Positions 1-64,000 of a stretch of DNA of 64,000 nt are shown here, in pieces. The stretch lies in contig OZ360224.1 of assembly GCA_977017645.1 (NCBI GenBank), positions 86,676,001-86,740,000 of the forward strand, given 5' to 3'. Numbering within the stretch: the first letter of the stretch is position 1; each line of letters opens with the position of its first letter. This stretch comes from Torpedo marmorata. Lineage: Eukaryota. A program made the position numbers and the translations under genes. The notes below the pieces were generated by a model. That model saw nothing but the letters and a program-made list of their open reading frames with translations, was not told the DNA's origin and did no database searches.

Positions 1-61
1 TGGCAGCAGTTGCAGCGAATAGTGAGGCATGTTTTTTAAACTGTGAGGAGGGATGGTGTAA

Positions 62-575
62 AGGAATCAGAATGTATTGTCATGAACCTGTCACGAAATT
101 CGTTGTTTTGCAGCAGCATCACAGTGCAAACATTTATCTAAACCACCTTACAAAATAAATAAAAATAGTGCAATAAAAAGAAATTGACAAAGTCATGCAG
201 TGTCTGTGGTTCATTGTTCATTCAGAATCTGATGGCAGAGGGGAAAAAGCTGTCCTTGTGCCGCTGAATGCTCGTTTTCAGGCTCCTGTACATTTTACCC
301 AATGGTAGCAGAGTGAAGAGGGCATGGCCTGGGTGGTGATTGTTCCTTGGGATAGAGGCTGCTTTTATTTGACACCACCTCTTGTCGATGTCCTCAATCG
401 AGTGAAGACCGGTGCCCGTGATGTCGCAGGTCGAGTTAACAACCCTCTGGAGTTTTTTTCCTGTCCTGAGTGTTAGCACCTCCATACCAGACAGTGATGC
501 AACCAGCCAGAATGCTCGCCACGGTACACCTGTACAAGTTTTCGAGAGTCTTCGGTGACGTACCGATTCTCCTCA
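62..575 (-). mobile_element. Rex1/Babar-like LINE 3' fragment
   Basis: (TTCTGA)n-type tail and RT C-terminal remnants; same family as 56748-56975. Confidence 0.65.
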
Positions 576-684
576 AGCAGGAAGGAAGTCGTGCGGGAGG
601 TGTAAGAGGTGAAGTTGAAGTGAAAAAGAAGGCAGAGAAATGCCAGATGAACGTCGTTTGTGGGCAGAGTTACGCAGCAGTAGA

Positions 685-800
685 ATACACCAAAGTACTG
701 GGGAAACTCAGAAGGTAGCAGAAGCATCCATCGAAAGCAAAGGGTAACCAACGATTTGGGGCTGAGCCCTTTGTCAAGGTGTGCGCATGAAGCAGGCAGA
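685..800 (-). mobile_element. Degenerate Penelope pLTR fragment with hammerhead remnant
   Basis: gaaactcag...gcatccat...gggctgagccctttgtcaagg is the reverse complement of the pLTR/HHR tail. Confidence 0.65.
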
Positions 801-826
801 AGATAGCATTTGCAAGTGTCTTCAGT

Positions 827-1372
827 GCTGAGATCGTTGAGTTCTGGTCACCGAATTATAGGAAGGATATCAACAAAATAGAGAGAGTGCAGAGAAGATT
901 TACAAGAATGTTGCCTGGGTTTCAGCATCTGGAATACAAAGAAAGATTGAACAAATTAGGTCTTTATTCGTTGGAACGTAGAAGGCTGAGAGGAGATTTG
1001 ATAGAGGTATTTAAGATTATGAGGGGGATAGATAGAGTTGATGTGGATAGACTTTTTCCATTGAGAGTAGGAGAGATGGATACAAGAGGTCATGGGTTGA
1101 GGGTTGACGGGAAAAGGTTCAGGAGTAACATGAGGGGGAACTTCTTTACTCAGAGAGTGGTTGATGTGTGGAATGGGCTTCCGGGAGAGGTGGTGGAGGC
1201 AGGGTCAATTCTGTCATTTAAGGAAAAATTAAATAGGTATATGGATGGGAGGGGAATGGAGGGATATGGGAAGGGTGCTGGTAGGTGGGATTAGTGGAGG
1301 GTACTTGGATCGGTGCGGACTAGAAGGGCCGAACTGGCCTGTTTCTGTGCTGTAGTTGTTATATGGTTATAA
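827..1372 (+). mobile_element. CR1 LINE 3' end
   Basis: ORF 887..1294 has CR1 RT C-terminal motifs (LERRRLRGDLIEVFKI, FFTQRVV..WN.LP), followed by the typical 3' UTR. Confidence 0.88.
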
Positions 1373-1580
1373 CAACATTTAGGAGCAGAAGTAGGTCCAA
1401 GATGGCCCGAGTCTGCTCCGCGTTCTAAACATGAGCTGATCCATCCATCCACCCACTCCCCAGCACCCTTGAAAAGTAAACACGAAAATCTGTAGACACC
1501 GTAATAATGTAGTAAAAAACACAAAAGCTGGAGAACTCAGCAGGTCAAACAGTGTCTTTTATGTAGCAAAGGTAGAAATA

Positions 1581-1621
1581 CATAACCGACGTTTCGGGCT
1601 TGAGCCCTTCATCAAAGTATG
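1581..1621 (-). ncRNA. Minimal hammerhead ribozyme in inverted pLTR
   Basis: Exact reverse complement of 4713-4753. Confidence 0.75.
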
Positions 1622-2145
1622 AGAAAATGCCGGCAGGCGTCCGAACAAAGGAGTGAGGGGGGAAGGGAGGTGGCAAAGGCAGGAGATGATAGGTGGAGAA
1701 AGGAGGGAGGGGACAGCAGCAAAGAGGGGGAGGAGGGATGGCTGGGTGGGTGGAAAAAAACAGGTGAGGGGGGAGGGGGGAGAGAGAACAACAAACAGGT
1801 TAGTGGAAAGCAGAAAAGTCAATGTTAATGCCATCTGGCTGGAGAGTGCCGAGACGGAATATGAGATGTTGTTCCTCCAATTTGCGGGTAGTCTGGGTGG
1901 GATAGTACATGAGGCCATGGACAGACATGTGAGCGTGGGAGTGTGACCCAGAATTGAAATGGTTGGCTACTGGGAGGTCGCTGCTGCGGCGGACGGAGAG
2001 GAGGTGCTCAGCAAAGCGGTCTCCCAAGCTCCGACCGGTCTCTCCAATGTAGAGAAAGCCACAAAGGGAGCACCGGATGCAGTAGATAAGTCCTTTGGAT
2101 GTACAAGTGAAGTGTAGTTTCACTTGGAAGGCCTGTTTGGGGCCA

Positions 2146-4536
2146 GACCTCATCCCTTCCCGTCCCTCCATCCCCCCCCTCTCTCTGGCTACCCTCCCCA
2201 CCCCCCTCTCCCACCCTCCTACCTCCCCTACCCCCCACCTCCCCCCTCCGACTCCCTCCAACCTCCCCCACCCTCCACCTCCCCCCTCTGACCCCCCCAA
2301 CCCTCCCCCTCCCCCTAACACCCTCCACGACACCGATCCCCACTCTAACCCCTGCTTGGTTTTTACCATCCCCTCCGACCTTCCCCTCTCTGAGACGGAG
2401 CGCTCCGTCCTCAGTAGAGGCCTCACCTTCGTCCCCCTCCGCCCACACCTCAACGAGTTCCGCACACGCCATGATGCTGAACTCTTCTTCCATCGCCTCC
2501 GCCTCCGTGCTCACTTCCATGACCGTGATTCTCCACCCCCCACCCTAGACCCTTTCTCCCGCTTCAAGCCTTCTTCCTCTTCCTGGACACCCCGCCCGGG
2601 CCAGCTGCCCGCTCTGGACCTTTTTATTTCCAACTGCCGCCGAGACATCAACCGTCTCAACTTCACCACCCCCCTCTCGTATTCCAACCTCACTTCCTCA
2701 GAACGCTCTGCCCTCCACTCTCTCCGCAACAATCCCAACCTCACCATCAAACCCGCAGACAAGGGCGGTGCGGTTGTGGTCTGGCGCACTGACCTCTACC
2801 TTGCCGAGGCCAGTCGACAACTCTCAGACACCTCCTCCTACCTACCCCTCTCACAGGACCCCACCACAACACATCAAGCCACTGTCTCCAACACCATCTC
2901 CGACCTCATCACCTACGGTCACCTCCCCTCCACGGCCACCAACCTCATTCTCCCCCACCCCCGCACTGCCCGTTTCTACCTACTACCCAAGATACACAAA
3001 CCCAACCATCCGGGCAGACCCATTGTTTCTGCCTGCTCCTGCCCCACCGAACTAGTTTCATCTTACCTTGACTCCATCTTTTCTCCCCTGGTCCAATCCC
3101 TCCCCACCTACATCCGCGACACCTCACATGCCCTCCATCTCCTCAATGACTTCAGATTCCCTGAACCGGACCGCATCATCTTCACCATGGATGTCCAATC
3201 CCTTTATACCTCTATCCCCCACACAGAAGGTCTGAAAGCACTTCGCTTCTTCCTGGACCAAAGACCCGACCAGTCACCCTCTACTACCACCCTCCTCCGC
3301 CTGGCAGAACTTGTCCTCACTCTCAATAACTTCTCCTTCAACTCATCCCACTTCCTCCAAATCAAAGGAGTAGCCATGGGTACCCGCATGGGTCCCAGCT
3401 ACGCCTGCCTGTTTGTGGGCTTTGTGGAGCAATCCATGCTGCAAGCCTACACAGGCAAGACCCCTCATCTCTTCCTCCGGTATATCGACGACTACATCGG
3501 GGCTGCCTCATGCACCCACGATGAGCTTGTCAACTTCATCCACTTCGCATCCAACTTTCACCACGATCTCAAACTCACCTGGTCCATCTCCGATAACACT
3601 CTCCCCTTCCTGGATCTCGCTGTCTCCATCTCGGGAGACAAGCTTTCCACCGACATTTACTACAAACCCTCCAACTCCCACAACTATCTGGACTACACAT
3701 CCTCACACCCTGTCCCCTGCAAGGACTCCATCCCCTTCTCTCAATTTCTCCGCCTCCGCCGCATCTGTTCCCAAGATGAGGTGTTCCACTCCAGATCTTC
3801 TGAAATGTCTGCCTTTTTCCACAAACGTGGCTTCCCTTCCACCACCATCAACTCAGCCCTCACCCGCATCTCCTCCATTTCCCGCTCATCTGCCCTGGCC
3901 CCCTCTGCCCCCAGACGCAATAAACATAGAGTACCCCTCATCCTCACCTACCACCCCACCAGCCTCCGCGTCCAACACATTATCCGCCGGAATTTCCGGC
4001 ACTTGCTGCAGGATCCCACCACCAGACACATTTTTCCTTCTCCTCCCCTCTCGGCCTTCCGCAGGGACCGCTCCCTCCGCGATTCACTCGTGCACTCGTC
4101 CCTCCCCACCCATCGCACCCCCGGCACCTTCCCCTGTGCCCGCAGTAGGTGCAACACCTGCGCCCACACCTCCCCCCTCACCACAGTCCAGGGCCCCAAA
4201 CAGGCCTTCCAAGTGAAACTACACTTCACTTGTACATCCAAAGGACTTATCTACTGCATCCGGTGCTCCCTTTGTGGCTTTCTCTACATTGGAGAGACCG
4301 GTCGGAGATTGGGAGACCGCTTTGCTGAGCACCTCCTCTCCGTCCGCCGCAGCAGCGACCTCCCAGTAGCCAACCATTTCAATTCTGGGTCACACTCCCA
4401 CGCTCACATGTCTGTCCATGGCCTCATGTACTATCCCACCCAGACTACCCGCAAATTGGAAGAACAACATCTCATATTCCGTCTCGGCACTCTCCAGCCA
4501 GATGGCATTAACATTGACTTTTCTGCTTTCCACTAA
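2146..4536 (+). CDS. Penelope RT plus GIY-YIG endonuclease ORF (open, 5'-truncated)
   Basis: ADKG, LPKIHK, GRPIVS, GVAMG, RYIDD and FLD motifs; Cys-rich linker CARSRCNTC; GLIY...YIGETG endonuclease. No ATG upstream of the RT core. Confidence 0.9.
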   Translation, partial: DLIPSRPSIPPLSLATLPTPLSHPPTSPTPHLPPPTPSNLPHPPPPPSDPPNPPPPPNTLHDTDPHSNPCLVFTIPSDLPLSETERSVLSRGLTFVPLRPHLNEFRTRHDAELFFHRLRLRAHFHDRDSPPPTLDPFSRFKPSSSSWTPRPGQLPALDLFISNCRRDINRLNFTTPLSYSNLTSSERSALHSLRNNPNLTIKPADKGGAVVVWRTDLYLAEASRQLSDTSSYLPLSQDPTTTHQATVSNTISDLITYGHLPSTATNLILPHPRTARFYLLPKIHKPNHPGRPIVSACSCPTELVSSYLDSIFSPLVQSLPTYIRDTSHALHLLNDFRFPEPDRIIFTMDVQSLYTSIPHTEGLKALRFFLDQRPDQSPSTTTLLRLAELVLTLNNFSFNSSHFLQIKGVAMGTRMGPSYACLFVGFVEQSMLQAYTGKTPHLFLRYIDDYIGAASCTHDELVNFIHFASNFHHDLKLTWSISDNTLPFLDLAVSISGDKLSTDIYYKPSNSHNYLDYTSSHPVPCKDSIPFSQFLRLRRICSQDEVFHSRSSEMSAFFHKRGFPSTTINSALTRISSISRSSALAPSAPRRNKHRVPLILTYHPTSLRVQHIIRRNFRHLLQDPTTRHIFPSPPLSAFRRDRSLRDSLVHSSLPTHRTPGTFPCARSRCNTCAHTSPLTTVQGPKQAFQVKLHFTCTSKGLIYCIRCSLCGFLYIGETGRRLGDRFAEHLLSVRRSSDLPVANHFNSGSHSHAHMSVHGLMYYPTQTTRKLEEQHLIFRLGTLQPDGINIDFSAFH

Positions 4537-4712
4537 ACCTGCTTGTCGTTCCCTTCCCCTCCCCCCTCACCTGTTTTTCTCCACCTACCTAGCCATCCCT
4601 CCTCCCCCTCTTTGCTGCTGTCCCCTCCCACCTTTCTCCACCTATCATCTCCTGCCTTTGCCATCCCCCTTCCCCCCTCACTCCTTTGTTCGGACGCCTG
4701 CCGGCATTTTCT

Positions 4713-4753
4713 CATACTTTGATGAAGGGCTCAAGCCCGAAACGTCGGTTATG
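4713..4753 (+). ncRNA. Minimal type I hammerhead ribozyme (U3 variant) in Penelope pLTR
   Basis: CATACT-TTGATGA-A-GGGC(TCAA)GCCC-GAAA-CGTC-GGTTATG: core boxes, stem II, palindromic ACGT stem III and bulged stem I. Confidence 0.75.
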
Positions 4754-4984
4754 TATTTCTACCTTTGCTACATAAAAGACACTGTTTGACCTGCTGAGTT
4801 CTCCAGCTTTTGTGTTTTTTACCCCAGCACCCTTGATTCCCTGACTCATCAAATACCTGTCAATCTCTGCATTAAATACACCCAACGACCTCGCTTCCAC
4901 AGCTGGTAACCTTGTGCATAACTCCTGGACCCCTTCAGCTCAGTGATCTTCCGAGAGGGACCACATTCGCCATCAACCTCCAGA

Positions 4985-5440
4985 GGACGCACTTGGTCCG
5001 TTCCTTCACAGGAAGTGACGGTGGGGTGGGGTGGGGTGGGGGGGGGGGTTCTCCGTTCTCCCGACCGTTCCTGCTTGCACGTGCTGTCGGCTTTCTGTTG
5101 GAGTGCCGGTATGACGCACCTGGACCGGGTCACGTGAGTTTCCTTCTGCTCGCCGTTTCTCGGTGCGCTGTCTGCTGCTCGTGCATCAGTCTGACGTCAC
5201 GCTCCGTTCGTCGGCGTCAGGCCGGTGGACGCCGCCGCCTCCTCGTTCTCCCGGGCCGGCGTGGTGCTGTGACGCTGCTGGGTTCTGTGGCTGTCTGGAG
5301 CCCCGGGGAAATTGCATTCGGTTGGCCGGGCCCTTCATCCTCGAGTAGAAGGAGAATCGAGTTCAATTTGTGTGCAGTCATGGCGAGATGTAACAGAGAA
5401 GCGGGCTCTTCCACCCACCACGTCTTTGCAGCCACGCTTT
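4985..5440 (+). promoter_or_regulatory. CpG-island promoter region of RPF2
   Basis: CpG-rich. GGAAGTGACG (ETS/CRE half-site) at 5011-5020, G-tracts at 5020-5048, E-boxes CACGTG at 5078 and 5131, full CRE TGACGTCA at 5192-5199. Confidence 0.7.
5111..5133 (+). CDS. RPF2: RPF2 coding exon 1 (MTHLDRVT)
   Basis: ATG at 5111, then 23 nt followed by a GTGAGT donor inside a CpG-rich island. Resembles the vertebrate RPF2 N-terminus (MDTLDRVV) and joins exon 2 in phase. Confidence 0.9.
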
Positions 5441-6740
5441 AGGTCTGTTCTGTCCCATACCTACTTTTCTGGCTGCATACAAAGTTTTCTAAACAGTGGT
5501 TTTATCTTTATTAACCTTTTCAGGTATTGACTTCTATGCTTTCTCCTGTTGTAATTTAATTTATATTATTGAAGTTGGTGTTCCTTCCATCCCCGTATGG
5601 CTCCATCAAATCTGAATTATAGTGTATGTACATTGTAGTTGTATATATTGACAATAAACATTCAGATGTTAATGACTAAAAAAATCCTTCTGATCACCTT
5701 TAAATTTCTATCCTCTTTCCTTCAACCTATGTTTTTTGATATTTTGATGGCAAAAATATTCTGTGTAACTACTTTGTCAAATTCTCTTGTAATTTTGTAT
5801 TCCTTGATCAGCCTCTTTTGCTCCAGTGAATTTAATGAGGCAGGATTTCCCTTACTAGCTGTCTCTGAAGGTACATAAATCTTTTCCCTTAGGATTTTCT
5901 TCAAGAATTTCTGTTCCATCGGGCACACCAGCCTGTCGTTTCCTCACGACCCTTTTGCTCTTAAATAAAGGAATAACATTGGATATGCTCCAGTCTGCTG
6001 ACACCTTGCCCATGGCTAACAGATACCATTTTTACACAGAGGTAACGGGATTTTCCCGTCACCAATATGCATACTTACCCTCCGGAGTGGCCATTCACAC
6101 AGGATGGAGGTTTACACTGACCTCTGGCGTGTTGGTGATTCCGGAGGGTGGACGTGGGTCGACGGCGACTGAGGAGGGAACAAGAAGGTGGGTTGAGGGA
6201 GCGGGAGGCACGGCAGATTGAAACCCCTGGAGAGATGGCCGGAGAGGTTGGAGGGGGCAGAGGCAGGAAGAGGGAGACTGTCATCAGGTACGTCGTATTT
6301 TTGCGGACTGCCTGCAGTTGAGTTCAGACTGCAGGCAGTCCGCAAATATTACTAGGGCTGCCGCAGGAAAAATGTCGGGGCGGAAATCACTTTGTAATTT
6401 CCGTCACGACATTTTTACACAGCCAGCAGAATGTGAAATTTCCATTATGCTGGGGCTGAGGGTCTGAAGTTGTCTCCTTCCTTGCTACCGTAACAATCTG
6501 GGATAGGTCATAACAGGCCCTGGGGATTTATCAAACCTTGTGCATTCCCTCACATCTTTTCATACTGATCCTCTCCAAATTATCCACAAATTCCTCCCTG
6601 AACTCACCATCTTCCACATTCTTCTCCTTGGTGAATACAGGTGAGAAGTATTCATTTTGGACCTTGCCTGCATTTCCTGGTTCTTTGTGCAGATTTGGTC
6701 CCTAAGGCATCCCCTGGCTACTCTCTTCCTTCTTGTAAAC

Positions 6741-7522
6741 TTCAAGATTCTTTTATTGTCATCGAACAAAACAGAAAATGTAATATTACACAAAATCTCC
6801 TTTAGTCTACCATAAAGCAGACAAAGATTCACCATCAGCAGAAATTGCACGGCACCCATTAGTCAGAGAAAGAGAAGCAAAAGAGAGTCCCCCCAGAGTC
6901 ACTGAGTGTCCATGGATTCGCCTCCAGCTCTCCTGCAGCCACACCATCTTCAGTCCAAACCACCAGCAACCTGAGCTCCAGATCCAAACCTCTCACACGA
7001 TCAGGAAGGTCTCTGCACCTTCTCGCATCTTGGTTCCGATACCTGGTATCCCTTCAGCCAGTCTCCAGCAGTCCGCAGCCTGGTGCGAGTCCCTTCACCA
7101 CAGTCGCCCGAAGCCTGTGTGGGTTCCTCGCCTCGAGAAACCAACAGCCCGCTGCCTGTGTGTTCTTCAGCCTCAGAACACCTCACTGGTCCACCGCCAT
7201 GGTCATCATCCCGTGGGTCATCTCCTCTGCTTCTCCTCAAACGGGGGGTGGTCTTCCCGTTTTCTGATGCCCTCTGCCAGTCCTCTGCTTTCCCGGAGTC
7301 TGCAACCCCTTGAGGCTGCTGAACATCGGCACCGCCATCCTGGGCCCAGACCATGCGGTCGCAGGATTTTAAAATAAAACACTGTCGGCTCCTTTAACGA
7401 GCCGTTTAAATCCTGTATGGAGCAGTTGGACACCGCGAGGGAGCGCTGTGTCACCACTCCCCGCGGGTCCGCACCAGTGGCAGCGCTGCCGTTACAGTAG
7501 CTCCGGCAGCACCGCCATTTTT
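6741..7522 (-). mobile_element. ~800-bp CpG-rich non-autonomous retroposon (Rex/Babar-type tail), diverged subfamily
   Basis: Homologous to 40493-41329; GACAATAAA/TCTTGAA tail; 5' AAAATGGCGG start. Confidence 0.75.
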
Positions 7523-7588
7523 CATTCATTAAGGAATGTCTTGGTGTTCTCTTTAATCCTACTTGTCGAGGATATTATGTCTTTCTAA

Positions 7589-8439
7589 TGTTATGGACCA
7601 TGACTGACCATTTGGACTGCGGACGGTCAGCAGGAAGGATGGAGTCTTTTGGAGTACACACTGGGGCCAGGTACTGAAGGAGTTAACTTGCCCAGGACTT
7701 GGTGTACCCAGAGAGAGAGAGAGACAGGCTGTGGAAAAGATACTTTGTTGCGCTTTTGCAAAAGCAGGTGCAAACCTCTGCAAAAAGCATTCCGTTTTGG
7801 TTGCAAAGGCGAGAGAACACAGCAAAATCCAGGCTTGTGCATCCCAGGGAAAAAGGCTAGGAGAATAGCACATAGCCTCCTGTCTCAGAAAAATCCTGAG
7901 TTAAAGCAACTTTTGTGGAGAACAGGCGTGTGATCAGCGAGACCAGCTGTGAGATCCAAGTACACGCCTCAATCAGTGGCATACTGATTTGGAGTCGCAA
8001 TCCTCGTGAATCTCTACCAAAAGGGAAAGTCATCAGAGAAGAAAAACAAGCCAAGTATTCGTAAGCATAAACAGTCATTGTCTCTCTCCAACGTTCATTG
8101 AGAAGTCCTCCTTGCCAGCACACAGAGCTGAATTTGGATCCTGAACATAGAGAGTGAATTTTTGTGGACTGTATTATTCTTTTTTCTGACTGACTTGTTT
8201 TTATGACTGACCTGGGGTTTTTGGGGAAAGTTTTTCCATTTTTACATGAGGGTTGGGCACAGACTGTAATGGTCTGGGCTTTACACACACACCTTTTAGA
8301 TAAGAATAGTGTTTATAGACGTTTATAGTGGGGTTAATTGTTGTGAAATTATCTGTTTAATTGTCTTTAATAAATATAAATTTCAATTTTACCCCTGTTG
8401 CATTGTGCCTTCTGTCGTTACTGGTTTGATTTTGTAACA
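7589..8439 (+). mobile_element. Solo LTR (~850 bp)
   Basis: TGTTA...TAACA termini, 4-bp TSD CTAA (7585-88 and 8440-43), AATAAA near the 3' end; interrupts a minus-strand CR1. Confidence 0.75.
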
Positions 8440-8834
8440 CTAATCTCTTGTTTTCTTCTACGCTATATTCCTCAAGACATTCCCTAGATTCCAGTTGCCT
8501 GTACATGCCATACGCCTCCTTTTCCCTGATCAGAACTTAAATATACTTCATCATCCTATCTTGTCATCTTTTCCTCGGAGGAACTTGCTGACCTGAATTT
8601 TTCCCAACTCTCTTAAAATACTCACGCTTCTTGTGCACGTACCACCTACTCCAGAAGTAATCCAAAATACATAAAGCCCTTCCTCTTACACCTGATAGCC
8701 AGGATTCATCTGTCATATCCTCCCATTTCTACCCTCATTGGCACAGGGACTAATCCTGAGATCCTAGATTTCCTGCTTTTTAACCTTCTGCTTAACTCCC
8801 TAAACTCACTTTGCAGAACTTCATCTCTCTTTCT

Positions 8835-9957
8835 CAAGTCAAGTCACCTTTATTTGTCGTTCATTACCGTATACACAGTAAGACGAGATAGCGTTTCTCC
8901 AGGACCATGGGCAGATGAACATAAATATCATAATACAATAGAAAAAACTATAGCCTGCTAATACACATATATATATATCTAGGAATTGAGGAGCCTGATG
9001 GCTTGGGGGAAAAAACTGTTGCACAGTCTGAACGTACGAGCCCGAGTGCTTCGGTACCTCCTTCCAGATTGCAAAGGGGAAAACAGTTTACCAAAGGGGT
9101 GTGAGAAGTCCTTCACAATGTTTTTAGCCTTCCTCATGCATCGTGTGTTGTAGATGTCTGTCATGGTGGGGAGAGAGACTCCAATAATTTTCTCCGCTGC
9201 CCTCACTATCCTCTGCAGGGTCTTTCGGTCCAAGGTGGTACAGTTACCAAACCAAGCGGTGATGCAATTGCTCAGAATACTCTCAATACATCCCCTGCAG
9301 AATGTAGTAAGGATAGGGGGTGGAAGATGAACTTTCCTCAGTCTTCGCAGGAAGTAAAGACGCTGCTGGGCTTTCTTGACTATGGAACTGGTGTTTAGGG
9401 ACCAGCTGAGACTCTCCGCCAAGTGCACTCCAAGAAACTTGCTACTCTTTACGACCTCAACGGTAGAGCCGTCCATGGTCAAAGGAGAATGATTCCCCCG
9501 GGCCCTTCTGAAGTCGACAACCAACTCTTTTGTTTACGTTCAGCTGCAGGTTGTTTTTTCCGCACCATTCCATTAGCGACTGCACCTCATCTCTGTATGC
9601 TGACTCATCATTCTTACTGATAAGGCCCACCAAGTTTGTATCATCAGCGAACTTTATGATGTGATTCGAGCTGTGTTTTTCTGCACAGTCATGAGTCAGC
9701 AGGGTGAACAGCAATGGACTAAGCACACAGCCCTGGGGAGCCCCCGTGCTCAATGTAATGACCTTAGAAGTGCTGTTTCCAATCCGGACTGCCTGAGGTC
9801 TTCCCGTCAGGAAGTCTAGGATCCAATTGCAGAGGGTGTGGTTTTGGCCCAGCCCCCTCAACTTCCCTATCAGGTACTGAGGTATAATCGTGTTGAATGC
9901 CGAGCTGAAGTCAATAAACAGCATTTGAACATACGCGTCCTTATTTTCCAGGTGGGT
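8835..9957 (-). mobile_element. Rex1/Babar LINE, 5'-truncated
   Basis: ORFs 9457..9924 and 8979..9524 ([26 protein letters not shown]); (CTTGA)n tail. Confidence 0.88.
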
Positions 9958-10352
9958 GGAACGGGAACTTGTCTACCACGGGAACAAGAATAGTTGGCAA
10001 GCAAGTGGAGGGATTATGGGGAAGGTAGAGGTTGTATCAGGTAAAGATAGGACAGGCATGGCCAGGTCAATGAACACGGTGGGTGATGTTTATTTCTTGG
10101 CGAGGATTATTGCAAGTATGGCCGGTGATCTTCGCGCATGGATTAGTCCACAGAACTACAATGTAGTCGTTACAGAGACTTGGTTGAGAAAAGGGCAGCT
10201 CAAGGATTTGGATATTTGAGATGAGATAGAGATGTAAAATAGATGGAGGAATTGTTGATCAGAGAGGACATCCTGGAGGGCTTAACAAGTGAGCCAGTAC
10301 GTATAGAGCTCAGGAATAAGAAAGGTGTAATCACAATAATGGGGTTATACTA

Positions 10353-13300
10353 CACAAAAGTGCTGGAGAAACTCAGCAGGTCACAGAGCATCCATATGAA
10401 GTAAAAGGCAATTAACATTTTTCAGGCATTGGGAATTGGGAAAAACAGGTAGATGCCTGAATGAAAAGGTGGAGCGAGAGGAGAAAGTAAGGGAGGTAGC
10501 CGTGGGTACTCGTATGAGTCCCACCTATGCCTGTCTTTTTGTTGGATATGTAGAGCAATCCATGCTGCAAGCCTACAGAGGCAAGGCTCTTCAACTCTTC
10601 CTCCGTACATTAATGCTCTTCAACTCTTCCTCTGTACATTAATGCTGCCTCCTGCACCCATGATAAGCTCATCAACTGTCCACTTTGCTGCCAACTTTCA
10701 CCTTGACCTCAAATTCATTTGGTCTATATCTGGCAACTCTCTTTCCTTTCTTGATCTTGCTATCTCCATCTTGCGAGACAAACTATCTGTAAACATCTTC
10801 TATAAACCCTCTAATTCCCATGGTTACCCTTCCCACCCTGTCTCCTATAAGGATTGTATTCCTTTCTCTCAATTCCTTCATCTCCGCTGCATCTGCTCCC
10901 AGGATGAGACCTTCCATTCTAGGATATCTTAGATGTCCTTCTTCAGAACATGTGGCTTCCCCTTTATTATTTTCCCAGACATAACAAGGACAGGGTTCCC
11001 CTTGTCCTCTCCTACCACTCCACCAGCCTCCGCATCCAACATATTATTCTTCGCAATTTCTGCCACCTACAATGGGATCCTACCACCAGACGCATTTTAT
11101 CCCTCCTCTCTTCACTTTCCTTAGGGATCGCTCCCTTCGTGACTCCCTCATGCACTCAACCCTTCTCACCAATTGCCACCTTGGTACCGACCCCAGTGAC
11201 TGCAAAAAGTGGTACAGTGGCACTTGTATCTCTTCCCTCACCACTTTTTGGAGCCCCAAGCAGTCTTTTCAAGTGAAGAAATACCACTTATGCATCTGTA
11301 GAAGTGAGGAGAGTGTTAACCAAGGTTAACCCACGGAAAGCTGCTGGTCCAGATAACATCCCCGGCAGAGTGCTCAGGTGATGTGCGGCCCAGCTGGCTG
11401 ATGTTCTCACCGACATCTTTAACATCTCCCTGAGCAGTGTCGTGGTTCCAACGTGCTTCAAAGCCGCTACCATCATCCCTGTGCCGAAGAAGTCAACGGT
11501 GTCCTGCCTCAATGACTACCGCCCTGTCGCACTCACATCTACTGTCATGAAGTGCTTCGAGAGGCTCGTCATGGGGCACATCAAGCTTCTGCTGCCCCCC
11601 TCACTGGACCCCCTGCAGTTCGCAAATAGATCAAACCGCTCTACGGATGATGCCATCATTACCACCCTCCACCTAGCCCTCACCCACCTGGAAAATAAAG
11701 ACGCGTATGTTCGAATGCTGTTTATTGACTTCAGTTCGGCATTCAACACGATCGTACCTCAGTACCTGATAGGGAAGTTGAGCGGGCTGGGCCTAAACAA
11801 CACCCTCTGTAATTGGATTCTAGACTTCCTGACGGGAAGACCTCAGGCAGTCCGGATTGGAAACAGCACTTCTAAGGTCATTACATTGAGCACGGGGGCT
11901 CCCCAGGGCTGTGTGCTTAGTCCATTGCTGTTCACCCTGCTGACTCATGACTGTGCAGCAAAACACAGCTCGAATCACATCATCAAGTTCGCTGATGATA
12001 AGACCATGGTGGGCCTTATCAGCAAGAACGATGAGTCAGCATACAAAGATGAGGTGCAGTCGCTAATGGAATGGTGCAGAGCAACAACCTGCATCTGAAT
12101 GTTAACAAAACAAAAGAGTTGGTTGTCGACTTCAGAAGGGCCCAGGGGGATCATTCTCCATTGACCATGGACGGCTCTACCGTTGAGGTCGTAAAGAGTA
12201 CCAAGTTTCTTGGAGTGCACTTGGCGGAGAGTCTCAGCTGGTCCCTCAACACCAGTTCCATAGTCAAGAAAGCCCAGCAGCGTCTACTTCCTGCGAAGGC
12301 TGAGGAAAGTTCCTCTTCCACCCCCTATTCTTACTACATTCTACAGGGGATGTATTGAGAGTATTCTGAGCAATTGCATCACCGCTTGGTTTGGAAACTG
12401 TACCATCTCGGACCGAAAGACCCTGCAGAGGATAGTGAGGTCAGCGGAGAAAATTATTGGTGTCTCTCTCCCCACCATGATGGACATCTACAACACACGA
12501 TGCATGAGGAAGGCTAATAACATTGTGAAGGACTTCTCACACCCCTTTGGTAAACTTTTTTCCCTTTTGCCATCTGGAAGGAGGTACCGAAGCACTCGGG
12601 CTCGTACGTTCAGACTGTGCAACAGTTTTTTTCCCCCAAGCCATCAGGCTCCTCAATTCCTAGATATATATGTGTATTAGGATGTTATAGTTTTTTTATT
12701 GTATTATGATATTTATGTACATCTGCCCATGGTCCTGGAGAAACGCTATCTCGTCTTACTGTGTATATGGTAATGAATGACAAATAAAGGTAACTTGACT
12801 TGATTTACTGCATACGGTGCTCCCGATGCGGACTCCTCTCCATCGGGGAGGCTGGACTCAGACTGGGAGATCATTTTGTTGAGCACCTGTGCTCTGTCTG
12901 CTGCAACAGTAAGGACCTCCCAGTGGCCAACCATTTTAATTCTACACACCATTGCCACACTGACAAGGCTGTCCATGGCCTCGTGTACTGCCAAATTGCG
13001 GCCACCTACAAATTTGAGGAACAACACGTTATTTACAGTCTCGGCAGTCTCCAACCAGATGCCATCAAAATCGACTTTCCCAATTTCTGTTAACCCCCTT
13101 CCCTCTCTCTTTCCCTCCCCCTCTGTCTCTTTCCCTCATGCTCCCAACCCCCTTCCCTTTTTATCATAGAGCTGCCCTCTTCCCCCTATCGCTTCTCATC
13201 TTCTTTCTCTTCTCCCCTCTTACCTGTTAGCCTGTGTTCCTCCCCCTTCCACTCTTCCCTCTCCCACCTCTTTTACAGGCATCTCCCTGTTTTTCCAGAT

Positions 13301-13438
13301 TCCTGACTTCAGGCTCAGGCCTGAAATGTTGATTGCCTTTTACTTCTTTTGGATGCTGTGTGACCTGCTGAGTTTCTCCAGCACTTTTGTGTATTGCACT
13401 AGACCCCACCATCTGCAGATTTTCTTGTTTAACTCAAC
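10353..13438 (+). mobile_element. Older Penelope-like element with inverted 5' pLTR, interrupted by Rex1/Babar
   Basis: Inverted pLTR at 10353-10495, RT remnants at 10495-11295, GIY-YIG resuming at 12802, pLTR to 13438. Degenerate TSD GG(G/A)GTT(A/G)TACTA within a CR1 endonuclease region. Confidence 0.82.
11298..12801 (+). mobile_element. Rex1/Babar LINE, 5'-truncated, nested in Penelope
   Basis: ORF 11442..12098 ([15 protein letters not shown]); near-identical to 8835-9957; ACTTGACTTGA tail. Confidence 0.9.
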
Positions 13439-13869
13439 GGAGTTGTACTATAGGCCTCCCAATAACCAGATGGAGATAGAGGAACAGATATTTCAGCAGG
13501 TTAAGGAAAGATGTAAAAGCAATAGCAAAGTTGTCGTGGTTTACTTTAATTTCCCCGATTATGGATTGGGACTCCCTTAGTACCAGAGGCTTAGATGCAG
13601 CAGAATTTAAGTGCTTCCAGGAAAGTTTCTTGACACATTATGTGGATAATCCAACCAGAGAAGGGGGCCATAGAGGGCCTTGTATTGGTAAATGAGCCTG
13701 GCCAGGTGATTGGATTTTCAGTGAGAGAGCATTTTGGGAAAGGTAACCATAACTCCATATGTTTTCAGATGGTTATGGTTAAGGATAAGACTGGATCTCA
13801 GGGGAGAGTGCTAAACTGGGGACATGGTTGGCACAAATATCGAGGACTGTTCCCATGCTATTCTGGTCT

Positions 13870-14950
13870 ATGTCAATAGTACCAATGTGTGGAGTGCAAA
13901 CTGCAACAGGAAGTAGAGACGACATGTAAGAAAGACAATGTTACGGTAGTCATGGGGGACATCACTATGCAGATAGACTGGGAAAATTAGGTTGGTGCTG
14001 GTTCCCAAGGGAAGAAATTTGTGGAATGCCTACAATTTAGCATTTTAGACCAGCTTATGGTTGAGCCCACTAAGGAAAAGGCCATTTGGATTTGGTGCTG
14101 TGCAATGAACTGGATTTGATAGGGAACTTAAGGTGAAGGAAATATTCGGAGGCAGTGATCACTATGTTGGAATTCAATTTGTAGTTTGAGATGGAGAAGC
14201 TAAACTCGGATGTGTTGGTATTACAGTTGAGTAAAAGTAACTATGGAATCATGAGAGAGGATCTGGCCAAAGTTGATTGAAAGGAGGTCCTAGCAGGAAA
14301 GACGGTAGAGCAGCAATGGCAAGAGTTTCTGGGAATAATTTTGGAATCATTTCATCCCAAAAAAGAAGCATTTTAAAGGGAGGGTGAGGCAACTGGCTGT
14401 CAAGGGAAGTCAAAGACAGCATAAAAGCAAAAGAGGGCACATAGTATTGCAAGAATTAGTGGGAAGCCGGAGGATTGGGTAGCCTTTAAAAACCCACAGA
14501 AGGCAACAGAAAATGCAATAAGGGAGATAAAAGATGAAATAAGAAAGTAAGCTAGCCAATAACATAAAAGAGTCAGCTGAAGATTTTTTCAGACATATAA
14601 AAAGTAAAAGAGAGGTAAGAGCAGATATCAGACTGCTGGAAAATGATGCTGGAGAAATGGTAATGGGGAACAAAGAAATGATGGATGAATTGAATTAGTA
14701 TTTTGCATCAGTCTTCACTGTGGAAGACATCAGTGACGTGCCAGAAATTCGAGAGGATCAGGGAGCAGAAGAAAGTGGAATCAATATTACGAGAAGGTGC
14801 TTGGAAAGCTGAACCGGACAGACTACACCCCAGGGATCTGAAATAGGTAGCTGAAGAGATTGTGAATGCATTTGTAGTGATCTTTCAGGAATTGCTAGAG
14901 TTGGGAATGGCTCCAGAGGACTGGAAAATTGCAAATGTCACTCCAGTCTT
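13870..14950 (+). mobile_element. CR1 LINE ORF2 remnant hosting the L1; continues at 25193-25440
   Basis: Degenerate EN/RT sequence; PEDWKIANVTP continues on the far side of the L1 TSD. Confidence 0.75.
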
Positions 14951-17900
14951 TTTTTAAAAAATATTTTATTTAAAATTTTAAATCACAAAATACATAGAAT
15001 AAAATATAAAATTATCAAAAATACTTGTGATACATTTTCACCCACCCTCCCCAACCCTCCCAACCCCACTAATCTAATAAAATATAAAAAAGAAAGAAAT
15101 AGAGAAGAAAAAGATAAAGTAAGGAGAATGTCAATCTAATAAATACATCTATAAACTAATTCTATTATGGAGGTTAGGTAGCCAGTAGATCCAATATCCA
15201 GAGATCTTCAAATCCTTAATCCAACAGCTTTCATATAAGGGCTCCATATTTTCAAAAGAAATGATATTTATTCCGTAAGTTATAAGTAATTTTTTTCAAG
15301 TGGTATACATGAACGAAGTTCTGCATGCCATCTTTCTAGCCCTAAATCAACATCAGATTTCCAAGTAATAGCAATGCATTTCTTTGAAACAGCTAAAGCA
15401 ATTCGCAAAAATTCTATTTGATACATATTTAATTTCATCTTAATACTAAATTTTTTAATATCTCCAAACAAAAATATCATAGGATCCATCGGAAATATAA
15501 TCTTAAATACTTTATCTAAATTTTTTTTAACTTTAAACCAAAAATCATAGACTTTTGGACAAAACCATGTAGAATGTACAAAAGAACCTTCCTCTTTATT
15601 ACATCTGAAACATAAACCTGATAATATCGGGTTAAATTTCTTTAATTTTTAGGTGTTAAATATAATTGATGAAAAAAATTGTATTGTACTAATCTATATC
15701 TAACATTAATAATCTTCGTCATACTTAATTTACATAATTCCTTCCAATGATTTTCATCTATTATTACATTCAAATCTAATTCCCATTTTAATCTTGATTT
15801 ATGAATTCCTACTTTAGGAATTTTCCTCTGAAACAATTTATACATTTGAGAAATAAATTTATTTACATCTTCTATAGTAACTAATAATTCTAATTCATTC
15901 TGTCTTGGTAAAATCAAAGCATGACCTAATTTCTCAATCAAAAAAGCTCTAATTTGATAATAAGCAAAAAGTGTATTATCTAATATATTAAATTTATCTT
16001 TCATTCTTTGAAAAGTAATAAATTTCCCAGCTTCAAAACAATCATTTATTTTCTTAATTCCTTTTTGAAACCAAATTTTAAATAGTTGATTATTAATAGT
16101 AAATGGAATAAGTCCATTTTGATATAAAGGCATCCTTGAAGAAATCAATCCTCTTCCTCCTATTTCCTTATCCGTCTTATTCCATATTTCTAACAAATGT
16201 TTAAGAATAGGAGAATTTTTCTTTCTTGTTGATATTAATTTAGAATCCCATTTATAAATAACTTCTTATTTAGAATCTTCTATATTATTTAATTCTATTT
16301 TAATCCAAGCAGAAGATTTAGTTGAATCAAAAAATTCATTAACAAATTTTAATTGAACTGCTTTATAATAATTTTGGAAATTAGGAAGTTGTAAACCACC
16401 CATTTCATAATTCCAAGTTAATTTTTCCATACCTACTCTTGCTAACTTTCCTTTCCATAAAAATTTTCTAATAATTGAATTTAAATCTTTGAAAAATTTT
16501 TGAGGAATTTCATAAGGAATTGATTGAAAAAGATATTGAATTCTTGGAAAAACATTCATTTTAATACAATTTACTCTTCCCATTAAAGTTATAGGTAAAT
16601 CTTTCCAATTTTCTAAATCCTTTTTTATTTTCACAAATAATGGTAAATAATTTAATTTATATAAATTAGCCAATTTTGTGTCAATCCTTATTCCCAAATA
16701 TTTAATTCCTTCCTTTGCCCATTTAAATTGTGTAATTTCTTTACATTTACTATAATCCCCTTGTGATAATGCCATAATTTCACTTTTATCAGAATTAATT
16801 TTGTATCCTGATATTTTCCCATATTCTCTCAATAACACAGACAGTTGTACTAAAGATGTAGTAGATTTTGTCATATATATCAATACATCATCTGCAAATA
16901 AACTAATTTTATGTTCTTCCGTTCCAACTTTAATACCAACTATTTTAGGATCTTTTCTAACTCATTCCGCCAAAGGTTCTATTGCCAAAATAAATAACGC
17001 TGGTGACAAAGGACATCCTTGTCTAGTAGATCGAGTCAAAGGAAATCTTGAAGAAATCTGTCCATTTGTAACCACTTTAGCAGATGGTTCTTTAAATATA
17101 GTTTTAATCCAATTAATAAACGTAATTCCAAAACCAAATTTCTCCAACACCTTAAATAAAAAATTCCACTCTAGTCTATCAAAAGCCTTTTCGGCATCTA
17201 ACATTAATACTAATGGTAAATCTTCTTTCTTTTTTTGTAAATTAATTAAGCTAATTAATCTAGCTATATTATCTTTTGAATATCTATTCTTAATAAAACC
17301 AGCTTGGTCTACATGAATTAAATCTGGTAAATAATTGGCCATCCTATTAGCTAAAATTTTTGCCATTATCTTGTAATCTACATTTAACAATGAAATAGGT
17401 CTATATGACTCAGTTTTCAATACATCTCTATTTTTTTTGGTATAACTGTAATTATTGCATTTTAAAATGTATCCGGTAGTGAATGGGTTTCCGTAATTTG
17501 ATTTAATACATCCATATACGGAGGTATCAATAAGTCTTTAAACTCTTTATAAAATTCTGCTGGAAATCCATCATCACCTGGAGATTTACCACTCGTTAAA
17601 GAAGTAAGAACTTCATTAACTTCCCTCATTGAGAAAGGTAAATCTAAAGCTTCTCTACTTTGAATATATAATTTAGGTAATGTAATCTTAGATAAAAATC
17701 TATTAAGTTTAGAATCATCTTGATCAATCTGAGATTTATATAAATTTAAATAATAATCCTTAAAAGAATCATTTATTTCTCGAGGTTTGTAAGTTATTTC
17801 CCTAGAATTCTTTTTCTTAATAGCATTTATAGTTCTAGAAGTTTGATCTTTTTTTAATTGCCACGCCAAAACTTTATGTGCTCTTTCCCCTAATTCATAA

Positions 17901-20139
17901 TACCTTTGTTTAGTTCTTTCAATTAATTTTTCCATTTTATGTTTGTAATAAATTATAATGTAATTTTTTTCCCAACTAAATTATTCCTTTTTTGAATTGA
18001 TCTATTTTTTTGTAAGTCTTTTTCCAAACACTCAATTTCCTTCTCTAAATTATTAACCTCTCTAAGATAATCCTTCTTAATTTTTGCTGAATAATTTATT
18101 ATCTGACCTCTTAAATAAGCTTTTAAAGCTTCCCATATAATAAATTTATTATTAGTAGAATTGGAATTTATTTGTAAAAATTCCTGAATTTCCCTTCTCA
18201 TATAATCACAAAAATCTTTTTAATAAAGAAGAATTAAATCTCCAGCTATATACAGTTTTTTCTTTTTCCAGAATTATACAAGATATTAATAAAGGTGAAT
18301 GATCAGAAATTATTCTCGCTTTATAAATTGCTTGCGTTATTCTATCTTGAACCTGTGAAGATAACAAAAATAAATCTATTCTAGAATATGAATCATGTCT
18401 AAAAGAATAAAATGAATAATCTTTTTCTCTAGGATTCAGTTTCCTCCAAATATCTATTAAATTTAAATCTTTCATCAAAGTAAGAACTTTTTTAGCAATT
18501 TTAGTTCTAACAAGTGATCTTGAAGTTTTATCCATTATTGGATCTAAACAACAGTTGAAATCTCCACCAACTAAAATATTCTCATTAGCTTCTGACAAGT
18601 GTAAAAAAGAATCTTGAATAAACTGTTCATCATCTACATTTGGAACATACAAATTCATAAGTGTCCAAAATTCTGAATATATCTGACAATGAACAATAAC
18701 ATATCTACCTGCCACATCTGTAACTATCGATTGTATATTAAAAGGTAACTTTTTATTAATTAATATAACTACCCCTCTTGCTTTAGAGTTAAATGAAGAA
18801 GCCACCACTTGACCAACCCATTCTCTTTAATTTTTGGTGTTCCGAATCTACCAAATGCGTCTCTTGTAAAAAAGCTATATCTACATTCAACTTATTAATA
18901 TATGCTAAAGTTCTCTTTCTTTTAATCGGATTGTTGAGCCCATTTATATTAATACTTACTACATTTATTTTTTTGCTATCCATCATTGCCAAGCTTTATC
19001 AAATCTCTTTCGATCAAATCCACCAGCTCTCCCCTCCAAGATTGTAAACTATTTGACATCTCCTTGAAAAAAACAATAAAAAGAAATAAAAGAAAGAAGA
19101 AAAAACAAAACCCCAATGAATAAAATACTGGTGAAATTACTCCAGTATTACCCCCCTCCATTGTTCGAGAAGTGGCTCTCGCCACTAAAGTGGTGTATGG
19201 CTAGGAAGAAGAGAGACAAAAAGTCCACCTCCCCCCAACAGATTTTACAAAACATTTATAATCGTAACTTCATTTAATTGACCCAATGTCTACATTGTCT
19301 TGATCTTCTTCAGTCTGAACATCGATTTCCTCGTCTTTTCTTGAAATACCTGGCAAAGAAACTTGTAATGATGAAATCTCTTGACCATATTGATAACCCA
19401 TCAAATCTTGATTTCTCCTCAAAGTAGGAAGAGCTTGTGCATGCAGTGGCGCTTGTTGGGGATCCATAAAAGGGATAGAACGATTATCTCCAGTTTGAAT
19501 CTTCAAAATCGCAGGGTATTTAAAAGAGAACTTGTACCCTTTTTGCCAGAGAAGCGATTTTGTTGAGTTAAATTCTTTCCGACTGTTAACCACCGCAGCA
19601 GACAGATCAGGATAAAAAAGGACTCTATTATCATTAACCATCAGTGGAGATTTTTCAATTTTCGCTTTATGAATAGCTGCTCTTAATATTTTTTCTCTAT
19701 CTTGAAATCGGAGACATTTAATCAAGACAGGACGTGATCTTTGACCCATATACCGGTCTCGTGGCCCAATTCTATGTGCTCTTTCTGTTGTGTATTTCGG
19801 GTGTAAGCTTACAATAGCACACCGAGACGACAGTCTTCATTCATCATTTATTACTAAACTAAAATGGCATTCAACGTTACCCCTTATATAGTACGTATGA
19901 CGTCATTACGTCATACGTTATACGTTACATATACAACACTCTTCCCCCCCACGAAATATAGATTGTTATTATGATTATATGATTATGATTATATGATTAT
20001 ATATTCCCCGATTACTGGTAAACTATGGTAACTACTGGAATATAGCGGGGAAACTACAATTACAAACAAAATCATGCAAGTAAAACTAGAACTACTAACT
20101 GTTAGTATCATACTGATCATCACTAAAGTGAAAAATCAT

Positions 20140-23100
20140 TTAAGGTACATAGTCTCTCAAATGTTCTGGTGGACGTCGTTGACGATGTGATCTTCTTAGG
20201 GGAGGATCCCCTACAGCTGTCGAAACCAATGGACTCTTTGCCTTTTCTGGACTCTTTGCCTTTTCTGGACTCTTTGCCTTTTCTGGACTCTTTGCCTTTT
20301 CTGCTGTAATATCTTCTTCGAAATGGAAACTGGAATCTGGAGTCTGTCTTTCTAGATCAACCTCATCGTCATTAACCCAAAATGGCAAATTCTTCGGTTC
20401 ATCTGTGCAAAATACTGGATCTTCCACAGCTCTCAGCTGGTCAATATGTCGTTTCCATATGTTAGAGTCTACTTGTATTGCATATGAGCAAGGGCTTAGC
20501 TTCTTAATGATAACACCTCTTATCCATGTTTCTTTATTATTTCTGTAATCTCTTACCAACACTCTTTCACCCACTTCCAGAGATCGTGTTGGTTTAGTTG
20601 GTGAGGTGTCGTATTCAATACGACCGCTGATATCCGGATGCACTGCGGATAGCCTCGTTCGAATATTCCTACCAAACATTAATTCTGCTGGCGTTCTTTT
20701 AGTTGTTGAATGCGGTGTATTTCTGTATCCTGCCAGGAAATTTGCTATTCTATGATTCCATGACAAGTTAAGCAATTTTCCTGCTTTCATTGCGTTTTTA
20801 AATGTTCGCACAAAACGTTCCGCTTCTCCATTAGTACTCGGGTGGTACGGTGCTGAAAGTACATGGCGTATACCATTTTTACGCATGAACATTTTAAATA
20901 CATCTGAAGTAAACTGAGGACCATTGTCTGATACTAATTCCACTGGTAATCCAAATGATGCAAACATAGTTCTTAATTTTTCAATTGTTTGGAGGGTTGT
21001 TGTTGTACGCATATGTGAAACTACTGGCCATTTGGAATGTGCGTCGACCACAATTAAGAAATTCTCCCCCATAAATGGACCTGCAAAATCAACATGAATT
21101 CTGTGCCATGGTCGAGATGGCCATTTCCATGGATTTGCCTCGGCCTGGGGAGCTTTAGGTTGCATGTCTTGACAAATGCCACACCTTCGTACAGTTTGCT
21201 CAATATCCATATCCATTGATGGCCACCAAACATGCATTCGGGCTAGCGCTTTCATGCGGACTATTCCCGGATGGTTATCATGCAGTTCTGCCAATATGTC
21301 TTTTTGCCATTTCCTGGGAATAATAGTCCTGGCCCCCCATAATAAACAACTTTCTTCAATAGTTATTTCATTTCGTCGGATGTAGTAAGGTTTAAGTTCT
21401 GTGGAAATAGTGTCCCCTTCTGGCCATCCATTTAATGTAAAATACAAAACCTTGGCCAGTGTTGGTTCATTTCTTACTTCTTTACTGATTATTTTGGCTG
21501 TGATGGGCAGATGGCGAAGCTGTTCTTGATTAATAGCTGTGGCCTCTGATGTCCATTGAAATATCTCTTCTGTTTGACCGGTCTCCGGCAGAGGTAGGCG
21601 TGACAAGGCATCGGCATGTCCATTTTGTGTTGCTGGTTTATGTTTCAACTCATAATCGTAAGCGGCAAGCATTATTGCCCATCTCTGGATTCTGGTTGCT
21701 GCCAATACTGGGATGCCTTTTTTAGATCCCAAAATAAAACTGAGTGGTTTGTTGTCCGTTACTAATGTGAATTTCCTTCCATATAAATACTGGTGGAATC
21801 TTTTGATTCCGAATACTATGGCCAATCCTTCTTTTTCTAACTGTGCATAATTTCGTTCACAAGCTGTCAAAGATCGAGATGCATACGCCACTGGTTGCTC
21901 TCCCTTTTCTGTTATTTGTGACAATACTGCTCCTAGACCCACCGGTGAGGCATCTACCGCCAAAGTTACTTCTCTGTTAGGATCATAGTGGACGAGTATA
22001 TTATTGCTCATAGTTAAAAGTTTTTTTAACTTGTTGAAGGCATCATTCGCTTTTGTACTCCAGTACCATTTTTGATCCTTTCTTAATAACTGGTTCAATG
22101 GGTTGCACACAGTAGACATGTCTGGAATATGTTTTCGATAATGGTTGACTAACCCCAAAAACGATTGTAACTCTGCTTTGTTGGTTGGACAAGGCGCTTT
22201 TCGGACGGCTTCAGTACCTGCTGCATTCATTTGAACGCCTTCTTTATTAATGGTAAATCCCAAATAAGTTACTGAGGGCACCATAAATACACATTTGTCT
22301 TGACGCAGACGGACATTCGCTTGTTGTAGTCGTGTTAGGACTTTTTCCAGGTTTGTTAAATGTTCTGTATCATCTCGTCCTGTGATAATGATATCATCCA
22401 GGTAGCAACCCACATTTAGTCCCTGTAGTAATTTGTCCATGATTGATTGGAATATCGCAGGTGCAGCTGATATTCCATAGGGCATTCTGGTATATGTGAA
22501 TAATCCCCGATGGGTATTAATTGCCACATATTTCTTTGATGTCTCATCTAATTTCACTTGTTGGTACGCTTGAGAAAGGTCCAACTTGGTGAATTTTTTT
22601 CCCCCATTTAGTGATTGGAATAAATCTTCTGCTCTGGGCATTGGGTGTTGTGGTATTTGCAGAGCCTGATTAATGGTGACTTTGTAATCCCCACAAATTC
22701 GAATCTCTCCGTTCGGTTTCCGAACCGGTACGATGGGTGCTGCCCAATCACTGTATTGCAGTTTTTCAATGACTCCCTCTTCTTCTAATCTATTAAGTTC
22801 TGCGTCAATTTTTCCTTTTATCGCAAACGGTACTGTCCTTGGCTTATAAAACTTTGGTTCCGCCTCTGGTTTCAATTTCAATTGTGCCTCGACTCCTTTG
22901 ATTTTCCCCAGACCTTTATTAAATAATGTCTGATAATTCTTCAGCACTTGTGATAACTTTGATTCATCTCCTGATTGAACCTTTAGCACTGATCCAATCT
23001 CCATCCAATCTAATGGAATATGTGATAGCCAGTTCCTTCCAAATAAGGCTTTTCCCTTTGCATCAATAATGATCATGGGTAAATCTTTTAAGATCTTACC

Positions 23101-23337
23101 CTTATATTCGACCTCTAGTTTGCATTTACCAATCACTGTGATTTTTTCTCCTGTGACTGTTCTCAATAGGATGTCGGATGGTCCTATGGTGATGTTGGGC
23201 CAATACTCAAACAATAATTTTTTCGGCATTAGGGTTACAGAGGCTCCGGTGTCTAGTTCCATTCGAATGGGTTTACCATTGATTTTTACATCTATATAAA
23301 TCTCTGACTTCTTGTCCCCCACACTGTGGATATGCAT
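20140..23337 (-). CDS. Gypsy pol (protease, RT, RNase H, integrase)
   Basis: LDTGA protease, YLDD RT, DAS..GLGAVL RNase H, HPG/CxxC zinc finger, VDFAGP/SDNG/AER integrase; 1065 aa uninterrupted. Confidence 0.95.
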   Translation of the reverse strand: MHIHSVGDKKSEIYIDVKINGKPIRMELDTGASVTLMPKKLLFEYWPNITIGPSDILLRTVTGEKITVIGKCKLEVEYKGKILKDLPMIIIDAKGKALFGRNWLSHIPLDWMEIGSVLKVQSGDESKLSQVLKNYQTLFNKGLGKIKGVEAQLKLKPEAEPKFYKPRTVPFAIKGKIDAELNRLEEEGVIEKLQYSDWAAPIVPVRKPNGEIRICGDYKVTINQALQIPQHPMPRAEDLFQSLNGGKKFTKLDLSQAYQQVKLDETSKKYVAINTHRGLFTYTRMPYGISAAPAIFQSIMDKLLQGLNVGCYLDDIIITGRDDTEHLTNLEKVLTRLQQANVRLRQDKCVFMVPSVTYLGFTINKEGVQMNAAGTEAVRKAPCPTNKAELQSFLGLVNHYRKHIPDMSTVCNPLNQLLRKDQKWYWSTKANDAFNKLKKLLTMSNNILVHYDPNREVTLAVDASPVGLGAVLSQITEKGEQPVAYASRSLTACERNYAQLEKEGLAIVFGIKRFHQYLYGRKFTLVTDNKPLSFILGSKKGIPVLAATRIQRWAIMLAAYDYELKHKPATQNGHADALSRLPLPETGQTEEIFQWTSEATAINQEQLRHLPITAKIISKEVRNEPTLAKVLYFTLNGWPEGDTISTELKPYYIRRNEITIEESCLLWGARTIIPRKWQKDILAELHDNHPGIVRMKALARMHVWWPSMDMDIEQTVRRCGICQDMQPKAPQAEANPWKWPSRPWHRIHVDFAGPFMGENFLIVVDAHSKWPVVSHMRTTTTLQTIEKLRTMFASFGLPVELVSDNGPQFTSDVFKMFMRKNGIRHVLSAPYHPSTNGEAERFVRTFKNAMKAGKLLNLSWNHRIANFLAGYRNTPHSTTKRTPAELMFGRNIRTRLSAVHPDISGRIEYDTSPTKPTRSLEVGERVLVRDYRNNKETWIRGVIIKKLSPCSYAIQVDSNIWKRHIDQLRAVEDPVFCTDEPKNLPFWVNDDEVDLERQTPDSSFHFEEDITAEKAKSPEKAKSPEKAKSPEKAKSPLVSTAVGDPPLRRSHRQRRPPEHLRDYVP
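20232..20302. repeat. 18-bp tandem repeat encoding (EKAKSP)4 in the pol C-terminus
   Basis: ggactctttgccttttct repeated about 4 times. Confidence 0.9.
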
Positions 23338-23370
23338 TATCTCCGCTACCTGTGTTTTTTGTTCTGTTTT

Positions 23371-24186
23371 TTATTCCTCCGAGTCATTAGTTGACTCGCT
23401 ACTAGGGGTTTCCACTGTCTCTTTATCTTTAACTTTTTTCACTTTGAATGACTGTTTGCTCATATTTGACTTCTGTTTGTTACTTTTCTGGTACAGCAAT
23501 TTTCTGCTTGGACATCTAGTCTTGATATGTCCTTCTTTATCACAATAATGGCATTTGGCCTTTCTAAAGTAACAATTGTCAGGGCTGTGGTTGCTTTTTC
23601 CGCAGCGGAAGCACTGTGGTTTACCAGGTTTGTTAACATATCCTACTGTTGAGGCTTCTCCCTGTATGATATCAATATTTTTCCCAGCCATTTCGAAACT
23701 TAATGCTGTAGCATAAGCAGTGGCAATATTTAAATCTGGTTTACTCAGCAATCGTTGTTGGGTGGTACGGTCAGCTAGACCCATCACTAACTTGTCTCTT
23801 AATGCATCATTTAAGAATTCACCAAAGTCACAACGTTCTGATAACCGACGTAGTTCAGCCAAATATTCGCTTATTGGCTCGCCTATTATTTGTTTTCTAG
23901 AGTAAAACTTATAACGCTCTGCAATAATTACAGGTCTTGGACATAGGTGTTCTCCTATTACTGTGCATAGTTCATCATAAGTTTTAGTACTTGGTCTATC
24001 AGGTACCAACAGAGACTTCATAAGTTTAAAAATTTTACTTCCCACTTCACTTAAGAATAAAGCTGTTTTTCTGCTTGTTACTGGTGTATCAACTACATTG
24101 TGGGCAACACAGTACATATTGAATCTTTCAATGTAGTCATACCAGTCTTCTGAGTCTTTGAACTCTCCGAAACGGCTGTCCGCCAT
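23371..24186 (-). CDS. Gypsy gag with two CCHC zinc knuckles
   Basis: CFRCGKSNHSPDNC and CHYCDKEGHIKTRC; LRDKLVMGL motif. Confidence 0.92.
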   Translation of the reverse strand: MADSRFGEFKDSEDWYDYIERFNMYCVAHNVVDTPVTSRKTALFLSEVGSKIFKLMKSLLVPDRPSTKTYDELCTVIGEHLCPRPVIIAERYKFYSRKQIIGEPISEYLAELRRLSERCDFGEFLNDALRDKLVMGLADRTTQQRLLSKPDLNIATAYATALSFEMAGKNIDIIQGEASTVGYVNKPGKPQCFRCGKSNHSPDNCYFRKAKCHYCDKEGHIKTRCPSRKLLYQKSNKQKSNMSKQSFKVKKVKDKETVETPSSESTNDSEE

Positions 24187-25782
24187 TTTGAGTTGTTTTC
24201 CCTTTTTTTTCTTCCTTCTTCTTTCTTCTTTGTAAGTGAGCCTATGGAGCTCACTGTTTCTTTCTTCTTTTTTCTTTTCTTCCCCTCCCTTTCCTTGTTA
24301 GGGAGGTCCGTTTTTATCCTCGTCGCCAATCTGTTGTGTATTTCGGGTGTAAGCTTACAATAGCACACCGAGACGACAGTCTTCATTCATCATTTATTAC
24401 TAAACTAAAATGGCATTCAACGTTACCCCTTATATAGTACGTATGACGTCATTACGTCATACGTTATACATTACATATACAACACTTTCCAACTCCACTG
24501 GCTTATCCAAAGACAATACCTGAACAAGCCAATCTTGAAAAAATTGAGTTATATCCTGTTTTTCAAAATTTTCAGTCCCACAATTTTAATATTATTTCTC
24601 CGGATTTGATTTTCCAGTTGATCCAATTTCTGTAAAAGTTGATTTATTTGTTGTTCCCAACCTGTAAATTAATCTTCTATTTTGTCAACTCTTTCCTTAT
24701 GGTCCACGAATTCTTCATAATTATTTTTGACATCCTTATCAATATCTTGAACTTTAGCTTTCACTGTATTTAAATTATTTCTCAAACCTGTTACACCTTG
24801 TTTCACCTCTTTAATTTCTTCTGCCATTGACTTAAATCCAAACTCTATACAAGATTCCATACTTGCAATAGCCTTGAGTATTTGTTGTAAAGTTTGGCTT
24901 ATTGAGGAATCCTCTTCAGCTGAGTCCGCAAGGTTACCTTCCAGTTCCCTCATCTGTTGTTGTAACTTTTGTTTTGATTCTTTTGCCTTGTCTTCAGAGT
25001 CTGACGATGTTTCATGCTCCACAGCGTATAGTAACGTCTATGGAGCGTCTCCTCTGCTGTCAGATTCCTCTGACAGTTCACGTTGTCTATCGCGCATGCG
25101 CGGCTGTTCCAGGATCATTCTTGTAGTTTTTCACCGAGCGCCGGCGCCATCTTCCCCAGCTCCCTGGGAGAGTAGCGCCAGCGCTGCAGTTACACTCCAG
25201 TCTTAAAGAAGGGAGCGAGGCAAAAGATTAGCTGGTTAGCCAAACTTCAGTGGTTGGGAAGATTCTAAAGTCTATTGTTAAGGATGATGTTTCAGCATAC
25301 TTGAAAGCACAACATAAAATAGGCTAATGTCAGCATGGTTTCCTTCAGGGGATATATTGCCTGACAAATCTGTTGAAATTCTTTGAGGAAGTAACAAGCA
25401 AAGGAGAGTCAGTGAATGCTGTTTGCTTGGATTTTCAGCAACTCCACTAGACATGCCACACTACTGCCCCCTTTCTTCCAAGCATAAATCAATGGATTTC
25501 TGGATATTAAAACATATGGGAATGGTGTTGGAAAATGCTGCAGTAAAATACCATCTTGATGAGAAAGGGACAGATGGCCGACGACTCCACATTCTTATGG
25601 TCGCTGGTGTCACCTTTTTATAGTTCCTCCCTGAAGAGAATCAGGCAGTTATATGGAGGGCAGTCATTTAAATCGAAACTCGTATAAATCACATACGAAC
25701 CAAGACATTGTCTTACAGAATGGTTACACTACAGAAGGATACCACTACACCCATCTAATCTGTTCCATCCCAGCTCCAACAG

Positions 25783-26231
25783 TGTTGCCCGGACTTCAGC
25801 AACTGAGTTACAGGGAAAGGTTAAAAAGGTGAGGACTTTATTCCCTGGAGCGTAGAAGAATGAGGGGAGATTTGATGGAGGTATTTAAAATTATGAGGGG
25901 GATAGACAGAGTAAATGTAGATAGGCTTTTTCCACTGAGGGTAGGTGAGATACAAACCAGAGGACATGGGTTAAGAGTGAAAGGGGAAAAGTTTAGGGGG
26001 AACTTCTTCACACAGAGAGTGGTGGGAGTGTGGAATGAGCTGCCAGCTGAGGTGATGAATGCGGGCTCAATTTTAACATTTAAGAAGAATTTGGACAGTT
26101 ACGTGGATTGGAGAGGTATGGAGGGCTATGGACTAGGTGCAGGTCAGTGGGACTAGGCAAAAGAAAATGGTTTGGCACAGACTAGAAGGGCCGAAGGGGC
26201 CTGTTTCTGTTCTGTAGTGTTCTATGGTTCT
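25783..26231 (+). mobile_element. CR1 LINE 3' end
   Basis: ORF 25860..26156 is a CR1 RT tail; ends in tctatggttct. Confidence 0.85.
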
Positions 26232-27712
26232 GAGAGTAAAACACGAAAGTCTACAGACACCATGATTGAAGTAAAAACACAATGCTGGAGAAACTCAGCT
26301 GGTCAAACAGTGTACTTCATATAGTGTACTTAACATCGACTTATCTGGTTTTTTTAGTTTCCATCTGGGCAGTCTCCAACCGGGTGGCATTAACATTGAT
26401 CTCTGGTTTCTGCTAGCCTACTCCCCGTTCTCCCTCTCTTCCCCATCCCTCTGTCTTCAGCTGTCCACCCCCTTCCCTCTCCATTCACAGAGCCTTCCCC
26501 CCTCCCCTTGTTTGCTGGTGTGCCCTCCCTCCCATATCTACTTATTACTTCCTGCCTGTGGGACGTGCTCCTCCCCATGCCCCTCCCCACCCCCTCCTCA
26601 TCGCCACCGTTTTGTTCGGAGGTCTGCCTATATTTTGCTCATCCCAGGGTTGTGTGCTCAGCCCGCTCCTGTTTACGCTACTGACCCACAACTGCATTGC
26701 CAGATCCAGCTCCAACAGTGTCATCAAGTTTTCAGATGACACAACAGTAGTTGGCCTCATCAGCAACAACGATGAGTTGCACTACAAAGAAGAGGTGGAA
26801 AATCTCGTGAAATGGTGCGAGAATAACAACCTGAGTCTCACCGTGAACAAGACAAAGGAGATGATCGTGGACTTCAGGAGGACCAGGAACGACCACCCTC
26901 CACTACACATCAACAACTCTGTAGCAGAGAGAGTGGAGAGCACAAAGTTCCTTGAAGTTCACTTAACTAGTGACCTATTGTGGACACTCAACATCTCCTC
27001 ACTTGTCAGGAAGAGGCAATAGCGACTGCACTTCCTGAGAAGACTGAAGCGGGCAAGGCTACTGGCCACCATTACGTCAACCTTCTATAGGAGCTCTATC
27101 GAGAGAGTCCTGGCCGGCTGCATCACAGTGTGGTACGGTTGCTGCAGAGAAATGGATCGGAGGTCAATCCACAGGACCATAAGAGTGGCAGAGAGTATCA
27201 CTGGAATCTCCCTCCCTCCCCCATCGATGTGATCTACTGGGATCATTGTCTGAAGAGGGCGTGCAAAATCATTGAGGACCCCTTCCACCCTGCACACAGT
27301 CGGGGAAGAGATACAGGAGTATCAGAGCCAGCACCACCAGGCTGAGGAACAGCTTCTTCCCACGGGCAGTGAAAATGCTGAACGACCAAAGGAACTGTGC
27401 TCACTAACCATCTGAGACTCTCGTTTGCACAAAACAATTTTTATTTTTTTATTTTTATAGATATAATGCTTGTCCTGCATATGTATTATTTGTCTGTATG
27501 TGTGTTATGTCTGGTTGTGTGTCTGCATGTTTTTGCACTGAGGACTGGAGAACGCTGTTTCGTCAGGTTGTACTTGTACAATCAGATGACAATAAACTTG
27601 ACTTGATCTCTTGATGAAGGGCTCAAGCCGGAAACGTTGGTTATGTATCTTTATCTTTGCTCTATGAAGTACACTGTTTGACCTTCTGAGTTTCTCAAGC
27701 ATTCTGTTTTTC
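26232..27712 (+). mobile_element. Short Penelope derivative with inverted 5' pLTR, interrupted by Rex1/Babar at the ribozyme
   Basis: Inverted tail at 26232-26330, EN end and pLTR at 26355-26644, HHR and tail resuming at 27608. Confidence 0.78.
26645..27607 (+). mobile_element. Rex1/Babar LINE fragment (second subfamily)
   Basis: [28 protein letters not shown]; ACTTGACTTGA tail. Confidence 0.85.
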
Positions 27713-27745
27713 AATTTAAGATCAATCTGACTAGGTTATTCTCTG

Positions 27746-27838
27746 CAATACACAAAAGTGTTGGAGAAACTCAGCAGGTTACGCAGCATCTATAGGAAGC
27801 ATAGGGTAACTAACGTTTTGGGCCTGAGCCCTTTGTCA
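27746..27838 (-). mobile_element. ~95-bp Penelope-derived mini-element (HHR plus 3' tail)
   Basis: 13-bp direct repeat AGGTTATTCTCTG at 27733-45 and 27839-51. Confidence 0.75.
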
Positions 27839-27912
27839 AGGTTATTCTCTGACTTTTCTCTGTTGTCCTTCAAATTCTTTCCTCATTGAACATTCAGCTC
27901 CATTTTGAAACT

Positions 27913-28683
27913 GGAGCGGAGATACAGCGCTCCCGCGGGGTCCAGCCGCCCAGTCGACTGCCGTCGGTTACGCAAGGGCTTTGAATGGCCCGTTAAAGAA
28001 GCCGACGGTGGTTTTATTTAAGATCCCGCGACCACGGGGTCTGCGCCCAAGATGGCAGTGCCTTTTAACCGGCAGCAGACACGAGGGGCTGCAGATTCCG
28101 GGGAAGTGGAGGACTGGAGCAGGGCACCAGAGGACGGGAAGATCACCCCCCGTCTGAGAAGGAGAAGTGGAGGAGACAACCCACGGGATGGTGACCACGG
28201 CGGCGGACCGGTGAGGGGCTCTGAGGCTGAAGGACCAGTGCATGCGGCGGGCTGCTGGCGACTCGAGGCGAGGAACCCGCGGAGGCTGTGGGCTGCTGGA
28301 GGCTGCTGTCGGGGGACTCACGCCGGGCTGCGGACTGCTGGAGCCTGGCTCGAACTGGCTGGAGGAGTACCAGGTATCGGAACCGGGATGCGAGGGGGTG
28401 CCGAGGGTGACCTGACCGGTTCGGATCTGGAGCTCGGGTTGCCGATCGTTTGGACTGGACTCTGTGTGGTTGCGGAAGCGCTGGAGGCGAATCTATGGAC
28501 ACTCGATGACTCTGGGGGGATTCTCTTTTGCTTCTCTTTCTCTGACTGTAAGGAATGTTAGAGGCGCTTAGGCAATTTCTGCCGGTGGCGAATCTGTCTG
28601 CCTTGCAGCAGGCAAAAATAAATTTCATGGAATATGACACTGTCTTATTACTATGACAATAAATTGAATCTTGAATCTTGAAT
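27913..28683 (+). mobile_element. CpG-rich non-autonomous retroposon copy
   Basis: Highly similar to 48407-49255; (TCTTGAA)n tail. Confidence 0.85.
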
Positions 28684-29141
28684 TTACTCCCATTGCTACT
28701 CCTCCATGAAAACAATTTAGGAATTGTTGTAGCTATAAACAAAGCCATTTGACCCATCAAATAAGTGCCAGCTTGGGGCAGAATAGGCTTGTTGGTCACA
28801 TTCTCCCGTTCTTTCTCCATCGCCGTGCCATTTATTCTATCGTATGCCTATCCAATTCTCTTTTGAATTCCTTGATAATGTTTCCACTTTGTGTTTCAGG
28901 AAGTGAGTTTCAGATCCAAGCATGTAAAATCATATCCCCCTTGAATCTTTTACCAAAATATGCCTCAAGCCAGAAGTTGTTGGAAATAGCTTCCTTCTGG
29001 CTGTGTTTATTGATCTTTGCTAAGCTAGTTTTTGTTCTTTTTTGTGACGGGAGGAGTAACTTTAATCCATTTGTTGTTGTTGACAAGACAGTGCAGTTAA
29101 TTGTAATAATTTACTGTTTTCTGTGCATTTCTCAACTGAAG

Positions 29142-29274
29142 CAAGCCCAAGACCAAACGGGCAAAGAGATTTCTTGAGAAGAGAGATCCCAAAATCGTTG
29201 AAAATACCAAGAATGCCATGCTTATAAAAGGAGGAAATACCAGTGAAATTGTGACTCGCGCTTTGAAAGATATT
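29142..29274 (+). CDS. RPF2: RPF2 exon 2 (KPKTKRAKRFLEKRDPKIVENTKNAMLIKGGNTSEIVTRALKDI)
   Basis: AG acceptor at 29140-41, GTGAGT donor at 29275, 133 nt. Hallmark RPF2 sequence KPKTKRAKRFLEKR. Confidence 0.96.
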
Positions 29275-29362
29275 GTGAGTATAGAATACCTTTACATATT
29301 TGTAAAATATTATATTATTTTCCATGACTGTATTTACCCATGTGACAATGTTGCAATTGATT

Positions 29363-30155
29363 TTCAAGATCAAAGATTCCTTTATTGTCATGTAATAATA
29401 CAGTAAATGTAATATTACATGAAATTTCCTTCAGCCTGCCATAAGGCAGACAAAGAGTCGCCATTAGTATTGTCAGCGCCCCTTACAGTAAGAGAGAAAG
29501 AGCAGCAAAAGAGAGTCCCTTCAGGGACACTGAGTGTCTGTGGATTTGCCTCCAGCACTCTCACAGCCCCTGCAACCGCACAGACCCCTGTTCAGTCCAT
29601 CGGCAACCCGGTTCCATAGCACGAACAGGACCCAGTTCCATAGCTCCAACATGACCAGGAAGCCTTCAGCGTCCGAGGCCTTTGGGGAGCCCTTCTTGCC
29701 CTCAGCACCCACACAAATCCTGGTTCCGTGAGTCCCTCGACCGAAAGTCAAGTCGCTGACTGCCTGCAGCCTATATGGATTCTCAGCCACTGAGCCCCTA
29801 GTTGGTCTGCTGCCATGATCACCGTCCTGTAGGGTCCTTCAGCTGTTGAGCCCCTCGCTGGTCCGCTGCCACGGTCATCTCCTATTCTTCTCCTTCTCAA
29901 CAGCGGGAGGGTGTTTTCCCCGTTTCTGCTGCTCGCCCGGAGTCTGCAACCCCTCGTGGCCGCTGCCGAGCATAGGCGCCACCATCTTGGTCACAGACCT
30001 GAGGTTGCAGGATTTTAATTAAAAACACCGTCAACTCCTTTACCATGCTTTTTAAAGCCTGTATGCAGTTTTCATAGCAGGACCGGGCAGTAGCACCTTG
30101 TGGAGCAGCGCTGTGTCTCTCCTGGGTCCACACCAGCGGCAGTGCTGCCATTTTT
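29363..30155 (-). mobile_element. CpG-rich non-autonomous retroposon copy (diverged)
   Basis: Same architecture as 6741-7522. Confidence 0.72.
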
Positions 30156-30359
30156 TTCTTTTTTAAAGCATTGATTCCAATTTTACATTATAAAGTTTAT
30201 TTTTTAGCACTTTGCAATGCAGCAATCATTGCCCATCTCTAAATGCCCGAGGTATGAGGAGGTGAGCCATTGCTTTGAATGCCTGCAATCCTTCTGGTGC
30301 AGGAACTACCCCGGTCCTGAGAGGTAGGGAGTTCTAGGATTGAGATCTAGCAATGATGA

Positions 30360-30880
30360 GTGAATGATAATGAATTTATTGTCATATACATTGTACATAA
30401 TCGTTGACATTTTTACTTCCTGTAGCCGAACAGGTTATTTAAAGAAAAACTATAATAGTAAACTAAATGAATAAATTAAGAGACAATAAATACACAAGAT
30501 GTATAATAAATATTTACAGTAATCCTAGTGCAAAAAAAGTGATTTGTAGTAGTGCAGACAGTCCTTTTGGAACAGTCTACGATGAGTGGACCAAGGGGCG
30601 ATTCAAGAGTCTGAAACTGTTCTTGAACCTAGAGGTGCTGTGTTTTCGGACTTCTGTATGTTCTGCCCGAAGGTAGCAGTGAGAAGAGGTTGTGACCAGG
30701 GTAATGGGGATCCTTTATGATGTTGGTTGCCTTCTTGAGGCAGCCCCGCCCATAAATGTCTGCAATGGATGGGAGGTCAGAGCCCATGATGGAAGCTACC
30801 TTCTGCATTCCTGGACACTTGAATTGCCAAACCAGGCTCTGATGCAACCAGCCAGTACCTGTAGAAGTTTGATAGAATGA
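30360..30880 (-). mobile_element. Rex1/Babar 3' fragment
   Basis: IIKDPHYPGHNLFSLLPSGR motif in ORF 30629..30883. Confidence 0.7.
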
Positions 30881-31635
30881 CAATATATTTCTCAGACTTA
30901 GTAGTCAGGGACTTGGAGGGAAGTCTGCAAGTGGTGGAGTTTCCATGCACTTACTACCCTTCATGTTGGTAGAGCCTAGGCCAGTAACTCGTCCATTTTG
31001 TAGATAGCACACATTGTAGACACAGTGCACCAGTAACTGACGGGGTACTGAACAAGCGAACTGTTTTATTGTGGGTGGTGTTGAGTTTCTTGTGTTGCTC
31101 TGCACTCAGCCAGCCAAGTGGAGAGTATTCAGTTGCACTCCTCACCTTGCCTTGTAGATGGAGGAAAGACTTAGAATTTCAGGAGGTGAATCACTCACCA
31201 CAGGGTATCTCGCCTCTGACCTGCTCTTGTGGTCATGATATTTTCATGGCTGGTCAGTCGAGTTTCTAGTCAGTGATGACCCCTAGGATATTGATGATGG
31301 TAGGTGTGGTGTTGGTAATGCCATTGAATATCAAGAGTAGGTGGTAAGACATTGCAAGAGAAATTGAAAATGAATTGAACACTACATTTGAAACTTGGAA
31401 CTATTCGGCATCATTTAAAAAAAATTTCAAAGTGTGCAATTAAAAGTTCTTCATCCTTTACCTTTCCCAACCCAGGTTAACAATCTGTTTAAACTTTGAT
31501 GCTGGATCTAAAGCAATAGTTATTATCTATCATTAAGGCTAATAAGGATTAAGGTTGAAGCTTTAAAATGAACAAAGGCAAGGTTTGCATGGTGCATTAT
31601 GAACCATCTTGCTCATGTTCCTGTTCTTTTTTCAG

Positions 31636-31673
31636 TATTCTTTAAAGAAGCCAAATGCTGTTCTCTATAAGAA
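31636..31673 (+). CDS. RPF2: RPF2 exon 3 (YSLKKPNAVLYKK)
   Basis: ttttttcag acceptor, GTAAGT donor, 38 nt, in phase. Confidence 0.93.
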
Positions 31674-33283
31674 GTAAGTATCTAATTTTATTTATAAGCT
31701 GGGTCATCTCAAGAGTACTTCTGCTACAGTACATGTTGGCTATGTAATAGAAACATAGAATGTGGCTTTCTAGTTTCATGTTCTTTCTTAGTGAGATTCA
31801 AACTCTGAGGTCTGCTTCACATATTGATGTTCTTCCAGTGCCCATTGATGCCGTCAGATTGAAATCTGATGTTTTCAGATCGAAAGCACCATTCATATAC
31901 AGTGGCATCGATATTAAATGTTGAGCAGTTCTGAATGAGCTAAGAGAAGAAATGGGAGGTCAAAATTGGCTGGGGATGTAAGGGGAAACCCAATCATGGG
32001 TTGAATAGATGGCTTTAGAGAGAAGGGAATAATGAGGCAGAGCAGTTTCTCAGGACGTTGCGGATTATAGGGCTAAGGCGACTGAAGACTATTATGAATT
32101 GGTGGGGTGAAAAGGAGGGGGAAATAACAACTGGAGGAAACAAAGGATTAAGATAGTTGCAGGGATTTAGAAATGAACATTAAATGTACTGACGCCTTAG
32201 GGCAGGATTGATGAATTCAGTGGACATTTCCAGTGATTGACAAGTGGGATCCAGTCTTAAATGTTCAGGATCAGCATATATTTTTCATCCTTAATTACTC
32301 ATAAGAAGGTGGTCCACCAGTGTTGATTAATGGCCAAGCTTTAGGGAAATTGTTAGGAAGTTAAGAGTTCATAATGATCAGGATTATCAAATGATTGATG
32401 AGGAATTTAGAGATTGGGGAAGGAACAGGCATGCTTAAATGCAGGACTGGCAGTGAGTTTTTAAGATAGATCCAGGTTTCAAAGGGGTTCTGAAGTTTTG
32501 CAAGATCTGGTTCAACGTTGTGAATTTGATAAAGCTCCAGTAAAACACCTTGAGACATTTAGCTACATTAAAATGTCAGATAAATACAAGTTGTTTGTTG
32601 TCCAAGAATAGTCCTTTCCTAGTTGAGGTTTTGCTTGGTAGCATTGATGATTTGAGATTTTTAGAAAACTTTCTTTACTCCGGTGAAGGAGAATTTGTGA
32701 TCAGAGTTGAGCCCAAGCGGATGAAATAGAATGGTTTGATCTATTTTGATTTTAATTGAATTGGGTTTAGAGAACCAAATTAGTTCATTCACATTTTTTT
32801 TTAAAATTTAGATGCTAGAGTTGCACTTGACATTTATATCAGACATTTATTTATAATTGTGACTTAAGGAATAGTGGAAGATCTGCTTTTCCATTTCATT
32901 CCTTGGCTCCTTTTTTGGGGTTAAACTGGACTTGGGATACTAATACAGAATCCCACTGTATTGTTGCACTAACCCAAACTTTTATCCTTCATAGATAATA
33001 TATTAAAAGTCTCATAGGTTCATTCACAAAAACTGTCCTGGTTGCCATTTTTTTCTCGACCATTATCAACAAGAAGCAGATTAATGGATGATTTGTTTCA
33101 TGACTGTTTTAATGAGGTGCTGCATTGACACAGATGAGAATGTACTTGAAACGTGATATTGATATGCAACATTGCTGTGTAAATGCAGGTTTAGCAACAC
33201 GATAATTTAGCTGTCTTGCTTCAGCTGCGAACAGAAATATGTGAAAAATGTTTTATTAAACATTTAAATTTTTTTTTAACCAG

Positions 33284-33323
33284 AAAAAATATTACTCGTC
33301 CCTTCGAAGATCAAACATCATTG
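33284..33323 (+). CDS. RPF2: RPF2 exon 4 (KNITRPFEDQTSL)
   Basis: cag acceptor, GTGAGT donor, 40 nt, conserved NITRPFED motif. Confidence 0.95.
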
Positions 33324-33955
33324 GTGAGTAGACATTATTTAAATCTTTGATACTGTAGACTCGTATGTGGTTGTGTTGTAATTTTCTGGAGTTGAAAGTT
33401 CATCTTGGTTGAAGAACATTTTGAATTGCCATTTTGCATGTTGTTCCTGCTAAGATTATTATGGTCATGAGAGTGAAGGAATTAGAGCTGGATGCATTTG
33501 TAGCTGTGTGAACGGACTGTTATGAGGCAAATGTCATGTCGAGGTGTGAGAATAGTTATCCCAGATATCGCCCAGCAAATATAGGCTTGCTTTGTTTACA
33601 CCAGTGACTGACTCTCTCATCACGTAGTTCTGTATTGCAACTAAAGATGCATTTAATGACAGATCCATCAAAGGATCAGTTCGTTCACTTGATAGCACAT
33701 TACTTTTACAACTTTTGAAGAAAGGATAGTTGAAGGATGCTGATTGCCACCTGGCTACATGTTTGTTTCAAACTCCCAAAATGATGGAGGTTTGGTAAAT
33801 AAAGCAAGGATTTCTACTGCCAGGAGATGCTTACATTTTTTTTTAAACAAAGGTTATTTTCCTAAAATAGATTGCTGAGAAATATCATGAGGATTATTGA
33901 TTTATCGTAAAGTAAAATTTGTAAAGCTCATTTTCTCTTCTCTTTGTATTAATAG

Positions 33956-34037
33956 GAATTTTTTTCAAAGAAGTCCAATTGTTCTTTGTTTATGTTTGGT
34001 TCTCACAATAAGAAACGACCACACAATTTGATAATAG
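33956..34037 (+). CDS. RPF2: RPF2 exon 5 ([28 protein letters not shown])
   Basis: tag acceptor, GTAAG donor, 82 nt, Brix motif SHNKKRP. Confidence 0.96.
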
Positions 34038-35034
34038 GTAAGAATACAGAAATGTTTTTACAAACCTTGAAAACCACATTTGTGGGGAAGATGTTAAGAG
34101 TCTGTCAATCGTAAGAAATAACTACTCATTTATAAAAATCTGTGGCCTCATTCCAGGAATTATTCTGCTCCAACTCCAAGATTACTATATACTTTCTCAA
34201 ATAAGGTGATCAAAACTACAAGGTGGTCTTACTTGATCAATACTTTATTAATCTTGTACTCTATCTGCCTTGTAATAAAGGCAAACATTTTTTTCTAATC
34301 CTTGGTGTAGCTGCATGATAACTGTTCCTTGTAAATCCAAATCGTGTCATTGAGGCAGACAACAGAGAAAAGGCCCTTAGGCCCAACTAGTCCATGCTGA
34401 CTAATTTGGCATTCTAGGCTAATCCCATTGGCCTGCATTTGGTCTATATCCTTCTATCTGTAAATCTGTCCGGATGTCTTGAATTTTGTTATTGTGCTTG
34501 CTTATACACTTTTCCCTGGCAGCTCATTCCAGATATGGACCATCCTCTGAGTAATTGTCTCTCAGGTGACTCCTAAATCTTTCCCCTTTATTTTTAAACT
34601 TATGCCCTCTAGTTCTAGAATCATCTACCCTGGCAAAAACACTGCAAGCCTTTACTTTATTCATGCCCCTCATGAATAAGGAATAAAGATCCAGCCTATC
34701 CAACCTCTTCCTATATAACTCAACCCCTCCAGTCCCAGCAACATCCTGGTGAATCTCTTCTGCACCCCTTCCAATTTATTGATGTCTTTCCTACAGCTGG
34801 GCAACCAGACAGTACACAGTACTCCAAGTGTGGTCTCACAAATGTCTTGTGCAGCTGAATCATGAGTTCCCAACTTCTGTACTCTATACCCTGCCCAATG
34901 AAGGCCAACATGCCTAATGCCTCCTTCACCAAGTTATCCACTTGAGTTGCCACTTTCAAGGAGCAATGCACCTGTACCCAAAGGTCTCTTTGTTCTACAA
35001 CACACTGCAGGGCCTGACTTGACTTGCCATAGTG

Positions 35035-35884
35035 CAGGGTTGGCCAAACCTGCTTAACATAAGAGCTACATACGATAAATTTAAGATGTTTGAGAGCCGC
35101 AAGACATGAAAAAGTATTACATACACGTTTTTACTCTTACATGCACATTTTGTTATAAAAATTTTATATACATATTGAGAAATACATGTACATAATAATA
35201 TTTATTCATGTATGTAGTTTTTAATTTGCTAATTTGTATTACTTTCAATAATCAAAAAGTACACGTACCGCGGTCGGGGTGTCGGAAGCTCAGATGGGAG
35301 GGTGGCCAGGGCGTCGGGAGCTCGGATGGGAGGGCGGCTGCAGAGACTAGGTGAGAGTGCGCGTTCGGTGCGTCGGGAGCTCGGATGGGTGGGTGGCCTG
35401 AGCCTAAGTGAGAGTCCGCAGTCGGGGAGTCGGGAGCTCGGATGGGAGGGCGGCTGCGGAGACTAGGTGAGAGTCCGCGTTCAGTGCGTCGGAGCTCGGA
35501 TGGGTGGGCGGCCTGAGCCTAAGTGAGAGTCTGCAGTCGGGGAGGCCGGAGCTTAGGCGGGCGGCTGGGACCGGGTGGTAAGTCTGCGATTGAGGCGTTG
35601 GGAGCTCCGGTGGGCTGGCGGCCGGGGCCTGGGCGAGAATCCGCGGTTGGGGCGTCTGGTGCTCGGATGGGAGGGCGGCTGGGGTCAAAAATAGGGGGGG
35701 TCGACATTTACATGGTATCGATTATTATACGGTATACATACCAAATACTTTCAATCGCAAGCCACGCCCACTAGAACTACCATTGTGAGCACGATTCCTG
35801 TCTCAGTCAGCATATTTCCGCGAGCCGCACATTATATGTCAAAGAGCCGCATGTGGCTCGCGAGCTGCAGTTTAGCCACCCCTG
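35035..35884. mobile_element. Non-autonomous hAT (Charlie-like) DNA transposon with internal CpG-rich tandem array
   Basis: TIR CAGGG(T/G)TGGC(C/T)AAAC, exact 8-bp TSD CCATAGTG, subterminal GAGCCGCA repeats. Confidence 0.88.
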
Positions 35885-36004
35885 CCATAGTGCAACACCT
35901 CACACTTGTCAGAGTTAACTTCATTTGCCATTCTTTGGCTCACCTACCTAACTGATCCAGATCATGTTGTAAACTTGGATATCCTTCCTCACTGTCCACC
36001 ACGC

Positions 36005-36405
36005 CATCCATTCTCAACCTTTTTTTGGCTATCTGAAATCCAATTTATTGATGTCTTTCCATGGTATTGATTATTATACGGTATACATACCAAATACTTT
36101 CAATCGCAAGCCACGCCCACTAAATCTACCATTGTGAGCCAACATTATGTCTCAGCCAACATATTTTTGCGAGCCGCACATTGTATATCAGAGTGCCCCC
36201 CCCCCAACCGGACTCTGCTCAAAGTTTGTGGGCCCCCTTCCCTGTGAAGCACTCAAGTTCTGGTTTCTTCCGTAGTTTTCTCCTACCGACTGCATAAAAA
36301 ACATTTTAAAATATTTATGTAACGTGAGGTGAAAAGAAAACAATGCTTTTGCTTAAATGTGCTGTGGCCCCCAGGGGGGCCGTAGGGCCCTGTTGAGAAT
36401 GGCTG
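36005..36405. mobile_element. hAT-type MITE
   Basis: TIR CA(T/G)CCATTCTCAAC ... GTTGAGAATGGCTG; degenerate 8-bp TSD CACCACGC/CACTACAC. Confidence 0.68.
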
Positions 36406-37292
36406 CACTACACTACCAATTTTGGTCATGGTCATCCACAAATGTACTAATCAAGTTAACTTCATTGCCACCCACATCATTAATGTGGATGACAAACACC
36501 AGTGGGCACAGTACTGACCCCTGCAGCGCAACACTGGAACAGGCCTCAGATCAGAAAATCATCCTTCCACTGTTACCTTTGCCTCCTTCGACCACGCCAG
36601 TTTTGAATCCAACATGCCAGTTCACTTTGCATCCGATGTGGTTTAATCTTTCAGACAAATCTGCCATGGAATTTGTCAAATATCTCTCTCAACACAAATG
36701 TTTAATGGTTTCATACCTTTTAACTGTGGTTCTGCTTTCTAATAAAATTGATAACGTTATATTTTCTTCATTATGCACCAAATGCCATTAATATGCCATT
36801 GGTTTTGAGGAGCATTCGTGCTTTTCACATTAATGGTCTACCTCAGAACTACATGGAAGCTGACGAACTGGTAGAGTGTGACTAAAGAAGTAACACATCA
36901 TTTAGGCTTGAAGTAAAAGAGCAACAGAAAATGAAATCTTTCAAAAAGTAATGAGGGAAGGTGTGAATATTCATGCAAATATCAGCAAGAAGCATTGAAT
37001 GCAGAAGGATTAAAATATTACCCTATGAGAAAAGGGGAAGACTGAAATAAGGAGCAAGCTGTTAACACAAACTCTTGATGTGCTTGAATGGAGGAAATAA
37101 ATTGGGGGAATTTTTCACAGACATGTAGTACAACTGCCAGTTTTGTAGGTAACATTGGCTGCAGTCTCATGGGCTTAACTTTGCCTATTGCTTTCTTACT
37201 TATCAATGTATCCAATTTTGGCACCTTGTCTCTTAAATTTTGATTTCTCAGACTGAGCTGGCATTGGGTAATTTGCGATATAATGGAGTTCC

Positions 37293-40200
37293 TGTAGTCG
37301 CACTAAGGCGCGCTATCAATTAAAGACGCAGAGACTGTGAAGTTCAATCATGGAGTCTTTACTGGATTCAAAACGAAGGAACTATTCCCGGGGCGGAAGT
37401 GACGTCAGAGCCCTTTCCAGAAGTCGTCGTGTCGTCCGTCCCCCCCCCTCCCCCCCCCCCCCATGCCCCGTTGTGACCGATGGTGGTTTGAGACCCGCAA
37501 GTGCGCGCCGCTACACCACCCACCCCCCCCCCCCCCAAGAAACGTTCATCGGGGACCTGGAGCCCCCATCCTGTGCACCTTCTTTGTGTGGCCGGCCTCG
37601 CCGTCGCGGTGCGGGCACACTTACCGGTTGGTCAATGTCCAAGTGTGCCGGTTTCAGGCGGTCTATTGTAAAAGTCTCTTGCCGGTCACCCACCTCCACA
37701 ATACACGTGGTTCCATTCCTCTGGATCACTTTGAACGGCCCCTCGTACGGTCGCTGTAGAGGTGACCTGTGTGCGCCCCTGCGAATAAAGACATACTCGC
37801 AGTCTTGCAGGTCCTTGGGGGTGAAAGATGGTGTTGGACCGTGTTTGGAGGTCGGGACCGGTGCAAGGGTCCCCACCTTGTCCCGCAGTCTCGTCAGCAC
37901 CGCAGCTGGAGCTTCTTCCGTACTGCTGGCCTCTGGAATGAATTCGCCTGGTACCATCAAGGGGGGCGCCATAAACCAACTCCGCGGAGGAAGAACTCAA
38001 GTCCTCTTTAGGGGCGGTCCGAATGCCCAGCAGGACCTAGGGAAGCTCACCTGACCAGTTGGGGCCTTTCAGGCGAGCCATCAGTGCCGACTTGAGGTGG
38101 CGGTGGAAAAGTTCTACCAGGCCATTGGACTGGGGGTGGTATGCCGTGGTGTGATGCAGTTGTGTGCCCAGGAGTTGTGCCAATGCCGTCCACAAAGTCA
38201 AAGTGAACTGCGCCCCTCTGTCCGAAGTGATGTCCGTGGGTAGACCGAACCTGGCGATCCAGTTGGACATCAGTGCTCTGGCACAAGCCTCCGTGGAGGC
38301 TTCTGTGAGCGGGACTGCCTCTGGCCACCTGGTGAACCGGTCCACCATGGTAAACGGGTACCTGTAGCCCCGGGAGACTGGCAGTGGACCGACGATGTCC
38401 ACATGGACGTATTGGAACCTCCTGTCTGGCAGCTGGAACTGCTGGAGCAGGGCCTTAACATGTCGGAAAGTCTGCCGCGGTTTTCAGGCCGAATGGCATC
38501 CTCAGGAACTCGAAAAGGCCGAACGGAGTGATGAGGTCCGTCTTTGGAACGTCGTCGGGGTGCACTGGGATCTGGTGGTATCCCCGGACTAGGTCGACCT
38601 TAGAGAAGATGGTGGCTCCATGCAGGTTCGCTGTAAAATCCTGAATGTTGGGTATCGGGTACCTGTCGGCAGTCGTGGCGTCGTTCAACCTTCTGTAGTC
38701 ACCGCAGGGCCTCCATCCTCCTGCGGACTTGGGCACTTTGTACAGCGGGGATGCCCTCGGGCTGTCTGAGCGGTGGACGATCCCCATTTCCTCCATCTTG
38801 CGGAACTCCTCTTTGGCCAGGTGTAGCTTGTTTGGTGGAAGCCTGCGAGCTCGGGCGTGTAGAGGCAGACCTGTTGTAGAGATGTGGTGCTGCACGCTAT
38901 GTTTAAGGCCGGTGGTGGAGAACTGCGGGGTAACAATGGAGGGAAAATCTGCCGAAACCCTGGTGAATTCGTTTCCGGAGAGCTTCACGGAGTCCAAATG
39001 GAGGGCTGGAAGGTTGGCCTCGCCGAGCTGGAGCGTTCGGAACGTCTCCGCGTGGACCAACCTTCGGCCTTTCAGGTCGACCAGGAAACCTTTGGCCCGT
39101 AAAAAATCTGCTCCGAGTAATGTCTGTGAAACCGCCGCCACCGTAAAAGTCCCAAGTGAAACGAGCAGACCCGAAATCTAGTGGAATGGCCCGTTTACCA
39201 AAAGTGCAGATGGTTGTGCCGTTCGCGGCGGTCAGCTCCGGGCCTGGAGGTGCGTTGCGTGTGTCCATGTTCGAGGACGGGAGGACACTGATTTTGGCTC
39301 CGGTATCTACTAGGAAATGCCGCCCGGAGTGCCGGTCCCAAATGTACAGTTGGCAGTCTCGGTGGCCAGCCGTCGTGGCCATTAGCGACGGCTGGCCCCG
39401 GTGTTTCCTGGAAGCACACATGGTGGATGGCAGAGGCGTGCGCCCTGGCCCCATCTTTGGTGGTAGAAACACCATAGGTCGGAACCATCATCTTTGTCCC
39501 CAGTGGCCTTTGGCGGTTTCGGGGTTTTTGGTGGCACAATTGCAGCAAAGCCCAGGGAGGTGGCTCTCCATTGCCTACTCTGCCAAAGGACATATGCTTT
39601 GGCTGCGACCTTGCGAGGGTCGCTGAAATCCTCACATGCGAGCAGGAGGCAAATGTCCTCGGGCATCTGCTGGAGGAACAACTGTTCGAATAGAAAACAT
39701 GGCTTATGGCCGTCCATGATGCCAGCATGTCGTTCATTAGCTCGGATGGTGTGCGATCGCCTGGGCCATCCATCTGGAGGAGCCGCGCGGCCCGTTTGTG
39801 GTGGGAGAGGCCAAAAGTTTGGATCAGGAGCGCCTTGATCTTAATGTTCCTGTCCTCTGTAGGGGGTTGATGGAGGAAGTCAATGATCCAGCCTGCCGTC
39901 TCCTGGTCGAGCGCACTGGCCACGTAGTAGTACTTCGTGGCATCGGCTGTGATGTCCCTGATATTGAACTGGGTCTCGGCCTGCTCGAACCATACGTGGG
40001 GCTGAGTGGACCAGAAAGTCGGGAGCTTCAGTGAGACTGCGCTGGAACTCATGGTCGATGTTGCTTCGTTAACTCCAGATGCCGTCTGGAGTGTCGGGGT
40101 TACCAATGTAGTCGCGCTACGGCATGCTATCAATTAAAGACGCAGAGACTGTGAAGTTCAATCATGGAGTCTTTACTGGATTCAAAACGAAGGAACTATT

Positions 40201-40315
40201 CCCGTGGCGGACGTGACGTCAGAGCCCTTCCCGGAAGTCCCGCCCCGAGCGCGTAGTTCCAAACGCCCCGTTGTGCCCGATGGCGGTTCCAGTCTCGCGA
40301 GTGCGCGCCACTACA
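37293..40315 (-). mobile_element. Gypsy LTR retrotransposon with internal deletion
   Basis: LTRs at 37293-37515 and 40107-40315 (TGTAG...CTACA). TSD TTCC/TTCT. PBS TGGTAACCCCGAC (tRNA-Trp-like). Frameshifted gag (LKLPTFW), protease (LVDTGA), partial RT and integrase (DIVGPLP, SDRGAQF, YEGPF). Confidence 0.9.
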
Positions 40316-40492
40316 TTCTTTTCAGGTGTGCTGTTGGGAATAGAGAATGGTTTTCACTTTCCTCACGAAAGTCAAAGGATACATTGAGAAAATCTGGCCA
40401 CCACAATATTAATTCAACTATGTCATTTTTGCACTGTGATCTTTAGGGGTGAGCTGAGAGACCAGGGATAGGACTTTAAAATTGTAGAAAAT

Positions 40493-41329
40493 ATTCAAGA
40501 TTCAAGATTCAATTTATTGTCACAGCAATAAGACAGTGTCATATACCACGAAATTTCTTTTTGCCTGCTGCAAGGCAGACAGATTCGCCATCAGCAGAAA
40601 TTGCCTAAGCGCCTCTAACATTCCTTACAGTCAGCGAAAGAGAAGCAAAAAAGAGTCCCCCCAGAGTCACCGAGTGTCCATAGATTCGCCTCCAGCACTT
40701 CCGCAGCCACACAGAGTCCATTCCAAACGATCGGCATCCCGAGCTCCAGATCCGAACCTCCAACACGGTCAGGTCGCCCTCGGCACCCCCTCACATCCCG
40801 GTTCCGATACCTGGTACTCCTCCAGCCAGTTCGAGCCAACCTCCAGCAGTCCGCAGCCCGTCGTGAGTCCCCCGACAGCAGTCTCCAGCAGCCCACAGCC
40901 TCCGCGGGTTCCTCGCCTCGAGTCGCCAGCAGTCCGCCGCATGCACTGGTCCTTCAGCCTCAGAGCCCCTCACCGGTCTGCCGCTGTGCTCACCGTCCCG
41001 TGGGTCGTCTCCTCCGCTTCTCCTTCTCAGACGGGGGTGATCTTCCTGTCCACTGGTGCCCTGCTCCAGTACCCTGCTTCCCCGGAGTCTGCAGCCCCTC
41101 GTGGCTGCTGCCGATTAATAGGCGCTGCCATCTTGGGCGCAGACCCCGCGGTCGCGGGATCTCAAATAAAACCACCGTCGGCTCCTTTAATGGGCCGTTC
41201 AAAGCCCGTGCGGAACCGACGGCAGTCGACTGGGCGGCTGGACCCCGCGGGAGCGCTGTATCTCCGCTCCCAGCGGGTCCGCACCCGCGGCAGCGCTGCC
41301 GCTACAGCGGCTCCGGCAGCGCCGCCATC
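40493..41329 (-). mobile_element. CpG-rich non-autonomous retroposon, full-length copy
   Basis: Near-identical reverse complement of 48407-49255. Confidence 0.88.
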
Positions 41330-41691
41330 ATCAATGTTATTAATATTAACCCAAGTTCCCACTTGAAGGCATCCTATTAAGTGGGAGCAGTTCGTTAATA
41401 AGAATTCTATTATTGTTTACTTTCTTCCACTAATTTGTTTTACTATGAGAAAATTTTTGGGCACAAAGATTTCTTATTTCTGTACAAACTCATTTAGATT
41501 TAGATGTATTAAATGTGAGATGGAGAACCACGTCTGTAATTTTGACTAGCTATTTGTGAGGCAATTTTTCAGGTTTTTTTTTAGTTTACAAGATAATTTT
41601 ATTAAATATTTAAGATAAGCAAAGAATGGATGCTTTTTCTGTTATCCCAATAAAATGTTTCTAATAACAATTTATTGTTCCCTTTTTGCAG

Positions 41692-41768
41692 GCCGTATGT
41701 TTGATTACCATGTTCTTGATATGATGGAGCTTGGAATTGAAAGGTTTTGTGGTTTGAGTGATTTTAAG
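41692..41768 (+). CDS. RPF2: RPF2 exon 6 (RMFDYHVLDMMELGIERFCGLSDFK)
   Basis: tttttgcag acceptor, GTAAG donor, 77 nt, lies within ORF 41655..42113. Confidence 0.96.
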
Positions 41769-41816
41769 GTAAGACAACTAAGTGAAACTGTGAATTTAGC
41801 TAGGAAGGAAACTCTA

Positions 41817-42145
41817 TGGGCATTCTCCAACCAGATGGCATTCACATCGACTTCTCCAGTTTCCGTTAGGTCCCTCCCCTCCCTCTCTCTCTTTCTCTAT
41901 CCCTCTGTCTCCTTTCCTCTCAGTTTTTTCTCTTCTGCCCTCCCACCCATATCTACCTCTTGCTTGTTGACCCTGTGCTCCTCCCCCGCCCCTTCTTCCC
42001 TCCTCTCTCTACCTTTTTCTTCAGGCGCCAGCCTGCTTTCTTCTCATACCTTGACGAGGGCTCAGGCCAGAAATGTTGGTCATATATCTTTGCTTCCTAT
42101 GGATGCTGTGTGACCCGATGAGTTTCTCCAGCACTTTTGAGTATT
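41817..42145 (+). mobile_element. Penelope 3' fragment/pLTR in RPF2 intron 6
   Basis: LQPDGIHIDFS remnant; TTGACGA-GGGCTCAGGCCA-GAAA HHR remnant. Confidence 0.75.
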
Positions 42146-42250
42146 AAAAAAAATACTTGAGTGAAATATGGGTTTCTCTTTGAACTTTTTGAACCTGCAC
42201 TGGAAGGAATAAATAGAAATGTATTTGAAGGATTTTTTTTTTCCCCCCAG

Positions 42251-42350
42251 AATAGCAAATCAGCAGAAGGATCCAAACCCATGCTGGTGTTTGCTGGAGA
42301 TTCATTTGAAATGGATAATGATCACAAAAGACTGAAAAACCTCCTAATTG
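42251..42350 (+). CDS. RPF2: RPF2 exon 7 (NSKSAEGSKPMLVFAGDSFEMDNDHKRLKNLLI)
   Basis: ccccag acceptor, GTAAGT donor, 100 nt. Confidence 0.96.
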
Positions 42351-42445
42351 GTAAGTTTTCCAATGTAAATATAATGAAGGAATTAAATAGTTGTGATAAG
42401 CCAGGAGAATGTGATATTGCGCATCAATATGGATGGGTTAGATAT

Positions 42446-43051
42446 GGCCTTCTCTACATCGGAGAGACTGGGCGCAGACTGGGAGATCGCTTCACTGAGC
42501 ACCTTCGCTCTGCATCAGTGACAGGGATCTCCCAGTGGCCAACCATTTCAATTCCGTGCCCCACTCCCATGCTCACATGTCTGTCCATGGCCTCGTACTA
42601 TCCCACCAAGCCCACCCGTAAATTGGAGGAACAACACCTGATTTTCCATCTGGACACTCTCCAGCTGGATGGGATTAACATTGACCTCTGGTTTCTGCTA
42701 ACCTCCTCTCCATTCTCCCTCCCTTCCCTTCCCTTTGTCTTCTTTCCCTTAGCTCTTCACCCCCTTTCCTCTTTATTCACCTAGCCATCCCCCCTCCCCC
42801 TGCTTGTTGCTGTGCCCTCCCTCCCTTCTCCACCTATTACCTCCTGCCTTTGGGACCCTGCTCCTCCCCCCCTTACCTTTTTGTTTGGATGCCTGCCAAC
42901 ATTTTTCCATACCTTGATGAAGGGCTCAAGCCCAAAACGTTGGTTATGTATCTTTATCTTTGCTATATAAAGTACACTGCTTGACATGCTGAGTTTCTCC
43001 AGCATTGTGTTTTTTCTTCAACCACAGTGTCTGCAGACTTTCATGTTTTAC
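42446..43051 (+). mobile_element. Penelope 3' fragment (GIY-YIG plus pLTR) in intron 7
   Basis: LLYIGETGRRLGDRF; TSD TTAGATAT (42438-45 and 43052-59). Confidence 0.85.
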
Positions 43052-43209
43052 TTAGATATTGCTTTTGTCATCATGAAGAGTGAATATTTAAAAGGTATCA
43101 CTTCATGTTTATAGCTTGGTACAATAATGGGTCAGCTTAGAAATGAACTGAGACATGACTCTCCTTGTGGGTCATCTACATGGATAGCAATTGGACAGTC
43201 AGATGTTTA

Positions 43210-43356
43210 CCTCACTCTTTTGTTCGGACGCCTGCCGGCATTTTCTCATACTTTGATGAAGAGCTCAAGCCTGAAACGTCAGTTATTTATTTCTACCTTT
43301 GCTACATAAAAGACACTGTTTGACCTGCTGAGTTTCTCCAGCATTTGTGTTTTTTA
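43210..43356 (+). mobile_element. Penelope pLTR 3' fragment with HHR
   Basis: Matches 4678-4821. Confidence 0.82.
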
Positions 43357-43427
43357 CATACTCATTGCCTGGTAATTTTTCATCAGTTTGCAGCTTTGGC
43401 AGGAAATATCTTTATTTGAATCTACAA
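43357..43427 (+). pseudogene. Decayed duplicate (pseudo-exon) of the 3' part of RPF2 exon 8
   Basis: 52 of 67 nt identical, ungapped, to the exon 8 3' end plus donor. In-frame CGA>TGA at 43417. Intronic similarity continues to about 43535. Confidence 0.8.
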
Positions 43428-43819
43428 GTGAGTTGACTGGAGAATATTTCTATGATTTGCATTTAAAAGGTGATTTGCTTGACTCTGGTGCTTGAACACT
43501 TAATCTGTTTTCATTCCATAAGCTATGATATGTTTAGTCAGTGCTCCTAGCAGAAAGAAAATGGACAGACAGATATTTACATAATCGGGGAACTTTAAGC
43601 AGGTTTTGAGCATGTTTTAGGAGACTGCTGAGAAATGAGAGAATGAGGCGATGTGCAAGCTTAGCTATTGAGGCACTTTCTTTGGCTGATAAGTGGAAGG
43701 CAGTCAGGGATCAGGGAGAACAGAGCAACTAAAAAATGTAAAAAGAATCTTGGAATGTATTCAGTGGCAGCTTTTGGTTGGGTGTAGGTGTATTTAAGCT
43801 ATGGGATATACCAGGCCAT

Positions 43820-46800
43820 CAGGTCAGTAGCACAAAATTGCTGGTTTTCTACTAGCCTTTCACTGCTGACCACAATGCCACTCTAAACAAATCCCTTTTG
43901 CTTGCACTTGGTCTATATCCCTCTATCTCCTGCCTGTTCATGTGTCCTCTGAATGCTTCTTAAATGTTGGATCTTATCTGCTTCCAACACCTCTGCTGAA
44001 GTGCATTCCAGGAACCTACCACTCTATTTTAAAAAAAAAAGATACAGATCTCCTTCAAACTTTCCCCCTCTCCCTTAAATCTATGTCCTCTATTATTTGA
44101 CATTTCCAGCCTGGGAACCAGACTCTTGACTATCTATCCTATCTCTCCCCCTCATAATTTTATGTACTTCTATCTGGTCGCCTCTCAGCATCCGATGCTC
44201 CAGGGAAGACAATCTAAGTTTGTATGACCTCTCCTTATACCTTGTTCATTCCAAACAAAGTAATATCCTGGTGAGCCTCTTCTGCGTCTTCTAAAGCCTC
44301 AATATATCCTATAGAATGGCAACCAGAACTGCTTGAATACTCCAAATGTGGCCTAATTGAAGTTTTATACAGTTCCAACAGGACTCCCCAACTTTAAAAT
44401 GCAATGCCCAACTGATGAAGGCAAGCATGCTGTATACTTGCTTTATCCCGCTGTCCACTTGCGTTGCCACATTTAGGGAGTTGTGCGCTTGCAACCCAGT
44501 ATCCCTTTATACCTTGATTTTCCTAATGGTTCTGTAATTTATTCTGCATTTGGCCTCCCAAAACCAATCACCTCACACTTGTCTGGATTAAACTCTATTT
44601 GTTTGCCCACATTTTCAATTGCTGTATATTGAATTGTTCAGATTTAAGTTTATTATCATCTGACTGTACATATACAACCAGACGAAACAGCGTTTCTGTG
44701 AACCACAGTGCATACACGTACACATATAATACACAGCACATAAAAATCACATGTACATTTAGCAGTGTTATTTTCACCTGTACCAAAATACAGCAAAAAT
44801 TTTGTTTTGCATGCTATCCATGCAAGTCAACTCAAACAGCAGGTAGTGCAATAGTAACAAATAAACAAGACAAGAGTGTAGGGAGTCGTATTACAATAAG
44901 TTAAATAGTGCAGGGTATGGAGAAAAGTACAAAAACATTGTACAGGGAAATAGAGAAAATTACAGTTTAAAAAAGATTAGCGCAAGGGTACCATCTTTTG
45001 CCAATGTGCGCTCAATTTCAGAGTGATAATAGTAGGCAAGAGGTTTGTCTTTTCAAGCACAAGTATCTTCTGCCTGATGGAAGTGGAGAAAAGAAAGTGT
45101 GACTGGGGTGGGATGAGTCCTTTAATATGTTGATAGAGAGGAGGTTGGGTTGCATGATGGCCTGAGCTGCGTTTACCACTCTCTCCTGTTTCTCGCAGTC
45201 TTGGGCAGAGCATTTCCCCATACCAAGCTGTGATGCATTTGGGTAGGGCAGGATATCCTATTTTATCCATTGACAACCTTTCTCACTATCCACAACTCTA
45301 CCAATCTTCCTGTCATTTGCAAACTTACTAATCAGACTACTTATATTTTCATCCAAATGATTACTATGTATTACAAAGAGGTCCCAACATTGCTTCTTAA
45401 ATAACATCACTGGTCACAGAAAATCACCACTTCGAAAATCAGAAAAATATCGCTCTACGACTGACTTTTGTCTTCTATGACCAAGCCAATTTTGTATCCA
45501 ATCTACCAACTCACTGAGGATTCCAAGTGACTTAATCTCCTGGACCAGCCAACTGTGAAGAATCTTGTCAATGCTTTACTTAAGTTCATTACATGGACAA
45601 CATCCACTGTCCTACTCTCATCAATCATTTTCATCACATCCTCAAAAAACTCCACTCAAATTGGTGAGGCATGACCTCTGCTCACAAACCCATGCTGACT
45701 ATTCCTAATAAGTCCATGCTTTTCCAAATAAGAATAAATAATTTTGGTAAGAATCTTCTATAATAATTTCCCTAGGACTGATCATTTCCTGGTGTATTCC
45801 TGTTGCCCTTCTATTCGCTATTCTGCAGTCTTCTGGCATCTAACCTGTGGCTAAAAAGGATACAAAGATCTCTATCTTGACCTCGGCAATCTCTCCTTTG
45901 CTTCCCTCTGTATATTGGAATAGATCCCATCAGAGCTTGAGAATTTATTCATGCAAATGTTTTTCAAGGCATCCAACAACAACTCCTAAATATTAACATA
46001 CCTCTTCCTAATCTCACCATTTTGGTAAATACCAATGCAAAGTACTCACTGCTGATCTCACTCACTTCCTCTGGCTCCAGGCATGAATCCCTTTGTCCTT
46101 GAATGGGCCTACTCTTTCCATAGCTACCCCAAGTTGTATAATACATTGGTGAGGCCAAATTTGGAGTATTGTGTGCAGTTTTGGTCACCTAACTACAGGA
46201 AAGATATCAATAAGATTGAAAGAGTGCAGAGAAGATTTACTAGGATGTTGCTGGAACTTCAGGAACTGAGTTACTGGGAAAGGTTAAACAGGTAAGGACT
46301 TTATTCCCTGCAGCGTAGAAGAATGAGGGGAGATTTGATAGAGATATACAAAATTTTGAGGGACATAGAGAAAATGCAAGTAGGCTTTTTCCACTGAGGT
46401 TTGATGAGATACAAACCAAAGGACATGGGTTAGGGGGAACATTGGGGGAACTTCTTCACACAGAGAGTAGTGGGAGTGTGGAACGAGCCACCAGCTGCAG
46501 TGGTGAATGCAGGCTCAATTTTAACATTTAAGAAAAAATTGGGACAGATACATAGATATGGAGGGCTATGGACTGGGTACAGATCAGTGGGACCAGGCAG
46601 AATAATAGTTCGGCACAAACGAGAAGGGCCAAAGTGCCTGTTTTCTGTGCTGTAATCTTCTCTGGTTCTACCCTCATGCTTCTGATATACAACATTACAT
46701 ATAATATGCCCTGGGGTTCTCCATAAAATATCCTTGCCAAATGTCGTTGGTAATCCTTCTTGCCAAAGACATTTCATGGCCCCTTTTAGCCCTCTTAATT

Positions 46801-47420
46801 TCTTGTCTAAGTTATTTTCTGCTGTCTTTATTTTCCTCAAGGGCAGTTTTGATTTCAGCTTCCTAAACCTTGTGTTTCTTTTTTTCTTTTTTGGGCTAAA
46901 GTTTTTGTCTTCCAGGGTTCCTGAACTTTACTATCCTTGTCTTTCATCTTCTCAGGAACTGAATTTTTTTTTCTTCTTTTATAATTAATATTTTTTTCTT
47001 GCACTGTATGTGTTGTGCATTTTGTGTACTTGGAAAGCTGAAGCAAGTAATTTCATCTCTTGTCTATATGACAATGAGACTCTCATGTGTAAGATGTGGA
47101 TCTACCCTTAAACGTTCATTCTCTGTCTACTTTCTCCATTTCCTGCCTAATATTGTTGTAAATGGCCTTACCCCACTTTAGCACTTTCACCCAAGGACCA
47201 GTCTTATGCTTATCGATAACTGTCTTAAAATTTGCAGAATTCTGGTCACTGTTCCCTCACTGAAGCTTCAGATCATGGCTGGGATCATTCTCCAATGTAA
47301 GGTTTAGTACTGCCCCATCCCCAGTTGGACCATCTGCACATTGTTTCAAGAAACAATGTTACACCAAACAAATTCTGCCCCATCTGAGCTCCTGGCATAT
47401 TGGGAATCCTCGTCAGTATT
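43820..47420. mobile_element. Cluster of CR1 and Rex fragments (minus-strand CR1 with nested plus-strand CR1 at ~46130-46670; Rex tails at 44630-45250)
   Basis: VRPNLEYCVQFWSP in ORF 46083..46295; FSPLPSGRR in ORF 45018..45221. Confidence 0.65.
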
Positions 47421-47529
47421 GTGTTGTTACTAAACTTAGCAAAATTTAATATTTTGCTGTTGAGCTGCTTTTGCTTTCTAACCTAAATGTTTATTGAAAT
47501 ATGTTAATCCCCTTCAATGCACTTCTTAG

Positions 47530-47632
47530 ATTTCTTTCGAGGACCCACGGTACCAAATATTCGTTTAGGTGGCCTGGAAATGGTTCTGCATTTCACAGCT
47601 TTTACAGGAAAGATCTTCATGCGAAGCTACAA
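47530..47632 (+). CDS. RPF2: RPF2 exon 8 (DFFRGPTVPNIRLGGLEMVLHFTAFTGKIFMRSYK)
   Basis: cttag acceptor, GTGAGT donor, 103 nt, DFFRG motif. Confidence 0.95.
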
Positions 47633-48406
47633 GTGAGTGTCCTGCAGAATGTTTCTATTCTTAATTGTGTTTAAAACTTGATCTCTCGACTCTGGTGCGT
47701 GAGCACTTAATCAGTGCTCGGTCTATGGTGTGTTTCATATGCATACTTTTTGGGCTATTTCGTATTCCTGAGGAGTATCCTTTAAACACTTCGGTGTTAA
47801 TATTCTACAACTAGATTATTAGTGGACAATAGATGTCAGGGAGGGTATTTGCACTTTACATAGATTTAAATATAGCACAGCCTAATCGGATGAAAATCAG
47901 AAAATAATTTCAAATCCAAAATCAAAACAAAGTGCTGCAAATATTTGCCAGGTCAGGTAGCGTCTATGGAGAGAGAAAGAGTTCATATTTCAGAGAGATG
48001 GATGACCTTTCATCAGAAATAATTTTATAATGGGATCAAAATCTTTTATTTCTCACTTTTAATGCCGCCCACTCATGATTGCTATGGACAATTGCTGATC
48101 CCATTGATGGTGAGCTGAAGTCAGAAGTCAGCACTGCAGAATTGCCAAAGATTAGTAGTAAATGGGGAATAGTAGATAACAGAAGGTTGCAAAGGATACA
48201 AGGGAGCATAGATCTGATGCAAAGTTGAGGAGTGGCAGGTGGAGTTTAATCCAGGCAAGTGTGAGGTAATGCATCTTGGGATGCAAATACAAACAGGACA
48301 TTTATAGTAAATGGCAGGGACTTCAGGAGTGTTAATGAATGGAGAATCGTTGGAGTGCAACTTCTTAGCTCCTTAAAAATGATGACACAAGTGGATAAGA
48401 TAGTGA

Positions 48407-49255
48407 ATGGCGGCGCTGCCGGAGCCGCTGTAGCAGCAGTGCTGCCGTTGGTGCGGACCCACGAGGAGCGAGGGAGCGGAGATACAGCGCTCCCGCCAGG
48501 TCCAGCCGCCCAGTCGACTACCGTCGGTTCCGCACGGGCTTTGAACGGCCAGTTAAAGGAGCCGACGGTGGTTTTATTTGAGATCCCGCGACCGCGGGGT
48601 CTGCGCCCAAGATGGCAGCGCCTATTAATCGGCAGCAGCCACGAGGGGCTGCAGACTCTGGGGAAGCGGGGGACTGGAGCAGGGCACCAGTGGACGGGAA
48701 GATCACCCCCGTCTGAGAAGGAGAAGCGGAGGAGACGACCCACGGGACGGTGACCGCGGCGGCGGACTGGTGAGGGGCTCTGAGGCTGAAGGATCAGTGC
48801 ATGCGGCAGGCTGCTGGCGACTCGAGGCGAGGAACCCGCGGAGGCTGTGGGCTGCTGGAGACTGCTGTCGGGGGACTCACCCCGGGCTGCGGACTGCTGG
48901 AGGCAGGCTCGAACTGGCTGGAGGAGTACCAGGTATTGGAACCGGGATGTGAGGGGGTGCCGAGGGCGACCTGACCGTGTTGGAGGTTCGATCTGGAGCT
49001 CGGGATGCCGATCGTTTGGACTGGACTCTGTGTGGCTGCGGAAGCGCTGGAGGCGAATCTATGGACACTCGGTGACTCTGGGGGGACTCTCTTTTGCTTC
49101 TCTTTCTCTGACTGTAAGGAATGTTAGAGGCGCTTAGGCAATTTCTGCCGATGGCGAATCTGTCTGCCTTGCAGCAGGCAAAAAGAAATTTTGTGGTATA
49201 TGACACTGTCTTATTGCTGTGACAATAAATTGAAATTGAATCTTGAATCTTGAAT
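48407..49255 (+). mobile_element. CpG-rich non-autonomous retroposon, full-length copy
   Basis: Starts ATGGCGGCGCTGCC and ends GACAATAAA..(TCTTGAA)n; inserted in CR1 at TGAAT. Confidence 0.88.
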
Positions 49256-49361
49256 AGGGCATTCAGCATGCTTGCCTTCATAGGCTGAGGCAATGAGTGT
49301 AAGAGTTGAGCTGTTGTGTTGCAGCTGAACAAGTCATTAGTCAGGCTGCACTGGTTCTCAT

Positions 49362-49778
49362 GAGCCAGTCTCCAGCAGCCTGCGTGGGTTCCTCCCCTGC
49401 AAGTCGCCAACAGCTCGTCGTCTGTGTGTGTCCTTCAGCCGCAGAGCCCCTCACTGATCTGCCACCGTGATCACTGTCCTTGGGGTTGTCTCCTCAGCTA
49501 CTCCTTCTCAACTTGGTGTGTTTCTTCCCATTACTGGTTCCCTGCGCCAGTCCGCTGCTCTCCCGGAGTCTGCGACCCCTCGAGGCTGCTGCCGAGCACA
49601 GGTGCCGCCATCTTGGGCCCTGACCCCGCATCGCAGGATTTTTAAAAAACACCATCAGCTCCTTTAACAGGCCATTTAAAGCCCTGCACGGAGCCGTCGG
49701 CATAGGACTGAGCGGTAGGACCCCGCAGGGAGTGCTGTCTCCGTTTAACAGCAGCTCCGGTAGCGCGGCCATTTTTTT
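49362..49778 (-). mobile_element. Partial diverged copy of the CpG-rich retroposon
   Basis: Homologous to the 5' half of 6741-7522. Confidence 0.65.
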
Positions 49779-49904
49779 TGTTTACATTTCCCTCTTTTGC
49801 AATCGTATCTTTCTTGTGTTCAGTTTACAGTAACTGATGAGTACAAATTCTGCCTGGCCCGCAGGGAAATGAATCTCAGGGTTGAATGTGATGTCATGTG
49901 TGTA

Positions 49905-50600
49905 CTCGTGGCGCGGGCAGCAATCCCGGGATTGCCGCCCTTGAGGTCCTGCTTTTCAGCTTCCTTCCTAACTCCCTATATTCCCTCTTTACAGAACCTC
50001 CTATATATTTGCCGAACTATCGAGTCCACATTCGCTATTGCTCTCCGCTTCTACCCCCTTCCATTTTTAGCCGAGGGACCAGACTGTGTGCCGGGGACCT
50101 GACCACGGCGGCTTGTCCCTGGTAGATCGTCCCCCTCAGCGGTATCCAGGGCGGTATACTTGTTGAGGGGAACCGTCGCGGGGGTTCTCTGCACTGGCTG
50201 CCTCTTCCCCTTCCCTCTCATGAGCCAGTTACCTGCCTCTTGTCTCTTGAACTTCTGTCTGTCGCCCTCTGCCTCCCAAGTGGTGCAGAGTTCATCCAGT
50301 TCCAGTTCCCTAACATGGTCTGGGAGGAGCTGGGGCTGGATGCGCCTCTTGCAGGTGGAGTCATCGGGGACGGTTGTGCTGTCCTGGATTTCCAGCATCC
50401 TGCAGGCGGGGCGTTCTGCTGCCCTGGTTGCCATCTCCACAACCTACTCTTTGTTACTCTGCAAAGATCTGGCCTGACCTTACCTGTTGTCCATTCTCAG
50501 CCTCTGCTCGCCGAAGGCTCTCGAGCCAAAGCCTCTAAGTCCCCGCTCCTACACTGGGCCACTCGCGCACTGGCCCCTCCACTTGAGCTTCTCTTCTTTT
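49905..50600 (-). mobile_element. CR1 5' end / ORF1 remnant
   Basis: ORF 50051..50440 has a degenerate Cys motif, VRELELD coiled coil and VPLNKYTALDT. Confidence 0.65.
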
Positions 50601-51307
50601 TCTATGCTGCAGGCTATAGCCTATTATTCAGGGGAGTTTAGGTGTTCTCTCGTTTTGTGGCCTGGGATCCCTCAGTCCCTTAAGGAAGTCTGATTTGATA
50701 TGTCCAAGTCTGTGTCTGGTGTTTTTCTTTAGTCACTTTGACTTTGGTGGTGGGATGGTGGCTGTTGTCAAATGTGTTCTGGGGAGTTTTCTAAATCAAT
50801 ACGTTGAGGTACCAACTGGAAAGAGCGCAATACTGGATCTCCTATGAGGGAATAAAACTGGACAGGTGACAGAAGTATGTGTACCGGAACATTTTGTGTC
50901 CAGTGATCATAATGCCATTATCTTCAAGTTAATTATGGATAAGGATTGAGATTCTAATCTGGAGAAAGGCCAATTCTGAGGAAATGAGAAAGGATCTAGA
51001 AAGCGTGCATTGGGACATTGTTTTCTGTCAAGGATGTGCTTGGTAAGTGGAAGGCCTTCAGAGGTGAAATTTTGAGAGTACAGAGTTTGTATGTTCCTGT
51101 CAGGATTAAAGGCAAATTTAACAGGCATGGGGAACCTTGCTTTTTGAGGGATATTGTGGATCTGGTGAAGAAGAAGAGAGAGGTTTTCAGCAGGAATAGG
51201 CAACATGGAGCAAATGAGGTATTTGAGTACTGGGTGCAGGTCAGTGGGACTAGGCAAAATAATAGTTTGTCACAGACTAGAAGCGCCGAAGGGCCTGTTT
51301 GCTGTGC

Positions 51308-53146
51308 CAAACCCAATGTGCCTATCCAATGAGCAGACCCATTGTTTCTGCCTGCTCCTGCCCCACCGAACTAGTTTCATCTTACCTTGACTCCATCTTT
51401 TCTCCCCTGGTCCAATCCCTCCCCACCTACATCCGCGACACTTCACATGCCCTCCATCTCCTCAATGACTTCAGATTACCTCAACCGGACCACATCATCT
51501 TCACAATGGATGTCCAATCCCTTTATACCTCTATCCCCCACACAGAAGGTCTGAAAGCACTTCGCTTCTTCCTGGACCAAAGACCCGACCAGTCACCCTC
51601 TACCACCACCCTCCTCTGCCTGGCAGAACTTGTCCTCACTCTCAATAACTTCTCCTTTAACTCATCCCACTTCCTCCAAATCAAAGGAGTAGCCATGGGT
51701 ACCCACATGGGTCCCAGCTACGCCTGGCTGTTTGTGGGCTTTGTGGAGCAATCCATGCTGCAAGCCAACACAGGCAAGACCCCTCATCTCTTCCTCCAGT
51801 ATATCGACAACTATATCGGGGCTGCCTCATGCACCATCGATGAGCTTGTCAACTTCATCCACTTCATGTCCAACTTCCACCCTGATCTCAAACTCACCTG
51901 GTCCATCTCCGATAACACTCTCCCCTTCCTGGATCTCTCTGTCTCCATCTCGGGAGACAAGCTTTCCACTGACATATACTACAAACCCGCCAAATCCCAC
52001 AACTATCTGGACTACACTTCCTCACACCCTGTCCCCTGCAAGGATTCCATCCCCTTCTCTCAATTTCTCCGTCTCTGCCGCATCTGTTCCCAAGATGAGG
52101 TCTTCCAGTTCAGATCTTCTGAAATGTCTGCCTTCTTCCACAAACGTGGCTTCCCCTCCACCACCATCAACTCAGCCCTCACCCGCATCTCCTCCATTTC
52201 CCGCTCATCTGCCCTGGCCCCCTCTGCCCCCAGATGCAACAAACATAGAATCCCCCTCATCCTCACCTACCACTCCACCAGCCTCCGCATCCAACACATT
52301 ATCTGCCGGAATTTCCGGCACTTAATACAGGATCCCACCACCAGACACATTTTTCCTTCTCCTCCCCTCTCGATCTTCCGCAGGGACCGCTCCCTCCGCA
52401 ATTCCCTCGTGCACTCGTCCCTCCCCACCCATCGCACCCCCGGCACCTTCCACTGTGCCCGCAGGAGGTGCAACACTTGCGCCCACACTTCCTCCCTCAC
52501 CACGGTCCGGGGCCCCAAACAGGCCTTTCAAGTGAAGCAACACTTCACTTGTACATCCAGATAACTTATTTACTGCATCCGGTGCTCCCTTTGTGGCATT
52601 CTCTACATCGGAGAGACCGGTCGTAGATTGGGAGATCGCTTCGCTGAGCACCTCCTCTCCGTCCGCAACAAGAGCGACCTCCCAGTAGCCAACCATTTCA
52701 ATTCCAAGTCACACTCCCACACTTACATGTCTGTCCATGGCCTTGTGTACTATCCCACCCAGACTACCTGCAAATTGGAGGAACAACATCTTATTTTCTG
52801 TCTGGGCACTCTCCAGCCAGATGGCATTAACTTTTCTGCTTTCCACTAAACCTGCTCGCCTTTTCCTTCCCATCCCCCCTTACCTGTCCTTCCAGTTTTT
52901 TCCACCCACCCAGCCATCCCTCCTCTCCCTCTTTGCTGCTGTCCCCTCCTTCCTTTCTCCACCTATCATCTCCTGCCTTTGCCATCCCCCCTTTCCCCCC
53001 CTCACTCTTTTGTTTGGACGCTTGCCGGCATTTTCTCATACTTTGATGAAGGGCTCAAGTCCGAAACGTCAGTTATGTATTTCTACTTTTGCTACATAAA
53101 AGATACTGTTTGACCTGCTGAGCTTCTCCAGCATTTGTGTTTTTTA
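51308..53146 (+). mobile_element. Penelope-like element, 5'-truncated, same family as 1473-4821
   Basis: ORF 51299..52564 is nearly identical but has YIDN instead of YIDD and a stop before the EN. TSD CTGTTTG(C/T)TGTGC within a CR1 3' UTR. Confidence 0.92.
53037..53077 (+). ncRNA. Minimal hammerhead ribozyme, sense within RPF2 intron 8
   Basis: CATACT-TTGATGA-A-GGGC(TCAA)GTCC-GAAA-CGTC-AGTTATG; core intact, G-U pair in stem II. Confidence 0.68.
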
Positions 53147-53383
53147 CTGTTTGTTGTGCTGTAATGTTTTATACATGGATAGGATGGGTTGAGAGGTACA
53201 AACACAGGCAGGAAGGACTAGTATGGGCAGGACATTTTGCTCAGCATGGACGAGTTGGGCTGGAGGGCCTGTTTCCACGCTGTATGAATAAGCTGCTAGG
53301 AGGAGCAGTCGAGGCAAGTACAATAGCAATGTTTAAAAGACATTTAACACAGATAGGAAAGGTTTAGAGGGCAAATGGCACTA

Positions 53384-54164
53384 CCGTATTTGATGGCATA
53401 TAAGACCCCCCTTTTTATCCCAAAAAATCGCCTCAAAAACCACCTCAGGTCTTATACGCGAAGGTGATATTTTGGTACCGCAATTTTGGGCACCGAGTGG
53501 AGGCTTCCATCCGCAAGATGGCGACAGGAGGAAAGCGCTCAAACTACTCATCCAGCTTCAAGAAGCCCATGGAGGTGCTTCCGCTCACTTCCCCCGGTAA
53601 GGAGGCTCCTTCCCGCCCGCCCTCTCCCTCCCTCCCGCTCGCTCTTTCCCACAGTGCTTTGAGGGGAGCACTGGGCCTCGATGATCAGGCTTTGTTCGAC
53701 GAGCATGGACCCCCCGAGCAAATTGAATGAGGCGCGGGGGCGGGTGACAGTGAGCGAGCGGCCTGTCAAGCTCAGCTCAACAGGCTGCTCACTCACTGCC
53801 ACCCGCCCCCGCGCCTCATTCAACCTGTTCGGGTGGGCCGTGCGCATCGAACAAAGGCAAGCCTGATCACCAAGGCCCAGCGCTCCCGTCAAAGCAAGCG
53901 ATCGATCGTCTGCTCCCCGCAACGGTGGGCCTGGGCCCTGCCTGTTGTCCTGGCTTCTCTCCCTCACACCCTCGCGTGCCCGCGGGTCCCGGCGTGCCTG
54001 TCAACCAATCGGAGTTTGGACGGTGGGGGTGAAGCAGCCTGAGTCTCGACGTGTTGCTGCTGTGAAGGTAAATACACTAAAACAAATTTTTCCTGAAATC
54101 TAACGCTAAAAATGGGGGGAGAGGTCCCTATATGCCAGTGGATCCTATATGCCATCAAATACGG
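53384..54164 (+). mobile_element. Non-autonomous pogo/Tc2-like DNA transposon
   Basis: 19-bp perfect TIR CCGTATTTGATGGCATATA, TA TSD, transposase N-terminal remnant MATGGKRSNYSSSFK. Confidence 0.85.
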
Positions 54165-56301
54165 TAGTTTAGGTGGACAGCTTGGTGTGCCTGGGCAAGT
54201 TAGGTTGAAGGGCTTGTTTCCATGCTGTAAAACTCTGTGACTGTTGTAACTCTGGAACAAAACCTAATGAGACTTTTTTTCTGGGTGGACAGTTGCTGTT
54301 TTGCCAGGTGGAAATGGGGATTTGGGTTGACTCTGCATAACCCATTGGTTTTGTGGTGATAAACAACATTGCGTACGTACGTGTCTTGAGCTTGCAGGAT
54401 TTGGAACATGCAAACCTGAGGACTGCCAGCAGAGGGCTTTCCCAGCCTTCAAAATATGTTTAAAGGTGCTTGCTTGTGTAACAGGGAACCTGGTCAAACC
54501 TGCACAATGGCCAAAAATGTCAGATGGCGTGTAGAATCCAATTTCACAGCCAATGTCCACAGGCAGTGTAACTTGATTAGATTCAAAAATACCCCTGATG
54601 TCTTGAAACGCTGGTTATGTATCTGCTACATAAAGAACGCTGTGTGACATGCTGAGTTTGTCCAGAACTTTTGTGTATTAGATTCAACTGATAGTTTTCA
54701 ACTAATTCACCACCATTATTCAAACAAAAAGAGAAGTAAAAGAGGGTGATCCTGTACAAACATTGAGTTGCCGTAAATCTTGCACATTCTTCCAATGTTG
54801 CTGCCTTCCCTGCCCCTTTTGCGTTCAAGCCTGAGCTGGAGCCTGCTATAGCAACTGTGTGCACTCTATACAGCAACCCAGCAAGACCAACTTTACTGAC
54901 AACCTTTACTGTTGTTACTCAGATTGGGCAGCGTTTGAAAAGAGTGAAACACCTAGCATCTCAAGTTGATAGCTTACCTGAAACAACTTCTCGTATGCTG
55001 CCAAATCTATTGCCATTTCCAGCCTTGCCCTCTTCTTATTTCACCTTTCCACCATGTGCAGCATTTTGCCTTTGTAACAACATCTCTGAAAGCTGAGTAC
55101 TCCATTTGGAAATTCAGCTCTGACATTTTGAACCAGCAGGTTTCCTAATTTGGAATCTGTCTCAGATTACTGTCATGCTGAAGGTATAGCAGACTGACCT
55201 GAATGCATGTATAACCTCCGTTGTGTGATCAGTCATAAACAAATCCACATCATGAGTCCGAGAGTCATGAAACATGGATAAAGGCTCTTTGGCCTGCCGA
55301 TCACCAAGCACTCACCTGCACTAATCCTGTATTCTCCCCACATTTCCCTCAACTCGCCTAGATTCCACCACTCAACTATACAATTATTTGATTTGGTTAT
55401 TATTGTCACATATGCCAAGATACAGTGAAAAGCTTTCATTTGCATGTCATTCAAAGGCTACCAGTGAGCCTCCACATTCTGATGCCATCTTGCAATAAAA
55501 ATAAAGTACAAAAGGAAAGTAAAGCAAGTTCCTTCAGAGACAGTATGGTCGAGGTTACATTAGAGAAGGTGACACCGCTGCCCCCGAAACCACCATGGCA
55601 AGTTGCCACTGTCTCTACTTGTTCCTGTTGTTCATACACGTTGTCCAGCAGCAGGGAGGCCCTGCAGATGGAGGACCTGAGCAAGAGCCCCCACATTCGC
55701 CTGCCTGTTCTCCATCACAATTCCTCCACCCCTGATCCCAATTCCCAGAAGGCGTCAGTGTCTGCGGCTTGGCGGAGTCTTGGTGCTGAGCCCCAGCTGG
55801 AGCCCGCCTTATCTAGCCTCCCTCACTCCGTTTCGTTCAGCTGCCTTCACTCTGCACCACCCTGGTGGGATTGGCAGCAGCGTTCCTTCAGCTTTGCCCC
55901 ATCTGATCCTGTCTGCAATTGTAGATCACCTCTCCTCATCAGACCTCTAAGACCTGCTGCCTATGATCCACCGTCTTGAATTAGGGCAATTTATAGTCAA
56001 TTATAAATATAATTTGGGGGACGAAAGTAGATCACCTGATGAAACCAAGACAGTTATAGGGAAAACGTGCAAACTTCACACAGTAGCAGAGGACAGTGGA
56101 GTTCTGAGGCAGCAACTTTATCAGCCATTCCACTGAACCACTTCTGTGCAGAAATTGAGCTTCTCTCCTGTGCCCAACTGGGGAATGTGTTGTCAACATG
56201 TGTCAGTTACACTTGCTGTAAATTAATTGCTGCAGCAGTATGGTGGGTTGATTAAATTAGTTTTGGCTTTCTTACCCTTCTCATTTGAAGAGCGTTACAA
56301 G

Positions 56302-57791
56302 CACTGTTCCCTCTAAGCTGTGCGCGTGTGCGCACGCACACATTTTGCAACCAGCGCACAAAGGAAATGAATGTGCGCACAAAAGGTTAGTTACCTAAAA
56401 TAATGTAGTAATTAATAATTATACTTATTGAAAATAATCTCTTAGCTAACCGTTTCTGTTAACTAGTTAGTCGGTTTTTCAAATACCACATTTGCACATC
56501 ACTAATTTACGTCACCTCACCTTTCCTGTTCCGGTTTGTACAACTGCAGCACGGCTGCAGCCATGTTTGGCGGACAGTGTTCATATCGTAAAGTTTACAA
56601 AGATCTGTTTTAAATTCTGTAGATAGCTTACTGAGTTCTTAATTGAAATTCTGTAGATAGCTTACTGAGTTTTTAATTGAAATTCTGTAGATAGCTTACT
56701 GAGTTTTTAATTGAAAAAAATATTGATTCACTATGTCGAATTCAAAAGAATCAGAATCAGAATTTATTGTCATGAACAAGTCATGAAATTCGGTGTTTTG
56801 CGGCAGCATCATAGTGCAATTAACATTCATATTAACCATCTAACGACATTACTATAAAAATTATAAACAATAGTGCACGAAAAGTAAGGCAGTGTCTTTG
56901 GTTCATTGATTATTCAGGAATCTGATGGCAGCGGGGAAGAAGCTGTCCTTGTGCCGTTGAGTGCTCGACTTTAGGCTGGGCATGAAGTGCAAAAGAACTG
57001 CAAGTTTGTTTAAAGTTGAATGGCTTAACAAAATAGTAGAAACTGCTACACCGAAGGCTCATGAGGTCATGAACATTCAGCTGCGAGAAATATTTATGTA
57101 TGATTCGGAAACTGGAGTTATCTGTTTGTATTGTGATGGGAAAGTTGCTGGAGAATTTACTAGTGGAAAGAAGTGGGATGATATTTGGAAAGACAGGAGA
57201 GAGAAAAAATAACTCTGACTTAAATATGTATGTTATTCTGTTGTTATTCTGTGTCAAATAGTTTTATGTCAAATATTTTGTAAACCTACATAAACTGTGC
57301 TATGTGTGAAGATTTTCACATTAAGCATTAACTGTGCTATGTGTGAAGATTTTCACATTAAGCACCTGGATATTTGTAATTGAATGAGTTTTGATTTAAC
57401 CATTTCCAGCAACTTTAATAATAATAATAATCTGTGAATTGATGGGTGTTATTGTTATTAATTTATTTAGACATTGCATCATATAAAAATAAGAAATACT
57501 CATTGATGTTTTATTTAATGGAACAACAAACTGAACAAAGTAGTTCAAAGTACAGAATAAAATCTTAACTAAATACGTTACTTCGTAGAATGCAATCATA
57601 CTTGTATTATATTAAAACATGCCAATACAGTTTTATTAGCCATGAGAGAGAGAGAGGCTGTGCGAAAATTATCTTGAAACAATTTCAAGTTTACATTTGC
57701 ACAAGCATTCAGTGCTTTTGTCACAGGAAAAAAATTTGCACAACATAAGATTTTTGCGCACACTGACTACTAAAAATTAGAGGGAACATTG
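56302..57791 (+). mobile_element. hAT deletion derivative with transposase N-terminal remnant
   Basis: TIR CA(C/A)TGTTCCCTCTAA, exact 8-bp TSD GTTACAAG, ORF 56961..57212 (FKVEW..CLYC), Rex tail insertion at 56748-56975, internal 35-bp x3 and ~39-bp x2 tandem repeats. Confidence 0.85.
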
Positions 57792-58386
57792 GTTACAAGT
57801 GATCAAAATGGCATCATATGAAATTTGTTCCACTTTATAATGAAGATAGGAGAAAAATGATATGAGAGCTCTATATTAAATCATGTGGGTTGGACCTCAC
57901 TTTTACAGGGATAAAGGAATGATGTGGAATTCTTCTCTATGATAATGGTGCCTCGTGTACAGTTTTGGTCTCCTTACCTAAAAGAGGATGAACATATAGA
58001 GGGAATGCAGTAAAGATTCACCAGACCAGTTCCAGGGATTGCAGATTTGCTGCATAAGGAAGTATTTTCACCAGGATTTTGCCAGAACTGGAGAGGTTGA
58101 GTTATAGGCAGAGGTTGGATAGGCTGTCTTTATTCGCTAAAGCAAAGGAGGCAGAGGGGTGATCTTGTAGAGGTTTCCAAAATCATGAGGGGCATGGATA
58201 AAGTGAATACTCAGTCTTTTACCTAGGATAGAAGATTCTTGAACTAGAGGGCATAGGTTTAAAGTGAGAGGCAAAAATTTAGGAGGGTCCGGAACACTTT
58301 TTTTTCACTCCGAGGGCAGCCTGTATCTGGAATGATCTGCCAGAGGAAACTAGAAGCCGACACAACAACATTCAAAAGACATTTTG

Positions 58387-58625
58387 ACAGCACGGTTAGC
58401 GTAGCGGTTAGCGCAACACTATTACAGTGCCAGTGACACGGGTTTGAATCCGGCGCTGTCTGTAAGGAGTTTGTACATTCTCCCCGTGTCTGCGTGGGTT
58501 TCCTCCAGGTGCTCTGGTTTCCTCCCACCCTTCAAAACGTATTGGTGTTTGAAGGGTAGGTTATTTGGGTGGCCACGGGCTGGTGAGCCAGAAGGGCCTG
58601 TTACCATGCTGTATGTTGAAATTTA
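58387..58625 (+). mobile_element. tRNA-derived V-SINE (HE1-like)
   Basis: A box TAGCGTAGCGG, B box GGTTTGAATCC, V-domain GGAGTTTG..TTCTCCCCGTGTCTGCGTGGGTTTCC, CR1-like tail. Confidence 0.8.
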
Positions 58626-59469
58626 AAAATATTTATGGATAGGAGGGGCTAGGAGGGATATGGACTAATTGCCGTCAAGTGAGATTCGCCCAGAATGCCA
58701 GCTTGGTCGGTATGGACAAATGGGCCAAAGGGAGTGTTCTATGCTGCATGGCTCTATAATTATACTAGTAGACTGTGTTCTCTACAGTTCAGAAGAATGA
58801 GAGGTGATCTTATTGAAACATTCAAATGTTTTATGGCACTACTGTGAAACTGAGGAATCTAAAGACTGGGTCACAGGAGAAGTGGGTAGGCCACTTTGGA
58901 CTGCATTGAGGAGAAATATCTTCACTTGAGGCTGGTCAATCCTCAAATGTCCCAAAGGCCAGCTAGTTGGTAGGTTGACTGGCTACTGTGAATGTAGGTG
59001 GCTGGTGGGAAGAATCAGCGAGGAGTTGGGGGTATGAGTGAGAGAATAAGTTACAGGAAATAATTGAGGGAATGGTATTGCTGAGAGCTGGCATCGACTC
59101 GTCAGGCTGAATGACATAATACAAGGAAGAATAAAAGATTGAGATTCTCAACCCTGGATCAAGATGGAGGTCAACATATTTCATAATATTAAGAGATACG
59201 GGGATAGTGCAGGAAAATGGTGCAGAGATAGAAGATCAAACATGATCTTGATAGATGGTGGAGCAAGCTTGAAGGGCTGGATGACATACCCATGTTCCTA
59301 TTTCGTATTCTTATGAAAGGGCCCACCTGAATGTAGCAGAGGATTTCCTGCTGATTTGCAGGGAAGATTTCGTCCAAGGGTTTGACACTCGGTTGGAACA
59401 ATTTGGGCATTTGTGCTAATCTAACATGCATCGAGCACGAAAGCATTAATGAGGACCTTGACTAATAAA

Positions 59470-60005
59470 ACAGCAGAATGGCACATCTGTCAGAGCTCCT
59501 GCCTCCCAGTTCCAACAACCCAGGTTCAATCCTGACCTCTAGTGCTGCCTGGAGCTTGCATGTGTTCCTGCAATCTTATGGGTTTCCTTTCAGTGCTCTG
59601 TTTTCTCATGCATCCCAAAGACATGTGGGTTGGTAAATTCCATTTCACAAATGTGCTGGAGAAACTTAGCAGGTCACGCAGCATCCATAGGAATTAAAGG
59701 ATAACCAACGTTTCATTCAAGATGAAGGGCCCGGGCCCAAAACCTTGGTCACCCTTCACTTCCTATGGACACTGCGTGACCTGCTGAGTTTCTCCAGCAT
59801 CTGCAGACTTTCTTGTTTAACTCCTGGGTTGGTAGGTTGATTGGCATCTGTAAATTGCCCTGAGTGTATAGGTTAGTGGTAGAATCTGGGAAAATCGATA
59901 GAAATGTGGGGTGAATAAAATGAGATTGTTGTAGGATTAGTGTAAATTGGTGCCTTGTGGTTGGCACATACTCAGTGGGCTGCAGGGCCTGTTTCCATGA
60001 TCTGA
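59470..60005 (+). mobile_element. Older V-SINE, interrupted by a Penelope mini-element
   Basis: B box GGTTCAATCC and a degenerate V-domain; ends about 20 nt before the exon 9 acceptor. Confidence 0.65.
59636..59824. mobile_element. Head-to-head (palindromic) Penelope mini-element
   Basis: Inverted pLTR tail followed by HHR remnant and direct tail; 10-bp TSD TGGGTTGGTA. Confidence 0.8.
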
Positions 60006-60027
60006 TGAGCGTCTTCCTTGTTCACAG

Positions 60028-60172
60028 GGTGTTGCTAAAGAAGTCCGGTTGCAGAACACCCAGGATAGAGCTGGAAGAAATGGGACCTGCCTTTGATTTT
60101 GTGCTAAGGAGAACCCACTTGGCATCTGATGACCTGTACAAAAAGTCCCTACAACAACCAAAGGCCCTGAAG
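60028..60172 (+). CDS. RPF2: RPF2 exon 9 (VLLKKSGCRTPRIELEEMGPAFDFVLRRTHLASDDLYKKSLQQPKALK); remaining C-terminus lies outside the window
   Basis: cacag acceptor, GTAATC donor, 145 nt, Brix ELEEMGP motif. Confidence 0.96.
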
Positions 60173-62039
60173 GTAATCTGTGAGCTAAGGGACCAGGACA
60201 TTGTTGGATTTTATTTAACTTTAGTAATAGTTAAACTGGTCCTGAAATATTGGACTCTTTTGTAACTATCTTAAATTCTATCATTCTTTCTGTGCTTTGG
60301 GCCTTTTGGCACTGCTGAGTGTATAATGGTGAAATGTTTTTTGAATGAATTAAAGCTCTTTAATTCAGCATTGCACAAGACCAAGACATTTTAATAATAT
60401 GTATATCAAATGTGATGTTCACATATTTGAACTCTTGAATGAGAGAGTAAATATTTGCAGGGGATACCTAGCAAACTTGAAGCTATTTTTGGTAGTACAG
60501 TTCATGTGCTGTGGCCCATTAATCTATGGTACATAACACACAGCTTACTGCAATTGAAGTCAGATCTCACTTTAATGAGATGTTACATTCATTGAATCAT
60601 TGAGTTTTGGGCTTGGGCAAGGTATAACATGAAACTGAAACTATTTCCCTTTTGCCTATAAGACCTTGGAGAAGAACTTAATGAGAGCTCAATAGCAATT
60701 AATGTGAAGAGTTGCAAATGTAACACAGGGTTCACTGCTGCCTTGTGGATGAGCCTTCTTTTATCTGAGATTTGCTTGTTGATCTTGGTTGTTAAGAACT
60801 TGCTGACTTTTCATTTGATCTTCCAGTGCCCTTTGAATTTTGCTTCAAGTTCAACCAAGAGGATTTTTTTCTCATACTTCTAATTTAATTTCTTTCCTGG
60901 TCTTTTAGTTCCCAAGATTTCTACTACTCATTTATTTCTGAGCGCCACACCTCTGCGACCTCCTGCTGGCTTGGTCCATTTTTGCTATCAGCCACTTCTA
61001 AACCCACCTTGTAGATGAAATTCAGCCCCTTGCATTTCGGGGAGCAGCGTGCAATAGTTTGGAACTCTCTGATCTTGTTGCAAAGATGCTGATCGCCTCA
61101 ATTGAACACGTCTGGTGTTTGTTCCTGAGGTGTGGTTGAAAAAGCCCAACTGAGAGGTGGACATCAACGTGGCTGAACTTTATTTAACGTAATTAAAGTT
61201 GAAGCCACACCTCTTTTGTAAATTCGATAGTTTGATCTTCAAAATTGTAATTCACAAAACCATTCAAGTTGCACTAAATATAAAGCACTGAGAAAGACCA
61301 TTCAGCCCAACGAGATATTACTTTTGTTTATCATCTAATTCTATTAGCATTACGTTGTCTTCCCTCACACTAGGTCAAATTATTGGTAATATTCATGTTA
61401 ACCACAAAACATGGTAGCAAATTCCACTTCTTTGCCCCTATCTGGAGCTCTTCTCAATTCTTTATTTGGTTTCTTGTACTGATAGCCTCCATTTTATTCT
61501 TCCCATGCAGAAATATTATTTAAATCATCCATAAATTTCAACACATCTGTTAGATATCTCCCACCCTACCCCCTCAGTCTTTTATTTAAGCTAAAATAAA
61601 AACCAGGTTGTGCAAAGGTAATGGGAGAGAGCAGGAATGTGGTGATAAAATTGAGGATCAACCATGATTGTATTGAATGGTGGAGCAGGTACAACAGTGT
61701 GGTGCAGCTCCTAATTTCCATTTTTCCTGATAGGTTTAACCTTTAGGTTCTGAGATCATCCTTGCGAATAGTTTTTGCTCTCTGCAGTATCTGTAATTCT
61801 TGTCATAATACAGTGGCTGGGATTCCAAGTGTGACCAAGCCTAGATCTGTATATGTTTAGCAGAACTTCTGCATTTTACAATTGTGTTCCCACTAACAAT
61901 CTTATGTTGTGAGTGATATGTAACCTATTAAATTAGTTTCTTTTTAATACAGTTAACTGATCAGTCTAAATTAACTATCTCTGGCTCAAGCATCATGGCT
62001 AGCTGAAGAGTAGTTGCAGGTCATTTTAGCTTTACTCAT

Positions 62040-64000
62040 AGATTCATAGAACACTACATCTCAGAAACAGGCCATTCGGCCCATCTAGACTGTGCCGACT
62101 TATTATTTCTGCCTTGCCCCATTGACCTGCACCTAGTCATAGAGTTATACAGGGTGGAAACGGGCCCTTCAGCCCAACTCATTCATGCCAACCGTTATTG
62201 ACCTAAGCTTGTCCCATTTGCTTACATTTAGCCCACATCCCTCTAAAGTTTAGAGTCTAAACCTTTCTTATCTATGTACCTGTCTAAATGTATTTTAAAA
62301 GTTGTAATTCTACCTGCTTCTATTACTTCCTCTGCCAACCTGTTCCTTATACGGTCCATCCCCATGTGGAAAATCTTGCCTCTCAGGTCCACTTTAAATC
62401 ATTCCCCTCTCACCTTAAAACCTATGCCTAGTTTTAGACTCCCCTACCTTGAGAAAAAGACCATGGCAATCCACCTTATCTGTGTCCCTCGTGATTTTGT
62501 AAACCTCTATAGGGTCACCCTTTGGCCTCCTTCACTCCGTGGAAAACAGTCCCAGCCTATCCAATCTCTTGCAACTCAAGCCCTCCAGTCCTGACAACAT
62601 TCTTGTGTATCTTTTCTGCCACCCTCTCCAGCTTAATTGCTATAGAATGGCTACCAGAGCTGCATAGAATTTTCCACATGTGGTCTCGCCAACTTGTGGT
62701 CTCAACATCCTAACAGTCATGCCAAGTGCCAGTGAGGTTAGAAATAGGAGGATAATACAGCTTAACACATGGCTAATGAGATGGTGTAGGCTGAAGGGCT
62801 TCAGTTTTCTGGATCATTGGGCTCTCTTCCAAGGAAGGTGGAACCTGTACCAATGGGACAGTTTGCTTCTGAACTGGAGGGGGACTAATAGCCTTGTGAG
62901 AAGGTTTGCTAGTGTTGCTCTTGTGGGGGGGGGGGGGGTTGTTTAAACTAGTGATGCAGGGAGATGGGAACCAGAGCACCAGATAGTTGAGTGGTTGTGG
63001 AAAAAGATGTTGTTAAGCATGCAAAGACAGAAATAGAAAAGTTGAGCATGGTGGGATTAATGTTCTGAGTTGTATCTCTTTCGGTGCAAGCGATATTGTA
63101 GGAAAAGCAGATGATCTTAGAGCATGGATCAGCTCATGGAGTTATGACATTGTGGCCATTAATGAGACTTGGTTGCAGGAGGGGCAGAACTAGCAGCTCG
63201 ATTTTCCGGGTACCGTTGTTTTTGACATGATGGAGAGGGAAGGATGAAAAGGGGAGGTCGGGGAAAATGTCACGGTTGTGTTCAGACAGGACAGATTAGA
63301 GGGCTCATCTACTGAGGCTATATGTGTGGAACTGAAGAATGGTAAAGGGATGGCCACGTTTATAGATTATATTATAGACCACCCAATAGTCAGTGGGAAT
63401 TAGAGGAGCACATTTATAGAGAGATAGCAGATAGTTGCAAGAAACATAAGGTTGTGATAGGTGATTTTAACTTTCCACATATTGACTGGGACTCCCTTAC
63501 TGTAAAAGGGCTAGATGGGTTAGTTTATCAAATATGTTCAGGAAAGTTTCCTTGATCAATATTATAGAGGTCCCAACTAGAGAGAGAGCAATATTGGATC
63601 CCTTATTAGGAAACGAGACCAGGCAGGTGACGGAAGTGTGTGTAAGGGAACACTTTAGATCTAGTGATCATAACGCCATTAGATTCAAGATAATTATGGA
63701 AAGGGATAGGTCTGGTCCTCAGGTTGAGATTTTAAATTTAAGGAAGACAAATTTTGATGGAATCAGAAAGGATCTGGCAAGTGTGGTTTGAGACGGGTTG
63801 TTTTCTGGCAAAGTTGTGCTTGGTAAGTGGGAGGCCTTCAAAGATGAATTTTTGAGAGCACAGTTTGTATGTTCCTTTCATAATTAAAGGCAAGACTAAC
63901 ATGTACTGTATAAGGAACTTTGCTTTTGGAAAGATATTGAGGCCTTGGTTAAGAAAAAGGCACAAACTAGGTACTTCAGGAGCATAAGAAATGCAAGAAA
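62040..64000. mobile_element. CR1 fragments: minus-strand 3' ends (62040-62700) and plus-strand ORF1 esterase end / ORF2 endonuclease (62700-64000)
   Basis: LNTWLMRWC..GFSFLDHW (SGNH-like); ETW, GDFNFP and SDHN endonuclease motifs. Confidence 0.72.

What the first reader, a model, noticed from the sequence alone, without database searches (positions are those of the whole stretch)
1473..59824. Penelope family carrying a UUGAUGA-variant minimal hammerhead ribozyme in about ten copies
Seen: a recurring motif CATAC(C/T)-TTGA(T/C)GA-A-GGGC-TCA(A/G)-GCCC-GAAA-CGT(C/T)-(G/A)GTTATG. It occurs at 1581(-), 4713, 27611, 27810(-), 42051, 42915, 43253 and 53043, with remnants at ~760(-), ~13305, ~54595 and ~59721. 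Stem I keeps pairing across copies (C-G, U-G, U-A at the core-proximal pair), and the stem II loop varies while the helix holds. Known: Penelope pLTRs carry minimal type I hammerheads with a palindromic stem III that cleave as dimers. Unusual: the better-preserved copies of both subfamilies have U instead of C3, giving U3-G8 rather than the canonical C3-G8 pair, so the variant appears to have been propagated by active elements. Inference: an attenuated or dimer-gated ribozyme variant.
Basis: partly seen in the sequence, partly recalled or inferred. Interest (0 to 1): 0.72.

Follow-up and report, generated by a model that had tools for sequence, protein, structure and literature searches.

The report
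Wobble-core hammerhead in Penelope retrotransposons
A very abundant jumping gene in this genome carries a known small self-cutting RNA motif with one core letter changed in tens of thousands of copies; the rest of the core has stayed fixed, so it likely still cuts, but slowly, and the copies checked run through the cut site, so they were likely made from uncut RNA.

Summary
Real. The motif is the minimal type I hammerhead of a Neptune-type Penelope-like retrotransposon. U3 opposite G8 is the family norm: 94,368 U3 versus 2,157 C3 intact-core copies, and intact 1,158-aa tandem copies carry it. Older families have C3; U3 probably came by a one-base insertion that pushed the old C into stem I. 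Across ten U3 subfamilies 14 core sites show no change while flanks show 1.09 per site and N7 takes all four bases, so the fold is still selected. None of 100 copies ends at the cut site; 5' junctions avoid it and pile up at the first bases of stem I (7 of 129, P about 3e-6), a probable transcription start. Best reading: a slow, probably protein-helped ribozyme at the RNA's 5' end, with uncut RNA as template. Cleavage is untested. U3-G8 is already in print as an unremarked alignment row (Saccoglossus PLE). Earlier scan notes found the same motif elsewhere in this genome. New variant of a known kind.

The parts
1458..1472 (+). Left copy of a 15-bp target-site duplication
   Evidence: Same 15 bases at 4822-4836
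1475..2144 (-). Inverted 3' end of the Penelope-like element (endonuclease end, 3' UTR, hammerhead, long end with tail)
   Evidence: 92.6% to unit positions 3167-3844 of an intact copy
1581..1621 (-). Minimal hammerhead, U3-G8, intact; U3 at 1615
   Evidence: (61.9 bits)
2144..4822 (+). 5'-truncated Penelope-like copy, short end without tail
   Evidence: 96.7% to unit positions 1119-3807
2149..4536 (+). Open frame: RT, CX4CxxC linker, C-terminal GIY-YIG endonuclease; residues 364-1158 of the full protein
   Evidence: Pfam RVT_1 E 2e-6 and GIY-YIG E 9e-4, both under the curated cut-off; 97% to the 1,158-aa ORF of L173; motifs
4713..4753 (+). Minimal type I hammerhead: stem I 4713-4718 with 4747-4753, U3 4719, G8 4724, extra A 4726, stem II 4727-4738, GAAA 4739-4742, palindromic ACGU 4742-4745, predicted cut after C 4746
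   Evidence: numbering as in PMC4209133
4712..4718 (+). Pyrimidine-rich, initiator-like site; probable transcription start at 4714-4715 (inferred)
   Evidence: 5' junctions of genomic copies peak 5-7 bases before U4; initiator consensus recalled, not from a call
4775..4819 (+). Predicted stem-loop just before the first of two fixed 3' ends (about 77 and 112 bases after the cut site); probable reverse-transcription start region
   Evidence: fold -8.2 kcal/mol, z -1.2, weak; inner hairpin block conserved across subfamilies; 3' ends
4822..4836 (+). Right copy of the target-site duplication
27611..27645 (+). Hammerhead copy, U3, 5' stem I strand missing, stem II decayed
   Evidence: (42.4 bits)
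27805..27844 (-). Older U3 copy; A8 and A12 are CpG decay
   Evidence: (41.5 bits)
42045..42084 (+). Older U3 copy, one base lost, decayed
   Evidence: (41.7 bits)
42908..42948 (+). U3 copy with C2.1-G1.1, G12 decayed; at the end of a fragment from 42445
   Evidence: (58 bits)
43247..43287 (+). U3 copy in a 148-bp stub, stem II mutated
   Evidence: (50.6 bits)
51333..53148 (+). Second 5'-truncated copy with broken frame; hammerhead 53037-53077, U3 at 53043
   Evidence: 55.2 bits
743..783 (-). Decayed older U3 remnant
   Evidence: (29.9 bits)
13297..13337 (+). Decayed remnant of an older C3 family
   Evidence: (27.6 bits)
54605..54677 (+). 3' half only of an older copy
   Evidence: no match
59698..59755 (.). 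Head-to-head pair of truncated remnants, position 3 lost

Best explanation
The motif is the minimal type I hammerhead in the terminal repeat of a Penelope-like retrotransposon with a Neptune-type linker; it has a U3-G8 wobble instead of C3-G8 and likely works as a slow, probably protein-assisted self-cleaver, so that uncut RNA is what likely gets copied into DNA. Shown: the element (3,849-bp unit, 1,158-aa RT-endonuclease ORF) sits in partial tandems with one hammerhead 150 bases before the start codon and one about 210 bases after the stop; U3 is fixed in all young subfamilies; the rest of the core is invariant while N7 and H17 vary as hammerhead rules allow; copies end at two sites about 77 and 112 bases past the cut site and never at it. 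Inferred: transcription starts at the first bases of stem I, so the upstream hammerhead is the very 5' end of the RNA and cutting would remove a capped leader of about 33 bases; U3 arose by a one-base U insertion that moved the old C3 into stem I; low activity lets most RNA stay whole for translation and reverse transcription, while occasional cutting (as a pair through the ACGU palindrome, or on the element's protein) trims or retires transcripts. Cleavage itself is untested.
For: Counts: U3 94,368 vs C3 2,157; 226 C3 of 60,040 in the main subfamily; U3-A8 only 1,853, background level. Intact ORFs differing at 7-17 of 3,477 bases carry U3; that subfamily has 3,877 exact copies. Random 800 kb plus window: 35 of 35 copies under 5% divergence are U3; of 21 at 10% or more, 8 are C3; oldest family 19 C3 of 26. 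Ten U3 consensuses: 0 changes in 14 core sites, 7 in 6 free sites (N7, H17, loop II), 130 in 119 flank columns; before a CpG correction 12 of 13 vs 44 of 119 invariant, p 1.4e-4. 0 of 100 copies end at the cut site although the pattern ended there. Truncation junctions: 1 of 30 at the cut site by script, at most 2 of 100 within one base by eye (about 9 expected if uniform); 7 of 129 at 5-7 bases before U4 against 12 in the next 60 bases, P about 3e-6. All single mutants of this pair were low in activity in a tested hammerhead (PMC9901934). Anolis element: hammerhead needs the protein, uncut RNA is the template (PMC11167929). Penelope's promoter lies in the pLTR (PMC2377424).
Against: No cleavage data and no raw RNA reads. 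The lack of cut-site junctions also holds for the active C3 hammerhead of Anolis, so it does not measure the effect of U3. Stem II shows no compensatory change. Predicted monomer and dimer minima are inactive hairpins that bury the core, 14-17 kcal/mol better than the active dimer as I modelled it for the two youngest subfamilies. Many copies were fetched with core-containing patterns, so a subfamily without a core could be missed; the subfamily tree was set by hand and edge misalignment inflates the flank rate. The copy tree does not show a single origin of U3 (8 changes, no fewer than shuffles, because C3 back-mutants were sampled on purpose; base unresolved). The start site is inferred only from junctions; an extra G from a cap was not consistent.
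Confidence: 0.55

Rival explanations
1. The U3 motif is catalytically dead; its sequence is kept because it is a binding fold for the RT-endonuclease or overlaps the internal promoter (initiator plus downstream elements) at the DNA level.
For: C3/G8 single mutants are low or inactive (PMC9901934; PMC11167929). Cleavage is not needed for insertion in vitro and Naiad elements thrive without hammerheads (PMC8557442). The probable start lies at the motif's first base; Drosophila Penelope has a downstream promoter element containing ACGT (PMC2377424). Stem II is invariant rather than covarying. The youngest subfamily has also turned G10.1-C11.1 into G-U.
Against: The pattern of variation follows catalytic rules: N7 takes A, U, G and C, H17 only C or U, G8, G12 and ACGU never change in ten consensuses although G12 and ACGU lie in CpGs whose partner bases did change. 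Stem I pairs covary between families.
Confidence: 0.3
2. The motif is about as active as other minimal hammerheads: the upstream C still pairs with G8 with the extra U bulged, or dimer and protein fully make up for the wobble.
For: C3 families lack one base relative to U3 families (6 of 100 listed copies are of the short C3 form), so older U3 subfamilies read C-U-U-G-A. Natural insertions next to C3 still cleave at high Mg2+ (PMC3088659 section 9).
Against: In the three youngest subfamilies that C has become U while its stem I partner stays paired (C-G, U-G, U-A), which fits stem I, not a pair with G8. The saltern insertion variant was 425-fold slower in LiCl.
Confidence: 0.12
3. The hammerhead is an unselected relic that drifted after C3 was lost and hitch-hikes in a successful lineage.
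For: No genomic sign of cutting; CpG transitions fixed in the youngest subfamily.
Against: 0 changes in 14 core sites against about 15 expected at the flank rate; two U3 clades (100/100 each) whose endonuclease regions are only about 70-76% identical in protein share the core.
Confidence: 0.03

Closest known systems
Minimal hammerheads (min-HHR) in pLTRs of metazoan Penelope-like elements (Cervera and De la Pena 2014, PMC4209133; main text parts 1-2 of 4 and supplement parts 1-2 of 3 read)
   Same: Type I layout, extra base between A9 and G10.1, G10.1-C11.1, no loop III, palindromic 15.2-16.2, one copy in each terminal repeat about 3-4 kb apart, thousands of dispersed copies. Fig. S3 lists a PLE-linked Saccoglossus kowalevskii motif with UUGAAGA, that is U3-G8.
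   Different: The paper's text discusses only U3-A8 (Schistosoma); its 56-row alignment has no cartilaginous fish. Here U3-G8 is fixed in about 10^5 copies and ten subfamilies, with C3 ancestors in the same genome.
Poseidon element of Anolis carolinensis (Frangione et al. 2024, PMC11167929; passages and section 3 part 2 read)
   Same: Two reverse-transcription start sites past the hammerhead that define the tail; uncut RNA as template; no ends at the cut site.
   Different: Anolis has C3-G8 and its ORF starts inside stem II; here the ORF starts 150 bases after the cut site, and the protein has the CX2-5CxxC linker that Penelope/Poseidon lack.
Neptune (and Nematis) clades of endonuclease-positive PLEs (Craig et al. 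2021, PMC8557442; passages read)
   Same: RT with DKG motif, CX2-5CxxC linker, C-terminal GIY-YIG, partial tandems, inverted 5'-truncated copy, 30-40-base tail.
   Different: Long proline-rich, repeat-containing N-terminal part; clade placement by tree not tested.
Natural hammerhead core variants (Perreault et al. 2011, PMC3088659, sections 8-9; PMC7151607, passages)
   Same: U3-A8 covariants and saltern variants with insertions next to position 3, one written as U3 with G8.
   Different: Those are rare single examples; the tested one has a two-base insertion and C3.

Membership tests
Endonuclease-positive Penelope-like element | Single ORF with RT and C-terminal GIY-YIG endonuclease | tested here: met
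   Pfam hits below curated cut-offs; 399 relatives with the same domains
Endonuclease-positive Penelope-like element | Partial tandem forming pLTRs, inverted truncated copies, optional 30-40-base tail | tested here: met
Neptune/Nematis clade | CX2-5CxxC linker between RT and endonuclease | tested here: met
   CVRRRCNTC at residues 1026-1034; definition from PMC8557442
Neptune/Nematis clade | Placement in an RT tree with named clade members | not tested
   No named reference sequences fetched
Minimal type I hammerhead of PLEs | Stem I, stem II, GAAA, palindromic minimal stem III, NUH triplet, extra base after A9 | tested here: met
Minimal type I hammerhead of PLEs | Position in both terminal repeats | tested here: met
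   Pairs 3,849 bases apart in L172-L174 and L189, 3,848 in L171
Canonical hammerhead core | Watson-Crick pair at 3-8 (C-G, or U-A) | tested here: not met
   U3-G8 in 94,368 copies; U3-A8 at background
Canonical hammerhead core | U4 G5 A6 G8 A9, G12 A13 A14, A15.1-U16.1 invariant, N7 free | tested here: met
Hammerhead ribozyme | Self-cleavage after H17 | not testable with these tools
   Genomic junctions show no trace of it; no raw RNA reads available
Rfam hammerhead families | Match to an Rfam covariance model | tested here: not met
   No hammerhead family at E<=5

The most novel reading that the evidence does not exclude
U3 is a selected brake. The element's RNA begins at the first base of hammerhead stem I, so every cut decaps its own message; a one-base slip weakened the core, the weakened lineage replaced its C3 relatives and made about 10^5 copies, yet kept every other catalytic base because rare, protein-triggered cutting is still needed. 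The genome then holds a dated natural series (C3 ancestors, U3 intermediates, U3 plus G-U stem II today) for the open question of what Penelope hammerheads are for.
Probability: 0.2. Interest if true: 0.72.

Novelty: new variant of a known kind. Interest (0 to 1): 0.45.

Why it matters
The role of hammerheads in Penelope-like elements is openly unresolved (PMC8557442, PMC11167929). A family that fixed a change expected to cripple catalysis, stayed mobile and still conserves the rest of the core is a ready test of whether cutting, folding or promoter overlap is what is selected. It also shows that descriptor searches that demand C3-G8 or U3-A8, and Rfam, miss about 10^5 motifs in one genome. 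The motif class and the U3-G8 state themselves are not new.

Tried and rejected
DNA search of the own genome with the 161-base repeat gave nothing because common words are skipped. No RNA holder listed; the runs laid are contigs only and cannot show ends. In one search no T-to-C row appears at 4719 in four runs from four coded organisms, and loose ends read ...CATACC before it, but the known variant at 4718 is not listed either, so this is only a weak hint that relatives share U3. A propagated U3-A8 subfamily: rejected; in the family with C7, CG 7, CA 8, TG 4 of 19, like the two other CpGs of the same copies. C3 copies inside the main subfamily as a separate active lineage: rejected; they are back-mutations or truncation junctions. 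Peak of junctions at the cut site: not found. Cap-derived extra G at the start-site junctions: 2 of 3 exact cases, inconsistent in the wider set; not established. Folding energy does not single the motif out (z -0.3 to -1.4). No solved-structure relative of the protein. Searches for U3-G8 or C3U hammerheads in print and for hammerheads in cartilaginous-fish PLEs found no paper that discusses them; Lunse et al. 2017, Przybilski and Hammann 2007, Nelson and Uhlenbeck 2008 and Martick and Scott 2006 were not held, and the first could already report this variant. The source data of PMC9901934 and part 3 of the PMC4209133 supplement were not seen.
Full report
Observation. A covariance model from 21 real copies finds the eight listed copies at 41.5-61.9 bits and three remnants at 24-30 bits; the fourth remnant is a 3' half seen only by a profile HMM. 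Three copies keep the full descriptor. Chance is excluded: 0 in 50 of 50 shuffled windows and 0 for every reversed pattern in the genome. Rfam does not see it. The remnant at 13303 has C3.

The element. Window 1458-4836 is one insertion: a 15-bp target duplication around an inverted 670-bp 3' end with tail and a 2.7-kb 5'-truncated copy. [quoted passage not shown] The window lies in a 6.22-Gb genome. Following the ORF upstream gave full-length units of 3,849 bp with a 1,158-aa ORF in partial tandems; five ORFs differ at 7-17 of 3,477 bases, so the family is young and probably mobile. The protein has the DKG motif and a CX4CxxC linker, which PMC8557442 gives as a mark of Neptune and Nematis. 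The only named vertebrate relatives listed are a bamboo shark protein (70% over 74% of the query) and a turtle protein; the host was not determined. One hammerhead lies about 150 bases before the start codon, the other about 210 after the stop.

How general is U3. The main subfamily's 27-mer has 60,040 exact copies, 226 with C in front; the 30 C loci fetched are back-mutations or junctions. A degenerate pattern gives 94,368 U3 and 2,157 C3; it needs intact CpGs, so it undercounts old families. U3-A8 has 1,853. In 800 kb of evenly spaced stretches plus the window, 73 of 120 profile hits had a readable position 3 (47 dropped): 63 U, 9 C, 1 G; 35 of 35 under 5% divergence are U, 8 of 21 at 10% or more are C. 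The oldest family, with a perfect five-pair stem I, has C3 in 19 of 26. The youngest subfamily, the one with intact ORFs, has U3, G10.1-U11.1 and U2.1-A1.1 (3,877 exact copies).

Origin. Aligned consensuses show C3 families one base shorter than U3 families between stem I and UGA. In 100 listed copies of older families 6 have the short C3 form and two loci the long C3 form (read by eye). A U insertion that moved the old C3 into stem I is the simplest path, not a proven one. A tree of 46 copies on the ORF end and UTR gives two U3 clades at 100/100 but an open base, and does not show one origin: 8 label changes, no fewer than shuffles, since C3 back-mutants were over-sampled on purpose (7 chimeric or deleted rows were dropped and the main cluster thinned).

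Is the core still selected. From 233 of 280 anchored copies I built ten U3 consensuses. Raw: 12 of 13 core columns invariant against 44 of 119 flank columns (p 1.4e-4). The exception, A8 in one old family, is CpG decay and was set to G. On a hand-set tree: 0 changes in 14 core sites, 1 in 8 stem II sites, 7 in 6 free sites, 130 in 119 flank columns. N7 takes A, U, G and C, H17 C or U. This is the pattern of a hammerhead, not of a plain hairpin. Limits: many copies came from core-containing patterns, two subfamilies were partly defined by N7, and edges align poorly. Stem I covaries (3 of 3 pairs), stem II does not (0 of 4).

Footprints of the RNA template. The pattern ends at C17, so copies ending at the cut would be caught: 0 of 100 do; 30 of 30 and 66 of 70 end 72-81 or 108-113 bases further on, the two start sites and tail described for Anolis (PMC11167929). 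Of 1,938 copies broken inside a 34-base span over the motif, 1 of 30 fetched breaks at the cut site and at most 2 of 100 listed within one base (by eye); breaks gather in loop II, often as fold-backs. Upstream, 7 of 129 independent copies begin 5-7 bases before U4 against 12 in the next 60 bases (P about 3e-6; one duplicated locus dropped; 9 of 77 in an overlapping set). I followed this up after note e1-9852052. The site reads like an initiator (consensus recalled) and Penelope's promoter is in the pLTR (PMC2377424). A stall would be expected on the other side of the helix, so run-off at a transcription start is the likelier cause. Such short copies would come from RNA whose upstream hammerhead was uncut.

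Mechanism. Most likely (0.55) a slow, probably protein-assisted ribozyme at the RNA's 5' end. Single changes at this pair were low in activity in a full mutational scan (PMC9901934, passages); minimal motifs cleave weakly even as dimers (PMC4209133); the Anolis motif needs the protein. Predicted minima are inactive hairpins. Rivals: dead but kept as protein site or promoter (0.3), fully active (0.12), neutral relic (0.03).

What is known. PLE minimal hammerheads are known (PMC4209133; review PMC6765202, section 11 part 2). Fig. S3 of that paper has a U3-G8 row from Saccoglossus and U3-A8 rows from Schistosoma; a saltern variant is written with U3 and G8 (PMC7151607; PMC3088659). My searches found no discussion of a fixed U3-G8 family, but four key papers were not held. 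The 2026 preprint on retrozymes (part 1 of 5 and passages), PMC3884650 and PMC6155905 (passages) add nothing on position 3. Earlier scan notes report the same motif in other pieces of this genome and U3-A8 variants in other genomes; they are not independent support.

Verdict. A real feature and a new variant of a known kind. Its value is as a natural test series for the unknown role of Penelope hammerheads. Interest 0.45.

Noticed in passing
window 19784-24490 (-): Gypsy-type LTR retrotransposon with 162-bp LTRs 98.8% identical, gag frame and an open 1,076-aa protease-RT-RNase H-integrase frame; it lies in or beside a broken L1-type LINE at about 15280-19836 (-).
   Followed up: partly
window 37500-40133 (-): A second, broken Gypsy-like element with RT and integrase-like pieces.
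   Followed up: no
window 53690-53856: Long GC-rich inverted repeat that draws spurious microRNA matches below Rfam's thresholds.
   Followed up: no
window 4775-4819 and all subfamilies: A hairpin block just before the first 3' end and a palindrome before the second are conserved across C3 and U3 families; likely marks for the two reverse-transcription starts.
   Followed up: partly
window 1475 and 4822; L008/L009: In inverted insertions one arm ends at the long site and the other at the short site.
   Followed up: no
L180, L183, L186 (G000:C2, 8.1-8.5 Mb): Near-identical C3 hammerheads of one family, each followed by a long array with a period of about 23 bases, repeated within a few hundred kb; looks like segmental duplication.
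   Followed up: no
listing; L191-L220: Truncations inside the motif gather in loop II and are often fold-back inversions, a hint that stem II forms in the template or cDNA.
   Followed up: partly
L173:5155-8628: The ORF's N-terminal third holds 19-residue repeats (57-base period) and a long proline-rich tract.
   Followed up: no
G000:C1:25411156-25411368 (listing): Four hammerhead-like units at a 60-base period, with C3 and A8.
   Followed up: no
old family: CpG decay on the sense strand gives CA about twice as often as TG at three sites in 19 copies; small sample.
   Followed up: no
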